Shown here piece by piece: positions 1 to 64,000 of a stretch of 64,000 nucleotides of DNA (within the stretch, counting starts at the first letter, position 1; every line of letters begins with the position of its first letter). The notes under the pieces were generated by a model. The model made no database searches. It saw nothing but the letters and a program-made list of their open reading frames with translations, and was not told where the DNA came from. The position numbers and the translations under genes were made by a program. The stretch comes from a virus. Location of the stretch: IMG/VR virus record IMGVR_UViG_3300014913_001094, positions 1 to 64,000 of that record; one strand, written 5' to 3'.

Positions 1-15
1 ATAAAGGTTAAAAAT

Positions 16-918
16 ATGAAAAACAATTTAAAAGGTTTTACTAAAGAGGCAACATCAGTTAAGGAGATTCTTTGGGAATATCTGATGAATGGTTACATAA
101 ATCATCTCAAAGGACTTAGAAGTAATAATGATGTCTGGTGGACAAGTAATGAGCCTGTTGATTGGGAAAAGCTTAGTCAAGAATTAAACATTCCTGGTGC
201 ACTAGTTCATCCAGTAGAAACCTTTATAACTGATACGGCTGATCTTTATTGGGATGAAGATGAAGAGAAATGTCGCATCCTCGGTCAATTGTTAGATGAG
301 AACGATCTTGCCTTAATATTTAACTCATTGGAGCCACAGTTTATTGAGGAAATGAATAAGGTACTCGAAAGTCCACCATTTTCTGAGAAGGAAGAAGAAG
401 ACGATGACGATTGGGCTCCTCCTTTTCAACCTCAAAAAACGCGCAGACAAGAGATTGATGAAGCTAAGCGGATGTTGGATCTTCAAACTCACAATCAAAT
501 TAAACTACTTCGATTAGCAATGACTCTCGACGAAAAGGGCTTTTCAAAAGAGGCTGGTACTTTAGATCAAATTGTCAAAGAAGCCTCTTGTCCTTATTGT
601 GGAGATCCTGCTGGCTATCAAGGGTTTAATAGAGTAGATTGTCCTTCTTGTGGTGGAAGAGCAAAAGGAAGAAGTCAAGAACCTGAGCCTCCTCGATATG
701 CTTTAACAGATACTGAAGAGACAATAGGTAAATATCGCACTCTAGAGGAAGTTGAACAAGCAAAGCGAGATTACATAAATAAAGCAGCAGAAGAGGCATA
801 TTACACATATGACGAAGAAGATCCTCTTTTTGAGGGATATCTTTCTGAAGGACATTTGAGAGATTATCTAGATGATATATTAGAGATTGTAGATCTCGAT
901 ACATTGTACTCTGGTTAA
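16..918 (+). CDS. Hypothetical head-module protein with shared helical tag and a CxxC...CxxC zinc ribbon
   Basis: IKLLRLAMTLDEKGFSKEAGTLDQIVKEA tag followed by CPYC..CPSC; AAGG upstream of the ATG. Confidence 0.75.
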   Translation: MKNNLKGFTKEATSVKEILWEYLMNGYINHLKGLRSNNDVWWTSNEPVDWEKLSQELNIPGALVHPVETFITDTADLYWDEDEEKCRILGQLLDENDLALIFNSLEPQFIEEMNKVLESPPFSEKEEEDDDDWAPPFQPQKTRRQEIDEAKRMLDLQTHNQIKLLRLAMTLDEKGFSKEAGTLDQIVKEASCPYCGDPAGYQGFNRVDCPSCGGRAKGRSQEPEPPRYALTDTEETIGKYRTLEEVEQAKRDYINKAAEEAYYTYDEEDPLFEGYLSEGHLRDYLDDILEIVDLDTLYSG

Positions 919-927
919 AGGATGTAA

Positions 928-1464
928 ATGAAAAAGAGGGACCAGCTAGTGGAACCACGTTATACAGTTACCCTACGAGTACGCGATGACACAGATACTA
1001 TCTATTATCGTGTTGCTGTCGAAGACAATAAAGAGCAAGAAGTAAGTGGATTTATGCATTCGTCAGAGAATTATAATGAGGCTTTTGCTTATGCTCGTAT
1101 TTTCTTTGATGAATTGTCACAGAGAGAAAAAATAATCGCTTCTTACATAGAGCAGCCTGGTATGGTTACTGGTCAAGGAGCATTATTCAGTATAGGCTCC
1201 TTTGCTGCACAATATGAAGATATTGTTTCTGATGAAGAGTTTTATAAGATGTTGGCTCATGAATTAATTGCCAATATAATTCGAGGACCTAAGAGACACA
1301 TTAATGTAATATTTAGACATATCATTCAAAGACATAAGTTAGATATATATAAGGAAAAGAAATTTTTTCAATATCTCGAAAATGAGGGCATAATCAAATC
1401 CGAGGAAGATGATGTTGAGGGCTGGTTAGAGCGACAGCAAGAGGAAATGAGAAGAGATGGCTAA
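928..1464 (+). CDS. Hypothetical protein
   Basis: 178-aa ORF with AAGGA RBS, tightly packed between its neighbours. Confidence 0.75.
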   Translation: MKKRDQLVEPRYTVTLRVRDDTDTIYYRVAVEDNKEQEVSGFMHSSENYNEAFAYARIFFDELSQREKIIASYIEQPGMVTGQGALFSIGSFAAQYEDIVSDEEFYKMLAHELIANIIRGPKRHINVIFRHIIQRHKLDIYKEKKFFQYLENEGIIKSEEDDVEGWLERQQEEMRRDG

Positions 1465-2347
1465 AGCAGAGAGTAGATTAGACTTCCATAAGTCTGCATA
1501 CAATGACATGCTAGGTAAGGGCTGGGATAGTGGAAAGCAATATTCGTATTGCATTCAGCGTGCTGTAGATAATGATCCTCAGTTTTGGTGGGTTTGGGAT
1601 GCCTTACATAAATTTCCTCATCCTCCTAATTGGGAAAGCGTTCAGAGAAATTCTGATGGAACATACAAAAGCTTCCCCAGTGGCAGTACTGCTTCATTGC
1701 ATGATCGCATCGTAAAGCTAGCCTGTGATATGAATAAGAAAGGACTCGTAAAGTCGGCTTGTCGTCTTTTAAAAATGTCTCAGTGGAAAGAAAAAAATCC
1801 TGATGCTTGGAAAGAAAATCCTGATGCCGGGAAAGAGAGTGGAGAAGTATGGGAGAATAACTTCGAGTCCTATGCTGTTGGGTATGGAGGATGGAATTTT
1901 GGTGAGGATTTCTTTATCTTTGAGCAGCCATGGCAGGAGTTGGAAGTCGGACCTGAGACAACAATGGTTTATAGAAGAGAGCCATATCTCATGGGAGGAA
2001 ATCTGACAGAACAACATGGACCACATGATCAGTCTTGTTACTGCACTAACATACCCGGTAAAGCCAAATTAGACGGAAGCGGTGAGCTTGTAGAGGTTAA
2101 TTGGGAATTAAATGAAGATGATGAAATTCATATGGATATGACTCTCGAGCTGCGCGAAGATTTGGTAGATGAGGATAGACAGCCATTACTAGGTAGTAAA
2201 AATCAATTCAAAGTTATGTTTGAATATGAGCCGCTTGGTGCATTTGACTCTCTCCAGGAAGCTAAAGCTTTTGTTGAGCAAGAGCATGCTAGATATGTTA
2301 GTGGCGAGTGGAGTTCGTGGGACTTAAGTCAGGTTGATAAAGGATAA
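1457..2347 (+). CDS. Hypothetical protein with helical tag (may continue past an in-frame TAA into 2441..2713)
   Basis: RIVKLACDMNKKGLVKSACRLLK tag variant; overlaps the upstream stop codon. Confidence 0.7.
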   Translation: MAKAESRLDFHKSAYNDMLGKGWDSGKQYSYCIQRAVDNDPQFWWVWDALHKFPHPPNWESVQRNSDGTYKSFPSGSTASLHDRIVKLACDMNKKGLVKSACRLLKMSQWKEKNPDAWKENPDAGKESGEVWENNFESYAVGYGGWNFGEDFFIFEQPWQELEVGPETTMVYRREPYLMGGNLTEQHGPHDQSCYCTNIPGKAKLDGSGELVEVNWELNEDDEIHMDMTLELREDLVDEDRQPLLGSKNQFKVMFEYEPLGAFDSLQEAKAFVEQEHARYVSGEWSSWDLSQVDKG

Positions 2348-2440
2348 GATGAGCCTCTCTTTTTAAAAAATGATGAAAATGATGAAAATGGTTCGCACGA
2401 AAAAGATCCGACAGCTCCCTCTGTTGAGGATTTAAATCAA

Positions 2441-2713
2441 ATGTTCAAATGGGAGCATCTCTTCAAGCGCCTAGTGCGTAAAGGATACCATAAAGAGGCT
2501 CGTAAATTACGCAAGGTTGCACAAGAGTATGTTGCCGATGAATGGATGAGGTCAAATGACCCTGGATCAGGGTGGGAGCTTATCGACGGTGAGAACGACG
2601 GAACTATATTCCGTTACACCTATCAGTCAGCAAAAACGGGAGAGATTCGAACATATGCCGTTACCACAGCTAACGGAGCTATTGTTGATGCTCGACATGA
2701 AATAGTGGAGTAA
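2441..2713 (+). CDS. Small hypothetical protein with helical tag; true start uncertain
   Basis: LFKRLVRKGYHKEARKLRKVAQ; the same frame is open back to 2348. Confidence 0.65.
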   Translation: MFKWEHLFKRLVRKGYHKEARKLRKVAQEYVADEWMRSNDPGSGWELIDGENDGTIFRYTYQSAKTGEIRTYAVTTANGAIVDARHEIVE

Positions 2714-2719
2714 AAATCT

Positions 2720-5053
2720 ATGAAAAAGATATTTGCCAATTATCTAGAACATCTTAAGCGTACTATGGAAGATCGAAGTACTAATAAGAAACAGTCTTCC
2801 GTTGAAGATGCTCTTCAAGATTTTGCAGAGCGTACTGGATTGTCAGAAATGCAAAAGCGTGCTTTACGTCGACAGATTTTTGTTAAACAAGCAATGGATT
2901 TTGTTGTACCTGAAGTAAAAAAAGATAAAGAACGTGTTGATTCTGGTGACGCCCCTCCTTCTATCCTTCCTGGGATTAAACCTGGAGATAAGACTGATAA
3001 AATTCTTCAAAAGAAAAAGAAAAAACCTAGCAACCTTACACGTAGAGACGATTCTTTAACATATGACAAGACTGAATTTGATGCAAAAGATATGGGTGGA
3101 CTCGAGGAGGCTTCGAGCCGCAGACAGAATGTCTATGCTCGCACTAGTCTTCGAGATAAGATTGTTACCCTACAGCAAGAGCTAGTAAGCGATTACATGA
3201 CTCCAGATGGAACTCTAAAAAATCCAGACTGGGATCCAGAGGCGAGTTGGGAGGCTAGAGTAGAACTTGAGTCTGAGATTAATTCTCTGCTCTATGACTA
3301 CCAAGATGCTGTTGAACAACAAAGAGATAAAGAAGAAAAAAAATCACCAAAAGGCAGAGCTCGTAAGAACAACGTAAAGTTTTTAGAGCATTTTGATACA
3401 GCTTTGAAGGTAAAAAATGCAGAGGAGCGAGTACAAGCACTAGGTAGATTAAATGAGCGTGGAATTCAACACGCCTTTGATACAGCTCTTAGTAGTTTTG
3501 AAAAAGAAAAATATTATAAAAAATCACAAGGCTATGATAAGTCTCGTGGTGATTACGTAAGATGTATGATCTGTGAATGGATCAACCCCAATAATCCCAG
3601 CATCTTACCTGTTGAGCATCTTAAGTCTCACGACGAACTATCAACTCAAGATATTGTTCAAGCATATCTCAAGCTATATCCTGAAGGCGCAATGCAGTCT
3701 CGTGAACAAGAATTAGCTGCTTTTACAGATCGAGTTATGAGAACGGCTCTTCATGCAAGACCTACAGAAGCTCCTACGATAATTATAGATCAGGTGCTCA
3801 ACTATACTGATGAGGTTATGTTAGAAATTGTCAAACACCATCTTGCAAGACTTCAAGTAGCACCCTACGAGGTTAATATGGGTGATTTGGCAAATCAAAT
3901 TATAGAAGATGTAAAATCTGATCTGAATGAAGAGTATCCAGGGCAATCGTTTGATCAAGTAGGAGAATTAGATCAAAAGGAAGTCACTTCTGAGGATTTT
4001 CATAAGATTTTGATTACAAATATAAAAGATGCAGCGCGTGAATATGATGGATTAATTGTCAGACGTAGAGCAGTTCAACCTGAACGTAAAATTGAGACCA
4101 AAGAAGAGTTGCCAAAGTTTCAATATGAAAATCCAACAGAAGAAGAAATTAAAGAGAACAGCTTAGTTCCCATTACTTTATCTGTTGATGCAAATGCATG
4201 CTGGAATTGTGGTCAAAATCACCTAATACACGTTAAAAACATACAAAAAGACATAGTTTCTGTAACATGTCCAACATGTGAAAGTTACAGGGAATTGGCA
4301 GTCACCTGGAATTGTCCAAGTTGTGATGATGAAAAGTTCTATGTAATCAGAGATCCTAATGAAAACGACTCCGGTGGTACCAAGAAATACACAATATTTT
4401 GTGATCAATCTAAAATCAATGGTGGTGAGAATGCTGTTGGAAATAGTAAACTTGTACATATCCGTGGACAGGTCCAACAAAGAGTAACAACAGAGCTTGA
4501 AAGCTTTGAAGCAACATCAAGTGAAACTTTTGACGAGAGACTGCAAGTAGCAGACTCTGTTGCTTCCGATCAATATGGATTCGGCAAAGTTGTTATGCTT
4601 GGAGAAGGAAATCAGATATTTGTGGATTTTCCAGAGAACCCTAAAACAACTGAGATTGAGCAGAGTGAAGGTGAAGTAATATTTTTACAAACGAGTCGCC
4701 AAGGTTATTCAGGGCATTATGAAGTCACAGATATAGTTTTTGAAGAAGATAAGATTATTATTAAAATGAGAAACGAAAAGGGTATGATGTTTTCTAAAGA
4801 ACTTTCTTCTTCTCAAGGAAAGCAAGAGATTCCAATAGCAACTGAGGTTGCAAGAGATAGTCTCAAAAAGTCAGACTTAGATAAGAAGAGGATTCGTCGA
4901 TGTGCCTTATTGAAGAGATGTGGTGTGGAGTGTCAAGGACAAGAAGTTGTTGAGATAACGAGACGAGAAGATCCAGTACTTACATATGCTGAAATGACAA
5001 AAAAGCTAATTCGAAGAGCAAAGATAACCAAATACTTACGGAGAAGATCATGA
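2720..5053 (+). CDS. Large hypothetical protein with multiple Zn-binding motifs
   Basis: 777 aa; CMIC..HLKSH, CWNC, CPTC, CPSC motifs. Confidence 0.8.
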   Translation: MKKIFANYLEHLKRTMEDRSTNKKQSSVEDALQDFAERTGLSEMQKRALRRQIFVKQAMDFVVPEVKKDKERVDSGDAPPSILPGIKPGDKTDKILQKKKKKPSNLTRRDDSLTYDKTEFDAKDMGGLEEASSRRQNVYARTSLRDKIVTLQQELVSDYMTPDGTLKNPDWDPEASWEARVELESEINSLLYDYQDAVEQQRDKEEKKSPKGRARKNNVKFLEHFDTALKVKNAEERVQALGRLNERGIQHAFDTALSSFEKEKYYKKSQGYDKSRGDYVRCMICEWINPNNPSILPVEHLKSHDELSTQDIVQAYLKLYPEGAMQSREQELAAFTDRVMRTALHARPTEAPTIIIDQVLNYTDEVMLEIVKHHLARLQVAPYEVNMGDLANQIIEDVKSDLNEEYPGQSFDQVGELDQKEVTSEDFHKILITNIKDAAREYDGLIVRRRAVQPERKIETKEELPKFQYENPTEEEIKENSLVPITLSVDANACWNCGQNHLIHVKNIQKDIVSVTCPTCESYRELAVTWNCPSCDDEKFYVIRDPNENDSGGTKKYTIFCDQSKINGGENAVGNSKLVHIRGQVQQRVTTELESFEATSSETFDERLQVADSVASDQYGFGKVVMLGEGNQIFVDFPENPKTTEIEQSEGEVIFLQTSRQGYSGHYEVTDIVFEEDKIIIKMRNEKGMMFSKELSSSQGKQEIPIATEVARDSLKKSDLDKKRIRRCALLKRCGVECQGQEVVEITRREDPVLTYAEMTKKLIRRAKITKYLRRRS

Positions 5054-6846
5054 AAAAAAGAGCCGCAGACTATCCATGGGGTGATCCTCAAGAGCCAGAA
5101 ATTACAGAAGAAGACAAAGAGCGAGCAAAGGAATGGGTTACTCAAACTCCAGAAAAAGCCAAGCAAGAAGGGTTTTACGAACAGGAGCAGAAAGCCGCCT
5201 CCAAGATGTTCTTTCAAGCATGGACCACAGCACGCGGTAAGGGGCGTAGTGCAAATATAATGTACGATGAGCCTCTTAAAATTACAGTTTGGAGATCTCG
5301 AAGTGTAGATCACACAGCCTTCATTAGTCAAATTATGGAAAACATGCTACCATACTATGTAGCTGCCTTGAGAGCTGTTTATCCCGAACTACAACAGCAG
5401 GCATTAGGAAATTCTAAGTCAGCAAGAGATTTGAAACAACGACTTACACTTGTTGATAGACTCATTGGAGAAGGAAGTTACGAGCACGAGTCTCTACAGA
5501 TAGGTGTAGAGAAAGCTTGGGAAGAAAAAGAGAGAATACTACAAGAGAAAAAAGATCAAGGTGGAAGCACAAAGAGACTCAACTCAGAAAGAGATGCCAT
5601 AGAGGCCTTCTATAGTGGTATTTCCTCTTTTCCTGGACTTCAGCAAAACTTTCTTGAACATATTGTTGAGCAAGCTTATACTGATTTTTCAAAGGCTCAC
5701 ACAGGAACGACGGGTCGTTATCCAAATGCTTTGCTTACTTTCTATATGATGGATAATCCATATCCTTACCTCGTTAGTTCTCCTGCTGAATGCAAGACTC
5801 AAGCTGAGCTTGAAGAAAAATATCCAGATGGTACTACGGAAGAAAATCCTGCTCCTGGTGTAGCTTTGGCAGACAAAAGACCAACCTTTGAGGCTTTTCG
5901 TAATTTGGCAGATAAGTGGTTTGTACAGAATGTTCCAAACCCAGACTATAAGCCAATACAATATGGCACGAGCCAGTTTCCAATTGGACCTAAAGGTGAA
6001 GAGTCTTTAAAGAATGATGTTGCCGATCGAGTTTCTGATCTAATGGAAAAGGCAATGTTTACACCTAATTTTTACATTGCTAAACAAGTAACTTCTGCCG
6101 ACTTTGGAGATCAGCCTGGAATCAGACTTCAGGATCTTGGAAAAGAAAAGAAGGGGATTGTTATTCCTGGTTCAGCGCTTAAACCAAGTGAATCAACCTG
6201 GATTCCCAACGTTGAAGAGCGTGACATTACCTCTTCTCCTTCAGGAGGACTATTTACTGGTGAGCCTCCAGAGCGAAAAGAGAAGATAGTTGAAGAGGTA
6301 AAAAAGAAGCCAAGTGGTAAATTCACTCTTCCCAAGGGCTATCCAAAGATCTCTTCAAAGGAAAGTCTTATAAAGACGCCAAAACAACAAATACGTCCAT
6401 CAGCAGACATTTTTAGTAGAGCCTTGATTGAGACTTTTGCTCAGACAGCAGGAGGAGATCTTTGGATTGATGATGGTGGTAAGATCTACGACAGTATGGA
6501 GCAATTGCTTCAGCAAGATCAGTCAGGCGAGGAGATGGATGAGGTAGCCTTTAGAGCGGCCATAAAGGAAGCAGTTGTACAAGACTTAGGAAGTGGACTT
6601 GCCGCTCCCCAACCAGAGGCTCCTGAAGTTCAGCCAACATTTGATATTGTAGAGGAAGAGGATTTTGAAGAAGAAAACGTAATTCAATTACCACAAGAGC
6701 AAGAAGATGAAGTGCTCGCTCCTGCAGCATCTAAAATTAAACGACTCGTTGCATTGGCAGAGCAATTAGATAAGCAAGGATTAACTAAACAAGCAGATCG
6801 TGTTGACCAACAGATACAAAATTTACTGGACAAAATGTCCAAATAA
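5050..6846 (+). CDS. Hypothetical head-module protein with C-terminal helical tag
   Basis: ATGA overlap with the upstream gene; C-terminal IKRLVALAEQLDKQGLTKQADRVD. Confidence 0.8.
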   Translation: MKKRAADYPWGDPQEPEITEEDKERAKEWVTQTPEKAKQEGFYEQEQKAASKMFFQAWTTARGKGRSANIMYDEPLKITVWRSRSVDHTAFISQIMENMLPYYVAALRAVYPELQQQALGNSKSARDLKQRLTLVDRLIGEGSYEHESLQIGVEKAWEEKERILQEKKDQGGSTKRLNSERDAIEAFYSGISSFPGLQQNFLEHIVEQAYTDFSKAHTGTTGRYPNALLTFYMMDNPYPYLVSSPAECKTQAELEEKYPDGTTEENPAPGVALADKRPTFEAFRNLADKWFVQNVPNPDYKPIQYGTSQFPIGPKGEESLKNDVADRVSDLMEKAMFTPNFYIAKQVTSADFGDQPGIRLQDLGKEKKGIVIPGSALKPSESTWIPNVEERDITSSPSGGLFTGEPPERKEKIVEEVKKKPSGKFTLPKGYPKISSKESLIKTPKQQIRPSADIFSRALIETFAQTAGGDLWIDDGGKIYDSMEQLLQQDQSGEEMDEVAFRAAIKEAVVQDLGSGLAAPQPEAPEVQPTFDIVEEEDFEEENVIQLPQEQEDEVLAPAASKIKRLVALAEQLDKQGLTKQADRVDQQIQNLLDKMSK

Positions 6847-6864
6847 TTGAGAGAGGACTCACAA

Positions 6865-7287
6865 ATGTCAGACGTACTAAGAGAATTTTGGGACAGTAAG
6901 TATGGAAAAGGTCTTATGAAGAAGGCTTCTACAGAGAAGAAAGCATTTGATCAGGATTCGTACTATGAAAGTGGACTACAAGGACCAACACAAGATGAAA
7001 TTAAACTTGCACATCCAGGCGGCGGAACAGATATTCCCGATGTCGGTCCAGGTGATGCACATTTTGAGACAGTTGATGAGGTAGCGCAGGTAATGGAAGA
7101 GGTTGCTCGCAAAGCTCCAACATGCACTGAAGGTTCCCTCAAAGGTATTTCTAAAAAGGCTAAAATGAACACACTCCAAAAGCTTGCTCAAATTGCTGAT
7201 CAACTTGATCAAGCAGGTCTTTCTGAAGAAGCTGATATGATTGACGCTATTATTCAGGAAGAAATGAAGGTGGCTGGAAAAAAGTAA
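6865..7287 (+). CDS. Small scaffold-related protein (AHPGGG motif plus helical tag)
   Basis: GAGG RBS before ATG 6865. AHPGGGTDIPDV..DAHFET matches the scaffold region of 20037..23174. Tag LAQIADQLDQAGLSEEADMID. Confidence 0.75.
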   Translation: MSDVLREFWDSKYGKGLMKKASTEKKAFDQDSYYESGLQGPTQDEIKLAHPGGGTDIPDVGPGDAHFETVDEVAQVMEEVARKAPTCTEGSLKGISKKAKMNTLQKLAQIADQLDQAGLSEEADMIDAIIQEEMKVAGKK

Positions 7288-7376
7288 TCAAAGAGGCATC
7301 TTGTCCTCTTTGTGGAGACCCAGCAGGCTATCAAGGATTTAAAAAAATAGAATGTCCAAGCTGCAATGGCGATCCA

Positions 7377-7631
7377 ATGAATTTTAAGAAGAACCAACAT
7401 AAGATTTGGGATAACGAGCAAGAGTTGATAGTCACTCTTACAGATGTTGCTAGTGAACAGGAACTTAATGAAAGATTGAGTCAAGTAGATCAGGATATAC
7501 TTGATCGAGCTTTTGATACTCCTTTTTTTGCTCAACCAGTAGAGCCTAGAGACGATGAGCCAGGTATAGATCATCTAACGACGACATTTGATAGATGGTG
7601 GCAAGAAACAGTAGACTGGGCAACGCAATAA
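7377..7631 (+). CDS. Hypothetical protein
   Basis: 84-aa acidic ORF in the operon direction. Confidence 0.55.
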   Translation: MNFKKNQHKIWDNEQELIVTLTDVASEQELNERLSQVDQDILDRAFDTPFFAQPVEPRDDEPGIDHLTTTFDRWWQETVDWATQ

Positions 7632-7638
7632 AAAACTA

Positions 7639-7724
7639 GTCGCTGATTGGTCAAAAGCCGTGTTAAATGCGACACCCTTTAGAGGGCACGGTCAATGAAG
7701 AGTCGACTTCGCTAAAGCTAATCA
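7639..7724 (+). ncRNA. Candidate structured RNA upstream of the terminase gene
   Basis: Hand-found pairings: 7644-7651/7717-7724, 7657-7662/7687-7692, 7675-7678/7683-7686, 7697-7700/7707-7710, and a possible pseudoknot 7639-7643/7669-7673. Confidence 0.4.
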
Positions 7725-7727
7725 TTA

Positions 7728-7768
7728 AGGTAAAGCTCATTTTGAGCTTTACCTGTCTTTATTTTATT
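7728..7768 (+). terminator. Intrinsic terminator-like hairpin
   Basis: Perfect 12-bp stem AGGTAAAGCTCA-TTT-TGAGCTTTACCT followed by a T-rich tract. Confidence 0.6.
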
Positions 7769-7779
7769 GAAAGAAATAT

Positions 7780-9594
7780 ATGGCTAAGAAAAAACAAGAT
7801 GATATGCCATTCCTTACTGGTGATCTTTTATCAGATATGGCAATTTTAGATCCAATTGCTTTTGTGGAAAAGACCCTAACGGTTGATGGTAATCCATTTT
7901 TATTATCAGATTGTGGTAGAGATTATCTACATGAGATTTATAGATATCTTTGCTTAGAGGCACCTGGACCAAAAGGAAAGCCATGTGTTATTAGAAAAGG
8001 TCGTCAGGTTGAAATGACGACAACAGCATCTTGCATTTCGTTGTATATTGCAACAAGCGGTGCCTTTGACCATATTCGTGGACTTCATGCATTTCCGCAG
8101 ATTGAGCAGGCTCGTAGATATTCGAAGATTGTCTTTAGTCCTCGTGTAAAAGAGTCAATTAATGGAGCATTGCAGTCTCGTCTCAAAGGAGATGGTTCAG
8201 TGATGTCACAAGAATTCACTGAAGGAAACTTCATTATGATTGAGGGTTCAGGTGAGTCTGGTGACCGTCTTCGTGGTACTCCGTTAGATTATGTGCTGTT
8301 TGATGAGATTCAGGACTTACCTCGAGCAGCTCGAGAAAATACTCAGGAAGCACTGTCTCATAGTAAGTTTGGCCCTCCTGGTTTTGGTTTAGAAATGGAC
8401 TTTGGAACACCAAAAGAAGAGGGTTCTGACTTTCATAGATTATGGATAGATTCCGATCAAAGACATTATTTTGTTAAATGTCCACATTGTGGTCACTATC
8501 AAATTTTGTATTATGATACGGCTCCTGGTAAACGCTTACTTAAGACCAATCTTGCTGAAGGACGTATGATAAAATGTAATGATCGAGAAGATCAAGGTTG
8601 CCAGCAAATCTATGATAAGAGATTGGGAATTAAACATGGTAAGTGGATGCCAACAGTAGAAAATCCCGATACAGCATCGCGACGCGGATATCATATTGAT
8701 CAACTACTGGTTCCTGATATTACACGTGAATCAATAGATAAGAAGTTGGAAGATCGTACTGAAAGAGCGTTTGCAAATGAAGTAATGGGCTTATTCTACA
8801 GTGGTAGAGACACTGGTCCTTCCTTCGCTCAAGTTGTAGAAGTCGTTACAACAGAGCCAAGTACTTTTGATTGGCATATTAATGCTACAGCGCAAGATCG
8901 CTTCACGTGGGCGGGAATTGACTGGGGACAGAGAATTTCAGGTGAAGATGATGAGGGTGCAGGTGGATATACAGTGTTCGTAGCCATCTCTCGCCTCCCC
9001 AATGGTAAATTTAGATTAGAGCGTGCTGAACGATTGGAGCAGGTTAAAGTAATTGATGGACAACTTGATGACATTATCAAGTGGATAAGGTTATATAAGT
9101 GTAGAGTGGTTTGTGCGGATCATGGTTTTGGACATGTTCAAAATCAAGAATTAATGGAGAGGTATCCAGAGATAGTAAAGAAGATATATTCTTCTGCAGG
9201 TACAAATCAAGCATTTAATTATAAGCCTAAGGAAAAACAAATTACAATAGATAAGCACAGAGTCTTTGAAGAAGTGTATGACCTTATGCTTGATCAAAAG
9301 GGCTTTGCATTTCCATATAGTGAGCCAGCAAAAGTAGAGTGGCTCTGTCGACATCTATCAAATGTTGAGATTGTAAGTAAAACCAATCAATCTGGTCGCG
9401 GTAAGAAGATGTATCAAAAACAAGGTGTAACACAACCAATTGATGGTGCCGCGGCACTTGTTTATGCATATGCAGCATACAAGTTTCAGCAGACATCTGG
9501 ATTTAGCAATATGGATACGGGCGGATTTAGTGGAGGACGTAACATGCCAGCACCTGGTGGCGCGATTGTAAGACGACGAGCAGGGAGAAGGTAA
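7780..9594 (+). CDS. terL: Terminase large subunit (lambda gpA-like ATPase plus nuclease domain)
   Basis: KGRQVEMTT Walker A-like, LRG..LDYVLFDEIQD Walker B, GTP motif III, CPHCGH Zn site, RGYHI motif, GIDWG nuclease motif. Confidence 0.93.
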   Translation: MAKKKQDDMPFLTGDLLSDMAILDPIAFVEKTLTVDGNPFLLSDCGRDYLHEIYRYLCLEAPGPKGKPCVIRKGRQVEMTTTASCISLYIATSGAFDHIRGLHAFPQIEQARRYSKIVFSPRVKESINGALQSRLKGDGSVMSQEFTEGNFIMIEGSGESGDRLRGTPLDYVLFDEIQDLPRAARENTQEALSHSKFGPPGFGLEMDFGTPKEEGSDFHRLWIDSDQRHYFVKCPHCGHYQILYYDTAPGKRLLKTNLAEGRMIKCNDREDQGCQQIYDKRLGIKHGKWMPTVENPDTASRRGYHIDQLLVPDITRESIDKKLEDRTERAFANEVMGLFYSGRDTGPSFAQVVEVVTTEPSTFDWHINATAQDRFTWAGIDWGQRISGEDDEGAGGYTVFVAISRLPNGKFRLERAERLEQVKVIDGQLDDIIKWIRLYKCRVVCADHGFGHVQNQELMERYPEIVKKIYSSAGTNQAFNYKPKEKQITIDKHRVFEEVYDLMLDQKGFAFPYSEPAKVEWLCRHLSNVEIVSKTNQSGRGKKMYQKQGVTQPIDGAAALVYAYAAYKFQQTSGFSNMDTGGFSGGRNMPAPGGAIVRRRAGRR

Positions 9595-11810
9595 TGAAAA
9601 AGAAGCCAATAAGAGGATATGAACGTCGATACAAGAAGAAAAAAAAGAAAAAAGACGATAAAATGCCATCTCCATCTAAAATTGTACCAGTAGATTATGA
9701 AGGTGGTGATCGCGATTCAACACAAACACCAGGTTCGAGCTTACCTGCTTCGTTCATTCCTGCTCCCTTTGGTCACCCAGAAAATTCTTTTGGAAGCTCG
9801 ATGAAGTTTGTCAAAGAAGCTCAGGATTCTGATGAGATTAAAAGGATTTTGAGAGAGATCAAAGATACGGAAGAGGAAGATTCCCCCGAAGATATTCAGA
9901 GAGCTATTGATCTTCTTGAAAAAGATCGCTTTGCTGTTATAAGAATGCAGGATCAATTTGCTATGGGACAAGATGTAGGTCACTCAACAGCGGAACTGAG
10001 TGGAATAATAGAGAGTATTGACGAAGATATGTCAGCACTTCGAAAAAGACAGCAATTTAAACAAGAAGCTCCATCACCAGAAGACCTCAACCAAATGTTT
10101 AAATTTGAGCGTCTTAAAGCATTGATAAAACAAGCTAAGAAGAAGACATATGGATTTGACATAGATGAAGTGCTATGTGCTATGCACTCAACAATAATTG
10201 AGATGGCAAGAGAATATGTTGAGATTCCTAATGACATCATGTGGGATTATAAAAAACTCAAGGATATCCCAGGTGTGGGAGAAGAAATTCAAGATAAAGT
10301 TTTTGCGCATTTAACCGATAATCAGCAGTTATTAATTGATATGCCACAAGTTCCAGGAGCCATAGAAAAAGTCAACTCTCTTCATGACGCTGGACATCGT
10401 ATTGTTTTAATTACAGCACGTGGCAAAGGTTGGGACGAAGGAACAAAAGGATGGCTTGAGAAGAATCAGGTTAAATATGATAAGCTAATTACGGGAGCAA
10501 ATGAAAAAAGTGAAGCAGTTGAAGAAGAAGGTGTTGAAATTTTTATAGATGATACTGTAGGCCGCCTTGATGAGATAGATGCTTCAACAGATGCAAGAGT
10601 GTATCGTTTTGACACTCCTTGGGAAGATAGTGAGCAGTTTGTAGTGCTTGATAATTGGGACAAGTTTGATGAGACAGTAAAAGCAGAGATTAAAGGTTTC
10701 ACCAAACAAGCAGCACCTCGATGGACTCCACAACAAACAGAGCGTCTCAAGTGTTTATATCTCAAATGGCGTGACCGTGGATACCCGCATCATGTTATTT
10801 ATAAAGCTGCTGCTCAGCTTCTTGGCCGCTCATTCTTGGCTACAAAGCAAAAGCTTGAATCAATGTATGGTTGTGATGAAGAGCTGGCACCAATGAAATT
10901 TGAACATTGGGACCAAAACAAGATTGATCAAACAATACAAGATTTATATTGTGGCGGACAACCAATTAGTAGATTAAGTCTTCCATCAATTTTAATGTAT
11001 CAAATTACAAATCACGCTTTACCAAAAGCCGAAACTCGAGGTTTTCCAGTATTTTATGATTCATTTGATCATGCTATGGCAAATAATGTTCTTAAGATTG
11101 GTTTTGAGCGTGAAGGTTGCAATTTGCTACAAGACAGGCCAATAACTACTTTTGAACAAGCGCTTCAATATTATAGACGTCAAGAAAAACAAGCACACAG
11201 CTGGTCGCGAGATGAAATACTTGCTTTACTTAGAGATGCTCACGTAGTTGGATTGCCTCTGACACACAGCTTCTTTAAATCTCACAGTGACATTTATAAG
11301 CCCTTGTTGGGAATGAATAGAACTCTTGAAGGTTTAAGAGATTCGATCAAGCGAAGCGGTGACAATTGGAGTGATTTAGTCATAGAAGCAGCACCGGAAT
11401 ATATCGATTTATATACAGATAATGGAAGGCTATCTCAATCTACAGAGGAAATCAGAATACGTAGATTTCTAGAGTTAAATAGTATCCCATTTAAGGTTGC
11501 TACTATTGAAGATAAGTTTGAGGTTAATATACCAGAATTGCAGGAGTTAGGTTATAGAAACTTTGTTCCTGATTTCTTTATTCTTGACGAAAAAGGAGAC
11601 ACTAGGGCTGTAGTTGAGGTCTTTGGGTCTATTGCTGATTCACAAGCTGCAAATACAGCAGAAATTTATAGAGAAAAAAGGACAGCTAAAGAGCAATTTT
11701 ATCAAACTTTACCACATACTTTTATTGCCATCAACAATAATACCGACGGGATTGATCTTACTGATGAAATCCTAAAGGATAAATTTCATCAGTTTTTGGA
11801 GGGAGAGTAA
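9594..11810 (+). CDS. Multidomain protein: HAD-family 5'(3')-nucleotidase-like domain, helical repeats and a C-terminal PD-(D/E)XK-like nuclease
   Basis: YGFDIDEVL, ITAR and IFIDD HAD motifs; WSRDEIL-type repeats; S.EE..I.RFL...FVPDFFI...VEVFG nuclease-like motif. Confidence 0.7.
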   Translation: MKKKPIRGYERRYKKKKKKKDDKMPSPSKIVPVDYEGGDRDSTQTPGSSLPASFIPAPFGHPENSFGSSMKFVKEAQDSDEIKRILREIKDTEEEDSPEDIQRAIDLLEKDRFAVIRMQDQFAMGQDVGHSTAELSGIIESIDEDMSALRKRQQFKQEAPSPEDLNQMFKFERLKALIKQAKKKTYGFDIDEVLCAMHSTIIEMAREYVEIPNDIMWDYKKLKDIPGVGEEIQDKVFAHLTDNQQLLIDMPQVPGAIEKVNSLHDAGHRIVLITARGKGWDEGTKGWLEKNQVKYDKLITGANEKSEAVEEEGVEIFIDDTVGRLDEIDASTDARVYRFDTPWEDSEQFVVLDNWDKFDETVKAEIKGFTKQAAPRWTPQQTERLKCLYLKWRDRGYPHHVIYKAAAQLLGRSFLATKQKLESMYGCDEELAPMKFEHWDQNKIDQTIQDLYCGGQPISRLSLPSILMYQITNHALPKAETRGFPVFYDSFDHAMANNVLKIGFEREGCNLLQDRPITTFEQALQYYRRQEKQAHSWSRDEILALLRDAHVVGLPLTHSFFKSHSDIYKPLLGMNRTLEGLRDSIKRSGDNWSDLVIEAAPEYIDLYTDNGRLSQSTEEIRIRRFLELNSIPFKVATIEDKFEVNIPELQELGYRNFVPDFFILDEKGDTRAVVEVFGSIADSQAANTAEIYREKRTAKEQFYQTLPHTFIAINNNTDGIDLTDEILKDKFHQFLEGE

Positions 11811-11814
11811 AAAA

Positions 11815-13524
11815 ATGAAAAAACAAAGCAAGATTCAATTAATTAAGATAGCCGTGCAGCTCGAAGAAAAGGGATATGCTAAGTTTGCTAGTTTTTTAGA
11901 TAAGATTGCGGTTGGAGAGTCTGTAACATTTAAAAATTTCGATGATGGTAAGCTTTGGAGTGCACGAGAAATAGAAGATATCGCGGAAGAAGCAGCACAA
12001 ATGTGTGTTGATGAAGGTAATTTTGATTCTATGGATGACTACGAAGCTGTAGAATATCAGGAGCAGTTTATCAGGGATGCTGAAGAAGCAATGAAGGGCA
12101 GAAAGCCGGAGCCAGAAAGAAAACCTCAAGAGCAACCTCAAAGACGCGGTCCTATTGTTGTAACTCCAGAAGATAGGATAAAAAATCAGATAAGAAATGA
12201 AATGCGTGCCTTGTTGGGTATATATCCTAATCTTACTGAGAAGCAGTTGATCGAAGCATGGAAAGAAGAGTCTAATCGTTTTGATAGGACAGGGCGTGGC
12301 AGCCTTGCCGACGGAGCAAATGCTATCGTGGTGGCTAAGGAAATCATCAATAAGCAAGTTGTTCCCAAAGAAAAAGTGCAGATTAAAGAAGAAAAGCGAA
12401 TTAGAGAAGAAGAGCGAATTAAGTCAATTCCAATCATACCACTAGAAGAGCAAACCCTCAAAAATAGTGTAGGAGAAGGAGATCCTGTTATAATTCTTCC
12501 AGAAGGAGATTCGGATGCAGGACCTTGGATAAGAGAGAGTATTAAAGCTAAGGATGATAGTATTGTACCTGATTTCGGTAAGGACGATGTAATTAAAGGA
12601 ATGCAAGGCTTACTGACTCAATGTGCAAAAAAAGGAAAACAAATAATTCAAATAACAAGACCATTGAAGGAAGAAAATCCAAGACAACATACAGACGAGT
12701 CTCTAACAATAAAACCAACGTCGCATTATAAGAGAAAGGATGGTTTTATTCTTGAGCCCAATACAGGATATTATGGAATAGAACATGAGATTGACGGTGT
12801 TCCTGCTATAATACTTATGAATACAAAACCTATGCGTGCAAGAGTGAACAGAGATGGCACATTAGTGCGATATAAGGCAGAAGGAAACGCAACATTTATT
12901 ATTCCATTATACCCAGATGGTATAAGTTGGGTAGATTTCTTAAAAGAGAAAACAAAGAATGAAGTTCACGATTATATTAATCAGAAAAACAAAGAAGGCG
13001 AATCAGGATGGAAATGGATGATGCGTATTCCCACAAATTTGGCCTTCTTGAAAGAAAAAGTGCTGCTGGGTAAAGTATCTAGTCAAAGAGTTGAACTACT
13101 CAAGCTCGCTATGCGTCTTGAAGAAAAAGGACACCCCAAATTTGCTTCTCTTCTCGATAAGATTGCAATATCATTCTCTCCAGAAAAGAGACCATCTGTA
13201 TCAGAAGATCCAGATTATGATGTGCCTGCTAATTATCCTTTAGGCTGGCCAGAGCCTGGAGATATTGTTGAGATGAAATCAGATTATGTAGTAAGAGATA
13301 GGCATGGACAATATAGGCTTTATAAAGGACAAAGGGGTTTCTGTGAAGACATAGAAGATGGTAAACCAGCAATATATTTTGATTTAAGAGACAGCTCTCT
13401 GGCAATGGCTCCTCCTATATCTGGAGATCTCGTTAGAATAGTACAAAAAAGAGTAGGCGATCCTGCTCATGGCGCCGTTCTCCCAGGAGAAGACATGGAA
13501 GATCCAATGGATTGGATCAATTAG
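11815..13524 (+). CDS. Hypothetical protein with two copies of the helical tag
   Basis: LIKIAVQLEEKGYAKFASFLDKIA and LLKLAMRLEEKGHPKFASLLDKIA. Confidence 0.8.
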   Translation: MKKQSKIQLIKIAVQLEEKGYAKFASFLDKIAVGESVTFKNFDDGKLWSAREIEDIAEEAAQMCVDEGNFDSMDDYEAVEYQEQFIRDAEEAMKGRKPEPERKPQEQPQRRGPIVVTPEDRIKNQIRNEMRALLGIYPNLTEKQLIEAWKEESNRFDRTGRGSLADGANAIVVAKEIINKQVVPKEKVQIKEEKRIREEERIKSIPIIPLEEQTLKNSVGEGDPVIILPEGDSDAGPWIRESIKAKDDSIVPDFGKDDVIKGMQGLLTQCAKKGKQIIQITRPLKEENPRQHTDESLTIKPTSHYKRKDGFILEPNTGYYGIEHEIDGVPAIILMNTKPMRARVNRDGTLVRYKAEGNATFIIPLYPDGISWVDFLKEKTKNEVHDYINQKNKEGESGWKWMMRIPTNLAFLKEKVLLGKVSSQRVELLKLAMRLEEKGHPKFASLLDKIAISFSPEKRPSVSEDPDYDVPANYPLGWPEPGDIVEMKSDYVVRDRHGQYRLYKGQRGFCEDIEDGKPAIYFDLRDSSLAMAPPISGDLVRIVQKRVGDPAHGAVLPGEDMEDPMDWIN

Positions 13525-13536
13525 AAAGAGAAGAGT

Positions 13537-14598
13537 ATGACTAAAACTGTATTGATCATCGGAACAGGAACAATTGGTGAACCTCTGATCACCCTATTTG
13601 CTCGAATGAGAGTCGAGCTTGGGGTTGACGAGGTAATCTTTCATAAAAGAACCCCTTTGTACACTGACAGAAGTAAGGTTATGGAGTTGATCAATCTTGG
13701 TGCTCGTTTATGTGTAACTTCCGGAAGAGATTTTAAAAAGTTTCGTGAAATTGGGTTGCATCCAAAAATGACTTTGCATAGAGCTTTGACAAAAGCTACA
13801 GTTGTTATTGATTGTACACCTTCTGGTATTGGAAGAAGTAATAAGGAAGAATACTACTTAAAGTTTGCCGATAATACAGCAGGATTTATTGCTCAAGGAA
13901 GTGAAGCAGGTTTTGGTAAACCGTATGCGCATCAAATTAATGATCATATCATCACACCAAAAGATCAGTTTATCCAGGTAGTCAGTTGTAATACACATAA
14001 TATGGCATCTCTAATCAGAACGTTTGGCTTTAAAAAAGACAAATCAATTCTTAACAGTGGAACGTTCATATGCATCAGACGTGCATCGGACATCAGTCAG
14101 ACCTCATTCATTGCATCTCCAACAGTAGGAAAGCACGATGACAACATTTATGGAACTCATCACGCCACAGATGTAGTAAGGTTATTTGAAACAACAGGCT
14201 GTAATCTTAATATATTTTCTTCTGCTGTTAAGGTTCCAACACAATATATGCATGTAATTCATTTTGATTTAGAGCTACAAAAATCAACAACAGCCGCTAA
14301 GATAGTCCAACAAGCAGAGGCAAATCCTCTTATGGCTATTACACATAAAAAAGACGCAGGAACAATTTTTAGTTTTGCACGTGACCACAGCCCACTACTG
14401 GGTAGAATATTGAATCAAGCAATCATTCCAGTCGATACGCTTCATGTTGATGGAAAAAGGGTTGTAGGATTTGCGTTTACGAGTCAAGATGGAAATAGTC
14501 TGCTAAGTAGTATTGTAGCAGCAGAAAGATTTTTATATCCAGACTCATATTTAGATAAGATTAAGTGTCTAGATTCTTTATTGTTCGATGAAGTATAA
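13537..14598 (+). CDS. Type II (archaeal-type) glyceraldehyde-3-phosphate dehydrogenase-like oxidoreductase
   Basis: IIGTGTIG Rossmann motif, VIDCTP, FIAQGSE, catalytic VVSCNT, RRASD, HHATD, KVPTQYMH. Confidence 0.8.
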   Translation: MTKTVLIIGTGTIGEPLITLFARMRVELGVDEVIFHKRTPLYTDRSKVMELINLGARLCVTSGRDFKKFREIGLHPKMTLHRALTKATVVIDCTPSGIGRSNKEEYYLKFADNTAGFIAQGSEAGFGKPYAHQINDHIITPKDQFIQVVSCNTHNMASLIRTFGFKKDKSILNSGTFICIRRASDISQTSFIASPTVGKHDDNIYGTHHATDVVRLFETTGCNLNIFSSAVKVPTQYMHVIHFDLELQKSTTAAKIVQQAEANPLMAITHKKDAGTIFSFARDHSPLLGRILNQAIIPVDTLHVDGKRVVGFAFTSQDGNSLLSSIVAAERFLYPDSYLDKIKCLDSLLFDEV

Positions 14599-14607
14599 AG
14601 GATAAAA

Positions 14608-15213
14608 ATGGTTAGCAACGATTATTTTGATGAATTTCTTCTTGAAGATTGGAGTAATATTGACAAGGAATTAGCTAATGATAGCTATTTTCATAACGAT
14701 AAGGCTCAACAAGAAAAAACAGATCAATCTTCTATGGACGAGCAAGGTCCTACAGAAACTCCAGAAGCTCTTGTTCAACGTCCAACATATGACAGACATA
14801 AGAGTGAAAGTAAGAAAGAGCGTCTTGATCGTGTTCGTGAAGAATATAATAGAAGACCACATGTTTTTGTTGGTGCTAAGCTTCAGGAACGTAGGCGAGC
14901 AAGAGCTGCTCAGGTAGAGCAGATTGATATGACTGTTTTTAAGAAAGACGAGCAAGATGATCAAGAGTTGCGTAAGAAAAAGATTAAAAAGCAACACCCA
15001 GAAATTGATGACGATGCAATTATTAAATTAACAGGAGACGACGAAGACTACCCAGAAGCACGTCCCTCTAGTGTGTCTCACGATAGTACAATTACATATT
15101 TGAAGCCTGGTAGTTTGAAGCAACAATTAACTGCTTTTGCAAAAGATCTTCTTTCTAAAGGATATAAAAAAGAAGCAGCAGCAATTCTTAGAGTGACAAG
15201 TATGGTAAAATAA
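14608..15213 (+). CDS. Hypothetical protein with C-terminal helical tag
   Basis: LTAFAKDLLSKGYKKEAAAIL; AAGGA RBS. Confidence 0.75.
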   Translation: MVSNDYFDEFLLEDWSNIDKELANDSYFHNDKAQQEKTDQSSMDEQGPTETPEALVQRPTYDRHKSESKKERLDRVREEYNRRPHVFVGAKLQERRRARAAQVEQIDMTVFKKDEQDDQELRKKKIKKQHPEIDDDAIIKLTGDDEDYPEARPSSVSHDSTITYLKPGSLKQQLTAFAKDLLSKGYKKEAAAILRVTSMVK

Positions 15214-15248
15214 TAATAAAATAGATATTCTATTTTGAAGGAAGTGAT

Positions 15249-17024
15249 ATGGCAGATAAAACAGGAAATTCTGGCGGAGGCGATGATCTCAGCAGACGTG
15301 GACAACAGCACAGCGGACCTGCTAAACCCGCCGTTCCTTTGCCTCCACATATTCAAGCAGAAGTGCAACGTCGTGAAGCGGCAAAGAATGTGAAGGCAAC
15401 GGCAATGACAAAGACAGCAGGATCTGGTATGGCTTCTCCTGGTGTTGCTGTTGTGCGTAATATTCCTAAAGTATATAGTCCTCTCTATGAGATGACTAAC
15501 TTAATGCTTCCCCGCGACCAGAAGACATTAAACGCGTGGAATCGTCACTTCTTCTCAACCAATCCTATTGTACGTAATGCCGTCACTTTACATGCCACCT
15601 ATCCTATTAGTAAGTTTAATATCACCTGCGAAGATCCAGATATAAAAGATTTCTTTGAAGAGATGTTTCGAACGATAAATTTTAGAGGTTTTCTTTTAGG
15701 TATTTCTTTAGAATACTGGAAGTTAGGAGAGTGCTTCCCCTATCTTGAGCTTGATGAAGAAAATGGAATTTGGGATTATGGATTTGTTCATAATCCAGAC
15801 TTTATTAGAGTTCGCTACTCGTCGTTAGCCAGAGATCCTGTATTTGGACTTGTACCTGATGATTCATTAAGAAAAGTTGTTCAGGGAATGAGTCAGGGTG
15901 ATGCGCAACTTCGACAACAATTACCCGCAGAGGTTGTAAATTATGTACAAAAAGGACAGGACATTCCTCTTCCTAATTTTAACATATCACACCTCAAAAT
16001 GTTGGCGTCAGACTATGATCAGCGTGGTACATCGTTAATTACGTCGGTTTATAAAGATTTAATGTTATACGATAAGATTCGAGAAGCTCAATTTGCACAA
16101 GCAGATGATATGATTAACCCTATGACTCTTGTTAAGTTAGGGGATCCACAAGGTGCTTGGAAACCAAATGATGAAGACATTAGAGCATTCCAGGATATAA
16201 TTGAAGAAAGTCAGTATGATCCAGATTTCAAATTGATAACCCATGGTGCTGTTAATATTGAACGAGTTGGTTATAGTGGAACAACACTCGATGTAGGTCA
16301 AATGTGGGAAGCAATCAATAAGAATTTATATACAGGGCTTCTCGCTCCCGAAGCAATCCTCAACGGTGAAGGTCCCAATTACAGTACAGCTGCAATTGGT
16401 CTCGAAGTACTACGTGTACGTTATGATCGTTTCCGCGAGCAACTATCAGAATGGATTGAAAAGAAAGTCATGGAGCCAATTTGTAAGCTTCAAGATTTCT
16501 ATGTTCGAGAAAAGGGCGCGCAAAGACTAGTTTGTCCAAAGGTGATTTGGAATAAGCTAAATCTGCGAGACATTGATGGTTATACAAGTAATCTTGTAGG
16601 ACTTCTTGCAACACCAGAAGCTCCAGGTAAAGTATCAGATCAAGCTTTGTTTGAAATTCTTGACATAGATTATGAAGAAAATCGAAAGGTTCTACGTAAA
16701 GAAGCAATTGATTCTGCAATCTTCATAAAAGAATCACAAGCACTTGGTAAGATGTCTCTCGAAGAGTTACGTGCTCTTGATTCAGATAAGCCAATCGTCG
16801 ATTTACATAAAGATGAAGAGCTTCCTACTTCAGATGAAATAGGAGGTGATGAAGAAGGTGGACCTGGTGGACTTGAGATGCCAGATCTAGGCGGAATAGG
16901 TGGTGGAAGCGAGGGTGGCTTTGGCGAAGAGGGGATTGCTCCTGAAGGTGGAGATCTCGGTGGATTAGGTGGAGAAGGCGCACCGCCAGCACCACCAGCA
17001 GGCGAAGGTACCGAAATTGGTTAA
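15249..17024 (+). CDS. Portal protein
   Basis: 591 aa, between terL and the protease. NPIVRNAV.LH..YP, GECFPY, RGTSLI..VYKDL...D..R.AQ motifs typical of large-phage portals; acidic Gly-rich tail. Confidence 0.85.
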   Translation: MADKTGNSGGGDDLSRRGQQHSGPAKPAVPLPPHIQAEVQRREAAKNVKATAMTKTAGSGMASPGVAVVRNIPKVYSPLYEMTNLMLPRDQKTLNAWNRHFFSTNPIVRNAVTLHATYPISKFNITCEDPDIKDFFEEMFRTINFRGFLLGISLEYWKLGECFPYLELDEENGIWDYGFVHNPDFIRVRYSSLARDPVFGLVPDDSLRKVVQGMSQGDAQLRQQLPAEVVNYVQKGQDIPLPNFNISHLKMLASDYDQRGTSLITSVYKDLMLYDKIREAQFAQADDMINPMTLVKLGDPQGAWKPNDEDIRAFQDIIEESQYDPDFKLITHGAVNIERVGYSGTTLDVGQMWEAINKNLYTGLLAPEAILNGEGPNYSTAAIGLEVLRVRYDRFREQLSEWIEKKVMEPICKLQDFYVREKGAQRLVCPKVIWNKLNLRDIDGYTSNLVGLLATPEAPGKVSDQALFEILDIDYEENRKVLRKEAIDSAIFIKESQALGKMSLEELRALDSDKPIVDLHKDEELPTSDEIGGDEEGGPGGLEMPDLGGIGGGSEGGFGEEGIAPEGGDLGGLGGEGAPPAPPAGEGTEIG

Positions 17025-17033
17025 AAAATCTAT

Positions 17034-17061
17034 AAATGTATTGATATTCCTTCATTAAATG
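17034..17061 (+). promoter_or_regulatory. Putative phage late promoter (TATYGATWTT..AATG motif), copy 1
   Basis: AAATGTATTGATATTCCTTCATTAAATG; the motif recurs in five intergenic gaps. Confidence 0.65.
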
Positions 17062-17089
17062 AAGGTCTCATAGCTTTAAGAGGAGATGT

Positions 17090-17779
17090 ATGAGTTATTT
17101 AAATTTGATCATTGATACAGTAAACAGTCTGCGAGCAAAAGGTAAAACGCTTTTTGCTGCTGAACTCGATCAATTTTTGCGTAAAAATGCTCAAGATCTG
17201 GGCAATCTTGTTGATATGGAAGAAACACCAGCTCCAGAAGAGGCTCCACAAGAAGAGGCTCCACAAGAAGAGTTGCTCACTGAACCTATTGAGCCTGTAA
17301 AAGAAGAAGTAGATGTGCAAGCAAAGCTTGAACGTACACTACATTATCAATTTGGAGAGTGGCACAGTATAATTGACAGAATGCTTCCAAAATTTGATTA
17401 TTTTGGTGATGATAATATACAAAACTTACGCCATACATTTTCTCATGTAGCAAAAGTCTTTGAACAAGCTATGGAAGGTCAAGAGTCGAATTTTGATAAT
17501 GTATATATGGAGACTTTTAAGGCTCGAATGAGTAATGTAAAAGACCAGTTGAAAGAATCCATAGATGCAAAATTAGATGAAACTAAAGCAAAACTTGATG
17601 CTAGCTTATTGTATGGAGAAACTGAAAAGTTGCACAAATCTTTTAAACGAATTACCAAAGAAGATCCTCGCTTTGCAAAGGTTGGGACTGAATTTGGCAA
17701 TCTAATGAGAGTTTTTGCATTGATAATTCAAAATGTATCAGAAGCAATTGCTAAGACGGATCTAACAGAGGTAAGATAA
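17090..17779 (+). CDS. Hypothetical protein with N-terminal helical tag
   Basis: GAGGAG RBS; IIDTVNSLRAKGKTLFAAELDQFLRKNAQ. Confidence 0.8.
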   Translation: MSYLNLIIDTVNSLRAKGKTLFAAELDQFLRKNAQDLGNLVDMEETPAPEEAPQEEAPQEELLTEPIEPVKEEVDVQAKLERTLHYQFGEWHSIIDRMLPKFDYFGDDNIQNLRHTFSHVAKVFEQAMEGQESNFDNVYMETFKARMSNVKDQLKESIDAKLDETKAKLDASLLYGETEKLHKSFKRITKEDPRFAKVGTEFGNLMRVFALIIQNVSEAIAKTDLTEVR

Positions 17780-18366
17780 TGGCTCTCTTTAAAAAAATAA
17801 CAGCAAGTACAAGAGCTTTAGCTAATGTTGAGCCAACTCTTGAAATGAAGGAGCACTTTGCAGAGAGAACTCAGCGTCATATTGACCTAGTGAATAAGTA
17901 CTTAGAAAAGATGAGTGAAGTTTGTGATTATGACTTTGATGATCACGACGAGAGCAAATTTCAGAGTCCAGAGTATAAGCCATATCTCTTTGTTTCGTGG
18001 GAATATAGATGTAAAGATAAGGACGAAGAATATGAAATACCAGCTGAATGGCAGGATAAATGTCATGAAGCTACAGGTCATCATGTAAAAACAAACAAGC
18101 ATCATCCTGAATACTGGGATGATTCAATTGATGGTGATCCCATTAACGAGAAAGATAGAAATAAGCCACCAGAGACGGTCACAGATGCAACAAAAATGCC
18201 ACCACAATATGTTTTAGAAATGGTGGCTGATTGGTGTGCTATGTCGGAAGAAATGGGAAGCAACACTCCTAAGGAGTGGGCAGACGAGAATGTTGACGTC
18301 AGGTGGAAGTTTAGTTCTGATCAAAAAGATTTAATATATAAGACAATAGATTTGATATGGGAGTAG
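17779..18366 (+). CDS. HD-like phosphohydrolase (DUF5662-like)
   Basis: RH...V, HDESKF, HH...NKHHPEYW, MP...LEMVADWCAMS. Confidence 0.75.
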   Translation: MALFKKITASTRALANVEPTLEMKEHFAERTQRHIDLVNKYLEKMSEVCDYDFDDHDESKFQSPEYKPYLFVSWEYRCKDKDEEYEIPAEWQDKCHEATGHHVKTNKHHPEYWDDSIDGDPINEKDRNKPPETVTDATKMPPQYVLEMVADWCAMSEEMGSNTPKEWADENVDVRWKFSSDQKDLIYKTIDLIWE

Positions 18367-18369
18367 AAA

Positions 18370-18486
18370 ATGGCTCTTTTTAAAAAGGTAGTAGCAGGTA
18401 TTAAAAAGGTTATTACCGATAAAGAAATCAAAAAAGTTGAAGATGAAAAAGAAGCTGAAAAGGCTAAAGATGAAAAAAAAGATTAA
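18370..18486 (+). CDS. Small Lys/Glu-rich ORF (38 aa, not in the ORF track)
   Basis: GGGAG upstream; MALFKKVVAG has the same N-terminus as the preceding gene (MALFKKITAS); TAA at 18484. Confidence 0.5.
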   Translation: MALFKKVVAGIKKVITDKEIKKVEDEKEAEKAKDEKKD

Positions 18487-19960
18487 AACTGCTCAAAACG
18501 AACATCACACATTGACTGTCAAAAAGGCTACTCAGCTTTATGTCATAGGTGGTGTTGGAGAAGCAGAAGATGATGATGATCGACTTCTTTTTTGGTATGC
18601 AATACGTAAATATCCCACTATGTCAAGAGAGATGAAGAGGGAAACCGATACCCAGAGTTTAACTGAGTATATACAAAAGAATCGCCCAGAATGGACTGAA
18701 GGTGAAGAGCCACCGCTCGGTTATGTAGAGTTTTATAAAACTTTACCAGAGCAATTTGGTGAAGGCTCGTCTGAAAGTGCTAGTAAAAATAAGGTTCCAG
18801 GTAAAACTACAATAATTGTGCCACCAACTCCTATTGAAAATTTTAAAGAGCCAACTGGAGATATAAAAAGTGACACACAAGCCGTAATTGAGATTATTAA
18901 AAGAATACGCCAGTTAATTTGGGACTTCCCTGTACAAGGAATTTTTACAGACAATGCAGGATTTCAAGGACAACAACTACGTGATTATATAGGTCAGAAT
19001 TTAATAGCGAGTAGTAAGCATATGACCAAAAAAGCACAACAATCTTTTAAAATTAAGCCAAAAACAGTTCGTTATATTTCTGTTGACACTGGAGAAGTCT
19101 TTTCTAGTGAACAAGCAGTACAAAATGCAATACAAGACCATGTTGATCAGCAGTCCCCGATGGCTGCTGCTGCGTCTAACAATAGAGGAGGAAAAATGAA
19201 AAAAGTGATTGCAGAACTTCTCTCAATTGCTGATTCTCTCGATGAAGCTGGTGCACATGCAGAGGCAGACGAGATTATGACAATTCTTACAGAATTAAAG
19301 TCTGAGGATGATGTAGAGCAAGTAGAAGTAGAAGAGACAGTAGGTGATCAAACACTTCAAGCAAAGAGTGTAATTCAGACTTTAGTCCGAGTTGCTGATT
19401 CGCTTGATGCAAAAGGTGCCACAAAAGAAGCTCAGATTGCAGATAATCTTTTACAAGATATGCAAACAGCTCTTCCACAAGCTTTTACGCCTTTTAGTCA
19501 ACTTGAAACTCCAATTCAAGAGGCTCCAGCTTCAGAGATTGAAGTCCCAGCTCAAGAAGAGGTAATAGTTGAAGAACCTAAAATGACTACCTTTGATCAG
19601 CTTGAAGAGATTATTGAAGAGGAACAAGCTGAGCCAGTAGTTGAAGAGACACCAGCTGAGCCAGTAGTTGAAGAGACACCAGCTGAGCCAGTAGTTGAAG
19701 CTGAACCACAAGAGCCTGTTGAGCCTACTATAGAAGGCGTTGTTGAGCCCGAAGTAGAACATGATGTTTTGACTCTCGAGCAGTTCCAAGAGGTAATTGA
19801 TGGTATGAAATATCGCTTTTCTCAAGGGAAACAGCGTGTACAGTATGAAAAGATTATGGAACAAGCTGAACGAGCAGCAGAATATAAGCGTGCCTATGAA
19901 GAGTGGCTCACGTCTGCACACGAGATGTTTGGTGATACTCCAATTAGACTAGATGTATAA
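18470..19960 (+). CDS. Hypothetical head-module protein with two helical tags and an acidic repeat linker
   Basis: Likely start MKKKIKTAQ; LLSIADSLDEAGAHAEADEI and LVRVADSLDAKGATKEAQIAD. Confidence 0.75.
   Translation: MKKKIKTAQNEHHTLTVKKATQLYVIGGVGEAEDDDDRLLFWYAIRKYPTMSREMKRETDTQSLTEYIQKNRPEWTEGEEPPLGYVEFYKTLPEQFGEGSSESASKNKVPGKTTIIVPPTPIENFKEPTGDIKSDTQAVIEIIKRIRQLIWDFPVQGIFTDNAGFQGQQLRDYIGQNLIASSKHMTKKAQQSFKIKPKTVRYISVDTGEVFSSEQAVQNAIQDHVDQQSPMAAAASNNRGGKMKKVIAELLSIADSLDEAGAHAEADEIMTILTELKSEDDVEQVEVEETVGDQTLQAKSVIQTLVRVADSLDAKGATKEAQIADNLLQDMQTALPQAFTPFSQLETPIQEAPASEIEVPAQEEVIVEEPKMTTFDQLEEIIEEEQAEPVVEETPAEPVVEETPAEPVVEAEPQEPVEPTIEGVVEPEVEHDVLTLEQFQEVIDGMKYRFSQGKQRVQYEKIMEQAERAAEYKRAYEEWLTSAHEMFGDTPIRLDV
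19627..19700 (+). repeat. 27-bp coding tandem repeat (AEPVVEETP), about 2.7 copies
   Basis: AGCTGAGCCAGTAGTTGAAGAGACACC at 19627 and 19654, partial copy at 19681. Confidence 0.9.
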
Positions 19961-19971
19961 TAAAAATATTT

Positions 19972-20000
19972 AAATGTATCGATATTTTTAGCTAAAAATG
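19972..20000 (+). promoter_or_regulatory. Putative phage late promoter, copy 2
   Basis: AAATGTATCGATATTTTTAGCTAAAAATG upstream of the protease/scaffold gene. Confidence 0.65.
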
Positions 20001-20036
20001 GTAGTCTATCACCCTGGTTTTATACGGAGATAATAT

Positions 20037-23000
20037 ATGTTAAAAAAATATGCAACAGGAGAAGTCGCTATTCAAAGCATTAATGCTGAGATGGCTCTTA
20101 ATTCTGAAGCCAATATGAAGCGCTTCCGTGAGCTAACTGCTGAAATTAAGCGGGTTGCTCCAAAGTCAGATGAGTTTGTATATTTTGTATGTCGAGCAAT
20201 TCACGCAATGGAACACGCAAACCTCGATCCTGTCACACAGCAATTTTCTGGTGATGGACACATTGTTAGACGCGGTGAAGATGGATGTTGTTCTACTTGC
20301 AAGCAAAATATGCAAGATTGGCAAGAAGGTTTATGGCACTCAGAAGCAGGAGTTAAACCTTATATTAATCAGAATGGCGATGCGTTTCCAGAATCGGAAC
20401 TTCTCAAAGAAGTTACATCAGAGGACGGAAAAGAAATAAAGGCATTCGAAACATTTATAGGCCGTGGATTATTTGTAAATCATGCAAGTGATGATGCAGA
20501 GAAAATTCGTGGTATCATCTTAGACGCACAGTGGGACCAGGGGACCAAGGGTGTCGACATTCTTGTAGCGTGTGATAAGGTTGCATATCCTGAATTAGCA
20601 CGTCAGATTGAGATGGGATATTCCAACGATGTTTCTATGGGGACACAAGTTGCCTACAGCTTATGTTCTGATTGTGGAAACAGAGCAGTAACAGAAGATG
20701 ATTATTGCGAACATGTTCGTGCCAGTAAAGGTCTAACAACAGCAGGTTGTGAAGATGTATATGAAATTAATAATGGTTTGAACTTTATAGAAATCAGCGT
20801 CGTATCTAACGGTGCTGATCCAAGAGCGAAGATCAAGACGGTTCTCGCAAAACTTAACGAAACAGTCAACGAAAGAGAAACACGTGCTAATACGTGTGTG
20901 AATCCTATGGAAGCTGAGAGACTTCGTGACGAGATTCGTGATCTGCAAGCACAAATTCAAAAGCTCTCAAAAGAGGCCAGTGAGGGTGTTTGCAATGACG
21001 ATTGCGATGATATAGAAAATGGAGGTGTTTGCACAGACGACTCTCGGAATGATGCAGAACAAATAGAGGCAAGACGTATTAGACGTTATAAGACAGCAAG
21101 AGACCTAGGTTTAGAATTAGAAGCCGATCCTTTGAAAGAGGACGGCGTCATTAATGACAAGAAGGAGTCATCCATGTCAAAAGATCAGGAAAAGAAAGCT
21201 TATTTCCAAGGTGGTGGTGGCTTGAACGATCCTTCTGCAACTCCTTATCAGAGCGAAGATTACACAAGCGTTCGCGATAACGACGACAAGCAGATGATCG
21301 GACAAGGTATGGAACCAGGTTCCGAGGGAATGGCCGGGGACGACGAGTCCGTAAAGCAACAAGTACAACGTGGCAGCATTGAAGAGCGTAGACAAAGACG
21401 TCATGCACTCTTGAATCAAACCAAAGAAGCTTACTTTCAAGGTGGTGGAGACGTTAACGATCCCGCTACTCTTCCGTATGAAAAAGAAGATTACGTAAAA
21501 GTACGTGATACCGAAGATAAGCAGATGGTCGGACAAGGCATGGAGCCGGGTTCTGACGGGATGGCTGGCGACGACGCATCCATTAAAGAACAATTACAGC
21601 GTGCCAAACTTCGCGCTACCTTCCGTAAAAGTGCAAGCCGTGGTAATTCTGCTTGGACTCTTTTTGCAGGTAGCGAACCCTTAATGTCCGTAACTGCTGA
21701 GCAGCTCTATGGTGAAGATCTTGATGTTCCTAATGAGGATAATTCAGAGATCACAAATTGGGAATGGGTTAATAGTAAAGATTACGGTAAGAACTTAATT
21801 CAAGCTGTCAAGCAATTAGGTTTTGATACAGTAAAAGCTCAAATTGAGCGCGCTGCCCAAGCTGAAGAAGGCATGCCACTGATGGACCTCGAAGGGGGTG
21901 AAGATCTCGGTCTTGAGGAAATGGCACCTGAAGAAGGCGAAGGCGAAGAACTTGGCGTTGGTGAACAAATTAGTGCTGCTATTGATACCATTGAAGAAGC
22001 TTCACGTGAGCTTCGTGCTCTTAATGAAGGTGATGAAGCTGATGTAGAGTCACTCGGAACCGAAATGAACCTTAACGATGCTGGTGTTGAGCTCGAAGGT
22101 TTAGGTGAAAATTTGGAAGCTGCTAAAGATGACGAAGGTAGACTAAAGGCCCTTAACGTAGTTGTTAAGGAGGCTCTTGAAGATGCTGATAAAGCTGTCA
22201 AAAAGGCTAAGGCATTAGTGACTGCTAAATCCGCATCAATTCCTTCTTCTCCGAAGATTGAAAAGGTAGCAGCTGAAGATGAAGTAGACGAAGAAGATGT
22301 TGAAGAAGCAAAAGAAGACATCGACGATGCTGAAGAGAAGCTTGACGATGCTGAAGAAGAGCTTAGTGATAGCGAAGATGATGACGATGATGATACATGT
22401 GAAGCAATGTCAGCATCTAAGATTCTTGAGCGCAAAGCTGCTCGTTATAAGCTTGCTTCTGAACTTTATCAGATTACTGATGGTGACATGATTGCTGAAG
22501 CACATCCAGGTGGTGGAACTGATGTCCCAGACGTAGATGGTGATGCACATGTTGAAACTGAGACTGAGCAGCAAGCAGCCGACATGGAAGTTGCTGAGAA
22601 GCAGCCCCGTGGCGAATTAACAGCGCGTCAATCAGCTCGCCGCAAGCTAATTGCAAAGCTTGAAGCTGAAGCTGAGTGTGGTAATTGCACTGGTCCAGAA
22701 GATTGCACAAAAGGTGATGACGAAGAGGACGAAGAAGAAGCTACTGATAAGACAGCTCAAGTTCAAGAGCATCTTACTGAAGTTTTTAGTGAAGCTGAAG
22801 AAGCTGAAGAGAAGCCAGAGATTGATGAAGAACTCAAGCAAGAGTTTGTTCAAAAGTCAACAGCCAATACTCATGAGCTTAAGCTTCGCATGAAACGTGC
22901 TTATCGTATTGCTAATAAGCAAGCTCAACTTGGTCAGATCGAATCTACCGATGAGTCTATTGAAGCTCAAGTAGATCGCCTCACTGATATGGATAGTGAT

Positions 23001-23174
23001 AGTTTTGATGCTCTTGCTAATGTTGTTGACAATACAGAGATTGTCAAGGACGCAAAAGTAACTAAAGCTTTCGTTAAGTCAGCTGGTGCTATACAGTTAG
23101 GTCGCACAAAGCCAGGTTTAGGTAATGGTTCAGAAGATCTTTCTAAAGGTCTTGGAAATCTGCCCTGGAAATAA
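20037..23174 (+). CDS. Prohead maturation protease fused to an acidic coiled-coil scaffolding protein
   Basis: N-terminal NQNGDAF..EL, FVNH, RGIILDA, VSMG...CSDCGN...CEH, FIEISVV..GADPRA protease motifs; long Glu/Asp/Ala-rich C-terminal part. Confidence 0.85.
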   Translation: MLKKYATGEVAIQSINAEMALNSEANMKRFRELTAEIKRVAPKSDEFVYFVCRAIHAMEHANLDPVTQQFSGDGHIVRRGEDGCCSTCKQNMQDWQEGLWHSEAGVKPYINQNGDAFPESELLKEVTSEDGKEIKAFETFIGRGLFVNHASDDAEKIRGIILDAQWDQGTKGVDILVACDKVAYPELARQIEMGYSNDVSMGTQVAYSLCSDCGNRAVTEDDYCEHVRASKGLTTAGCEDVYEINNGLNFIEISVVSNGADPRAKIKTVLAKLNETVNERETRANTCVNPMEAERLRDEIRDLQAQIQKLSKEASEGVCNDDCDDIENGGVCTDDSRNDAEQIEARRIRRYKTARDLGLELEADPLKEDGVINDKKESSMSKDQEKKAYFQGGGGLNDPSATPYQSEDYTSVRDNDDKQMIGQGMEPGSEGMAGDDESVKQQVQRGSIEERRQRRHALLNQTKEAYFQGGGDVNDPATLPYEKEDYVKVRDTEDKQMVGQGMEPGSDGMAGDDASIKEQLQRAKLRATFRKSASRGNSAWTLFAGSEPLMSVTAEQLYGEDLDVPNEDNSEITNWEWVNSKDYGKNLIQAVKQLGFDTVKAQIERAAQAEEGMPLMDLEGGEDLGLEEMAPEEGEGEELGVGEQISAAIDTIEEASRELRALNEGDEADVESLGTEMNLNDAGVELEGLGENLEAAKDDEGRLKALNVVVKEALEDADKAVKKAKALVTAKSASIPSSPKIEKVAAEDEVDEEDVEEAKEDIDDAEEKLDDAEEELSDSEDDDDDDTCEAMSASKILERKAARYKLASELYQITDGDMIAEAHPGGGTDVPDVDGDAHVETETEQQAADMEVAEKQPRGELTARQSARRKLIAKLEAEAECGNCTGPEDCTKGDDEEDEEEATDKTAQVQEHLTEVFSEAEEAEEKPEIDEELKQEFVQKSTANTHELKLRMKRAYRIANKQAQLGQIESTDESIEAQVDRLTDMDSDSFDALANVVDNTEIVKDAKVTKAFVKSAGAIQLGRTKPGLGNGSEDLSKGLGNLPWK

Positions 23175-23200
23175 GGCTAAGTCAGCTATAAGTTGATGAT

Positions 23201-23245
23201 GGTGGTCTCATCGGTCTCCTATGAGACTTGAGACCACCTTTTTTT
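23201..23245 (+). terminator. Intrinsic terminator
   Basis: GGTGGTCTCA...TGAGACCACC stem with inner GTCTC/GAGAC, followed by T7. Confidence 0.85.
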
Positions 23246-23256
23246 ATGAAAGATCA

Positions 23257-23439
23257 ATGATGAAAGTCAATGAGAAAAATTGTATTGAGCAACTTAAAGA
23301 AACATTGAATGTTCTGAGAAATATTTGTGCTTTCTTGCAAAAAGATAAGGCCAAGAATCGTCGGGAAATTGGTAATCTCGATGGTGCAATTCGTAACATC
23401 AATGAAGCAATTCGTTCAAGACAAAAAAATAGAAAATGA
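23257..23439 (+). CDS. Small hypothetical helical protein
   Basis: Start placed at the first ATG after the terminator; 60 aa. Confidence 0.5.
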   Translation: MMKVNEKNCIEQLKETLNVLRNICAFLQKDKAKNRREIGNLDGAIRNINEAIRSRQKNRK

Positions 23440-23446
23440 GCTTGAC

Positions 23447-24169
23447 GTGAACCTTATAAAAATTAAAGCGCAGATAAAGTTAATTCGTCGCCTTCATAGT
23501 TTTGGGCAGCAATTAGTCAATAAGAAGTGCTATGCTGAAGCAACAAATCTTCTTACGTTGATTCAAGACATAGCACAAACGCTGCCTCCTGAATTGGCAC
23601 AACAAATGGTTATGCAGGTAGATCTTTCGCCAATATCCGAAAGTCATGATGCACTAGGGTTACAGATTGTTCTTCCTCAAGGAGCAATTTCCATCGATGA
23701 GCTCCCCCAAGCCTTTGATCAACAACAGACAATCGCAGATAAGGTTGAAGACTTTAAAGGAAGATTGAGTCTTGCTAAGCAAAAAATGTTTATTACTGCA
23801 CAATATCAAATTTCATGTTCATGGTGTAATGATTCTTTGATTGAGTGTGAAATTGAAGAATCACATGGAGTTTGTAGACAGTGTGCTCTCGAAATGTTAG
23901 CAAAAGAGGGTGTTGAACTAACCTCAGTTGAGATAGAAGAGCTTAATAGACTCAGAGAAGAAAAGAAAAAAGATCAAAGTGGCAGTGATGGACATATAAT
24001 TGCTTCCAAGCCAAAAAAGGTGAAAGAAATCGCAGATGCAATCAGAAGAGATGATCCAAAGGTTTCTGATGAAAAGGCTTACAAAATGTCCTGGGAAACT
24101 TACTGTTCCTATGTAAACCCGAGCTATAAAGGGTGTACAGAAAAAGGCAAAAGTAAGAGGAAGAGTTAA
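23447..24169 (+). CDS. Hypothetical protein with degenerate helical tag and CSWC..SHGVCxxC Zn finger (start uncertain)
   Basis: LIRRLHSFGQQLVNKKCYAEATNLL; Zn-finger motif; frame open from 23327. Confidence 0.7.
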   Translation: MNLIKIKAQIKLIRRLHSFGQQLVNKKCYAEATNLLTLIQDIAQTLPPELAQQMVMQVDLSPISESHDALGLQIVLPQGAISIDELPQAFDQQQTIADKVEDFKGRLSLAKQKMFITAQYQISCSWCNDSLIECEIEESHGVCRQCALEMLAKEGVELTSVEIEELNRLREEKKKDQSGSDGHIIASKPKKVKEIADAIRRDDPKVSDEKAYKMSWETYCSYVNPSYKGCTEKGKSKRKS

Positions 24170-24195
24170 TCACTTAGAATAATTAGGAGATAAAG

Positions 24196-24885
24196 ATGGT
24201 TCTACGATTGGTTTATACGTCTGGTGAGATTCATGGCCTTTGGCCCGTGGATCCGTCTATCGAATTTCAGGCTGGTATGATCGGAGCCTTGATTGAGATA
24301 GGTGGAAGTATCTTTGTAACTATTTCCGATGGTTGCACACTACCACCAATTGGAATTATTGATGACGTAAAGACAGAGGCGTTTAGCCGCAACTCAATGG
24401 ATGAGCTCATCTTTATACCTGCAGCAGGAGTCTCAGATGGATATGGTAACTTAGTTAGTACTGTTGATACAATGGGTTTTCTAGAGAATACAAACATCAT
24501 TCCAAATACCTTTGTAGCAACGGTTGATGTTCAACTGAATCCTCGTAATGGTGTTCTTGTTGTTCCAGCTGGTACAGCTCTTAATGTAATTGATCCGACA
24601 GATCCAACAAAAACAGGATTTGAAATTATGGCCTCTTATATGTCTCAGATTCCTGATCTTCCAGGTGAAGACACAACAGCTGGAAGTGGTAAGGTGTCAG
24701 TTCATATATTCAGAGGAATCTTTGCAACTGACCAATTTGACCCAGTGGTCGACTATCCTCTTAATGGGCCAATGTATTGTGGGCGTGATGGAAGATTTAC
24801 AACAGAACCCAACGGTCCTATAATTGCGTTAGTAACCGGTCCACCTAGTGTTCTAATAAATGAACTAGAAGCGCTGTGGCTTTAA
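24196..24885 (+). CDS. Putative capsid decoration/cement protein (paralog of 27856..28440)
   Basis: AGMIG, GIIDD, SGKVS...GIFATDQFD shared with the gene upstream of the MCP; AGGAG RBS. Confidence 0.6.
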   Translation: MVLRLVYTSGEIHGLWPVDPSIEFQAGMIGALIEIGGSIFVTISDGCTLPPIGIIDDVKTEAFSRNSMDELIFIPAAGVSDGYGNLVSTVDTMGFLENTNIIPNTFVATVDVQLNPRNGVLVVPAGTALNVIDPTDPTKTGFEIMASYMSQIPDLPGEDTTAGSGKVSVHIFRGIFATDQFDPVVDYPLNGPMYCGRDGRFTTEPNGPIIALVTGPPSVLINELEALWL

Positions 24886-25208
24886 TGAGTAAAGATGACG
24901 ACAAAAAATCTCTAATTGATATGGCAGACGAGACAGTCTTTATCAAGGCCTCTACTCCTGAAGAGATGGAAGAAGCAAAGCGAGTACTTGAGGTCAGGCT
25001 AAATCATATACTCGCAACACGACGTCAAAAAGAAATAAATGAACGAGATAACCCTAAAATAGAAAAAGCCGTACAAAGTCCAGGTGGTGGAGTTGTTTTA
25101 GGAAGGTTATCCGCAGAAGAGATTAATGCGATTAAAACAAATAACGATGCAGAATTGCGAAGATTAGCAAGAAATCGTGCAAGAAGCATAAGACGACGTA
25201 GAAAGTAA
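24885..25208 (+). CDS. Hypothetical protein with basic C-terminus
   Basis: TAATG coupling to the upstream gene; Arg-rich tail. Confidence 0.7.
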   Translation: MSKDDDKKSLIDMADETVFIKASTPEEMEEAKRVLEVRLNHILATRRQKEINERDNPKIEKAVQSPGGGVVLGRLSAEEINAIKTNNDAELRRLARNRARSIRRRRK

Positions 25209-25217
25209 GGAGGACGT

Positions 25218-25451
25218 ATGGGATTTTTTGACAGGATTCGAGGAAAAAGATTAGCAGTTAAATGGGAAAAGATTACGTATAAGAACATTGAAAAGCTATA
25301 CGAAGAACTCGATGATCAACAGGCAGAAGAGGTCTTTGAAGAATTACAAAGAGTAATCGCTACTAACAATAAGCGAAAAGCTCTTGTAAAAGCAAGTGTT
25401 GCTATCCTTAAAATGGCAGGCAAAATCGGGATTAATATAGCAAAGGCTTAG
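25218..25451 (+). CDS. Small hypothetical protein with an amphipathic C-terminal helix
   Basis: AAGGAGG RBS; 77 aa. Confidence 0.7.
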   Translation: MGFFDRIRGKRLAVKWEKITYKNIEKLYEELDDQQAEEVFEELQRVIATNNKRKALVKASVAILKMAGKIGINIAKA

Positions 25452-25460
25452 GAGTAGAAA

Positions 25461-25682
25461 ATGGTAACAGTAACTAATCAAGCTGAATTTGAAGCTGCAG
25501 TCACAGCTGAAGAAGTAGAAATCACCATAAGTGGTACAGTTAATACATTAACAGTTCCAGTCCATGTGTGCCGATTGGTTATACCAGCCGGATCGAGCGT
25601 AATTGGTGCAATCATTAGTGCCTGTACCGCTGGTACGGCAGAGACATATTACAACGGAGCAGAGCCAGTAGATCCATCTTAA
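25461..25682 (+). CDS. Small hypothetical protein (paralog of 40652..40891)
   Basis: MVTVTNQAEFEAAVTA N-terminus shared with 40652; AGGAG RBS. Confidence 0.75.
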   Translation: MVTVTNQAEFEAAVTAEEVEITISGTVNTLTVPVHVCRLVIPAGSSVIGAIISACTAGTAETYYNGAEPVDPS

Positions 25683-25694
25683 AAGGAGAGAAAA

Positions 25695-26591
25695 ATGGCA
25701 TTATCAGATAATCTAATTGCATACTGGAAGATGGAAGAGACAGGAACAACCACAACTCGTGCCGATTCTGTAGGCTCAGCTGATGCCTCATCCTTTACTG
25801 GAACGGTTGCTGCTGGTCCCTCAACAGGTAAATTGAACAATGGAATGTTTACCAACAATAGTGGATTTCCCTGGGTTCCCAATGGAAGCCTTGGTAGCAT
25901 TACTTCTGATAATTTCTCAGTTGCAGGTTGGTTCAGACATGATAGCTTCAATAGTCTCCCACCAAATGGAACTGGTCCCTTAGCTCTTGGAGGATATAAT
26001 AAAACAGATGGCTGGGGGATATGGTCTGACGGCTCTGCAAATAACTATAATCTTCGAGCAAGACTCCGCAGCAGTGGAGCATCGGTAGTGACAATCTCTT
26101 CTGGAGCTAATCCATGGACAGAGGGTGTTTATAACCATATAGCACTCACTCGTACTCAAAATGGTGCAATGGATCTCTGGTTAAATGGTGTATCTATTGC
26201 AAATACGGCAAATTCAGGGTCAACAAATTTTTCGGCAACAACTGAAGGACTAAAGCTTGGCAGCGGTAGTACTGCATATGGAGATTGGTACATTGACGAA
26301 GTAGGCTACTGGAACACGGGACTATCCTCAGATGATGTTAGTCTTCTCTACAACAGTGGAGCTGGTAACTTTTATGATAATGATAATCCTAATGAATTTG
26401 ACGAAGAAAGTCCACCTCCAATCTGCTGGAACTACACTGCACAGTACAAAAGTTCCACCAAAATGTTTAAACTATCAGGTCCTGGATCTTTCCCAAAAAG
26501 AATCAATATTCCAGGCAACGTAGATATTTCAACTGGCAAAATGATTGATGATGGTCGAGAGATTGATCCTTCAAATTATGAAGTCGAATAA
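25695..26591 (+). CDS. LamG/concanavalin A-like domain virion protein
   Basis: LIAYWKMEE, FSVAGW, YNHIALT..MDLWLNG, IDEVGYWN..LS..DV..LYN. Confidence 0.85.
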   Translation: MALSDNLIAYWKMEETGTTTTRADSVGSADASSFTGTVAAGPSTGKLNNGMFTNNSGFPWVPNGSLGSITSDNFSVAGWFRHDSFNSLPPNGTGPLALGGYNKTDGWGIWSDGSANNYNLRARLRSSGASVVTISSGANPWTEGVYNHIALTRTQNGAMDLWLNGVSIANTANSGSTNFSATTEGLKLGSGSTAYGDWYIDEVGYWNTGLSSDDVSLLYNSGAGNFYDNDNPNEFDEESPPPICWNYTAQYKSSTKMFKLSGPGSFPKRINIPGNVDISTGKMIDDGREIDPSNYEVE

Positions 26592-26612
26592 GACAAAAGA
26601 GAAAGAAGAAAG

Positions 26613-27002
26613 ATGAAAGCAAGACTCCTCACAATGCTGCTACTCGTCACATTCTTTACAGGATGTAGGACGCCACAAGCAGTATTCGACAACATGCAGA
26701 TTGTGCGAGATAACTTTGAAATTCAGAGGGAAATACAGAATTTGCTTCTGGACGCGATTGATGTTAATCCGGATAGTTACGAAAATCCAGAGGACGCATA
26801 TGTAATTGCAGAAGCAATCGCACAACAAAAAATTGACGCACAAGTTCAGTACAGAGAAATAGCCGACGCAGTAAATCGGCTAATCAATTATCTACACGCA
26901 GACACAGAAGTAGATTATATTCTTTCTATTATTTCTTTTCTGAAGAATGATGAGACGATTAAAAAGGTTCTTGAAGAACTTACGCAAGGAGAAGAGAGAT
27001 AA
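26613..27002 (+). CDS. Predicted lipoprotein
   Basis: MKARLLTMLLLVTFFTG-C signal peptide with lipobox-like Cys; helical mature part. Confidence 0.7.
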   Translation: MKARLLTMLLLVTFFTGCRTPQAVFDNMQIVRDNFEIQREIQNLLLDAIDVNPDSYENPEDAYVIAEAIAQQKIDAQVQYREIADAVNRLINYLHADTEVDYILSIISFLKNDETIKKVLEELTQGEER

Positions 27003-27003
27003 T

Positions 27004-27339
27004 ATGAAACACATACATATGATTATATGCACTCTTCTACTGGTTGCAGGGTGCCAGATCCCAACGCAAGTATCAGAAGACATGGGAATTTTACATAAAA
27101 ATAACAATGCAATGTATCAGTTTAATCTTCAGCTTCTTGATGAATTTCCAGTTACAGACGAGGAATCTATCACTAAAAAATTACAATTACGAGACGTAAT
27201 TAATACGGTCTATCATCGCACTAAAAAAGCAATTACACTATTGGCTGAATATTTTGACTCCACACAGTATGTCGATAGTGAATCAGAAGATGAGATGCGT
27301 ACTTTTTTTGAAGAACTTATAGAGAAGGTTAAGAAGTAG
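27004..27339 (+). CDS. Predicted lipoprotein
   Basis: MKHIHMIICTLLLVAG-C lipobox; start moved to ATG 27004. Confidence 0.7.
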   Translation: MKHIHMIICTLLLVAGCQIPTQVSEDMGILHKNNNAMYQFNLQLLDEFPVTDEESITKKLQLRDVINTVYHRTKKAITLLAEYFDSTQYVDSESEDEMRTFFEELIEKVKK

Positions 27340-27371
27340 CCTTTATTTAAAAAAAATAAAATAAAAGTTTC

Positions 27372-27400
27372 GAATGTATTGATTTTTGGGACTTTAGGTA
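27372..27400 (+). promoter_or_regulatory. Putative phage late promoter, copy 3 (downstream half degenerate)
   Basis: GAATGTATTGATTTTT preceded by an A-rich tract, upstream of the decoration/MCP operon. Confidence 0.55.
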
Positions 27401-27410
27401 AGGAATAGCG

Positions 27411-27830
27411 ATGTCCTGGATAAAAGGAAACGACATTGAAGAGGTATTGAGCTTTCTTATAAGTGAGACACCTCAGAAAACCACTGACGAAGCGTGCTAC
27501 GACGCATTGTTGGTATTCGACTTTTTTCCTACGTTGGGTCAGCAATTCGAAAACTCACCGGAGATTTCGGAGAAACAGATCCAGGCTTTCGTAAGAGAGC
27601 TTGACTGTGAAAGACTTTGCATAGATGCGAACGAAGTTATAAAGAAAGTCAAAAACTTTCGAAGCATCAGGCGAGTAATAGATGAGTTGATTCAGATGTT
27701 ATCGCAACAGGTCAAAGAACAACTTGCACGCAAGTATTTGTTTGAGATCTGGTTTAAACAGAATTCTAATGGTGATCTTGAAAACTTCAGAGGTAGTCTT
27801 AGGGAAGACTACTGGTCACCTAAAACTTAA
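27411..27830 (+). CDS. Hypothetical protein
   Basis: AAGGA RBS; 139 aa. Confidence 0.7.
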   Translation: MSWIKGNDIEEVLSFLISETPQKTTDEACYDALLVFDFFPTLGQQFENSPEISEKQIQAFVRELDCERLCIDANEVIKKVKNFRSIRRVIDELIQMLSQQVKEQLARKYLFEIWFKQNSNGDLENFRGSLREDYWSPKT

Positions 27831-27855
27831 CAACTCGTAGTAGAGGAGGAACTCT

Positions 27856-28440
27856 ATGACCTTATTTCCACTACAAGCATTTGAGCGTAACCCAATTGGG
27901 TTATTCCCGCTCGCAGCTAGTGTAGCGATTGAGGGCGGCATGGTTGGCGAAATTGTAGCCGCTGGTGGTGCTGGCAGTACTCCTGAGGTAGATATTATGA
28001 GCGACAGCGGAGCAGGCACTAAGCAGCTCTCACTAGTCGGTCTTCTTGATGATTCTACGTCAGGCGCTGGTTACGGTGGAGCTGTCTTTGGTACGCCTAT
28101 TAATGCAGGCACAACCGAAGCAACAGGAACACCCGCTGGACCTGCATCCCACTTCGCATCAGGTAAAGCAACAATTTGGACCGATTCCGGTCTTTATGCA
28201 ACAGACGTTTTTGATTCCAGTCTTTCTGATCTAACTGGTTTAACCCCAGGCGACCTGCTTTATTCAGGTACCGGTGGTTCTGCTGGCTTACTCATTACTG
28301 GTCTCACAGATGAAATCGGACGTTTCGTCCGTCGTTTTGAGGGCGGCATTGGTTCTGTAGATGCTTTTGATAGCTTCTTCATGCCTCGTGTTCAACCCCA
28401 ACTCGCTGGGTCCGTATACATGATCTTTAAATTCAAGTAA
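27856..28440 (+). CDS. Capsid decoration/cement protein
   Basis: Gly/Ala-rich 194 aa directly upstream of the MCP; GAGGAGG RBS; ASGKATIW..SGLYATDVFD. Confidence 0.7.
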   Translation: MTLFPLQAFERNPIGLFPLAASVAIEGGMVGEIVAAGGAGSTPEVDIMSDSGAGTKQLSLVGLLDDSTSGAGYGGAVFGTPINAGTTEATGTPAGPASHFASGKATIWTDSGLYATDVFDSSLSDLTGLTPGDLLYSGTGGSAGLLITGLTDEIGRFVRRFEGGIGSVDAFDSFFMPRVQPQLAGSVYMIFKFK

Positions 28441-28465
28441 AGCTGAGAGAATAGGAGTAAAATAG

Positions 28466-29509
28466 ATGAACCTTTTCAATGACAAAGGCGAAGTCAATGC
28501 GCATGATCGTGCAGAAGCTCTCCAGAATCTCATCCGCTATGCAAACATGCTTGGCTCTACTGAGCCTGCAGCTGCAGCAGCAGATGCTGATGGTCCCTCT
28601 TTCAGTGATGAAGCTAAAGAGGCAATGCTGGCACAAGCGCTCGCTTCCCCCGAAGGCAAAGTTGCCCTCGGTCAGGCAATGGCGAATCCAATTCGTCGAA
28701 ACTTAGACTATCAAGGTGTTGGTCGTAAAGCACTAATCGTAGATCCCCTTCCACAGGGCGCTCTACCAGTTTACGACAAAGATATTGACGTCTCCGCATG
28801 TATTATCGCTGCTAACGGTTCGGCTCCTGAGAGCCGTGTCCAAGGCGACCGTCTGATGGTTCCTGAGTTGGAAATCGTTTCCAATCCAACCGTCCGTATC
28901 GCTGAGGTTAAGCGTCGTCGATTCAACGTTATCGACAGAGCGCAGCAAAAAGCACGTCAAGAGATTCAAGCTCAAGAAGATGCTAACATTTTCTCCGCTA
29001 TCGATTTTTCATCAGATACAGCTGGTGGCTTCGGTGGTGAGAATGCTCGTACCGGTTTCGCCGGTGGTGCAGCTAGCCGTCTACAGCTTTTGGATCTACT
29101 TGATATTAAACAAAACATCGACAAGTGGGATTTAGTTACAGCTAAATTCTTCATGCACATCACACAGTTTACCGACCTTCTTGCGGTTGGTATGACTAAT
29201 GTTGGTGGCGCCGGTGTTGGTGGTCCAATCTATGGTGGCTTTGATCCGGTAACGGTCCGCGAAGTACTACAGACTGGTCTTTATGGTAGTATTTGGGGCG
29301 CTGACATGATCGTCAGCAAGATTGTACCACAAGGTACCGTCTATGGTCTCGCAGAGCCAGAATTTGTTGGTGTATTCCCTGTCCGTCAAGACATTGAAGT
29401 ACTACCTGCTGACGAACCAAAACAGCTGAAGCTAGGTTGGGTCGTTAATGAGATCGTCGGTGTTGGTATTGTTAATCCTAGAGGAATCGCATCCGCAGAT
29501 AACTCCTAA
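28466..29509 (+). CDS. Major capsid protein (HK97 fold)
   Basis: LGQAMANPIRRNLDYQGVGRKALIVDPLPQG, RQEIQAQED, TGLYGSIWGADMIVS, GWVVNEIVGVGIVNPRG; strong RBS and a downstream terminator. Confidence 0.92.
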   Translation: MNLFNDKGEVNAHDRAEALQNLIRYANMLGSTEPAAAAADADGPSFSDEAKEAMLAQALASPEGKVALGQAMANPIRRNLDYQGVGRKALIVDPLPQGALPVYDKDIDVSACIIAANGSAPESRVQGDRLMVPELEIVSNPTVRIAEVKRRRFNVIDRAQQKARQEIQAQEDANIFSAIDFSSDTAGGFGGENARTGFAGGAASRLQLLDLLDIKQNIDKWDLVTAKFFMHITQFTDLLAVGMTNVGGAGVGGPIYGGFDPVTVREVLQTGLYGSIWGADMIVSKIVPQGTVYGLAEPEFVGVFPVRQDIEVLPADEPKQLKLGWVVNEIVGVGIVNPRGIASADNS

Positions 29510-29558
29510 TAATACTTGGAGTTAAGAGCGAAGCAATTCTTTTAATTCGATATCTAAT

Positions 29559-29590
29559 AAGGGAGGTTACTAAGTAACCTCTCTTTTTTT
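29559..29590 (+). terminator. Intrinsic terminator after the MCP gene
   Basis: AAGGGAGGTTAC-TAA-GTAACCTCTCTT followed by a T tract. Confidence 0.85.
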
Positions 29591-29599
29591 ATAATTAAT

Positions 29600-29628
29600 G
29601 TGACAATCGTGTTCTTCTATTAGATAAA
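29600..29628 (+). promoter_or_regulatory. Sigma70-like promoter candidate (GTGACA-17-GATAAA)
   Basis: The same GTGACAA...ATAAAA pattern occurs at 30406 and 51773. Confidence 0.45.
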
Positions 29629-29633
29629 AGCAT

Positions 29634-30341
29634 ATGTCTACAAAATGGTCAAGAAAATATAACCACTGTCAGAATCGAGAGTGTCCTAATACTGTTAATG
29701 GGATTACTCGCATGAAACATAATGCGAAGGGGCTCTGTAAGAGCTGCTTTTCATCTGAGCACCGCCGTAAGAATCTTAAGCGGTCACAAGAAAATGAAGC
29801 TACTCGAAGAGTAAAGCCTGAAAATAGGGCAAAGCAAAAAGAAGCTCATGCAAAGTGGTACAGAGAACATGCAGAAGAACATATAGCTAATACAACTCAA
29901 TATCGCAAAGAGCATCCAGAACAATCTCGTAAGCATTGGGCTAAATACCGTGCAAACAATAGAGAAGCATGTAATGTAGCGTGTCGCAAACATTGGCATG
30001 CCAATAAGGAGGCTGAGTCAGAAAAGCGCAGACAGTGGCGTAAAAGTAATAAAGAAAAAGTGAGAATAAGCAATAACCGACGCCGCGCCCTCAAAGAAAA
30101 TGCAGAAGGCTCGTTTACTCTAGAAGAGTGGCTTGCCTGTATTGCTAGTTATAATCATCAATGTTATGGTTGTCTTTGTGTTTTTGATGAAGAAAATATT
30201 CCTACAGTAGATCATTCGACTCCTCTCTCAAGAGGAGGTTCAAATTATATTGACAATATTGAACCTCTATGTGGAAAATGTAATAGTAAAAAAGGAACAA
30301 AAACCAAAGAAGAATTCTTAACAAAAATTAACAGTTCCTAA
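29634..30341 (+). CDS. HNH (homing) endonuclease
   Basis: GSFTLEEW, CYGC, TVDHSTPLSRGGSNYIDNIEPLCGKCNSKK; basic helical N-terminus. Confidence 0.93.
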   Translation: MSTKWSRKYNHCQNRECPNTVNGITRMKHNAKGLCKSCFSSEHRRKNLKRSQENEATRRVKPENRAKQKEAHAKWYREHAEEHIANTTQYRKEHPEQSRKHWAKYRANNREACNVACRKHWHANKEAESEKRRQWRKSNKEKVRISNNRRRALKENAEGSFTLEEWLACIASYNHQCYGCLCVFDEENIPTVDHSTPLSRGGSNYIDNIEPLCGKCNSKKGTKTKEEFLTKINSS

Positions 30342-30362
30342 GCCCAATATTTAGGATACCAT

Positions 30363-30396
30363 AGGGACTGACTTCGGTCAGTCCCTTATTTTTTTT
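30363..30396 (+). terminator. Intrinsic terminator with cUUCGg tetraloop
   Basis: AGGGACTGAC-TTCG-GTCAGTCCCT followed by T8. Confidence 0.9.
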
Positions 30397-30405
30397 GGAA
30401 AAGCG

Positions 30406-30433
30406 GTGACAAGAATGAACAACTATATATAAA
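30406..30433 (+). promoter_or_regulatory. Sigma70-like promoter candidate (GTGACA-16-TATAAA)
   Basis: Recurring motif; lies upstream of the protease/IMPDH operon. Confidence 0.5.
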
Positions 30434-30476
30434 AATATAGAGTATTAAATGTAGTAACGAAAAGAAAGGAAGCAGA

Positions 30477-31301
30477 ATGCTCAAAATCACCGCTATTGTA
30501 GTAGTCCTTTGTGGTCTCCTCTTAACTCCCACCTTTGCTGATCAACAAGTCAGAGACATGCATGATCAACTAATGAAAACGGTTGTACGAGTTTCAACAG
30601 AGGGAGGTACTGGCTCTGGTACTGTCATTTATTGTGATGATAGAGACGAGGCAGGCAAATTTGAGACTTATGTTTTAACTAACTATCACGTCATCAGCGA
30701 TGCAATCAACTTCGAAGAGCGTTGGGATTCTAATAGTAAAAGTATGAAAAAAATTCAAGAGCTCGACAGAGTTGAAGTTGAAATTTTTCTATACAATAAT
30801 GAAGGTACAGCTCAAGGTCAAAATGTATTTCAAGCTGACATTATAGCCTATGATGAAAAGGGAGATATAGCCATACTTAAGCTATATACCACCAGAAGCA
30901 TTACGGCTGATGCAAGAGTCGCACCTCTTCTTCCTGAAGGCGCTAGGTTGCAGGTATTTCAGGTAGTATATAATGTTGGATGCTCTCTTGCACATGAACC
31001 AATTCCGACAAAAGGAATGATCACTGATACAGACGATACAATTGATAATCGTCGATATGTAATGACCAACGCAGATATCATTTTTGGTAACAGTGGTGGT
31101 GCTTGTTTTGTTCAACACAATGGTGTGTGGCATCTTGCTGGCATTCCTGCTCGTGGACGAGTTGCCCAAGGTAATATGGTTACTCATATGAACTGGATTG
31201 TTCCTATCGAAAGAATTCGTGATTTCATCATTAAAGAAGAGCTCACTTTTCTTCTCAATAGGAAAGTAACACCAAAGAAAAGTAAAGGTGTAATTCTCTA
31301 G
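30477..31301 (+). CDS. Trypsin-like (S1) serine protease with signal peptide
   Basis: Hydrophobic N-terminus; GSG, TNYHV, DIAIL and GNSGG triad motifs. Confidence 0.9.
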   Translation: MLKITAIVVVLCGLLLTPTFADQQVRDMHDQLMKTVVRVSTEGGTGSGTVIYCDDRDEAGKFETYVLTNYHVISDAINFEERWDSNSKSMKKIQELDRVEVEIFLYNNEGTAQGQNVFQADIIAYDEKGDIAILKLYTTRSITADARVAPLLPEGARLQVFQVVYNVGCSLAHEPIPTKGMITDTDDTIDNRRYVMTNADIIFGNSGGACFVQHNGVWHLAGIPARGRVAQGNMVTHMNWIVPIERIRDFIIKEELTFLLNRKVTPKKSKGVIL

Positions 31302-31309
31302 GAGATCAA

Positions 31310-31498
31310 ATGAATATGGAAGCTGAAGCAGAGAGTTTGAAGATTCAAATTATGGAACTTCAGCGTATGGAATTTGATATTCAAGAAGACATTGAAAAAC
31401 TTTATCAAGACCTCGAGAGAGTACGCAAAGAGCGTACTCTCAAAGAGACTCAGCTTCGTTTAATAGAAGATAAGCAACTTGGTAGGACTGAAGAGTAG
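31310..31498 (+). CDS. Small coiled-coil protein
   Basis: AGGAG RBS; heptad pattern. Confidence 0.7.
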   Translation: MNMEAEAESLKIQIMELQRMEFDIQEDIEKLYQDLERVRKERTLKETQLRLIEDKQLGRTEE

Positions 31499-31508
31499 AA
31501 AGAAAGAA

Positions 31509-32543
31509 ATGTTTGAGAATATTCCCACAGGCTATTTTTATGAAGACCTTTTATTGAGACCTTGTGGTAGTGAAGTCATGTCTCGTATGGATGTTAATAT
31601 GTCAACAGAATTGTTGCCAGGAATAGTTCTCAAGGCTCCAATTATTTCTTCGCCAATGTCTTCAATAACTGAATCAAAGATGGCTATTAAAATGCATGAA
31701 GTCGGTGGATTGGGCATTCTTCATCGCTTTGCAAGCCTTACTCACCTTGAGCAAGAAATGAAAATAATAGGCAAAGAAGTCCCGAAGTCTCATCGTGCTT
31801 TTGCTGTTGGAATTAAAGAAGCCGATACTGCTCTTCTTAGACTCTTAACTCCTCATGCAGATATTATTTGTGTTGATGTTAATGTAGGTCACCATGTTAA
31901 AACGATAGAAATGATCAAATATATTCGTCATGCATATCCTGATCATCAAGTAATTGCTGGAAGTGTCTCAACAGCAGAAGGTACAACAGACTTATGTAAA
32001 GCAGGAGCTCACTGCATTAGAGCGACCAATGGGGGCGGCAGTATGTGTACCACTTTAATTGAAACTGGCGTTGGTGTTCCAACTGCTACTTCGCTTGCTG
32101 AATGTGTTCAAGCTGCTGATCAATATGGAGTAACAGTTATTGCAGATGGTGGCATTACAGGCTCAGGTACCATTGTTAAAGCTCTTGCAATAGGAGCAGA
32201 TGCTGCAATGACTGGTTCATTGTTATCAGGTTCTTCTGCAATTCCAACTGAAGCATTTTTTCTTGATGAAGATGGTAATTATAAAGCTCATTATTATGGA
32301 ATGGCATCGAGAGAGGCGCAGTTGCGCCGTGGCGATGAAGTTAGAGAAGGTACAGCTCCAGAAGGAATTAGTCGAAGTGTGCCAGTACGAGGAAAAACAA
32401 GTGTCATACTTGAGAGATTGATTAATGGGATTAGATCAGGTATGTCGCAGGTAAATGCAAAAGATCTGTCAGCTCTAAGAGCTAATGCACAATGGGTAAA
32501 AGTAAATAAGTGGCCAAATTCGTTTTCAGGAAAAATGAAATAA
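31509..32543 (+). CDS. IMP dehydrogenase / GMP reductase family protein (no CBS domain)
   Basis: PIISSPM, GGLGILHRF, GGGSMCTT catalytic loop, VIADGGI, YYGMAS, APEG, GIRSGMS. Confidence 0.9.
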   Translation: MFENIPTGYFYEDLLLRPCGSEVMSRMDVNMSTELLPGIVLKAPIISSPMSSITESKMAIKMHEVGGLGILHRFASLTHLEQEMKIIGKEVPKSHRAFAVGIKEADTALLRLLTPHADIICVDVNVGHHVKTIEMIKYIRHAYPDHQVIAGSVSTAEGTTDLCKAGAHCIRATNGGGSMCTTLIETGVGVPTATSLAECVQAADQYGVTVIADGGITGSGTIVKALAIGADAAMTGSLLSGSSAIPTEAFFLDEDGNYKAHYYGMASREAQLRRGDEVREGTAPEGISRSVPVRGKTSVILERLINGIRSGMSQVNAKDLSALRANAQWVKVNKWPNSFSGKMK

Positions 32544-32951
32544 ATGTTTAAAAGCAAGAAGATCAAAGAGATAGAGAAGTTATGGGAACAAGTCCTCATG
32601 CTTTATACAGCAGTACAGATCACGGAGCTCAAAGACAAAAGACAAGCAGAAAAGGCTTTTGTTTCCGTAAGTATGAAAACAATAGGACTATATCCAAAGA
32701 AAAAGATCAATAAAACTATTCTGAGAGCGATGATTTTTCTTAAAAGAATAGCAGCGGATAAGGCAATGTACGATTCAGTTAAGGTAATAGACTACATAAC
32801 TGGAGGACATAATGCAAGTAGAAAATTTAAAGGAGAGCTTCGAGATCGCATCATAGCTCATTTTTGGCAATATGCATCAAACTATTGTACTATAATTATT
32901 AATGCTGAGAAGACAAATCCCATGGTTCCTGGAACATCCTTCAGAAAGTAA
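32544..32951 (+). CDS. Hypothetical protein
   Basis: 135-aa ORF abutting the upstream stop codon. Confidence 0.7.
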   Translation: MFKSKKIKEIEKLWEQVLMLYTAVQITELKDKRQAEKAFVSVSMKTIGLYPKKKINKTILRAMIFLKRIAADKAMYDSVKVIDYITGGHNASRKFKGELRDRIIAHFWQYASNYCTIIINAEKTNPMVPGTSFRK

Positions 32952-32960
32952 GGAAGAGGT

Positions 32961-33854
32961 ATGAGTAAGAAGAACAAGAATAAAAAGAAAAACAAAAACA
33001 AAAAAGCACAACGATCCAAGGTGTTACCAGAAGTATCTCAACAAGTGCCTCAACAAGCATTGAAGCCTTTTGCTGAGATGACTACCGAAGAAAAGATTGA
33101 GACAATCAATCGAGGACATTCATTTTTTGATAAGCAAGCTACCCTGGATGATTTTAGTATTATGATTGCAACACCCCATTCTTATGACTTTGTCTATAAA
33201 GAATGGTTTGCTATGTATGAGCGTTTGATGAAACCTAAATCTGCAAGACTTTATATGGATCCTAGTCTTCCTCTCTCTGTTAATCGTAACAATTGTGTAG
33301 AAGAAGCTCAAAAGTCGGGTGTGGATTTTTTGATGTTTATTGATCATGATAATATTTTACCGCCTGATACAATTTTAAAATTTATTGAACATAATGCTCC
33401 AATTGTCGGTGGTTTATATTTTGAACGCAAGTATCCTCATCTTCCTGTATGCTATGTTTTTGAGAAGGATCGTCAAACGGTAAGAGTTGTGTATGATTAC
33501 AAAAAAGGACTTGTCCCTGTTCATGTAACAGGACTGGGTTGTACTCTGTTTGATATGAGAGTTTTTGATGTCATTGACGCTCCCTGGTTTTGTTATGAGC
33601 ACGATGGACACTCTTGGGGTACAGAAGATATTGGATTTTTTCATAAAGTAATGGATGTAGGTATTAATACTTTTATGGATACAGCACATACAGTTGGACA
33701 CTATACTCAAACAGTTATAGATGAAGGTGACTGGCTTGAATACAAGCCTGGTTATTTGGAAGAAGTTAATAAAAAGGCACAGGAGTTTGGTGGGAATTCA
33801 GTCTACGTCGATAAGCGTAAAAATCAAATTCTACCCTCTCCAAGTGGTCAATGA
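32961..33854 (+). CDS. GT-A fold (GT2-like) glycosyltransferase
   Basis: RNNCV..A...VDFLMFIDHD, GLGCTLF..VF...PWF, GTEDIGF. Confidence 0.85.
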   Translation: MSKKNKNKKKNKNKKAQRSKVLPEVSQQVPQQALKPFAEMTTEEKIETINRGHSFFDKQATLDDFSIMIATPHSYDFVYKEWFAMYERLMKPKSARLYMDPSLPLSVNRNNCVEEAQKSGVDFLMFIDHDNILPPDTILKFIEHNAPIVGGLYFERKYPHLPVCYVFEKDRQTVRVVYDYKKGLVPVHVTGLGCTLFDMRVFDVIDAPWFCYEHDGHSWGTEDIGFFHKVMDVGINTFMDTAHTVGHYTQTVIDEGDWLEYKPGYLEEVNKKAQEFGGNSVYVDKRKNQILPSPSGQ

Positions 33855-33867
33855 AAAAGGAGTAAAG

Positions 33868-34428
33868 ATGAAAGTAAGAAACATTAGTAGACTGTTTTGG
33901 CCAAAAGGAATGGAACTATCTAGAGATTTACAATCAGGAGAAGAAGGTGTAGTTCTTGCAGAGGCAGAAAATAATGATAGGCTTCGTAATGCTATCGCTT
34001 CTGGGGTTCTTGAGATTGTTACTGAAGTGACACATATTCAAACTTCTGCTGGTATTGTTCAAATTGTTCAAGGAGATGATCCATTTGAATCTTCTATTGG
34101 ACAAGAAGCAATCAATCCCGCAATGGCAGAAACAAAGAGAGGCGCAGTTCGTCGCTTAACGGAAGCGGAGGCCTCTAAAGTAGCGAAAGAAGTGTCTACT
34201 GAAAAGTCGGAGATTGACGGATTTAAGCATCGTAAAGGTGGTGCTAAAGTTAAGTTTGTCAAAGAAATGACCGACGTTAAGGCGCTAAGACAAGTTTTGA
34301 GTCTCTCTAAAGGAGCAAAAGTTCTTGCTGCTGCACAGGCAAGGATTGAAGAGCTCAGTAATGTAGCTAAGGCTCCTGAAGAAATGATTCAATCAGTCCC
34401 AGCTCCAGAAGATAATAATGATAGTTAA
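33868..34428 (+). CDS. Hypothetical protein (short N-terminal domain shared with 34418 and 61517; helical C-terminal domain)
   Basis: AAGGAG RBS before ATG 33868; MKVRNIS...LRNAIASGVLEIV. Confidence 0.7.
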   Translation: MKVRNISRLFWPKGMELSRDLQSGEEGVVLAEAENNDRLRNAIASGVLEIVTEVTHIQTSAGIVQIVQGDDPFESSIGQEAINPAMAETKRGAVRRLTEAEASKVAKEVSTEKSEIDGFKHRKGGAKVKFVKEMTDVKALRQVLSLSKGAKVLAAAQARIEELSNVAKAPEEMIQSVPAPEDNNDS

Positions 34429-35029
34429 AAATATTTCCATCACTATTCAAGAGTTTCCTGGCTTAGGCGGATTGCGTTTAATGCCAGGAGAACAGCAAGA
34501 TATAAGTAATTTTAGCCAAAGAGAACGAGATAACTCTTACGAATTGCAAGAAGCTTTTCGTAAGGGTGATCTCATTTGTATTGGAGTTGGTAAGAGTGAT
34601 CGTCCTGATATCGATCCAAAGATGCGAGTTGCTCGAGCTCGATTTATGGAAAAAATTGAAGAACAACCTCTTCTTGATGATCGTCATGAACAAAAAGAAA
34701 CGCTAACACACGAAGATGAAAGAACAGGGGTTACTATTATTGATAATCCTCACGCTTTTATTACTATGAATGAAGAGGGAGTAACACAAGTACAGCACAT
34801 CGTTCCTCCCCCAAAAACCCCTCCTCCACCAAAGCCTCCTGTTGAGCATCCTACTATTACGCCTGAGCGTGCCCGTGAAATTCTTAGTCAACAATGTTTA
34901 GGGACCCGCACAAATGGCCGCGAATGTCGCCGCCGTGCTGTAAAGGGTTACGAGCACTGTCTTGTTCATATGCCACCTGAAATTAAGGCAGAATATAAAA
35001 GACGTAAAAAACAACAATTTTTCGATTAA
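34418..35029 (+). CDS. Hypothetical protein with C-terminal CCCH-type Zn finger
   Basis: MIVKNIS...ELQEAFRKGDL; Pro-rich linker; C.GTRTNG..C..........C..H. Confidence 0.75.
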   Translation: MIVKNISITIQEFPGLGGLRLMPGEQQDISNFSQRERDNSYELQEAFRKGDLICIGVGKSDRPDIDPKMRVARARFMEKIEEQPLLDDRHEQKETLTHEDERTGVTIIDNPHAFITMNEEGVTQVQHIVPPPKTPPPPKPPVEHPTITPERAREILSQQCLGTRTNGRECRRRAVKGYEHCLVHMPPEIKAEYKRRKKQQFFD

Positions 35030-35040
35030 GACATCCCAAC

Positions 35041-35069
35041 AAATCTATCGATATTTCTCCTTAATAATG
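35041..35069 (+). promoter_or_regulatory. Putative phage late promoter, copy 4
   Basis: AAATCTATCGATATTTCTCCTTAATAATG. Confidence 0.65.
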
Positions 35070-35115
35070 GAAGGATTGTATATATCCTATACACCCATTT
35101 GAACGGGAGTTATAT

Positions 35116-35490
35116 ATGGTTGAGATTATTGGTGGACAAGTCTTAAGATATTCTGTCTTCGGAAACGAAGCAGTATCTATTCCTTTTGTAGGGACTACTA
35201 CAAGTACAGCAGCCTATGGAGGCGAACATCCTCCAATCTTTATCTACACTGGTTTCTCTGTTTCAGGTGCAAATACTTCATTTGAGAGAGAGTTTGGACC
35301 GCGTGATGCTGAGATAATTTACGATTTCAGGGATGACAGAAGTGCAGCACGAATACGAGTAAGAGCTCCAATAGATCCTTGTCTAAACGGATTTTATGTT
35401 GATTTCTCACAAGAACCTGGCTTCAATGAACCTTTTGTATTGAGATTCAACTGGATAGCAGTTGGCGGTTCGATATCGTGTGATAATTAG
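35116..35490 (+). CDS. Small beta-sandwich protein resembling fibre-tip (gp53-like/H-lectin-like) domains
   Basis: SIPF...PP.F, GFYV, FNWIAVG C-terminal pattern. Confidence 0.5.
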   Translation: MVEIIGGQVLRYSVFGNEAVSIPFVGTTTSTAAYGGEHPPIFIYTGFSVSGANTSFEREFGPRDAEIIYDFRDDRSAARIRVRAPIDPCLNGFYVDFSQEPGFNEPFVLRFNWIAVGGSISCDN

Positions 35491-35502
35491 GAAGGGCATG
35501 AC

Positions 35503-35937
35503 GTGGTAGCAAAAGTAGCAGTTATCTATCGTAAAGAAGATGGAAAAATCGTCAGAGTAACGACGTTGACTCCATTGACTGAGCGCACTATAACAGAAGA
35601 AGATATGGCAATCTTCATGCCTGGCATTAAGCTTGACAGTTTTGCTATGGTCCTCATTCAAGGTAAGCAATATCTAGATATTGAGAGATATCGTGTTAAT
35701 GTTAGTGCTGATGGTGAATATCTTGGAATCATTGAGGACGAAGATATTGAGATTATGAGTGCAATTGATTCAAGTGCAGAAATAACAGATGGACTTCTTG
35801 ACAGAGAAGCAAGCATAGTAATCAGTGTATTAAGTGTTATTGATGATCAAGCAAGACTATTAAAATACAAAGAGATTGAGATTAAGGGTAAGAATAGAAC
35901 AGAGATATTGAATTTCTTTAAGCAAAGGGGTCTATAG
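35503..35937 (+). CDS. Hypothetical protein
   Basis: GTG start; C-terminal D..RL....E.E..GKNR..IL helical motif. Confidence 0.65.
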   Translation: MVAKVAVIYRKEDGKIVRVTTLTPLTERTITEEDMAIFMPGIKLDSFAMVLIQGKQYLDIERYRVNVSADGEYLGIIEDEDIEIMSAIDSSAEITDGLLDREASIVISVLSVIDDQARLLKYKEIEIKGKNRTEILNFFKQRGL

Positions 35938-35941
35938 AAAT

Positions 35942-37954
35942 ATGAAGATCTTTGACATGCTTGTTCATGAAGGACATCAATATGAACTCTGCAAATTGGG
36001 TTGTGACTTCACAGTTATGACGGATGAGAGTACAGGTAAGGTTTGGGATACAAAAATGCGTCCTGTACCATCTAATGTCACTTTTGTTGATAAAGTGGGA
36101 CTATCTATAAAGACTATTGAGTCACATGATCTTGCAATTATTCGCAATTATAGACAATTTAAATTGTTGGAAAATTGTCGCTTACCAAAAATAATTGTGA
36201 TGCATTGTTCAAGACATGGTCAAGGTAATGTAGAATTTGTACAAGAAGATCTTTCTAATTATACAATAGTATTTTGTTCTCACAAGGATAAAGAAAGATG
36301 GAACCTTGCTTCTGGTAGACAGCATGTTATTTATCCTGGATTAGATCCAAATGAATGGCCAATTAGTCAAAGAACAACAAACAGAGTGTTTACAGTAGGG
36401 AGAATGATAAAAGAGCGGAGTAAGATTTGTGGTTTCAAGATTGTTGAAGAGTTCCAAAGGAGTAGGATACCAGTTAGTGTAGTTGGAGACAATCCTGCAA
36501 TACAAGTTCAAGCTCCTGGTAGTTTTGAAGCATTTAAAAGAAATCATGAAAGATATGCAGTCTATTTGAATCCAACTCTAAGGTCACCACAACCTCGTGG
36601 CCGAGTTGAAGCAATGATGTCAGGAATCCCTATTGTAACAACAGCGTTTTATGATGAGTCATCTTTTATTGAGAACGGCATCAATGGTTTTTTCTCAAAT
36701 AATGCTCAACAGTTAAAAGAATATGCTGTTTTACTGTTAAATGATCGAACCTTACAAGAGTCAATGGCAACTAAAAGTAGACAAACAGCAGTAGAGCATT
36801 TTCACATTGATAGATTTCTTGGACAATGGAGAGAAATTATTGAAGAGATGGTTGGAAGTGCAAATATTCCTATCATCAAAGCACGACCAACGAATATATC
36901 TATGACAAGAAAAGATAGTAGTGGTGGTGGAGGAACAGTAACATCAAACAATGTAGTTGAAGGACTAAAGAAAAGCGGATACAATGTAAGCTGCTTAGAT
37001 ATTAACAGCAAAGGATGGGTTTCTTTTGTAAATGATATTAAGCTCCCAGCTACTGGCGATAGAATATTCGAGAATTATATTAGACAAAATCCATGCGATG
37101 TTTTGATTTTTGATGATGTAGCTCGATATATATTATGTAAAGACTCCATCGATCCTCATTGTCGAGTGTTTTTATGTCTTCTTGGTAATCCTCAAGTTCA
37201 CTCAGAACATTGGGCAAGTTCAGGAGTAAATCTCAATGACCCAGATAATCGTATAGAAAGAATTTTATGTAGACCTGTATATGCTAAATTTCTAAAAGTT
37301 CAATTTGGAGATGAAAGGGTGATAAGCTGGGTTGGTGGATGTGATGGAGAAGCGTTGCGTAGAGAATATGGCTCCGCTCAATATAGAAGTCCACAAGATG
37401 GAGCACTAGTTATATCAGCTCATAGAGGTACAGATTGGTGGAAAAACCCAACAACTTCATTCCTAGCAGCTTATGGGTTATCCAAGACACATCCTGGGTT
37501 AATATATTTTAAGCCTAGCGGAAATGAGATGGAAAAGCAATTTCTTAAGCATTCGCCATTTGATATTCAATATGGTGGAACACGTAGAGAAGGAATGGAA
37601 AGAGAAAAGCTTTTAAGAACAATGGCTTGTGCTCAATTAGCAATTGAACCTGGATATTCAGAAGGGTTTTCGAGATCTTGTAATGAGATGATGAACTTTG
37701 GTATACCAGTAATTCAAGGACCGAATGCACAGCATTTGAGACAAAACGAGCTTCTCAGTAAATACTTATTGCTTAATGATGGAAGTGATATTCAAGAATT
37801 GGTTGAAAAGTCATCAGCTCTTTTGGAAGATAAAGAGCTGTGGGAACAGGTTAGTGCAGAATGTATTGAGTTTTCTGCACAATATGATATACAACAAGAA
37901 GTAGCAACTTTACTTGAGGCTTTAGGAGATGAAGATCATGAAGCTGGCTGCTAA
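35942..37954 (+). CDS. Tandem GT-B (GT4-like) glycosyltransferase
   Basis: EAMMSGIPIVTT..IENGINGF in the first domain; SEGFSRSCNEMMNFGIPVI in the second. Confidence 0.85.
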   Translation: MKIFDMLVHEGHQYELCKLGCDFTVMTDESTGKVWDTKMRPVPSNVTFVDKVGLSIKTIESHDLAIIRNYRQFKLLENCRLPKIIVMHCSRHGQGNVEFVQEDLSNYTIVFCSHKDKERWNLASGRQHVIYPGLDPNEWPISQRTTNRVFTVGRMIKERSKICGFKIVEEFQRSRIPVSVVGDNPAIQVQAPGSFEAFKRNHERYAVYLNPTLRSPQPRGRVEAMMSGIPIVTTAFYDESSFIENGINGFFSNNAQQLKEYAVLLLNDRTLQESMATKSRQTAVEHFHIDRFLGQWREIIEEMVGSANIPIIKARPTNISMTRKDSSGGGGTVTSNNVVEGLKKSGYNVSCLDINSKGWVSFVNDIKLPATGDRIFENYIRQNPCDVLIFDDVARYILCKDSIDPHCRVFLCLLGNPQVHSEHWASSGVNLNDPDNRIERILCRPVYAKFLKVQFGDERVISWVGGCDGEALRREYGSAQYRSPQDGALVISAHRGTDWWKNPTTSFLAAYGLSKTHPGLIYFKPSGNEMEKQFLKHSPFDIQYGGTRREGMEREKLLRTMACAQLAIEPGYSEGFSRSCNEMMNFGIPVIQGPNAQHLRQNELLSKYLLLNDGSDIQELVEKSSALLEDKELWEQVSAECIEFSAQYDIQQEVATLLEALGDEDHEAGC

Positions 37955-38696
37955 GACAGAGCCCAATAAAGAAAAGATGCAAACAATATGGGATGCTGGA
38001 TTTCGGTATCTTGAAATTTATACAACTGTTCAAAATATCAATAAGGATAGTGAGGACTTACTTAATTCATTTGAATTTGAATATGCTATACATGCTCCTA
38101 TCTATTCTTTTGATGAGAGTGTAATTGATTTTGCTCATCATGTTGGAGCACGAATTATAAATACACATAAGATTCTTAATCCTGATAGATTTAGAGAATT
38201 AGTACAATACGCTAGAGGAAAAAATATAACAATAACAATAGAAAATGATTCACTTCCTTCAGCTCATCAAATTAAAGATGGACAGTTGATAGTGATGCCA
38301 CCAGAGCCCTTTCATGCAGCTTCAGATGGAGAGAGAATAGTACGAGACATATTAGGAGTAAAGTTGTGCTTAGATATTGAGCACGCTTGGTTAAGAGGAG
38401 AATATAGTCAGATTCTTACAGCACACGCTTCACATCACATTAGACATGTTCATTTAACGGGCTACATATCATCCAATTCAAAAGGATTTCATAGGCCTGT
38501 ATATGAGAGTGACTTTTTAGTAGAGAATACAATTCATTACCTAGCACGAGAAAGCTACGAAGGTTTTGTAGTATGTGAGCACAATGTGCAGTATCATACA
38601 TTTGAAATATGGAAGAGATCTTTTGATTTTTGTAACGACATTATAGTAGAGAAAGAAATGCTAAATAGGACCAAATTAGCTAGGAGAACCAAATGA
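37929..38696 (+). CDS. Sugar-phosphate isomerase/epimerase-like TIM barrel (AP endonuclease 2 family)
   Basis: IHAP, TIEN, LCLDIEH, HVHL, H.P and VCEH metal-ligand motifs. Confidence 0.75.
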   Translation: MKIMKLAAKTEPNKEKMQTIWDAGFRYLEIYTTVQNINKDSEDLLNSFEFEYAIHAPIYSFDESVIDFAHHVGARIINTHKILNPDRFRELVQYARGKNITITIENDSLPSAHQIKDGQLIVMPPEPFHAASDGERIVRDILGVKLCLDIEHAWLRGEYSQILTAHASHHIRHVHLTGYISSNSKGFHRPVYESDFLVENTIHYLARESYEGFVVCEHNVQYHTFEIWKRSFDFCNDIIVEKEMLNRTKLARRTK

Positions 38697-40642
38697 ATTT
38701 TCGCCTAAAAACAAGTACAAACATTCAACAAGCTATTGGAAGAAGAATGTATCCAGATCCACATATGGCTATTGTTGAGCTTGTAAGTAATTCTTATGAC
38801 GCTGATGCCGATAAGGTACATGTTATTGTAACAGCAGATAAGATTATTGTCCACGACGATGGTTGGGGCATGACAGAAGATAATCTAGCCGGATTCTTTA
38901 CGATTGGTAAAAGTTCGAAAGCCCCTTCAGAAAAGGGCAGAGAGCCAATTGGAACATTCGGAATTGGTAAATTTGCTATTCTTAGTATGGCAGAGCAGTT
39001 CTTAGTATTCTCAAAGTCTGAAACTGGTCCCTACAGAAGCTGTGCATTTTATTCACACGAAGCAGCAATAGCAGCAGGTGATTTAATCGACGACTATGAG
39101 ATTGAAGTAAGTACATATTTAACAGAAGAAGAGTATGAAACTGCTCTTGTTGCAGAGATTGGTACAGAGCTGTATGATGTAAATAAAACTGGCGTTTGCA
39201 TTATTATGAAGAATCTTCATAGACAATATTCTGATATGGCTATTCGAGAGAGGCTTTCTGAAATGCTTGTTCCCCAAGCAGAGAGCGAGTTCAGTGTATT
39301 TGTTAATGATGAGCTGCTTGAAGAAAAGTATGTTCATGGTCTTCGTTACGATATTGATCTTACCACTGAATTTGGTCCAATCACAGGCGAGATTGTCATA
39401 GCAGCAGAGAGCATTGATCTTGCAGATCAGGCTGGTGTTCAAATTCAAGTACAGAGTAGAGGAGTATATAGAACCTATTTTGGACTTGAAGGTTATGATA
39501 AGTCGGCAGGTCGTCTTTCAGGATATGTGGTTGCCAATTGGCTTAAGGATGTGATCTCTTCTAATAGAACAGATTTGATTGCCTCTCCAGAAAAAACAGC
39601 ATTTGAAGCTGCTGTTACAGAAGCTATTCGTTCCATCCTCGACGTTGAAGCTCAGAAGAGAGCAGCAGAAGACGAAGAACGAAAAGCAGAAGTTCTTAAT
39701 AGAGCTGTTAGAACAGTAACAAATATTTTAAACAAGCTTCCAGAGTTTGATTTTCCACAGAGACCTATGCAGTCAATGATTCCTGTAGGGATTCTCGAAG
39801 ATGTTCTCGCCGGTAAAGATCCAGCAGGAGAAATAAATGAAGATGGAAGTATGGAAGCAACAGTATCTGCTGCTTCAGGTGCTTTTAAGGAATTGTTAAA
39901 ATATCTAAGAGAAATAGCACCACAATTCAATGTTGATCCTTCTGATGTTCCTACTGAAGTTCGTACCATCTCTGAATTGCTCGATGTAGTTGAGAAGGTA
40001 CTTGGAGTATCGCTGGTTGAACTAATTGGAAAAGAAGCTCTTGAGCAATTAATTAGTGCAGCTATCCCAGAAGCAGAAATGGAAGATGAAGAAAGAATTA
40101 GAGGTGCATTTAGATTAGTTAGTCAAAGAATTGAGCAGCTAATAAGAGAAATTACAGCACAAGAAGATATGCCAACAGAATGTGCCCAACCAGCAGAAGG
40201 TGTTTCTTTACGTACTCCTATTACCAATTCGTTGGAGCTAGGTAAGATTAATCTTACTCCTATTGCTCCTCCACTTGACTTTTCTTCTTTAGATCTCAAT
40301 ATTAATCCTCAAGAAGACGGATATGTTCCAGATGCACCACAAGCACAAATAAACAACTTTGTTGCTGCTAGTGTTGAGCATCTTGGAGAAGATGGTCCCG
40401 CAAGCATGGTAGCTGAGGGAGCAGGTTTCGACGGTATTCAAATTTACATTAATGCAGATCATCCAGTATATCAAGGTATCAAAGAGGATTCCCCAAGTAT
40501 GCTTGCTTTTTATCAAGCACAGTTAATTTTTGGTGAGGTTATTTTAATGCAGAACTTTACACCAAGAGAGGCAATGGATAAACAAGCAGAACTCATGAGA
40601 TTACTTGTCAATACTGACAGAAAGATTCTTAAATTTAAATAA
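38693..40642 (+). CDS. GHKL (MORC/Hsp90-like) ATPase
   Basis: ELVSNSYDADA, DDGWGM, IGTFGIGK, TGV motifs; C-terminal IYINADHPVY. Confidence 0.88.
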   Translation: MNFRLKTSTNIQQAIGRRMYPDPHMAIVELVSNSYDADADKVHVIVTADKIIVHDDGWGMTEDNLAGFFTIGKSSKAPSEKGREPIGTFGIGKFAILSMAEQFLVFSKSETGPYRSCAFYSHEAAIAAGDLIDDYEIEVSTYLTEEEYETALVAEIGTELYDVNKTGVCIIMKNLHRQYSDMAIRERLSEMLVPQAESEFSVFVNDELLEEKYVHGLRYDIDLTTEFGPITGEIVIAAESIDLADQAGVQIQVQSRGVYRTYFGLEGYDKSAGRLSGYVVANWLKDVISSNRTDLIASPEKTAFEAAVTEAIRSILDVEAQKRAAEDEERKAEVLNRAVRTVTNILNKLPEFDFPQRPMQSMIPVGILEDVLAGKDPAGEINEDGSMEATVSAASGAFKELLKYLREIAPQFNVDPSDVPTEVRTISELLDVVEKVLGVSLVELIGKEALEQLISAAIPEAEMEDEERIRGAFRLVSQRIEQLIREITAQEDMPTECAQPAEGVSLRTPITNSLELGKINLTPIAPPLDFSSLDLNINPQEDGYVPDAPQAQINNFVAASVEHLGEDGPASMVAEGAGFDGIQIYINADHPVYQGIKEDSPSMLAFYQAQLIFGEVILMQNFTPREAMDKQAELMRLLVNTDRKILKFK

Positions 40643-40651
40643 GGAGTAGAA

Positions 40652-40891
40652 ATGGTAACAGTAACAAACAGTGCTGAGTTAAATGCAGCAATTGCAGCAA
40701 CAGAAGCACAGATTGTGTGTGAGACAGGTACGTATGTGGTATCTGCTGTACCAACATACAATTGCTTGCTCACTATGAGAGTTGGGGCAATTCTAACAGG
40801 TGCAATTGAGAATTTTTGTTTAGGACATCCTGGCGCAATGGCTCATCTTGTGTACGAAGGTGCGACAATTCCAGAAGATTATAATCCGTAG
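40652..40891 (+). CDS. Small hypothetical protein (paralog of 25461..25682)
   Basis: MVTVTNSAELNAAIAA; AAGGAG RBS. Confidence 0.75.
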   Translation: MVTVTNSAELNAAIAATEAQIVCETGTYVVSAVPTYNCLLTMRVGAILTGAIENFCLGHPGAMAHLVYEGATIPEDYNP

Positions 40892-40904
40892 GAGGATATA
40901 GATC

Positions 40905-41789
40905 ATGGCATTAGAAACTAATTTAGTATCATATTGGAAAATGGATGAAACATCTGGAACAAGATCTGACTCAAAAGGGTCAAATGATCTTACAGCAAGT
41001 GGCGTTGACTACGACACAGGTCAGTTCAATAATGCAGCAGATTTTAATGACCTTTCAGATTATTTAACAATAGCCGATGGTAGTCAAAGTGGTCTTGACG
41101 GTTCTCTTGACTTTTCATTCTCTCTTTGGGTAAATTGGCGAGGTGTGAGTTCAAGTGGAGATAATCAGTTTATAGCTAAACACTCTAGCCCCTTCCATTC
41201 TACTAGTCCAAATTACGACCTTGCGGCCCGTCTAACTTCAGGTCGTCTGATACTCTCTTCCACCATGACTGGAGGGAGTACTGCTTCTCTTACTGGTGGC
41301 TTTTGGACATTTTCCACAGATACATGGCATCACATTGTTGTGACAAGAGCAAATTCTGGTAATTTGACTTTGTATCTTAATAATGTTTTATATTTTCAGA
41401 CTGCTTCAGGTGGAGGAACAAGTCACGACAGCGACCGGCCATTCTATATTGGCAACCGTTACAACCCTACTCCAAGTGAAGGTGCTGATGCGCTAATTGA
41501 TGAAGTTGGTTTCTGGAGTCGCGAATTGACGACTGATGAAGTTGAAGAGCTACATAACTCTGGTAGTGGTCTCCAATTTGATAATGAAAAGCCTGGCGAA
41601 TTTGACGATATTCCTCCAATTTGTTGGAACTACACAGCACAATACAAAGGCTCTACCAAAATGTTCAAAATGTCTGGTCCTGGCGACTTCCCAAAAAGAA
41701 TCAGTATCCCAGGTAATATAGATACATCAACCGGTAAAATGATTGATGATGGTCAAGAAATTGACCCTTCAAATTACGAAGTAGAGTGA
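40905..41789 (+). CDS. LamG/concanavalin A-like domain virion protein (paralog of 25695..26591)
   Basis: LVSYWKMDE, FSFSLWV, WHHIVVT, IDEVGFWSRELT; near-identical C-terminal ~58 aa. Confidence 0.85.
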   Translation: MALETNLVSYWKMDETSGTRSDSKGSNDLTASGVDYDTGQFNNAADFNDLSDYLTIADGSQSGLDGSLDFSFSLWVNWRGVSSSGDNQFIAKHSSPFHSTSPNYDLAARLTSGRLILSSTMTGGSTASLTGGFWTFSTDTWHHIVVTRANSGNLTLYLNNVLYFQTASGGGTSHDSDRPFYIGNRYNPTPSEGADALIDEVGFWSRELTTDEVEELHNSGSGLQFDNEKPGEFDDIPPICWNYTAQYKGSTKMFKMSGPGDFPKRISIPGNIDTSTGKMIDDGQEIDPSNYEVE

Positions 41790-41805
41790 GTAAAAAGGAA
41801 AGAAA

Positions 41806-43257
41806 ATGAAAGTAGTAACTCGATTTGCACCCACAATTAGTGGAGACCTACATATTGGTGGTTTGTATAATGCTCTTGTAAATTATTTGTTTGCTAAAAG
41901 GTATGATGGTGATTTTAAGCTTCGACTCGATGGAATATTTACCAACGATGACAGGCTACAATGGCAAAAGAGTCTTGAAGAGGATCTAATAACCTTTGGT
42001 TTAATTCCAGACGAGGTTCTTAGGTGCTCTGATAGACTTGAATATTACAAGACAACAGCAACAAGCATGCTTTTGGATCACCCAAGATCATACTACTGCG
42101 ACTGTACAGTGCAAGATTTATTGAAGCGTGCTGATAAAAGTGATGTAGGATTTTATCATTTATATCGTCCAGAAAAGTATCCGCCATATTGTAAGATAGC
42201 GCAAATCAAGTTATTTGGTTTAGAAAATGACAACAATATTGCAGTAGGATGTGGAGTTAAATCAGGCACTACATCGCAGAATAGTTCTATTGAATGTCTA
42301 ACAGGACATACTGCAAATAAGAATAAGTATTGGGAGCCAGTAGATTCAGGTTATGCATTTCATCCAATGAAGCCTGAAGTGACTATTCACTTCAAAGAGG
42401 CAACAGATGTGAGTGGAATCGAAATTGTATGGCGAGATAGACCAATTCAAGAATACAAAGTAGAAGTGTGTACAGAAGGTAAAGGGAGTCAGGAAGTTGT
42501 TCACTGCAGTAAACCAGGAAGGCATTTTGTAGACCATAAACCAGGCCAACCTTATCCTACTTTAACAAGTGATAAGCAAAGCTTTGCTGCAGTTAAGGGT
42601 ACATATGTGAGGATAACTTTTATTGGATGTCCTCGACCTGTAGATCGACCATATTTTTATGATTATCATTGTCGTGATCTTGGTAAGTCTTTAGATCTTA
42701 CCGAGCGCGATGCAACAATGAGAATGAAAAATAAAGATTGGTATGAGGGTGGCTACAGTGGTCCAGTAGACTTTTTGACTCAAGAGTCAACCATTCAGCC
42801 CGAAGATCTTAATGTTGATACCTGTTGGTGGTTTGGACGAGCACCAGATTTAGTTTTTACAAGCCCGCTTGACGATCATGACCTTGGAGTTACACATTTG
42901 CTGAGAGGTGAAGATATTCAACCTTTTAGTGTGATAGAGTCACAAATTGCAGAAGCAATGGGAATGTTGGTAAAACCCCAGCTCTACCATGGAATGATAA
43001 TAGATACAAGCGGATATAAGTACAGTAAGTTTGTTGAGAGTACACCAGTGAGACAACATTTAAAAGACGGAATAACCGCTGATATGATCTTAACCTATCT
43101 TGCACACAGAACAGGATTAGTTGAAAGTCTTGATAAGATTATGACGCCCAAACAGCTGGTACAGTGCTTTGAGGCAAGTAGTATTTTGACTCAAAATATT
43201 GTGATTGATGAAGAAATCATGATTGAAGTGATCAAAGAGAGATTTATAAGGAGCTAA
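41806..43257 (+). CDS. Glutamyl-tRNA synthetase / GluQ-RS catalytic-domain paralog with an inserted discoidin (F5/8 type C)-like domain
   Basis: TRFAPT.SG.LHIGG (HIGH), YYCDC...YDYHCR Zn motif, DD.DLGVTHLLRGED, KYSK (KMSKS); no anticodon-binding domain; ~185-aa insert. Confidence 0.8.
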   Translation: MKVVTRFAPTISGDLHIGGLYNALVNYLFAKRYDGDFKLRLDGIFTNDDRLQWQKSLEEDLITFGLIPDEVLRCSDRLEYYKTTATSMLLDHPRSYYCDCTVQDLLKRADKSDVGFYHLYRPEKYPPYCKIAQIKLFGLENDNNIAVGCGVKSGTTSQNSSIECLTGHTANKNKYWEPVDSGYAFHPMKPEVTIHFKEATDVSGIEIVWRDRPIQEYKVEVCTEGKGSQEVVHCSKPGRHFVDHKPGQPYPTLTSDKQSFAAVKGTYVRITFIGCPRPVDRPYFYDYHCRDLGKSLDLTERDATMRMKNKDWYEGGYSGPVDFLTQESTIQPEDLNVDTCWWFGRAPDLVFTSPLDDHDLGVTHLLRGEDIQPFSVIESQIAEAMGMLVKPQLYHGMIIDTSGYKYSKFVESTPVRQHLKDGITADMILTYLAHRTGLVESLDKIMTPKQLVQCFEASSILTQNIVIDEEIMIEVIKERFIRS

Positions 43258-43260
43258 AAA

Positions 43261-44901
43261 ATGGCCAGTACACCTACCGATAATTTCGGTTATGACAAGC
43301 CAGCAGCTGGTGACAGAGGCTGGGGTACAACAATGAATACCAATCTTACCAATCTCGATGTTCATCTTGCAGCTGAACATCGCAGTAGTTCAGGTAATGA
43401 AGGTAAGCATGGTCCCAATCTTACAATTCTTAATTCAAACTCAACTCCAGCTCTTGATATCACTCAGAGTGCAGGATCTGCAGTAGCAGTTAATATTACT
43501 AATTCGACAACAACTGCGGGTGATATGCTTTCCATTAATTGCAACTCGAGCACTGGCAGCGCCGTATCAGTCACCTCAACTCATACTAATAATTATGTCA
43601 CTTTGATTGATATTGATGACAGCTCTACAAATTCCGGTGGCTGCACTTTTAGTGTAAAGAGTGCAAGGAAAGTCGGTGCTGGGGGTGCTAAGTTTGAGAA
43701 CACATCTACTCACTCAAACAGTTCTTCATTGGCAGTATCAAAGGCTGCAGGAACAAGTGGTAGGGTTCTCAAGGTCACCAACGATGGTAATGGTATAGGA
43801 ATAGATATAAATCATTCTAGCGATGGTGTTATTATAGATATTGATTGCACAAACGCTGGTTCTGGTATTATGACCATCAATCAATCAGGAGCAAGTGGTG
43901 GTGCAGGCATCACAATGACAACAATATGTAATCAGGAGGCTCTAGGAATAACTGCAAATGGTACTCACAGTAATGCTCACGGCATTGAGCTCACCAATAG
44001 TGGTGGTGGCAAGGTCTTGTGGCTCAAACAGTATGCATCTGGCATTGGAATAGATTTAGATTACAATCACACCACTAGTGGCAATGCAGCAATTGATATT
44101 GATACATCAAACCCTGCCAATGTTATTGATATTAACAAAACTCATACAGGTAGTGGAAGTCCGATCAGTATCAACAACTCTGGTACAGGTGTTGGTATTT
44201 ATGCACAACAAGTTGGTACAGGATATGGTCTACAAATTAGAAAGACAGCAACCTCTGGAACGACAGCACTTCTTGAATGTACCTCTACGGCTAATACGAG
44301 CACTCTCTTGTCAATAAGTCACAGTGGTACTGGGAATGCAATAACAGTCAGTCCTTTGAGCTCAGGTAAAGGTATTTTTGTCAACAAGACGACAGTAGCC
44401 GCTGGAGCTTGTATTGATATTATGAACTCTGGAACTGGTCATAGTATTAATATTACACAAAATGGTGATCAAATACCAATAAGAGTTTCAATGGCAAGTG
44501 GCAACACTTATGCTGCCATTTACGTTACAAATTCTGGTTCTGGACATCACTTTGATACTGATGCTGGTTCAGGTACCGCAGCTCATTTAACAAATGGTGG
44601 TGTTTGGACTGATGCGTCTTGCTTTAGAGAGTTTAAAGAAGAGATTGAAGAACTAGATGCTGAGGCACTAACTGACGTATTAGATAGGGTTAGTGAGATG
44701 CCAGTTGCTCGTTATTATGATAAGGCAGATAAGGCTAAAGTACGTCGTCGTCGTTTTGGTCCATTCCAAGATGAATTGGTTGATCGGTTTGGTCTTGATC
44801 CTCGTGGAGTCAGTCCAGTAGAAGTAGCCACAATTGCACTTGCTGCAGTTAAAGCTCTTAAAGCCGAGATGAATGATCTTAAAAAGCAGTTAGGTCAATA
44901 A
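43261..44901 (+). CDS. Fibre/spike protein with beta-solenoid repeats and a C-terminal intramolecular chaperone (peptidase S74-like)
   Basis: Ser/Thr/Gly/Asn repeats (I.I.NSGTG); C-terminal WTDASCFREFKEEI...L..V..MPV..Y...FGP..DE...ALAAVKALK coiled coil. Confidence 0.8.
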   Translation: MASTPTDNFGYDKPAAGDRGWGTTMNTNLTNLDVHLAAEHRSSSGNEGKHGPNLTILNSNSTPALDITQSAGSAVAVNITNSTTTAGDMLSINCNSSTGSAVSVTSTHTNNYVTLIDIDDSSTNSGGCTFSVKSARKVGAGGAKFENTSTHSNSSSLAVSKAAGTSGRVLKVTNDGNGIGIDINHSSDGVIIDIDCTNAGSGIMTINQSGASGGAGITMTTICNQEALGITANGTHSNAHGIELTNSGGGKVLWLKQYASGIGIDLDYNHTTSGNAAIDIDTSNPANVIDINKTHTGSGSPISINNSGTGVGIYAQQVGTGYGLQIRKTATSGTTALLECTSTANTSTLLSISHSGTGNAITVSPLSSGKGIFVNKTTVAAGACIDIMNSGTGHSINITQNGDQIPIRVSMASGNTYAAIYVTNSGSGHHFDTDAGSGTAAHLTNGGVWTDASCFREFKEEIEELDAEALTDVLDRVSEMPVARYYDKADKAKVRRRRFGPFQDELVDRFGLDPRGVSPVEVATIALAAVKALKAEMNDLKKQLGQ

Positions 44902-44902
44902 T

Positions 44903-46243
44903 ATGGTTCTTTGGAATGAGTCAGGTTGGGATGCCGCAAGGTGGGATCTAGGCGGAAGTGAATTAGCTTCTGACTGGTTTCAGATTGCATATGACGGCGA
45001 CACAGAGATAGCTGGCATTCTAAGTATTATTGAGTTTGATGGCGATTTGTATGCTGGTACTAGCGATGGTAGAGTTATAACATCAGTAAATGGTACAACA
45101 TGGTCTCTTGCTTATGATTCGCTAGAAGATGAGATGCATGGTCTTGCACTCTTCGGCGGTGACTTATATGCTATAACAGGAAACAATGGAAGAGTACTAA
45201 AGACCACTGATGGTTCTTCCTGGACTCTTGCTTACGACTCTCCACAGACAGATTTATTTGCAATTCAAGAATTCAGTAGCTATTTATATGTGGGTGGCGA
45301 CAATGGAGTAATCTACAGAAGTAGCGATGGTGCTACCTGGACTCTTGCTTACGATTCTCCACAAACTACCATTCATGATTTTGGAGATTTCAATGGCTCC
45401 CTATTTGCCGCAACAGGAACTAATGGGGTGATTTATTCTAGTGCAGACGGAACAACATGGTCTCTCGCTTATGACTCTCCGCAAACTGGAATTTTATCAT
45501 TAGCATCTTTAGATCCTTCTTTAGATCCTTATGTTGACGATACACTCTTTGCTGGAGTTGATACGTCGTTCTTAATCTATAAGACTACTGATGGTACAAC
45601 GTGGGAAGTTGCATATGATGGACCAGACGGTGCTGGTGGCGTTAATAGTATGTATGCAACTGATGCAATGATATTTGCTGGCTCTGATACAGATGGATCA
45701 TTATTTAAAAGCGACGATGGTCTCACTTGGTTCATGAGCTATGACTCACCAGCAGGTTCAATCAATGCAATGGCTCCATGGTCTAGCAATTGTAATCTAT
45801 ATTTAGGTGCTGATGAATTTGTATATAGTATGGATAATCTTCCGCAGATATCTCTTGCTGATACATGTCCTGATATTACTGCACCAGATGGTGGAGAGAC
45901 AATAACAGTTGATACCTTTACGGTTCAATGGAGTGTAGAAGATGATACAAATCTCGTTTTTGATGTTGAGTATTCAAGAAATTGGTCAACGAATAGAGAT
46001 TGGGAGACTGCAGTAGATGATACTGGAGGAGATCCAGGACATACAGGAGCGCCTCTCACAGGAATACCAGGAGATCCAAATGGTAACTACCTAGAGGCTG
46101 ATTGGAATGTTTTACCAATTGTTGACAGTACAGATATGAAAATTAGGATTAGAGCGAGAGATACCAGTGCTTCTGGATGTGCACGAATAGGATCTTGGAA
46201 CGAATCAGAAGATATATTCGAACTTAATAATGGACCTTGTTAG
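44903..46243 (+). CDS. Asp-box/BNR-repeat beta-propeller protein with a C-terminal Ig-like domain
   Basis: About six S/T.DG.TW.LAYDSP repeats; ITAPDGGET...V.W and KIRIRA Ig-like motifs. Confidence 0.8.
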   Translation: MVLWNESGWDAARWDLGGSELASDWFQIAYDGDTEIAGILSIIEFDGDLYAGTSDGRVITSVNGTTWSLAYDSLEDEMHGLALFGGDLYAITGNNGRVLKTTDGSSWTLAYDSPQTDLFAIQEFSSYLYVGGDNGVIYRSSDGATWTLAYDSPQTTIHDFGDFNGSLFAATGTNGVIYSSADGTTWSLAYDSPQTGILSLASLDPSLDPYVDDTLFAGVDTSFLIYKTTDGTTWEVAYDGPDGAGGVNSMYATDAMIFAGSDTDGSLFKSDDGLTWFMSYDSPAGSINAMAPWSSNCNLYLGADEFVYSMDNLPQISLADTCPDITAPDGGETITVDTFTVQWSVEDDTNLVFDVEYSRNWSTNRDWETAVDDTGGDPGHTGAPLTGIPGDPNGNYLEADWNVLPIVDSTDMKIRIRARDTSASGCARIGSWNESEDIFELNNGPC

Positions 46244-46259
46244 TCCAGGAAGAGGAAAG

Positions 46260-47228
46260 ATGACAGCTTTAGGAATAACATGCTGGTCAGCGACAAAGGC
46301 TAATTTTGAAATAATGAAAGAACTTGGTTGCACTGAGTTTTACTCTGTAGTAGAGTGGTGTAATCATCATAAGTCTCCTGATCATTATTACTGGAGTCAG
46401 TTAGATAAAGAATTTGCTCTTGAAGAACAATATGGAATTAAGAGCATAAGAGTAATAATGCACACACCATTGTGGGCATCAGGAGTTGATCGTACAGATT
46501 GTAAGTTTAGACCTAGATCTTATCCGCCAAGAACGTTAGAATATTATGGTCGTTTTTGTGCTGCTCTTGTAAGAAGATATCCAGATAGAGAATGGATACT
46601 TTGGGGTGAGCCAGATAACTCTTGGCCACGAGAAGACGCGAAAATTATACAGTGGGCAGGTGATGCTGAAACATATGCTAAAATGGCAAAGTATGCATAT
46701 GTGGAAATGAAGAAAGCTGATTCTAAATGTGTTGTGGGACTTGGAAGTCTTGTTGGAGCAACGCTGAATGGAACTTATCGAACAGTAGTAGAGAATAATA
46801 AGCCTCTCAATAAGCTACCGTTTTTTGAAAAGTTGTTAGAATTAGATATGGGCAATTATTGTGATTTCATTCCCCTTGATCTCTATTGCTGGGGTTACGG
46901 AGGATCAAGAAACTTTTTAGCAGGAATTCGAAAAATAAAGGGAATAATGGCTGACTTTAATGTAAAGAAGCCACTATATATAATGGAGTGTGGTGCCAAG
47001 ATAACTCCTCCAGGAGGAAAGATGAGAGAGGAATTTCATCACGAGGTAGTGAATGAAGAAACTCAGGCTGGTTTCTTACTACGCGCCTACAAGTGGTCCC
47101 AAGAGAACAAAATTGACAAATTGTTCTGGCATACCTTAAAGGATAGTAATTGGGGAGTCATTAATCGCTTGGGTAGACCACATCTGAGTTACCATGTATT
47201 TAAAGCCATGAAAGCGGGTTCGTTTTGA
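46260..47228 (+). CDS. Clan GH-A glycoside hydrolase-like protein (GH39/GH5/GH42-like)
   Basis: YYWSQLD, HTPLWA, WILWGEPD (acid/base), KPLYIMECG (nucleophile), LFWH; alternative start at 46230. Confidence 0.75.
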   Translation: MTALGITCWSATKANFEIMKELGCTEFYSVVEWCNHHKSPDHYYWSQLDKEFALEEQYGIKSIRVIMHTPLWASGVDRTDCKFRPRSYPPRTLEYYGRFCAALVRRYPDREWILWGEPDNSWPREDAKIIQWAGDAETYAKMAKYAYVEMKKADSKCVVGLGSLVGATLNGTYRTVVENNKPLNKLPFFEKLLELDMGNYCDFIPLDLYCWGYGGSRNFLAGIRKIKGIMADFNVKKPLYIMECGAKITPPGGKMREEFHHEVVNEETQAGFLLRAYKWSQENKIDKLFWHTLKDSNWGVINRLGRPHLSYHVFKAMKAGSF

Positions 47229-48109
47229 GAGCACAGAGTATTTCGAGTTTGATTATGTTCATCGTTACAATTACTTTCTGCATAAGCGCTACAGAGGTGC
47301 CTATAGCTGAGTCACAAGATAGAGGTGCTCCAATTATTGTTCAAGTTGGGCAAACAGAGCAAGAAGAGATTACACAAAAGCAGGAAGAAATGCTCTTTCC
47401 GACTGTTCGTCTTGCTGTAACTCATAAGTCTGGAGGAGTCACAATACATGGAGCTGGAAGCGGATCTGTAGTGTCTTCAAAGTTTCTAGGGGTTGAAAAA
47501 ACAGAGTCTGGAGAAAGAGATATTTATGAAAATTTCATAATCACAGCCCACCATGTTGCTGTAAGTCCTTTTAAAAAGAAGAGTGAGTCAGAAATTGTAG
47601 TAAGTGTATTTTGCGATGAACCGCTATTGTCTATGAAAGTTTGTGGAAAAGTTGTTTATGGAGACAAGCTAGCAGATTTTGCAATTGTACGTCTTGATTA
47701 TGACGGTCCTCTGTTTGTTGCTAAAGTATTGCCTTCTGAGTTTACTCCAAGAGCTTTTCAAACAAGCTACACATTGGGATGTCCTCTTGGAATATCAGTA
47801 CCTTTGCCCATTGAAGGTATTATTAGATTGCCTGAAGCAAATAGGAAAGATGTGCAAATGGGGGTCACAAGTGCAGGAGCTCTGCCAGGAAATAGTGGTG
47901 GTGGAGTTTATGTTAAATTTAATAATACATATTATCTTGTTGGAGTTATCTCTTTTATTTCAGTAAACAATGAGATTGTGATTGGTGGTCCTTGTGGATT
48001 TCATCTAAGTGTTGATGTAGGAGTCCCTGAGTTAGCATGGTATGTAACAATTTCACATATAGAAGAAATCCTTCTTAATGAAACTTATGAAGAGTATTTA
48101 GGGAGATAA
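47225..48109 (+). CDS. Trypsin-like (S1) serine protease with signal/anchor peptide
   Basis: GSGSVV, ITAHHV, DFAIV, PGNSGGGV. Confidence 0.88.
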   Translation: MRAQSISSLIMFIVTITFCISATEVPIAESQDRGAPIIVQVGQTEQEEITQKQEEMLFPTVRLAVTHKSGGVTIHGAGSGSVVSSKFLGVEKTESGERDIYENFIITAHHVAVSPFKKKSESEIVVSVFCDEPLLSMKVCGKVVYGDKLADFAIVRLDYDGPLFVAKVLPSEFTPRAFQTSYTLGCPLGISVPLPIEGIIRLPEANRKDVQMGVTSAGALPGNSGGGVYVKFNNTYYLVGVISFISVNNEIVIGGPCGFHLSVDVGVPELAWYVTISHIEEILLNETYEEYLGR

Positions 48110-48110
48110 A

Positions 48111-48623
48111 GTGTCAATATTAACTAATGTAATTCATTTTCGTGGAGAGACTGTTACTCTCTATGCTACCTTTAAGCAAGCTACTTCTGTTCCTGAGTCG
48201 ACTGGAATTTTGACAATTCAACCGACTGTAAGGATAGAATATGTAAATTCTCTTGGAAATGTAATTACAACGTTACCTGACACTCAAATGTCTCTTATAT
48301 CAAAAGAGAGATTCTTTTACAATTGGTTGATACCAGATTCAGCTCCAATTACTGCATATATAGTAACTTATACTGGAATCATTGATGAAATTGAAGCATC
48401 GAGAACAGAAGAGCTTGTAGTAGGTAATCCCAATATCACTACAAAGAATCGTTGTATGCTTAGATATGGCCCAGGAAGCGTTTTGTTGCGTCCTCGTGAT
48501 TTTTCTGTTCGACCACACCCTGCACAACCAAGAATAGTGCCAATACCAGCGAGAACAAATAAAAAATTCTGTGGAACTTGTCCGCCACAACAAACAATAG
48601 TTCCGCCTCCACCTGGATCTTAG
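48111..48623 (+). CDS. Ig-like structural protein (paralog family with 48632 and 51089)
   Basis: RGETV.LY..F, PTV.I, M..I...RFFYNW.IP, Y.GIID. Confidence 0.6.
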   Translation: MSILTNVIHFRGETVTLYATFKQATSVPESTGILTIQPTVRIEYVNSLGNVITTLPDTQMSLISKERFFYNWLIPDSAPITAYIVTYTGIIDEIEASRTEELVVGNPNITTKNRCMLRYGPGSVLLRPRDFSVRPHPAQPRIVPIPARTNKKFCGTCPPQQTIVPPPPGS

Positions 48624-48631
48624 GAGACCTA

Positions 48632-48997
48632 ATGACAGAACAAATTTTTAGACAGGGTACAACAGAAAGAATCACCACTGCCTTTATAACCTATAGTGGT
48701 GTAGTAATTCCTCAACCTGTTGGTCTTCCTACGGTTGAGATTATTTTTATAAATGACAATTTAAAGCCTGAGTCAGCAATAGCGAGAATGGTAATGACAG
48801 AATATGATGTAGGAAGATATTTTTATGATTGGAATATTCCTATAGATCAACCTACTACTGAACATCAAATTATATATAAAGGAATCATCGATGGCAGGAA
48901 AGTAATAGGAGAAGATACTGTTACAATATTACCAATAATAGTAGATTGTCCAGTTACACCTGTAAACCTTGATAATAATCAGGGATGTGGATGTTAA
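48632..48997 (+). CDS. Ig-like structural protein
   Basis: AGGAG RBS; RQGTT, PTVEI, GRYFYDWNIP, YKGIID. Confidence 0.6.
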   Translation: MTEQIFRQGTTERITTAFITYSGVVIPQPVGLPTVEIIFINDNLKPESAIARMVMTEYDVGRYFYDWNIPIDQPTTEHQIIYKGIIDGRKVIGEDTVTILPIIVDCPVTPVNLDNNQGCGC

Positions 48998-49010
48998 ATA
49001 AGGAGAGAAT

Positions 49011-51062
49011 ATGGTAGACTATAACGATACACCACAATCTGGTGGTCCTTTAGAATCGTCATCGCTTCGTGATAATTTTCAGATTTTGAGAAACGCAACT
49101 GGATTATATGCATCAGAAACAGATCTTTTAAGTTTAGCTGTGAATGTACATGAAGGGTACTATCAAACTAATTATGTCAATAGTATTTTTCTTTCTGAAC
49201 AAGATAGTCCTGCTTTAGCAGCTAATCATGTAAGTGGCGACGGTGGTGTTCTTGGTCAACAAAGAATTGCTACACTTACAGTTGAAGCAATAGGAAGTTT
49301 CCCTTCAATAGTAAGCACTTTGAGCTGGGTTGTAGGAAGCTGGGAAACACCTCCTACTACTCCTAACCCTCCTCCTATTTTTCCTAATCGTATTCCAATT
49401 TGCAATGTTTTGATTACATTCGATATGACAGAGGTAACAAACGACCTCATCACCGACACTCGTCCTTTAATAAGTCTTGGTGGAGATGGTCCTACAGGTA
49501 TCACAGGGACACAAGGAATAACAGGTCTTCAAGGTATCCAAGGTGCAACTGGGAGTCTAGGTATTCAAGGAGACACAGGTGCTTTAGGAAATACAGGAGT
49601 CCAAGGTATCCAAGGTGACCAAGGAGATACAGGAGTCCAAGGACTACAAGGTGACACAGGTACTCAAGGTACAATTGGAAGTGCAGGAATCCAAGGCGAC
49701 ACTGGAATCCAAGGCGACACGGGTATCCAAGGTGACACGGGTCCTATAGGAGCGACAACTCTTCAAGCAGCTTATGATGGTGGAAATACGATTATTCCAA
49801 CTGGTCTTGGTCTTGGTGGGGATGAAGTAGAGATATTCCCAACTCCTGGCACAGGAGGAATCAGAATGGTATCTTCTGGAGGTAGTTTTCCTTCTCTCCT
49901 TATTCAACATATGACTAATGGACCAGCGAACCCAAGCGGACAACCGATCCGCATAGAAACAGGAACTGTTGGTAATGGAGATAGTACAACAGGAACGGCT
50001 CTACGCATAGTTGCAGATAGTTCTTTTTCAAGTGGGAATGGAACCTCTGGCTTACATATATCTACTGGGCATTCAAATTCTGGTAGAGCAGTGTTCATTG
50101 ATAGTAGAGGGACATCGGCAAATGCAATAGGTCTTCGAATCGACAGAATAGATGCCTCTAGCGTAGGAGCCCTAGGCTCCCTCATGGCTGTTACAAATTC
50201 TGCCTCTGGTCGTTTGATGGTTATATCAGATAGATTGTCAACGAGTACTGCTGATACAATATTATTTGATCACAGGACTCAAGGCATCGTTCTCAATATT
50301 GATTCAACAAATACAGCAAATGCAGCTAATATTGTTGATATCACAAATAGTGGTACTGGTGATAGTGTTGAAATTAATCAAGTTGGTGCTGGTGCAGCTC
50401 TTGATATAAATTATACCAATACTGGTTCAAGTAATGTAATTGATATTGTTAGTTCAAGCACTGGTGATGTTATTGCTATTGTTAAGAACGATACTGGTGT
50501 TGGAAGTCCAATTGATATTATTAACAAAGGTTCAGCCGCATCAATCAGGATTATTGATGAAGGTACCGGAACAATGCTCGACCTGACCCAAAGTGGGTCA
50601 GGTATAGCGATGCTACTAAATAAATCACACACTGGTAGCGACACTTGTCTTGACATCAACAATAGTGGTACAGGTACTGCAATATCTATTGCTCAATATG
50701 CATCGAGTACAGCAATGTTAATAGAATCGACATCAGCAAGTACAGCAGATTGTGTTCAAATTAAGAATAGTGGTTCAGGTAGAGGTCTTTACATTTCACA
50801 AAGTGCCACAGCAAGTGCAAGTAAAGTGATAGATATTGATAATAGTGGTACAGGAATTGGTATTAATCTCAATCAATCAACAACTACAGCCCCTGCCTTT
50901 GTAATGGGTGGTGCTGCTGATAGGTTTGAATTGACAAATTCTAAAACACCATTGAATGCTTCAGATACAGGTACAGTAGGAACTATATGTTGGGATGCAA
51001 GTTATGTTTATGTTTGCACAGCAACGAATACTTGGAAGAGAACAGCAATAGCAAGTTGGTAA
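49011..51062 (+). CDS. Fibre protein with a short collagen-like segment and beta-solenoid repeats
   Basis: About 30 G-X-Y triplets, TLQAAYDGG, I.NSGTG repeats, C-terminal GT.GTICWD..YVYVCTATNTWKR fibre-tip motif. Confidence 0.8.
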   Translation: MVDYNDTPQSGGPLESSSLRDNFQILRNATGLYASETDLLSLAVNVHEGYYQTNYVNSIFLSEQDSPALAANHVSGDGGVLGQQRIATLTVEAIGSFPSIVSTLSWVVGSWETPPTTPNPPPIFPNRIPICNVLITFDMTEVTNDLITDTRPLISLGGDGPTGITGTQGITGLQGIQGATGSLGIQGDTGALGNTGVQGIQGDQGDTGVQGLQGDTGTQGTIGSAGIQGDTGIQGDTGIQGDTGPIGATTLQAAYDGGNTIIPTGLGLGGDEVEIFPTPGTGGIRMVSSGGSFPSLLIQHMTNGPANPSGQPIRIETGTVGNGDSTTGTALRIVADSSFSSGNGTSGLHISTGHSNSGRAVFIDSRGTSANAIGLRIDRIDASSVGALGSLMAVTNSASGRLMVISDRLSTSTADTILFDHRTQGIVLNIDSTNTANAANIVDITNSGTGDSVEINQVGAGAALDINYTNTGSSNVIDIVSSSTGDVIAIVKNDTGVGSPIDIINKGSAASIRIIDEGTGTMLDLTQSGSGIAMLLNKSHTGSDTCLDINNSGTGTAISIAQYASSTAMLIESTSASTADCVQIKNSGSGRGLYISQSATASASKVIDIDNSGTGIGINLNQSTTTAPAFVMGGAADRFELTNSKTPLNASDTGTVGTICWDASYVYVCTATNTWKRTAIASW

Positions 51063-51088
51063 AATAGGCTATATACAAAGGATATAAA

Positions 51089-51766
51089 ATGCCAGATCTC
51101 AATACAGGTGTACTTCAAGGAGACATCGTACCAATTTATCTAGCAATACGTGCCTTAACGGGAGAGCTGATTCCTCAGCCACCCGACGCTCCAACAATTG
51201 CGATTACTTTCACTGATCCAGAGACTAATATTATTCATACAAGAATAGAGCAGACGCAGATGAGTGAAATAATTCCTGGACAGTATTATTACTTATGGCG
51301 AATACCACTGAATGAATTTATTGGAGAACATAGACTCTTGCTTCGTGGTGTTATAGATAATACTCCACTTGAGGCAACTGATAGTTCTTTTGTTGTTTCT
51401 GATCTCTTTCAAGTTGAAGATTTTGAAATAAGGATAAAAGTTACTGAAAGACATGAAGTATGTTATCCTGAAGTAACAGACAAGCCTGTAAAATGTAGAC
51501 GAAGAGGTCCTCTACCAGCTTCTCACATGCAAGAGGCTGACATAGGGCTTGATGATAGGGTACTTGAAGGAGCTTTCAGATTTGGTGAATTTCCAAATCA
51601 AGTTGTCGACAGGAGAGTGTCTGGAAGATTTGAAATTGGTTATGGCGCCAGAAGTGGCCTAAACAGTTACATCAACAGTAGAATGCCTGGAGGAGGTCCA
51701 GCTCATCGTCTGAGAGGCATCAATGAGGGACAGGTACCACCTCATAAAGGTGGATTTAGATATTAA
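51089..51766 (+). CDS. Ig-like structural protein with a basic C-terminal extension
   Basis: QGDIVPIY, PTIAI, MSEIIPGQYYYLWRIP, RGVID. Confidence 0.6.
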   Translation: MPDLNTGVLQGDIVPIYLAIRALTGELIPQPPDAPTIAITFTDPETNIIHTRIEQTQMSEIIPGQYYYLWRIPLNEFIGEHRLLLRGVIDNTPLEATDSSFVVSDLFQVEDFEIRIKVTERHEVCYPEVTDKPVKCRRRGPLPASHMQEADIGLDDRVLEGAFRFGEFPNQVVDRRVSGRFEIGYGARSGLNSYINSRMPGGGPAHRLRGINEGQVPPHKGGFRY

Positions 51767-51772
51767 AATAGA

Positions 51773-51801
51773 GTGACAAAATAAATAGCCTTGCATATAA
51801 A
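51773..51801 (+). promoter_or_regulatory. Sigma70-like promoter candidate (GTGACA-17-TATAAA) overlapping a terminator
   Basis: GTGACA at 51773-51778 and TATAAA at 51796-51801. Confidence 0.5.
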
Positions 51802-51818
51802 AGTGCAAGGCTATTTTT
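51783..51818 (+). terminator. Intrinsic terminator
   Basis: AAATAGCCTTGCA-TATAAAAG-TGCAAGGCTATTT followed by TT. Confidence 0.8.
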
Positions 51819-51848
51819 GTAGCTTTTGATATATAAAGAGGAGAAAGA

Positions 51849-54800
51849 ATGACTACTGTCAGCATATGTATGATTGTTAAGAATGAGGAAGAGGTCCTTG
51901 CACGATGCCTCAAATCTCTCGGTAATTTTCCTGATCAATTAGTTATAGTAGACACAGGTTCAATAGATAGAACAATTGAAATTGCAAAGGAATTTGGAGC
52001 TGAAATTCATCACTTCGAATGGATACGAGACTTTGCCAAAGCGCGTAACTATTCCTTTAGTAAGGCAACTTGCGACTATGTTTTCTGGCTTGATGGCGAC
52101 GATGAAATTGCACCAGAAGAGCTTGAAAAGCTAATGACTCTCAAATCTAATCTCACCAAAGATATGTATCTAATGGTTTATGATTACTTCCAAGATGCAG
52201 ACGGTAATCCTAAATGTGATCTTTGGAGAGAGCGCCTTGTAAAACGAGAGTTGGGATTGAAGTGGCGCTATCCAATTCACGAATGTATCCCTATGGATCA
52301 GCGTCCTCTTGAAACAGAGCAAGTTCCAATTCGAATTACACACAAACGAACAGAGGCTGGATTTGCTAGCGACCTCAGCCGTAATATAGATATTCTTGAA
52401 AATGCTGTAAGAGGCGATTATGCCGACGATCCTCGTGTTAGATATTATTTAGCTAAAGAGATTCATGACAATAGAGATTTTGAAAGAGCATCAAGAGAGT
52501 ACACAAAGTTTCTTAATATGAATGCCGGCTGGTATGAAGATAAATTATATGCACAATTTAAATTAGCTCAGTGTTATTATGAAATGGGCTGCGACAAACA
52601 AAGGCAAGTAGAGAAATTTGAAAAGCAAGCAAGAGAAGCAAAGAATAGTAAGAAGCGAGAACAAGCAACAAGAGCAGCTAATCGCCGCAAGAAGCAGGTA
52701 AGTATACAGCATGATAATGCAAGAAAAGCCGCAAAGCAAGCGATTAAAAGCGATTCTCAATTTGCAGAGCCATACTATGTTCTTGGTCAACTTGCAATGG
52801 ATGAGCAAGATCATGATGAAGCCATCTACTGGTTTGAAAAAGCGTTTAGACCATTTCCTAATGTTCTAAGTCCTATTCGAAGAGACTTTTATACATGGAT
52901 GCCAGCTCTTCAGTTATGTGTATGTCACAGTAACCGTGGTGACTATGAACAAGCAAGCTATTACAATGAACAAGCTGCCAAGGAAAATCCACAACATTCT
53001 TCTATTATTCATAATACGAAATATTTTGCTGAGAAGCTTGAAGAAAAAACGCAAAGAAAAACTCCAGAAGGAGATATTTCTGTTAAGTTGAATCTTGGTA
53101 GTGGAAATAAAAGATACAAAGATTACACGAGTTGTGATCTGTTTCCAGGAGCAGAAGTAGATGAAGTATTTCCCCTAAATGATATTCCATATGAAGACCA
53201 AACCGTAGATGCAATTCATAGTGAACATTCTCTTGAGCATCTTCGTCATGTCGACGCAAGGTCAGCCATACAAGAATGGGCACGAGTTTTGAAGCCAGGT
53301 GGAGAGTTGCATCTTCAGATTCCAGACCTTGAAGAGTGTTGTAGAAAATATATAGAGGCAGTACAAAACGGAGATCGAAGACTACAACAATGGTATATGT
53401 ATACAATATTCGGTATACAAAAATCACAAGCCGACGAGCCGGATGAAGGTCAAATTCATTATACAGGATTTAATTTGGCTGAGATTTTAGACTTACTTAA
53501 AGATGCTGACTTCATAATAGATTATTATGGAAAATACGATGGACATAGTACGCCGTCTCTTGAGATAAGAGCTGTTAAAGCAATCGGTTCAATCAGAATA
53601 GGATGGTTGGGTCAAACATGTCTTGAAAGTCCACAGTATAGAATTCGAACACACCATATAGATAGATGGCTTCGCAGCAGAGGATATCGTACAGAGATCT
53701 CCCAAAAAGATCAAAAGTATGACACTGTGATTGCTGATAACGGTACACCATATAGGACAATACAACAATACAAGAAAGAGGGTTCAAGAGTAATTCTCAA
53801 TTTATGTGAAGACTATGACACAATGCTTTCTAAAGAAGAGATGAAAGTAGAACAAAGAAGATATGAGGTTGTAGATCTTATAGTATGTTGCTCTCATGCC
53901 CTAGCTGAGAAGTTGAAAAAATATAATACTGTTGTAATAGAAGACGCAGTTGAAGTCGATTTTAATTTAAACTGCACTTATGAAAACAAAGAACAATTGA
54001 CAGTTGGTTGGATCGGTATGGGTGGTAATGTCGTTCATGCAGAAAGACTGCGTCCACTAATTGAAGAGCTAGGATATAAGCTTGTCACAATTCATGAACA
54101 CGATAATGCAGATGTAAAGTGGGATTTGAACACTTGGCAACAAGAGTTAGCAAAATGTGATATGGCAATAGCTCCAATTGATCATCATAAGCAACCCAGC
54201 AAATCAAATAATAAACTGACAACATATATGGCTCTTGGTCTTCCTACTGTCGTCAGTCCACTAGATGCATATAAACACGTTGTTGATAATGGTCCTTCTA
54301 ATTATCCATTTTACATTGCATATAATGATGAAGGATGGAAACATTGTTTGGCTTGTCTAGGAAATGTTGAGCATCGAAGAGAAATGGGATTTGACGCAAA
54401 AGAAAAAGCAAAAGAATATAGCCTTGATGCAATAGGTCAGAAATGGGTAGATGTCTTAATTGAAACTGACTGGATGAGCGATGAAGATTGGGATAAGTTA
54501 TCTGTATCATCACTCGAAAGATTATATGAAGACGAAGATAGAGCAGAACAACTTGTTGATATAATTATTCCTACATATGGTAAAGATGATTATCTTCAAG
54601 CATGTATCAATAGCATTAAGACATGTACAACTGACTATCCATATAATATTATAGTTGTTGATAGCCTAAAGCTGGGACTGAATTTTTCTCAAGCAGTAAA
54701 TCATGGAATTAGACAATCAACAGCATCGCATGTATGTATTATGAATGACGATGTAATAGTATCAAAAGGATGGTTAAAGCCATTGCTTGAAGAGTTAAAA

Positions 54801-55733
54801 GATGATGTTGGTTTTGCGAACCCATTGAGTAATTGCGACAAGGGATGGTTACATAATTATGATCTTAAAGCAGGTGAAGTAAATCTGCTTCCTGGCGTTC
54901 ATAAGCTAGGCGAGGTTGATCCATATGCAATTTATGATTTTAAATCTCCTTCTACAAAAAGATATAAACGAGATTGGCTTCCTTTATACTGCACTTTAGC
55001 AACAAAAGAAGCTATTGAAAAAATAGGATATCTCGATGAAGAGTTTGAAACAGGAAGTGAAGATTTAGATTATTGTAAGAGAGCAGAAAAGCTTGGAATA
55101 AAATGTGCAGTAGCAGAAGATTCGTTTGTGTTTCATTTTGGAGGAGTGAGTCGCAAAGCACATGAAATGGAAGATCGTAGTGTTCATCAAGAAGAAGACA
55201 CAAAGAATCAGAACAGAATTGGATTTAAATACAATCGTCCGCTCGTTGTAATCCAGTCAGGATTAGCCTATGAGGACTGGGATGCGAATACGTTAAGAGA
55301 AAAGGGTTGTGGTGGTAGTGAACTAGCTGCTTGTATGATGGCAGAAAATTTTGCTAAGCAGGGATACAGAGCGGTAGTATTTGCTCAAACAGGAAAACCG
55401 AAGCAGGTAATTAATCAAGTAGAGTGGTACGATCAAAGTGAGTGGTTGAATTTCATCGACATGAATCATATTAGTATCTGCGTTGTTTCGCGCTATGCAA
55501 ACTATCTTGAAGATTCAATAAGAGCAGATCAGCTATGGCTCTGGACGCATGATATTTTTGCGATGTGTAGTAAGGTTGGAGATGTCGACTTAGTTCAAAA
55601 GAATTACGATAAGCTGACAGGAATTTTTGTATTATCCAAATGGCATGCCTGCTTTATGGCTGATTACCATGGGATATCAACAGAAAAGACATGGGTTACA
55701 GGAAATGGTATAAATTTGAAGGGAAGTGAATAA
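51849..55733 (+). CDS. Multidomain glycosyltransferase: GT2 + TPR + SAM methyltransferase + GT4 + GT2 + N-terminal half of a GT4
   Basis: SICMIVKNEE..VDTGS.D..DFAKARN..WLDGDD; TPR helices; LNLGSG..HSLEHL..RVLKPGG; KSNNKL..YMALGLP; DIIIPT..MNDD..EDLDYC; GCGGSE..WTHD..LSKWH..GNGI. Confidence 0.9.
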   Translation: MTTVSICMIVKNEEEVLARCLKSLGNFPDQLVIVDTGSIDRTIEIAKEFGAEIHHFEWIRDFAKARNYSFSKATCDYVFWLDGDDEIAPEELEKLMTLKSNLTKDMYLMVYDYFQDADGNPKCDLWRERLVKRELGLKWRYPIHECIPMDQRPLETEQVPIRITHKRTEAGFASDLSRNIDILENAVRGDYADDPRVRYYLAKEIHDNRDFERASREYTKFLNMNAGWYEDKLYAQFKLAQCYYEMGCDKQRQVEKFEKQAREAKNSKKREQATRAANRRKKQVSIQHDNARKAAKQAIKSDSQFAEPYYVLGQLAMDEQDHDEAIYWFEKAFRPFPNVLSPIRRDFYTWMPALQLCVCHSNRGDYEQASYYNEQAAKENPQHSSIIHNTKYFAEKLEEKTQRKTPEGDISVKLNLGSGNKRYKDYTSCDLFPGAEVDEVFPLNDIPYEDQTVDAIHSEHSLEHLRHVDARSAIQEWARVLKPGGELHLQIPDLEECCRKYIEAVQNGDRRLQQWYMYTIFGIQKSQADEPDEGQIHYTGFNLAEILDLLKDADFIIDYYGKYDGHSTPSLEIRAVKAIGSIRIGWLGQTCLESPQYRIRTHHIDRWLRSRGYRTEISQKDQKYDTVIADNGTPYRTIQQYKKEGSRVILNLCEDYDTMLSKEEMKVEQRRYEVVDLIVCCSHALAEKLKKYNTVVIEDAVEVDFNLNCTYENKEQLTVGWIGMGGNVVHAERLRPLIEELGYKLVTIHEHDNADVKWDLNTWQQELAKCDMAIAPIDHHKQPSKSNNKLTTYMALGLPTVVSPLDAYKHVVDNGPSNYPFYIAYNDEGWKHCLACLGNVEHRREMGFDAKEKAKEYSLDAIGQKWVDVLIETDWMSDEDWDKLSVSSLERLYEDEDRAEQLVDIIIPTYGKDDYLQACINSIKTCTTDYPYNIIVVDSLKLGLNFSQAVNHGIRQSTASHVCIMNDDVIVSKGWLKPLLEELKDDVGFANPLSNCDKGWLHNYDLKAGEVNLLPGVHKLGEVDPYAIYDFKSPSTKRYKRDWLPLYCTLATKEAIEKIGYLDEEFETGSEDLDYCKRAEKLGIKCAVAEDSFVFHFGGVSRKAHEMEDRSVHQEEDTKNQNRIGFKYNRPLVVIQSGLAYEDWDANTLREKGCGGSELAACMMAENFAKQGYRAVVFAQTGKPKQVINQVEWYDQSEWLNFIDMNHISICVVSRYANYLEDSIRADQLWLWTHDIFAMCSKVGDVDLVQKNYDKLTGIFVLSKWHACFMADYHGISTEKTWVTGNGINLKGSE

Positions 55734-56338
55734 TGTCAATTGAGAATCCTAAATTCATCTATTCCTCCTCTGCTGATAGAGGGCTCGATACACTTCTTTA
55801 TTTATGGCAATTTATTCGTAAAGAGTTTCCAGAAGCAACCTTAGATGTTCTATACGGTTTTGAAAATTGGAAAAAGTCGATTCTTGCATCTGGAAATGAA
55901 CAACAGAAGCAGTGGATGGAGTCAATTGAAGAAGGATTAAATCAACCTGGTGTCACCAACCATGGTCGTGTAAGTCAGGATGAGTTAGCTAAATACTGGC
56001 AACAGATGGATATATGGGCCTATCCAACAAGATTCACCGAGACATACTGCATAACTGCGCTTGAGGCACAACTCTACAGAACAGCAATTGTCACAACTCG
56101 TCTTGCTGGTCTTATTGATACAGTTGGTGATCGTGGTATCTTGATTGATGGAGATGCTTATACTAAAGAATATCGTGAACAATTTCTCAGTGAAGTTTTT
56201 GCAATTTTGCGTGATGATGAGCGTAGAGAAGTTATGTTAGATAAAGCAGAAAAATGTGCCAAAAAACTAACATGGTCAAATCGTGCAAAAGAATGGACTG
56301 ATGTATTTAAACAAAATGGTCTAACTTTTCCGAAATAG
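55733..56338 (+). CDS. C-terminal (nucleotide-sugar-binding) half of a GT4 glycosyltransferase
   Basis: FIYSSSADRGL, HGRVSQDELA, YPT.FTETYCITALEAQ. Confidence 0.88.
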   Translation: MSIENPKFIYSSSADRGLDTLLYLWQFIRKEFPEATLDVLYGFENWKKSILASGNEQQKQWMESIEEGLNQPGVTNHGRVSQDELAKYWQQMDIWAYPTRFTETYCITALEAQLYRTAIVTTRLAGLIDTVGDRGILIDGDAYTKEYREQFLSEVFAILRDDERREVMLDKAEKCAKKLTWSNRAKEWTDVFKQNGLTFPK

Positions 56339-56345
56339 AGGATTT

Positions 56346-56642
56346 ATGAACCTAGATAGATATCAAAAGCTATTCGAAAGATTTTATGAACAATTCGGAG
56401 AAGTAAGGGATGATAGTCCTTTAGAAATACGATACAATCACCTGCTCGGTCAAGTAGATATCCTAGGAAAGTTTTTATTAGAACATTTTGATCATGAGAT
56501 TGGAGGAGGTCCTGATCCAGGTGGTGAAGGTGCCTGTGAATTAGTCGTAAGACTGCTACAAGGTTGCAGAGCACCAGAACATAGGCTGTATCGTATCATT
56601 GGTCAACCCTTTTCTTGCCCTTGTTTTCCTGACCCCTCCTAA
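56346..56642 (+). CDS. Hypothetical protein
   Basis: GAGG RBS; 98 aa. Confidence 0.6.
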   Translation: MNLDRYQKLFERFYEQFGEVRDDSPLEIRYNHLLGQVDILGKFLLEHFDHEIGGGPDPGGEGACELVVRLLQGCRAPEHRLYRIIGQPFSCPCFPDPS

Positions 56643-56673
56643 AAATCCTGTCTATTTCACATCTTACCCTCCC

Positions 56674-56702
56674 AAACCTATCGATTTTCTTCTCCTTAAA
56701 TG
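56674..56702 (+). promoter_or_regulatory. Putative phage late promoter, copy 5
   Basis: AAACCTATCGATTTTCTTCTCCTTAAATG upstream of the collagen-like genes. Confidence 0.6.
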
Positions 56703-56759
56703 AGGCTACACGTATAGTCTGATTCCTTGTTTTAACAGCACCTGGATTCCGGAGATAAG

Positions 56760-61505
<4,746 letters not shown>

Positions 61506-61516
61506 GGGAACGATAA

Positions 61517-64000
61517 ATGGTGATCGGTCGCACAATAGATCTACGAAACAACACAATAAGTGATATTCTGATAGAAGACTTAGGTGTCATTCTACCGGCA
61601 AACCTCACTTCCAATACCACTAATGTTGTAAGGATAACAGACTTTGTCCAAGCTGATACTCTTGATTTTTCACAAGATCTAAGAAGTCTCATTACCAGTG
61701 GGCAGGTGAGCGTAAACGGACACAATGGTACTGGAGACGGAACGGCTACGACTAATCTAGAAATAGCGGAGAGTCTTGATGAAGTTTCAATCACCACTAT
61801 TCGTTCCTCTGCTGAAGATTTTGAACATCTTGATAAAGGAGGCCTAAGTCTCCTTGTAACAGGCGGACATTATAATGTTGGTGGAGTTCATGGGGTTGCA
61901 CCTAGTACTACCTTAGTTCTTACTGATAACGCAACTAATTATATTTATGCTGATCCTGTAGGTGGAACGATAGCCTTCAGTACAATTGGTTTTCCTGATA
62001 ATTCAACACCTCTTTGGACAGCAACAACCTCCGGTGGAGATATAGATAGCACATTCGATCATAGAACATTTGTAGTCCCTAATACCTCAGGTGAAACAGG
62101 TGTAGCAGGAACAACAGGTGTCCGTGGAGTAACAGGTCTCTTAGGTGAAACAGGACTAATAGGAGAGACAGGACTTCAAGGACTTCAAGGAACGACAGGC
62201 ATTCGTGGAGTAACAGGTATCCTTGGTCAAACTGGTGTTCAAGGCGAACAAGGAACAACTGGAGTTCGTGGAGTAACAGGTATACTTGGTCAAACAGGAA
62301 TCCAAGGTATCCAAGGTGACACAGGCGTCCAAGGTATCCAAGGTACTACGGGTGTAGTTGGAACAGCAGGAGACCAAGGCGAGACAGGAATCCAAGGAGA
62401 CCAAGGTGACCAAGGTGAAACTGGAACTCAAGGTATCCAAGGAGACCAAGGCGATACAGGCGTCCAAGGCCTTCAAGGAGACACTGGAGCACTAGGTAAC
62501 ACAGGACTCCAAGGAGCAGTAGGCGATCAAGGACAAACTGGTACACAAGGTATCCAAGGTAACGTTGGTGACCAAGGTCAAACTGGTGTTCAAGGAATCC
62601 AAGGTAATCAAGGTAATACTGGTAATCAAGGTGATACAGGTGTTCAAGGTATCCAAGGGATAACGGGACTTGGTACAACTGGTCCAGAAGGACAAACAGG
62701 TACTCAAGGCATTCAAGGTACCCAAGGCGATCAAGGTGAAACTGGTGTAGAAGGACAAACTGGTCCCACTGGTGGAGTCGGAGCTCAAGGTAGCACAGGT
62801 CTTCGAGGTGAAACAGGTACTCAAGGCATCCAAGGCAACCAAGGTAACGTAGGTGCCCAAGGTGAAACAGGCCTTCAAGGCGTCGTAGGTGACGAAGGTC
62901 AAACAGGCATCCAAGGACAAACAGGAGCATTAGGTAATACAGGTGCTCAAGGAGTTCAGGGTAACCAAGGTAATCAAGGCGACCAAGGACAAACTGGTAT
63001 TCAAGGTAATCAGGGTGCACAAGGTATAACTGGACTACAAGGTAACACAGGTATCCAAGGTACCCAAGGAGACACTGGAGCACTGGGCAATACAGGTGCC
63101 CAAGGCGAAACAGGTCTCCAAGGTGTCCAAGGTAACCAAGGTACCCAAGGTGACACTGGTACTCAAGGCGACCAAGGTGACACAGGTACTCAAGGTACTC
63201 AAGGAACAACAGGCGATCAAGGTGACACAGGTATCCAAGGTGAAACAGGAACACAAGGTATCCAAGGTGACACAGGTACTCAAGGTATCCAAGGCGACAC
63301 AGGTGTAGACGGAACAACCGGCGACCAAGGTGAAACAGGACTTCAGGGTGAAACTGGTCTTCAAGGTATCATAGGTGATACAGGTACTCAAGGCATCCAA
63401 GGAGACACTGGAGCACTAGGTAACACAGGACTCCAAGGAACAGTAGGTGACGAAGGTCAAACTGGTATTCAAGGTATCCAAGGTAATGTTGGTGATGAGG
63501 GACAAACTGGTGTTCAAGGAGTTCAAGGCAATCAAGGTAACACTGGTGACCAAGGCGATACAGGTGTTCTAGGTCTTCAAGGTACCACAGGTGTTGGTGC
63601 AACTGGTCCAGCTGGTCCAGAAGGACAAACTGGTCCTCAAGGTACTCAAGGTGACCAAGGTGACACAGGCGTAGAAGGACAAACTGGTCCCGTTGGTGGA
63701 GTCGGAGCTCAAGGAGAAACAGGTCCACAAGGATTAACAGGATTACTAGGTGAGACTGGTCCGTTACAGCAAGGTGAAACTGGCGTAGAAGGACAAACTG
63801 GCGTTCAAGGCGTCCAAGGTGACCAAGGTGAAACTGGAACTCAAGGTATCCAAGGTGATACAGGCATCCAAGGACAAACTGGTGCGCTAGGCAACACTGG
63901 TGTTCAAGGAGTTCAGGGTAACCAAGGTAATCAAGGCGACCAAGGACAAACTGGTATCCAAGGTAACCAAGGTACACAAGGTATAACTGGACTACAAGGT
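61517..64000 (+). CDS. Second collagen-like fibre protein (partial; runs off the window end; not in the ORF track)
   Basis: ATG 61517 after AGGGG; ~190-aa N-terminal domain (MVIGRTIDLRNNTISDILIEDLGV...), then in-frame G-X-Y repeats from ~62090 to the end. Confidence 0.88.
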   Translation, partial: MVIGRTIDLRNNTISDILIEDLGVILPANLTSNTTNVVRITDFVQADTLDFSQDLRSLITSGQVSVNGHNGTGDGTATTNLEIAESLDEVSITTIRSSAEDFEHLDKGGLSLLVTGGHYNVGGVHGVAPSTTLVLTDNATNYIYADPVGGTIAFSTIGFPDNSTPLWTATTSGGDIDSTFDHRTFVVPNTSGETGVAGTTGVRGVTGLLGETGLIGETGLQGLQGTTGIRGVTGILGQTGVQGEQGTTGVRGVTGILGQTGIQGIQGDTGVQGIQGTTGVVGTAGDQGETGIQGDQGDQGETGTQGIQGDQGDTGVQGLQGDTGALGNTGLQGAVGDQGQTGTQGIQGNVGDQGQTGVQGIQGNQGNTGNQGDTGVQGIQGITGLGTTGPEGQTGTQGIQGTQGDQGETGVEGQTGPTGGVGAQGSTGLRGETGTQGIQGNQGNVGAQGETGLQGVVGDEGQTGIQGQTGALGNTGAQGVQGNQGNQGDQGQTGIQGNQGAQGITGLQGNTGIQGTQGDTGALGNTGAQGETGLQGVQGNQGTQGDTGTQGDQGDTGTQGTQGTTGDQGDTGIQGETGTQGIQGDTGTQGIQGDTGVDGTTGDQGETGLQGETGLQGIIGDTGTQGIQGDTGALGNTGLQGTVGDEGQTGIQGIQGNVGDEGQTGVQGVQGNQGNTGDQGDTGVLGLQGTTGVGATGPAGPEGQTGPQGTQGDQGDTGVEGQTGPVGGVGAQGETGPQGLTGLLGETGPLQQGETGVEGQTGVQGVQGDQGETGTQGIQGDTGIQGQTGALGNTGVQGVQGNQGNQGDQGQTGIQGNQGTQGITGLQG

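Follow-up and report, generated by a model that had tools for sequence, protein, structure and literature searches.

We found a short peptide tag that recurs in otherwise dissimilar proteins of an uncultured phage, of which phage G (Bacillus) is a distant relative. The tag is a previously undescribed peptide and is widespread in related phages. It spans ~30 residues with the consensus L-I-K-L-A-N-H-L-D-x-K-G-L-x-K-E-A-D-x-L-D-x-I-I-K-K-A, in which eight positions (L-11, A-7, L-4, D-3, G0, E+4, A+5 and D+9) are 85-98% conserved. Its carriers are orphan, fast-changing proteins encoded among the head genes, and the tag probably acts as a portable docking or association module. The window analysed here is a stretch of 64,000 nucleotides from a genome record with a completeness of only ~54%.

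Tag copies among the head genes of the window

The first-pass annotation had listed 12 copies of the motif. All 12 stretches were present in frame in plus-strand ORFs, with exact coordinates save for the copy at 19368, which was off by one base. In a MAFFT alignment they showed no internal gaps and surrounded an L-x-x-x-G...A core that looked invariant. Statistical support was nevertheless limited to eight to nine copies in 6-7 unrelated window proteins. An independent profile, built only from copies of other phages with no window sequence and run on the six-frame translation of the genome, found five of them (7171, 499, 19368, 6736 and 19205; E 1e-9 to 9e-4, noise ~4 bits). Leave-one-out profiles within the window recovered nine of 12 copies at 12-24 bits, with the best background at 4-6 bits. 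Three further copies (2453, 11833 and 13090) passed the stricter leave-protein-out test at 9.7-11.5 bits (E 0.02-0.06), and one (15115) was borderline, but those at 1697, 17099 and 23480 failed every profile test.

Placement was as first described for the ten copies assigned, being N-terminal at 2453, 11833 and 17099, C-terminal at 6736, 7171 and 15115, and internal at 499, 13090, 19205 and 19368. The best window copy (7171..7254; independent profile 34.6 bits, E 1.3e-9) is located at the C-terminus of g7 (ORF 6847-7287, 146 aa), whose tblastn matches in related loci were solely via the tag. The same profile found the internal copy of g1 (499..585, residues ~162-190 of ORF 16-918; 26.7 bits, E 4e-7), which also scored 28.0 bits in the leave-protein-out test and is flanked by an acidic linker before and a CxxC...CxxC zinc-ribbon-like tail after it. 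Further matches were the C-terminal copy of g6 (6736..6816, ORF 5050-6846, 598 aa; 21.0 bits, E 2.5e-5), again preceded by an acidic linker, and tag 1 (19205..19287; 16.0 bits, E 9e-4) and tag 2 (19368..19455; 23.8 bits, E 3e-6) of g17 (ORF 18437-19960). Divergent copies were found at the N-termini of g4 (2453..2524, ORF 2441-2713, 90 aa) and g11 (11833..11910, ORF 11815-13524, 569 aa). The former reached 12.4 bits in leave-one-out and 11.1 bits in leave-protein-out (E 0.02, background 5.7) but only 5.1 bits with the independent profile, the latter 11.5 bits in leave-protein-out (E 0.017) and 9.1 bits with the independent profile (E 0.13). g11 carries a second, internal tag (13090..13167, residues ~426-451; leave-protein-out 9.7 bits, E 0.06) with 65% pairwise identity to the first. 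The borderline copy at the C-terminus of g13 (15115..15200, ORF 14608-15213) scored 12.9 bits in leave-one-out but 6.2 bits against a background of 6.0 without weak seeds, and 6.0 bits with the independent profile.

Unsupported were the stretches in g3 (1697..1783, ORF 1457-2347; leave-one-out 3.6 bits, rank 16; independent profile only 1.6 bits) and the degenerate one in g19 (23480..23577, ORF 23327-24169; leave-one-out -0.6 bits, leave-protein-out 6.0 bits versus a background of 6.9). The degenerate copy at the N-terminus of g15 (17099..17194, ORF 17090-17779), the gene directly after the portal gene, was not significant by profile and is indicated by position only. In the closest relative, the orthologous gene (L001:8347-8997; BLASTP E 1e-5 for the C-terminus) occupies the same post-portal slot and begins with a 32-bit tag copy.

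Three of the 12 stretches (1697, 17099 and 23480), and arguably 15115, thus lay at background, as would be expected if ordinary amphipathic helices merely resembled each other by chance. For the motif as a whole this explanation has a negligible probability: five copies were matched by a profile from other phages, 3,418 protein clusters matched at E <= 1e-3, and no hits fell on non-coding frames in relatives or in the six-frame genome. For the core copies, chance resemblance is refuted by the independent profile together with this spread. Conservation of the tag is at the protein rather than the DNA level. The mean nucleotide identity of 43% among window copies, the restriction of hits to the coding strand (86 of 86 in relatives), the E-values of the independent profile and the eight highly conserved positions all argue for selection on the protein.

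The core genes of this region are untagged. These are the genes for the large terminase (TerL; 7780..9594, phrog_675 E 1e-70, PF05876), the portal protein (15249..17024, phrog_16240 E 7e-59; 35% identity to the phage G portal) and a 1045-aa protein with a head-maturation-protease domain (20037..23174, phrog_18299 E 1e-17, phrog_2774), all on the plus strand; the major capsid protein (MCP; 28466..29509, plus strand, phrog_2522 E 5e-68) is likewise untagged. The tag was absent from core genes and present in variable slots. L001 keeps the 1045-aa protease-domain protein, and its slot matching g19 (13051-13983) encodes an unrelated tagged zinc-finger protein.

Supported window copies span 0.5-19.5 kb, around TerL, portal and protease. 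The suggestion that the tag is confined to the head half held within the window, where nothing above ~7 bits was found from 24 to 64 kb, but a further copy lies outside it, in a glycosyltransferase (GT) region. This copy, at 71.1 kb of the genome (71114; independent profile 8.2 bits), heads a 96-aa zinc-ribbon protein (71090-71380). A K-x-A directly following the tag was seen in about half of the window copies but not in the others. Across the family it extends helix 2 and is moderately conserved (K 46%, K/E 57%, A 32%), with K-[KE]-A after roughly one copy in three. The maturation protease had been proposed to release the cargo, but cleavage at K-x-A found no support: the A-K-E-A at the boundary of the MCP N-terminal extension is Q-K/R-D-E in four relatives. 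This extension of ~43 aa was absent from phage G gp27 in an alignment with the four relatives. The proteome showed a K-x-A excess of z ~4 against a control that was a weak shuffle.

A large family of tagged proteins

The motif matches in 3,418 clusters were obtained among 1.84 billion proteins. Proteins carried one to three copies, usually at residue 1 or at the protein end; the top 150 proteins contained 260 copies, of which 121 lay no more than 12 residues from the N-terminus and 37 equally close to the C-terminus. Multi-copy proteins had two to three tags, and the linkers between these measured from 20 to several hundred residues. Some proteins consisted of tags and linkers only. The linkers tethering the tag were acidic or variable. 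Apart from the tag, carriers had nothing in common, either among themselves or with 80 related loci. Recognisable cargo domains included PilZ, MgtE_N/FliG-like, AP2, ferritin-like, EF-hand, HEAT and zinc ribbons. The dissimilarity of the carriers, the placement at either terminus and the number of clusters support the view of the first-pass annotation that the tag is a portable helical-hairpin module on unrelated proteins.

No match to the motif was found in Pfam, PHROG or PDB, the tag was absent from phage G and from 50,697 GenBank phage records, and a small set of motif strings retrieved no publications on it. The tag does not fit an EF-hand loop (D-x-[DN]-x-[DN]-G with Glu at position 12), since with G0 as loop position 6 the residue at position 1 would be H/R/S and that at position 5 would be K. 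Pfam EF-hand matches occurred among 115 tagged proteins (EF-hand_7 in two, two other models in one each), in either tag or cargo.

The two-tag protein g17 (18437..19960, plus strand), encoded between portal and protease, is itself conserved, with eight full-length homologs at 38-47% identity. Their alignment showed conserved N and C domains and conserved tags joined by variable linkers, and the core residues of both tags were invariant in the 9-member family. The non-tag domains of g17 were not found in tag-rich huge relatives, and g17 is therefore not a universal receptor. It is a candidate hub or scaffold-like protein of its sub-clade.

Predicted fold and comparison with known helical modules

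The AF2 model of P0130 showed a helix-turn-helix (helices at residues 2-14 and 18-45; pLDDT 82, pTM 0.64). For residues 250-350 of g17 (pLDDT 75, pTM 0.58) two hairpins were predicted, with helices at 3-22 and 25-43 for tag 1 and at 53-77 and 80-96 for tag 2, and the two tags of one chain packed as a four-helix bundle. This packing comes from single-sequence modelling at moderate confidence. The two-tag model superposed on up-down four-helix bundles, among them single-chain ROP (1yo7; Z 10.8, rmsd 3.3 over 101 residues), although a Z of ~11 is nothing unusual among helical bundles. Where a protein has two tags, the bundle might form entirely within its own chain.

Hairpin dimers of ROP/Rom share this fold with the two-tag models, and pairing of this style would explain multi-copy tag proteins. 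The likeness is one of fold only, since ROP is an RNA-binding plasmid regulator and not a fused tag. The hairpin might therefore simply dimerise in a ROP-like manner or multimerise its own protein, or build a condensate-like network by way of multi-tag proteins, and be no capsid address. Besides the predicted bundle, the existence of tag-linker-tag and three-tag proteins fits such generic self-association. However, identical surface residues are conserved on all carriers, so copies in one cell would cross-pair rather than form private dimers, and we consider this explanation rather unlikely.

A solo TPR-type repeat, forming a small ligand- or peptide-binding unit, was also considered. In length and helix-turn-helix shape the tag approximates a single TPR repeat, and small and large residues of its first helix are similarly spaced, its A/L/G/A spacing recalling TPR positions 8, 11, 15 and 20. 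Furthermore, the first Foldseek row for the P0130 model was a designed TPR (E = 1.5), and a weak match below the cut-off was obtained to YscG, a TPR-like chaperone (E 0.023). Yet TPRs form superhelices from three or more repeats in direct succession, whereas tag copies are single or kept far apart by long linkers, and the hydrophobic register of the second helix, as read from sequence, differs. No Pfam TPR model matched tagged proteins, multi-tag ones included at E <= 10, and no TPR families were found for 10 tagged ORFs (E <= 1) or 115 tagged proteins (E <= 1e-3). A TPR identity is thus quite improbable.

The P22 scaffold binds coat protein via a C-terminal helix-turn-helix, and the capsid of P22 VLPs holds cargo (PMC9962691). 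This domain is an amphipathic helix-turn-helix of ~36 residues at a protein terminus that docks its protein to the inside of the procapsid, and would be the natural counterpart of a capsid-loading tag. In AF2 models the tag likewise formed an amphipathic helix-turn-helix. In contrast to the tag, the P22 domain is found on one protein and acts via basic residues, while the conserved polar residues of the tag are mostly acidic (D-3, E+4, D+6, D+9). Sequence homology to solved scaffold domains was not found: T7 gp9 scored -0.9 bits against the tag profile, and a 55-copy profile searched against all PDB sequences (E <= 10) gave two chance matches and no scaffold protein.

The T4 capsid-targeting sequence (CTS) brings a variety of internal proteins into the scaffolding core (PMC3012670). 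On IPI-III and Alt it is, like the tag, a short conserved terminal peptide common to unrelated hypervariable proteins (PMC3012670, PMC9026906). Many tag carriers also begin with the peptide at residue 1, and in both systems the carriers may be encoded in arrays remote from the head genes. The CTS is, however, ~10 residues long and N-terminal only, whereas the tag is a 30-residue hairpin that may be terminal on either side or internal and occurs up to three times per protein. The CTS is removed by gp21 at L/I-x-E, and we know of no resemblance between its sequence and that of the tag. In phiKZ-like giant phages such as SPN3US, many head and ejection proteins carry removable N-terminal propeptides, which the prohead protease processes (PMC10052503, PMC7411985). 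Unlike the tag, these propeptides are long and do not represent one common portable sequence. Their cleavage motif ends in Glu.

Possible destinations of tagged proteins

We propose that the repeat is a portable protein-protein docking module of ~30 residues, in which an amphipathic helix is followed by a K-G turn and another helix. Flexible linkers join it to the N- or C-terminus of accessory proteins that evolve fast, and sometimes it lies within them. On its own, a two-helix hairpin could not bury its hydrophobic stripe. Most likely it completes a four-helix bundle with a second copy or a common receptor. Bundle formation would connect single-tag client proteins to multi-tag proteins such as g17, g11 and the tag-linker-tag proteins elsewhere. 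Since clients are encoded among terminase, portal and protease, and g17 lies where scaffold-type genes are located, the assembling prohead core would be the likeliest destination, by analogy to the T4 CTS or the P22 scaffold helix-turn-helix. While the data show the module, its portability, its predicted hairpin and its spread, we infer hairpin pairing, the prohead destination and any later cleavage. A role of the tag as a capsid address is plausible, but we hold the full statement, a docking module with a prohead destination, with somewhat less than even confidence.

Gene positions in relatives bear on this destination in both directions. In 80 portal loci, tagged genes peaked three genes before the portal gene (25%) and two after it (21%), with ~20% at 9-11 genes before it, and in many relatives a tagged gene directly follows the portal gene. 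These fixed slots, together with the clustering among terminase, portal and protease in our genome fragment and the position of g17, are in favour of the prohead. Self-association leaves the slots and the clustering unexplained. Against it, most copies in the near-complete genomes G003 (316 kb) and G002 (232 kb) clustered ~100 kb away from the TerL, portal and MCP genes; in the direction of gene order, the baseplate gene was ~130-165 kb distant. Our own genome has one copy in the GT region. Tag-only proteins and PilZ, AP2, ferritin-like and EF-hand cargo also do not point to capsids. The remote copies in G002 and G003 fit self-association, as does the finding that the only element common to all tag-bearing genomes was the tag itself. 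A ClpP/crotonase-like gene adjoins one tag cluster.

The largest clusters in G002 and G003 are arrays of small orphan genes, which might also indicate docking to a hub other than the capsid. Candidates for this role would be a compartment for phage replication or assembly, a chaperone, a protease, a site on the tail or fibre, or else a host protein that small effectors target. The distance of these arrays from structural genes, the signalling and regulatory cargo (PilZ, AP2, EF-hand, MgtE_N/FliG-like) and the ClpP/crotonase-like neighbour would agree with such a hub. On the other hand, no specific hub was found, and the copies in our genome surround terminase, portal and protease. Moreover, the genes for T4 internal proteins are themselves remote from the head genes, and distance alone thus does not exclude capsid loading. 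We regard a non-capsid hub as unlikely.

Returning to the prohead as the destination, it is conceivable, though on balance doubtful, that a large clade of uncultured big phages uses the tag as a programmable cargo system, in which hairpins pair into four-helix bundles and multi-tag hubs, g17 in this phage and tag-linker-tag proteins in others, gather dozens of interchangeable, fast-evolving clients into a proteinaceous prohead core for delivery to the host with the DNA. If the tag is an address or docking label, tagged proteins would be candidate injected effectors or head-internal proteins, amounting to thousands of clusters in uncultured large phages, and the tag would offer a small natural label, fusible at either end, with which proteins could be loaded into HK97-fold capsids, as well as a handle for finding its receptor. 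It would also test how far the T4 strategy of a conserved tag plus hypervariable cargo reaches beyond T4-like phages. In such a role, the tag would mark by sequence alone a class of otherwise unannotatable accessory proteins. Even if it were only a dimerisation hairpin, it would still be an undescribed and very common phage mini-domain worth a family entry.

Copies of the tag in the viral genome

The virus record of 91,453 bp was estimated to be ~54% complete (CheckV), the window being its first 64 kb, and nearly all window genes lie on the + strand. Twelve copies of a ~25-aa helical tag had been claimed in the first-pass annotation at positions 499 (gene g1), 1697 (g3), 2453 (g4), 6736 (g6), 7171 (g7), 11833 and 13090 (g11a and g11b), 15115 (g13), 17099 (g15), 19205 and 19368 (g17a and g17b) and 23480 (g19). 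All of them are in frame in + strand ORFs and could be aligned without internal gaps, but those at 1697, 17099 and 23480 failed all profile tests. Leave-one-out profiles recovered nine copies at 12-24 bits, while the best unrelated six-frame match reached 4-6 bits. Under a stricter test, in which whole proteins as well as the three weak seeds were left out of the profile, scores were 28 bits for g1, 25.5 for g7, 11.7 for g6, 11.5 for g11a, 11.1 for g4, 10.5 for g17a, 9.9 for g17b and 9.7 for g11b, and the g13 copy dropped to background (6.2 vs 6.0 bits). An independent profile built only from the copies of other phages (noise ~4 bits) recovered the copies at 7171, 499, 19368, 6736 and 19205 with E values of 1.3e-9 to 9e-4. 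A repeat at the DNA level or a recent duplication could be ruled out: nucleotide identity between copies was 43% on average and 68% at most, and therefore the peptide is conserved and the DNA is not.

A real copy has probably decayed at 17099. Among related contigs L001 is the closest (its portal is 60% identical to that of the window), and its gene in the same post-portal slot has a C-terminus in common with g15 (BLASTP E 1e-5) and begins with a 32-bit tag. An additional copy was found in the glycosyltransferase region beyond the window (71090-71380 of the genome, G000:C1), where it starts a Cys-rich zinc-ribbon protein of 96 aa; it scored 13-15 bits with window-trained profiles and 8 bits with the independent profile. 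The pairing of tag and zinc ribbon was seen again in g1, in the database protein P0127 and in two related loci (L076:4295-5287 and L073:17381-17773).

Head genes and tag carriers

Core head genes of the window encode the large terminase (TerL; 7780-9594, phrog_675, E 1e-70), the portal (15249-17024, phrog_16240, E 7e-59), a 1045-aa protein with a head-maturation-protease domain (g18; 20037-23174) and the major capsid protein (MCP; 28466-29509, phrog_2522, E 5e-68). Close relatives of the window were not found among GenBank phages. The nearest cultured portal was that of Bacillus phage G with 35% identity, and many metagenomic portals were closer, up to 74% identical. TerL, the HAD-domain protein g10, the portal, g18 and g20 were conserved between the window and L001, all of them without tag, and the slots between these conserved genes held different genes in the two, often tagged.

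Several features of the core genes were observed besides. The protein g10 (9594-11810, between terminase and portal) has 738 aa with an NT5C/HAD nucleotidase-like domain at residues 187-331, and its C-terminal half is kept in L001 (39% identity); such a protein is a core gene of unusual kind for a head block. In g18 the protease domain is restricted to residues ~110-260, and the long remainder, conserved in L001 and unannotated, contains 18 K-x-A triplets. An HNH / endonuclease VII-like gene immediately following the MCP gene (29634-30341, phrog_1035, E 2e-18) may encode a homing endonuclease. Among the portal homologs P0005, P0009, P0012, P0025 and P0030 several are ~960-1035 aa long, and LAGLIDADG/intein domains (PF14528, PF14890, PF05203) in some of these, e.g. 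P0025 and P0030, suggest inteins within portal genes of this clade. The terminase match of the 232-kb relative G002 (G002:C1:138960-140678) contains one in-frame TAA, for which a split gene, an intron or intein, a sequencing error or recoding are possible explanations.

The tag carriers had been described as otherwise dissimilar, and this was borne out. Except for g17, the tagged window proteins shared nothing with 80 related portal loci in tblastn searches, and the matches of g7 were to the tag alone. For g1, g4, g6, g7, g11, g13 and g17 no Pfam or PHROG family was found beyond a sub-threshold match, that of DUF7117 in the zinc-ribbon tail of g1, and an ESM Atlas search with g7 and g11 returned nothing. 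The exception, g17, has eight full-length homologs with 38-47% identity, which preserve both tags along with the N- and C-terminal domains but vary in their linkers. Cargo domains recognised in the portal loci were PilZ, MgtE_N/FliG-like domains and zinc ribbons; those in the 115 top database matches were double zinc ribbon, EF-hand, HEAT, AP2, ferritin-like and Prok-RING domains, most of these proteins being without any family.

A recurrent protein family was observed 7-10 kb upstream of the portal in loci L016, L021, L038, L067, L068 and others. Its members often carry two to three tags, and a conserved G-G-x-x-L-Q-S-S leads directly into helix 1 of the C-terminal or internal tag. In g6 and g17, small-residue motifs of the A-A-S type stand a few residues ahead of the tags.

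Conserved residues and predicted hairpin

A profile of a 55-copy alignment, searched against 1.84 billion representative proteins, matched 3,418 clusters at E <= 1e-3, of which 238 reached E <= 1e-10. The consensus of the top 150 proteins reads M-I-K-E-L-I-K-L-A-N-H-L-D-x-K-G-L-x-K-E-A-D-Y-L-D-x-I-I-K-K-A-A. Numbered from the turn glycine (G0, 97%), the conserved positions among these proteins are L-11 (85%), A-7 (88%), L-4 (97%) and D-3 (98%) before the turn and E+4 (89%), A+5 (95%) and D+9 (95%) after it. Of the 260 copies in this set 121 are N-terminal, often from Met1, and 37 C-terminal. Two or three copies occurred in 96 of the 150 proteins, but the list favours proteins with several copies, whose scores are summed. 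P0130 (95 aa, two tags) and P0167 (109 aa, three tags) are examples of proteins that consist of tags and linkers and nothing else.

Both helices show hydrophobic stripes with i, i+3, i+4, i+7 spacing, a glycine acts as helix stop (L-D-x-K-G-L), and conserved polar residues lie on one face. Read from its sequence, the tag would form a hairpin whose hydrophobic surface is exposed and needs a partner. The helical hairpin proposed earlier was also obtained with AlphaFold2, which, run without alignment, predicted helix, K-G turn and helix for each tag (pLDDT 82 and pTM 0.64 for P0130; pLDDT 75 and pTM 0.58 for g17 residues 250-350); all statements on structure refer to such single-sequence models. 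The two-tag model of g17 could be superposed at full length (101 residues) on four-helix bundles of the up-down type (UPF0147, Z 11.2; single-chain ROP, Z 10.8), which shows only that the model packs two hairpins together, as Z scores of this size are usual among helical bundles. A Foldseek search of the P0130 model against the PDB gave no significant match.

The tag matched nothing in Pfam, PHROG or PDB sequences, no PHROG covers it, and a full-text literature search with tag motif strings yielded chance matches only. No Pfam TPR model matched at any threshold tried, an EF-hand reading did not hold, and similarity to the T7 gp9 scaffold was limited to a lone Pfam match (1e-4) with a phmmer E value of 0.15 at best and looks compositional. 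In its probable way of working the tag resembles a docking tag, and membership in the T4 capsid-targeting sequence (CTS), P22-scaffold, TPR or EF-hand families could not be demonstrated.

Distribution and possible role

In the 80 IMG/VR loci that surround portal homologs the profile matched 86 times, always on the coding strand, and the matches are spread over 44 of 81 sequences. Tagged genes peaked at 9-11 genes before the portal (~20%), three before (25%) and two after it (21%); the portal itself and the first and seventh genes before it were never tagged. The proposed restriction to head modules held in so far as copies cluster in this fragment, but not for the copy in the glycosyltransferase region or for distant clusters in two relatives. 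G003 (316 kb, 94% complete) has two of 15 copies near the portal and ten at 145-162 kb, and G002 has nine of 11 at 33-42 kb, while TerL, portal and MCP lie at 34-52 kb and 139-156 kb, respectively. In both genomes the big clusters therefore occupy the same relative place, preceding the head genes by ~100 kb on the upstream side; the baseplate gene lies ~50 kb past the MCP gene. They are arrays of small orphan genes with the tag mostly starting at residue 4, and carriers and neighbours gave nothing useful against Pfam and PHROGs. A ClpP/crotonase-fold gene (L082:2702-3280, phrog_1128, E 2e-32) adjoins tagged genes in the far cluster of G003 at ~146 kb. No copies were found in phage G (497 kb), in the record of G007 (236 kb, 71% complete) or in LR745208 and Rctr197k; a two-tag protein had no tblastn match in 50,697 GenBank phage records, and a pattern scan of GTDB genomes gave none that was confirmed.

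Release of tagged proteins by the maturation protease had also been suggested, and many copies had been noted to be followed by K-x-A. K-[KE]-A-A, frequent after the tag, prolongs helix 2 and is moderately conserved. Window proteins contain 114 K-x-A triplets (80 +/- 8 in shuffles) and 30 K-[KE]-A (13 +/- 3), the shuffles being within proteins and not preserving helix-rich local composition, and the excess may only reflect helix-rich K/A/E segments. We found nothing in support of cleavage at K-x-A, and nothing against it either. At the MCP a protease site of this kind was unsupported, as A-K-E-A at the boundary of its N-terminal extension is Q-K/R-D-E in relatives. This extension of ~43 residues (28466-28600) is kept in the four metagenomic relatives G002, G003, G006 and G007 and missing from phage G gp27; it may be a propeptide, or may offer a docking site at the inner surface of the capsid. 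As a possible partner of the tag it is a lead and not a result. G007, however, has the extension but shows no tags in its incomplete record; a half-tag in the extension (L-I-R-Y-A-N-M-L) had no profile score.

A full reading of the tag as a capsid address is tentative, and we consider it somewhat less probable than its opposite. It is favoured by the clustering of copies in this fragment and their fixed slots around the portal, by the position of g17, a conserved protein with two tags, between portal and protease, and by the tagging of the gene directly after the portal in many relatives. Precedents are the T4 CTS (PMC3012670) and the helix-turn-helix of the P22 scaffold (PMC9962691). Neutral to this reading or against it are the distant clusters seen in G002 and G003, the glycosyltransferase-region copy and the kind of cargo that could be recognised. 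T4 internal-protein genes are also located away from the head genes, and distance is therefore not decisive.

A universal receptor role of g17 was rejected, because the huge phages rich in tags lack its non-tag domains. Only the tags of g17 matched in G001-G003, and nothing matched in G006 and G007. What the tag-rich phages share with the present genome is only the tag itself and the core head proteins. The same surface residues recur on all carriers, the tag is fused at either terminus via linkers that are acidic or variable, some proteins hold several copies and some only tags and linkers, and four-helix packing is predicted; for these reasons the tag is likely to serve as a protein-protein docking or pairing module.

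Follow-up and report, generated by a model that had tools for sequence, protein, structure and literature searches.

An open reading frame in the window (here, the whole analysed stretch of 64,000 nucleotides from virus record IMGVR_UViG_3300014913_001094, an uncultured large phage) encodes a putative tRNA-independent ligase that would activate glutamate or a close analogue and transfer it to a carbohydrate acceptor. We infer its activity, amino acid and acceptor from conserved motifs, domain architecture and gene context, and put the probability of this reading at about 0.45. A little more tentatively, the same may hold for the clade to which the protein belongs: a phage-specific, aaRS-derived group with a built-in and apparently circularly permuted carbohydrate-binding module may consist of tRNA-independent glycan aminoacyl-ligases, adding glutamate or a related acidic amino acid to phage-made glycans of collagen-like fibres or of the virion. 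The features are collected in Table 1.

The class I GluRS catalytic core recognised in the earlier note was recovered by Pfam as tRNA-synt_1c (PF00749, E 2.8e-30), which matches residues 2-107 and, in a second stretch, about 347-460. Its motifs, TRFAPTISGDLHIGG (with HIGG at 16-19), RLDG (40-43), PDLVFTSPLDD (347-357), THLLRGEDI and KYSK (405-408), are all present and conserved in the family. In the second Rossmann half, the wide clade has invariant L349, S353, G368 and D370, with D356, D357 and R367 conserved to at least 90%. The anticodon-binding domain, which had been described as absent, is indeed missing: PF19269 has no match in the window protein, unlike in all ordinary GluRS matches, and the protein ends 75 residues past the KMSKS motif. 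It also has no signal peptide. The AlphaFold2 model of the whole protein has a pLDDT of 86.7 and a pTM of 0.85, with pLDDT falling to 56 in the 311-320 block of the extra loop. In Foldseek this model matched GluRS and GluQRS (E 4e-16 to 6b1p), and the best sequence and Foldseek matches of the protein are bacterial GluRS. A feature search of the ESM Atlas with the window protein gave no usable match. In PHROGs, the match phrog_35649 (function unknown) covers residues 347-469 only.

Table 1. Features of the window protein and their coordinates in the window.
Feature	Residues	Position	Strand	Basis or remark
Complete ORF	483 aa	41806..43257	+	GluRS-type class I core with CBM32 insert, without anticodon-binding domain
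HIGH motif (HIGG)	16-19	41851..41862	+	H16 and G18 invariant in close and wide family
RLDG, in place of canonical RIED	40-43	41923..41934	+	R40 and D42 invariant, G43 at least 90% conserved (wide clade)
First half of zinc motif (C98-D-C100)	98-100	42097..42105	+	C98 and C100 invariant; align with CxC of GluRS and GluQRS
Linker RPEKYPPYC	121-129	42166..42192	+	Clade-specific, ending with C129 at insert base; alignment
CBM32 / F5-8C (discoidin-like) beta-sandwich insert	129-282 (~150 aa)	42190..42651	+	Pfam PF00754; insert-only AF2 model
First strand of insert (CKIAQIKLFG)		42190-42219	+	Probably substitutes for the usual last strand of the fold
Second half of zinc motif (Y285-D-Y-H-C289)	285-289	42658..42672	+	Canonical YDGHC type; Y285, D286 and C289 invariant in wide clade
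Extra 26-residue loop	311-336	42736..42813	+	Only in a subset of the family; alignment, low-confidence model
Second Rossmann half with substrate pocket (PDLVFTSPLDD, LRGEDI)		42844..42918	+	Mapped onto GluQRS Tyr172 and Arg190
KMSKS motif (KYSK)	405-408	43018..43029	+	K405, S407 and K408 invariant
Short helical C-terminal tail	75 aa	43030..43254	+	Replaces anticodon-binding domains; AF2 helices 415-481, no PF19269

The clade is unannotated, and its members were found on viral or metagenomic contigs only. About 35-40 clusters (at 50% identity) match the window protein over its full length; they are about 440-480 aa long and 24-57% identical to it. In the tree, the clade (support 100) sits apart from Salmonella GluQRS with P0211 and from GluRS. 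The window protein scores 106 bits with the GluRS model TIGR00464 against a cut-off of 289.95, and 88-91 bits with the GluQRS models (TIGR03838 / PRK05710) against cut-offs of 250-277, all below threshold. On these sequence comparisons, the clade is best described as a separate lineage and not as GluQRS in the strict sense. The range of isoelectric points in the family (5.4 to 8.5) is similar to that of GluRS and does not discriminate as a proxy for tRNA binding.

Scanning of viral contigs with the close-family alignment detected no relative beyond the window's own record, and a scan with the insert-free member P0136 gave no match. The close alignment, with its narrow patterns, retrieved only ordinary GluRS genes from genome contigs (best E 2e-15 over about 110 residues), and no cellular or prophage member was seen among the genome contigs scanned in this way. 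Matches in INPHARED phages were N-terminal and GluRS-like only, none of them full length. A literature search for a GluRS-discoidin or phage truncated-GluRS enzyme returned nothing relevant, and the 'moraphage' paper (PMC12619734) has no mention of such a gene.

The substitutions noticed earlier in the substrate pocket, RIED to RLDG and PTY to P(N/D)L, were reproduced by the alignment and proved to be invariant in the clade. By alignment, D42 stands where Glu45 contacts the alpha-amino group of the substrate in GluQRS (PMC12736043). Both arginines that grip the side-chain carboxylate of glutamate in GluQRS are kept in the clade, which makes glutamate or a close acidic analogue more likely as the activated substrate than an arbitrary acid. 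Six residues of E. coli GluQRS contact glutamate, namely Arg9, Ala11, Ser13, Glu45, Tyr172 and Arg190 (PMC12736043). In the window protein, R9, A11 and R190 are identical (R6, A8 and R367), S13 and E45 are replaced conservatively by T10 and D42, and Y172 is lost (L349). Across the clade, three pocket positions are fixed in an altered state: E to D, Y to L and, with S353 for the Asn of GluRS, N to S. The invariance of HIGH and KxSK across so divergent a clade argues for a working adenylating enzyme. With these motifs intact, the first step of the reaction would be formation of an aminoacyl-adenylate from ATP and glutamate or a close acidic analogue at the Rossmann-fold site. It is known that GluQRS activates glutamate without tRNA.

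The two halves of the zinc motif, CxC at 98-100 and YDYHC at 285-289, lie about 185 residues apart, as had been noticed. The half after the insert reads exactly YDGHC in P0017, P0018, P0127 and P0135, and the zinc ligands of GluQRS are Cys101, Cys103, His118 and Cys119 (PMC12736043). The linker in front of the insert holds a second YxxxC motif, Y125-PPY-C129, 24 residues past CxC. The close family shows no variation at seven linker positions (R121, E123, K124, Y125, P126, P127 and C129); in the wide clade K124 is invariant, C129 is variable and YPxxC is often missing. MAFFT and hhalign placed Y125-C129 as the canonical zinc motif, but we rejected this placement as a gap-cost artefact because only YDxHC is both universal and of canonical signature. 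C129 may be an extra zinc ligand. The post-insert YDx(H/Y/F)C is the sole universal YxxxC of the wider clade, and two members without the insert, P0136 and P0137, have CxC, about 43 residues and then YDxHC. These two facts place the insert within the zinc loop, in agreement with the first description of the protein. Judging from their sequences, P0136 and P0137 also indicate that the core can probably work without CBM32, which counts against the glycan-ligase reading.

The insert had been taken for a discoidin/galactose-binding-like domain, and this assignment is upheld: when it is folded by itself, its only matches are CBM32/discoidin modules (Foldseek E 3.5e-5). Pfam F5_F8_type_C (PF00754) covers residues 171-273 (profile positions 21-113 of 127, E 1.5e-6), a marginal pass with 28.8 bits against the gathering cut-off of 28.2 bits. 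The insert-only model aligned best with 4zxe_A (VIA-align; Z 13.2, rmsd 2.2, 114 residues aligned), and 96 chains reached a Z of at least 8, the top ones being nearly all CBM32, F5-8C or related modules. CBM32 modules gave Z 11-13 and rmsd 2.0-3.0 over 110-125 residues at 13-22% sequence identity, and animal discoidin domains scored lower (Z ~9.7-9.8). All of the top structural matches are carbohydrate-binding modules, for chitosan, galactose, GalNAc or fucose. On the other hand, domains of the discoidin fold also bind lipids, collagen and proteins, and the modelled CBM32 fold alone would be no proof of sugar binding by the insert. Mean pairwise identity in the family is 21% for the insert and 41% for the core. 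The insert thus changes about twice as fast as the core, a pattern of ligand-adapting modules.

A circular permutation of the insert was also proposed in the earlier note. The sequential structural alignments begin past the first strand of the insert (protein residues 131-137) and leave the final 10-16 residues of each CBM32 target unmatched, and the PF00754 match stops short of the profile end. This is consistent with a permuted insert, in which the usual C-terminal strand would be missing and an extra N-terminal strand present, and supports the proposal indirectly. A direct Pfam scan (E up to 10) of N-terminal strand segments from nine members gave no F5/8C match, the segments of 38-44 residues being too short to inform.

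With regard to the gene context, a virion glycosylation cluster had been suggested. Its first part was found, as glycosylation genes do surround the gene; its second part, a glycan on the virion, we infer. The phage of the window encodes about 20 glycosyltransferase (GT) domains and three collagen-like fibre proteins. Upstream of the gene are a GT1-like gene and a sugar-isomerase-like TIM barrel, and downstream are a GT2-TPR-MTase-GT4-GT2 protein, a GT1 gene and the collagen fibres. The gene itself has fibre-like genes for neighbours: a LamG protein upstream, a fibre whose end resembles an S74 chaperone downstream, and the three collagen-repeat proteins nearby. The main GT operon is about 29 kb away, and this placement counts against the glycan-ligase reading. 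Farther along, this phage has no fewer than 13 further GT genes as well as a pyruvyl transferase and a DegT aminotransferase, and an endonuclease VII gene is located among the GT genes.

The predicted link of homologs to glycosylation genes also holds, recurring in at least four different gene arrangements: that of the window and those of the loci L025, L022 and L023. In L025, the gene is directly followed by a GFO/IDH/MocA oxidoreductase, a DegT aminotransferase, a B12-radical SAM enzyme, a GT2 and a methyltransferase. Directly upstream in L022 are a radical SAM-GT2 fusion and a pyruvyl transferase, and upstream in L023 is a GT2-GT2-TPR protein. The synteny of the close homologs L002-L016 reflects shared ancestry and was therefore not taken as independent evidence. 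Neither the available record nor eight homolog loci yielded a tRNA gene, and TGT was likewise not found in the available record. As the available DNA is 54% of the genome, tRNA or queuosine genes could sit in the missing part.

Because the enzyme sits among glycan-building genes, the amino acid is most likely joined to a sugar and not to tRNA in the predicted activity. Architecture and context together point to a second step in which the acceptor would be a carbohydrate hydroxyl or amino group, instead of a tRNA 3' end or queuosine. This acceptor could belong to a glycan carried by a glycoprotein or fibre of the phage, or to an amino-sugar intermediate, and the sugar would leave the reaction as a glutamyl ester or as an N-glutamyl amide. 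The zinc knuckle of GluRS and GluQRS faces the acceptor. A CBM32 growing from this knuckle would keep the acceptor substrate near the adenylate. With no signal peptide and with its need for ATP, the enzyme must act in the cytoplasm of the infected cell, alongside the phage glycosyltransferases.

Among the other explanations, we consider it unlikely, though not strained, that the protein is a protein-modifying ligase, which by analogy with EpmA/PoxA, a LysRS paralog that lysylates EF-P, would attach glutamate to a phage structural protein (a Thr/Gln-rich collagen-like or other fibre) with the insert as a protein- or collagen-docking module. The fibre-like genes on both sides of the gene, the intact catalytic motifs and the collagen binding of some discoidin domains (DDR1/2) are in favour of it. 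However, the best matches of the insert are bacterial sugar-binding CBM32 modules, with the animal domains behind them, and the immediate neighbours in L025 are enzymes of nucleotide-sugar type, not fibres; moreover, if the fibre is glycosylated, this explanation merges with the glycan ligase. A GluQRS-like tRNA modifier, which would glutamylate queuosine or another hypermodified base of host or phage tRNA and carry CBM32 as an accessory unrelated to the acceptor, is in our view improbable. In its favour, no characterised GluRS paralog other than GluQRS combines this truncated architecture with a CxC...YDGHC zinc motif, and the two arginines for the Glu carboxylate are kept. But the clade lies apart from the Salmonella GluQRS branch and far under the GluQRS cut-offs, a domain of 150 aa sits inside the acceptor-facing zinc knuckle, tRNA genes and TGT were not found in the available DNA, and the recurrent neighbours are glycan enzymes; the mostly acidic to neutral net charge is weak evidence in the same direction.

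The glycosyltransferases might instead glycosylate DNA bases, and the enzyme might add an amino acid to a DNA-linked sugar or base. Virus-encoded GTs are known to attach a variety of glycans to DNA as hypermodifications (Pyle et al., 2024, as relayed in PMC12619734), and the endonuclease VII gene among the GT genes would fit such hypermodification of phage DNA. We nevertheless find it very improbable: a hydroxymethylase, DpdA/TGT and other base-modification genes were not found in the available 54%, the replication module being outside the available DNA, and the pyruvyl transferase, DegT, methyltransferases and TPR fusions by the collagen fibres resemble polysaccharide or glycoprotein synthesis. 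It is also improbable that the protein belongs to a small-molecule or nucleotide-sugar pathway with a purely structural CBM32, or is an inactive structural or adhesive protein reusing the aaRS scaffold. The insert-free members P0136 and P0137 would agree with this, as would L025, where the gene adjoins a pair of enzymes, an oxidoreductase and an aminotransferase, of the kind usual in the synthesis of nucleotide-amino-sugars. Inactivity is unlikely, however, because members with as little as 24% identity to the window protein still have HIGH, KxSK, the DD pair and the two arginines for the substrate, and a purely structural CBM32 is not expected to persist in nearly all of such divergent members. 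The nucleotide-sugar variant overlaps with the glycan aminoacyl-ligase that we prefer, as a sugar would still be the acceptor.

GluQRS, MshC, EpmA and cyclodipeptide synthases, all of them aaRS paralogs now outside translation, are textbook examples of enzyme recruitment. A GluRS core that bears a lectin domain in the zinc knuckle facing the acceptor would join them as a new case, in which the switch of substrate is legible from the architecture. To our knowledge, the enzymes that add amino-acid substituents to glycans are mostly unknown, or are of ATP-grasp or ANL type. If the glycan aminoacyl-ligase is real, it would provide a new enzymatic route to aminoacylated glycans, explain the origin of amino-acid substituents on some glycans and extend the glycosylation systems of large phages, so far little studied, by a tailoring step. 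It would also be the first aaRS catalytic core whose acceptor-binding element was swapped for a lectin domain. The family is compact and cytoplasmic with clear motifs, so that it suits direct in vitro work and might become a tool for glycan aminoacylation. Should tRNA or protein be modified instead, the aaRS-like clade would still be unannotated and restricted to phages, and its domain insertion unusual.

Finally, the window protein can be compared with known systems. GluQRS / YadB (PDB 1NZJ, 4A91; TIGR03838) likewise lacks an anticodon-binding domain and consists of a GluRS core of about 300 aa; both proteins have HIGH, KMSKS, the zinc motif of CxC...YDGHC type and the two arginines for the Glu side chain. 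The CxC...Y-x-x-H-C of GluQRS is present in the window protein as C98, C100, Y285, H288 and C289, split by 185 residues. The structural match has a TM of 0.63-0.64 normalised to GluQRS, and of 0.81 to the nearest Atlas structure cluster, a GluQRS-like one of 327 aa named 'putative GluQRS'. GluQRS itself transfers Glu to a non-ribose diol, esterifying the sugar-like cyclopentenediol of queuosine. Unlike GluQRS, the phage clade is a separate lineage with about one third of the family cut-off score, has a CBM32 of 150 aa within its zinc loop and an altered pocket (Glu45 to Asp, Tyr172 to Leu and the GluRS Asn to Ser), and occurs on viral or metagenomic contigs only, beside glycan genes. Bacterial GluRS (PF00749 and PF19269; PDB 6B1P, 8I9I, 1J09) has the same catalytic-domain fold and motifs, but its identity to the window protein (about 35-40%) is confined to the first ~105 residues, and the window protein is without its stem-contact and anticodon-binding domains. 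CBM32 / F5-8C modules (4ZXE, 2V72, 2J1A, 4LKS) have the beta-sandwich in common with the insert, though a typical CBM32 is an appended module and this one is internal to an enzyme domain. The closest precedent in terms of working is MshC, a class I aaRS paralog without tRNA function, which ligates Cys from the adenylate to the amine of the amino sugar GlcN-Ins. MshC differs in that it is derived from CysRS, has no carbohydrate-binding module, serves the synthesis of a cellular small-molecule thiol and is homologous only at the level of the class I fold.

The GluRS-like protein has an intact, GluRS-derived class I core for adenylation and lacks tRNA anticodon recognition. Pfam placed the Glu/Gln-tRNA-synthetase catalytic domain (E 2.8e-30) in two separate stretches, residues 2-107 and ~347-460, and did not find in the protein the anticodon-binding domain PF19269, which is present in all ordinary GluRS recovered by the homolog search. 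The NCBIfam equivalogs for GluRS (106 bits vs. a cut-off of 290) and GluQRS (88-91 bits vs. cut-offs of 250-277) matched partially. The AlphaFold2 model of the full protein, with 19 family sequences as input, was confident (mean pLDDT 86.7, pTM 0.85). Its Foldseek matches in the PDB were numerous GluRS structures, among them 6b1p (E 4e-16), together with GluQRS of E. coli (4a91, E 1.4e-11; TM 0.64 normalised to GluQRS). In the ESM Atlas, the closest structure cluster (327 aa, TM 0.81) is named 'putative Glutamyl-Q tRNA(Asp) synthetase'.

A carbohydrate-binding-module fold is grafted into the zinc knuckle. Between the two core stretches, Pfam matched F5/8 type C at residues 171-273 (E 1.5e-6; 28.8 bits vs. 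a 28.2-bit cut-off). When modelled alone (residues 108-300; pLDDT 72.9), the insert matched solely CBM32/F5-8C modules, including CBM32s of Clostridium perfringens GH84, GH31 and GH89, chitosan-binding modules and factor V/VIII C domains (Foldseek E 3.5e-5 to 1e-3). A structural search independent of Foldseek gave 4zxe_A (Z 13.2, rmsd 2.2, 114 residues), the NanJ CBM32 (Z 12.2) and 96 chains at Z >= 8. These Foldseek and Z 13.2 matches bear out the discoidin fold that the earlier note had read in the insert. The Pfam match ends at profile position 113/127, so that the last strand is absent at the C-terminal side of the insert. Both models contain an extra confident N-terminal strand (residues 130-137, CKIAQIKLFG); all sequential structural alignments start past it, at model residues 32-36, leaving the final 10-16 residues of each CBM32 target unmatched. 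This is the pattern expected of permutation, and the modelled insert is likely circularly permuted. Pfam scans of the N-terminal strand segments of nine members (38-44 residues, E up to 10) gave no F5/8C match, but segments of this length are too short to weigh on the question. Mean pairwise identity is 21% for the insert and 41% for the core, so that the insert is evolving at roughly double the rate.

In the zinc region, the family carries C98-x-C100 together with a pair of YxxxC motifs, Y125-PPY-C129 and Y285-DYH-C289. The canonical YDGxC sits 20 residues past CxC in 39 of 43 GluRS, and MAFFT and hhalign pair the canonical GluRS/GluQRS motif with the first of the two. We widened the family by exhaustive profile search. 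Across this larger clade every member keeps the post-insert YDx(H/Y/F)C-R (in several, exactly YDGHC), many lack YPxxC, and two insert-free proteins, P0136 (295 aa) and P0137 (290 aa), have CxC, ~43 residues and then YDxHC. Therefore the CBM32 lies between the two halves of the zinc motif, directly past a clade-specific R-x-E-K-Y linker, as the earlier note had proposed. C129 may be an additional zinc ligand. In E. coli GluQRS, residues 101-129 form a mobile segment that holds the zinc site, Cys101, Cys103, His118 and Cys119 (PMC12736043).

The clade appears to be phage-restricted. The first search gave 18 full-length homologs (35-55% identity), all metagenomic and none named; the exhaustive search gave 55 representatives at E <= 1e-30, with ~20 further clusters (50% identity) matched over full length, and IMG/VR contigs hold four more members. 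None was found among INPHARED phages, and the patterns used retrieved solely ordinary GluRS genes from 185,579 species genomes. A maximum-likelihood tree built on the catalytic core alone places the phage family in one clade (SH-aLRT 100), separate from GluRS and Salmonella GluQRS. With supports of 96 and 94, P0136 and P0137 branch from inside the insert-bearing group, which points to secondary loss of their CBM32.

Among clade members 24-57% identical to our protein, conservation is complete or reaches at least 90% at H16 and G18 (HIGH), K405, S407 and K408 (KMSKS), D356, D357, R6, R40, D42, G43, L349, R367, G368, D370 and S353, the last of which we take to be the counterpart of T. thermophilus GluRS Asn191. 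The glutamate contacts in the GluQRS crystal, Arg9, Ala11, Ser13, Glu45, Tyr172 and Arg190 (PMC12736043), correspond to R6, A8, T10, D42, L349 and R367 in our alignment of the phage family with GluRS/GluQRS. The two arginines for the side-chain carboxylate are retained, whereas the Tyr hydroxyl is gone and the alpha-amino contact is shortened. The insert-free members share this remodelled pocket. The most economical reading of these residues is a working enzyme that adenylates glutamate or a near acidic analogue, with a pocket that was probably fixed early in the clade.

The source is a large tailed phage, as indicated by its terminase, portal, prohead protease and major head protein genes (see the table); the window is the first 64 kb of an IMG/VR virus record of 91,453 bases (CheckV completeness 54%), and every long ORF of the window is on the + strand. 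Adjacency to glycan-biosynthesis genes is recurrent. In the window and close relatives (loci L002-L016), gene order is kept down to 35% identity: a GT1-like protein (670 aa), a xylose-isomerase-like TIM barrel (missing from L012 and L014), a GHKL ATPase (HATPase_c_3), variable small ORFs (represented in the window by a LamG protein), the GluRS-like gene, variable fibre-like genes, a beta-propeller-like protein and a PslG-like protein (weak match). Common descent partly accounts for this order, and the distant loci with other arrangements are more independent evidence for the link. In L025, a GFO/IDH/MocA oxidoreductase, a DegT/DnrJ/EryC1 aminotransferase (E 1e-108), a B12-radical SAM enzyme, a GT2 and a methyltransferase directly follow the GluRS-like gene; it is preceded in L022 by a GT9, a radical SAM-GT2 fusion and a polysaccharide pyruvyl transferase, and in L023 and L024 by a GT2-GT2-TPR protein and a propeller. 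The B12-radical SAM neighbours in two distant contigs suggest C-methylation or other radical tailoring of the same glycan. Downstream of the GluRS-like gene, the window also encodes a GT1 protein and three proteins with collagen repeats (683, 1581 and >827 aa). The part of the record past the window adds a pyruvyl transferase, a GT-D-like protein, a DegT aminotransferase and no fewer than 13 further GT genes.

Features of the phage record and of loci holding homologs
Feature	Position	Strand	Remarks
Large terminase	7780	+	
Portal	15249	+	
Prohead protease	20037	+	
Major head protein	28466	+	
Trypsin-like serine peptidase	30477-31301		after capsid genes
IMPDH/GMP-reductase family	31479-32543	+	E 4.6e-82; between head genes and glycan/fibre module; kept in L004
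GHKL ATPase	38693-40642	+	649 aa; HATPase_c_3 E 2.4e-18; weak MORC/MutL similarity; immediately 5' of GluRS-like gene in all close relatives (33-79% identical); missing from L022, L023, L025
GluRS-like ORF	41806-43257	+	483 aa
Loop, residues 311-336	42736-42813		26 residues, second Rossmann half; low-confidence in model; only in P0001-P0003, P0011, P0013, P0019, P0121
Trypsin-like serine peptidase	47225-48109		within fibre module
Third collagen-containing protein	49011-51062		tail-fibre-like
GT2-TPR-methyltransferase-GT4-GT2 protein	51849-55733	+	1294 aa, single protein, downstream; GT4 part GT4-like; homologs recur near GluRS-like gene in L013-L015, L022, L023
Giant collagen-repeat protein	56760-61505		1581 aa; Pfam Collagen E 8e-175
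Giant collagen-repeat protein	61517-64000, on into L020 (record continuation) 1-2427		~1630 aa; Pfam Collagen E 1e-96
Endonuclease VII domain protein	L020 10308-10823 (record 74308-74823)		amid run of glycosyltransferase genes
Paralogous small-ORF tandem arrays	L014 12076-14594; L022 11345-14862; L013 4208-5268		five, ~165 aa (L014); four, ~210-225 aa (L022); directly 3' of GluRS-like gene in distant relatives, in slot of window's fibre-like genes; no Pfam match
B12-binding radical SAM enzymes	L022 7141-8970; L025 3235-4482		adjoin GluRS-like gene; fused to GT2 domain in L022

As a testable hypothesis, to which we give a probability of roughly 45%, the enzyme is a tRNA-independent ligase that joins Glu or an analogue to a sugar. 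As in GluQRS, it would make Glu-AMP, or a closely similar adenylate, without tRNA, and the aminoacyl group would be passed to a hydroxyl or amine of a sugar in a glycan held by the CBM32. In contexts of the L025 type, the adjoining oxidoreductase and aminotransferase pair may supply an amino sugar as acceptor.

Glutamylation of a protein, such as a fibre, is an unlikely alternative. Modification of tRNA is more doubtful still: tRNA genes were found neither in the record (54% complete) nor in eight homolog loci, and TGT was not found in the same 54%-complete record. A small-molecule or non-catalytic role appears about equally improbable, and modification of a DNA-linked glycan slightly more so.

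Our literature search found no account of a GluRS-type enzyme with a discoidin/CBM32 insert or of this phage clade, and source annotation is absent for the whole family; as far as searched, the architecture is unprecedented. Aminoacyl transfer to a sugar has mechanistic precedents in MshC, a CysRS paralog acting on GlcN-Ins, and in GluQRS, acting on the cyclopentenediol of queuosine. Recruitment of aaRS paralogs to non-translational acyl transfer is known already, and the phage enzyme would join them.
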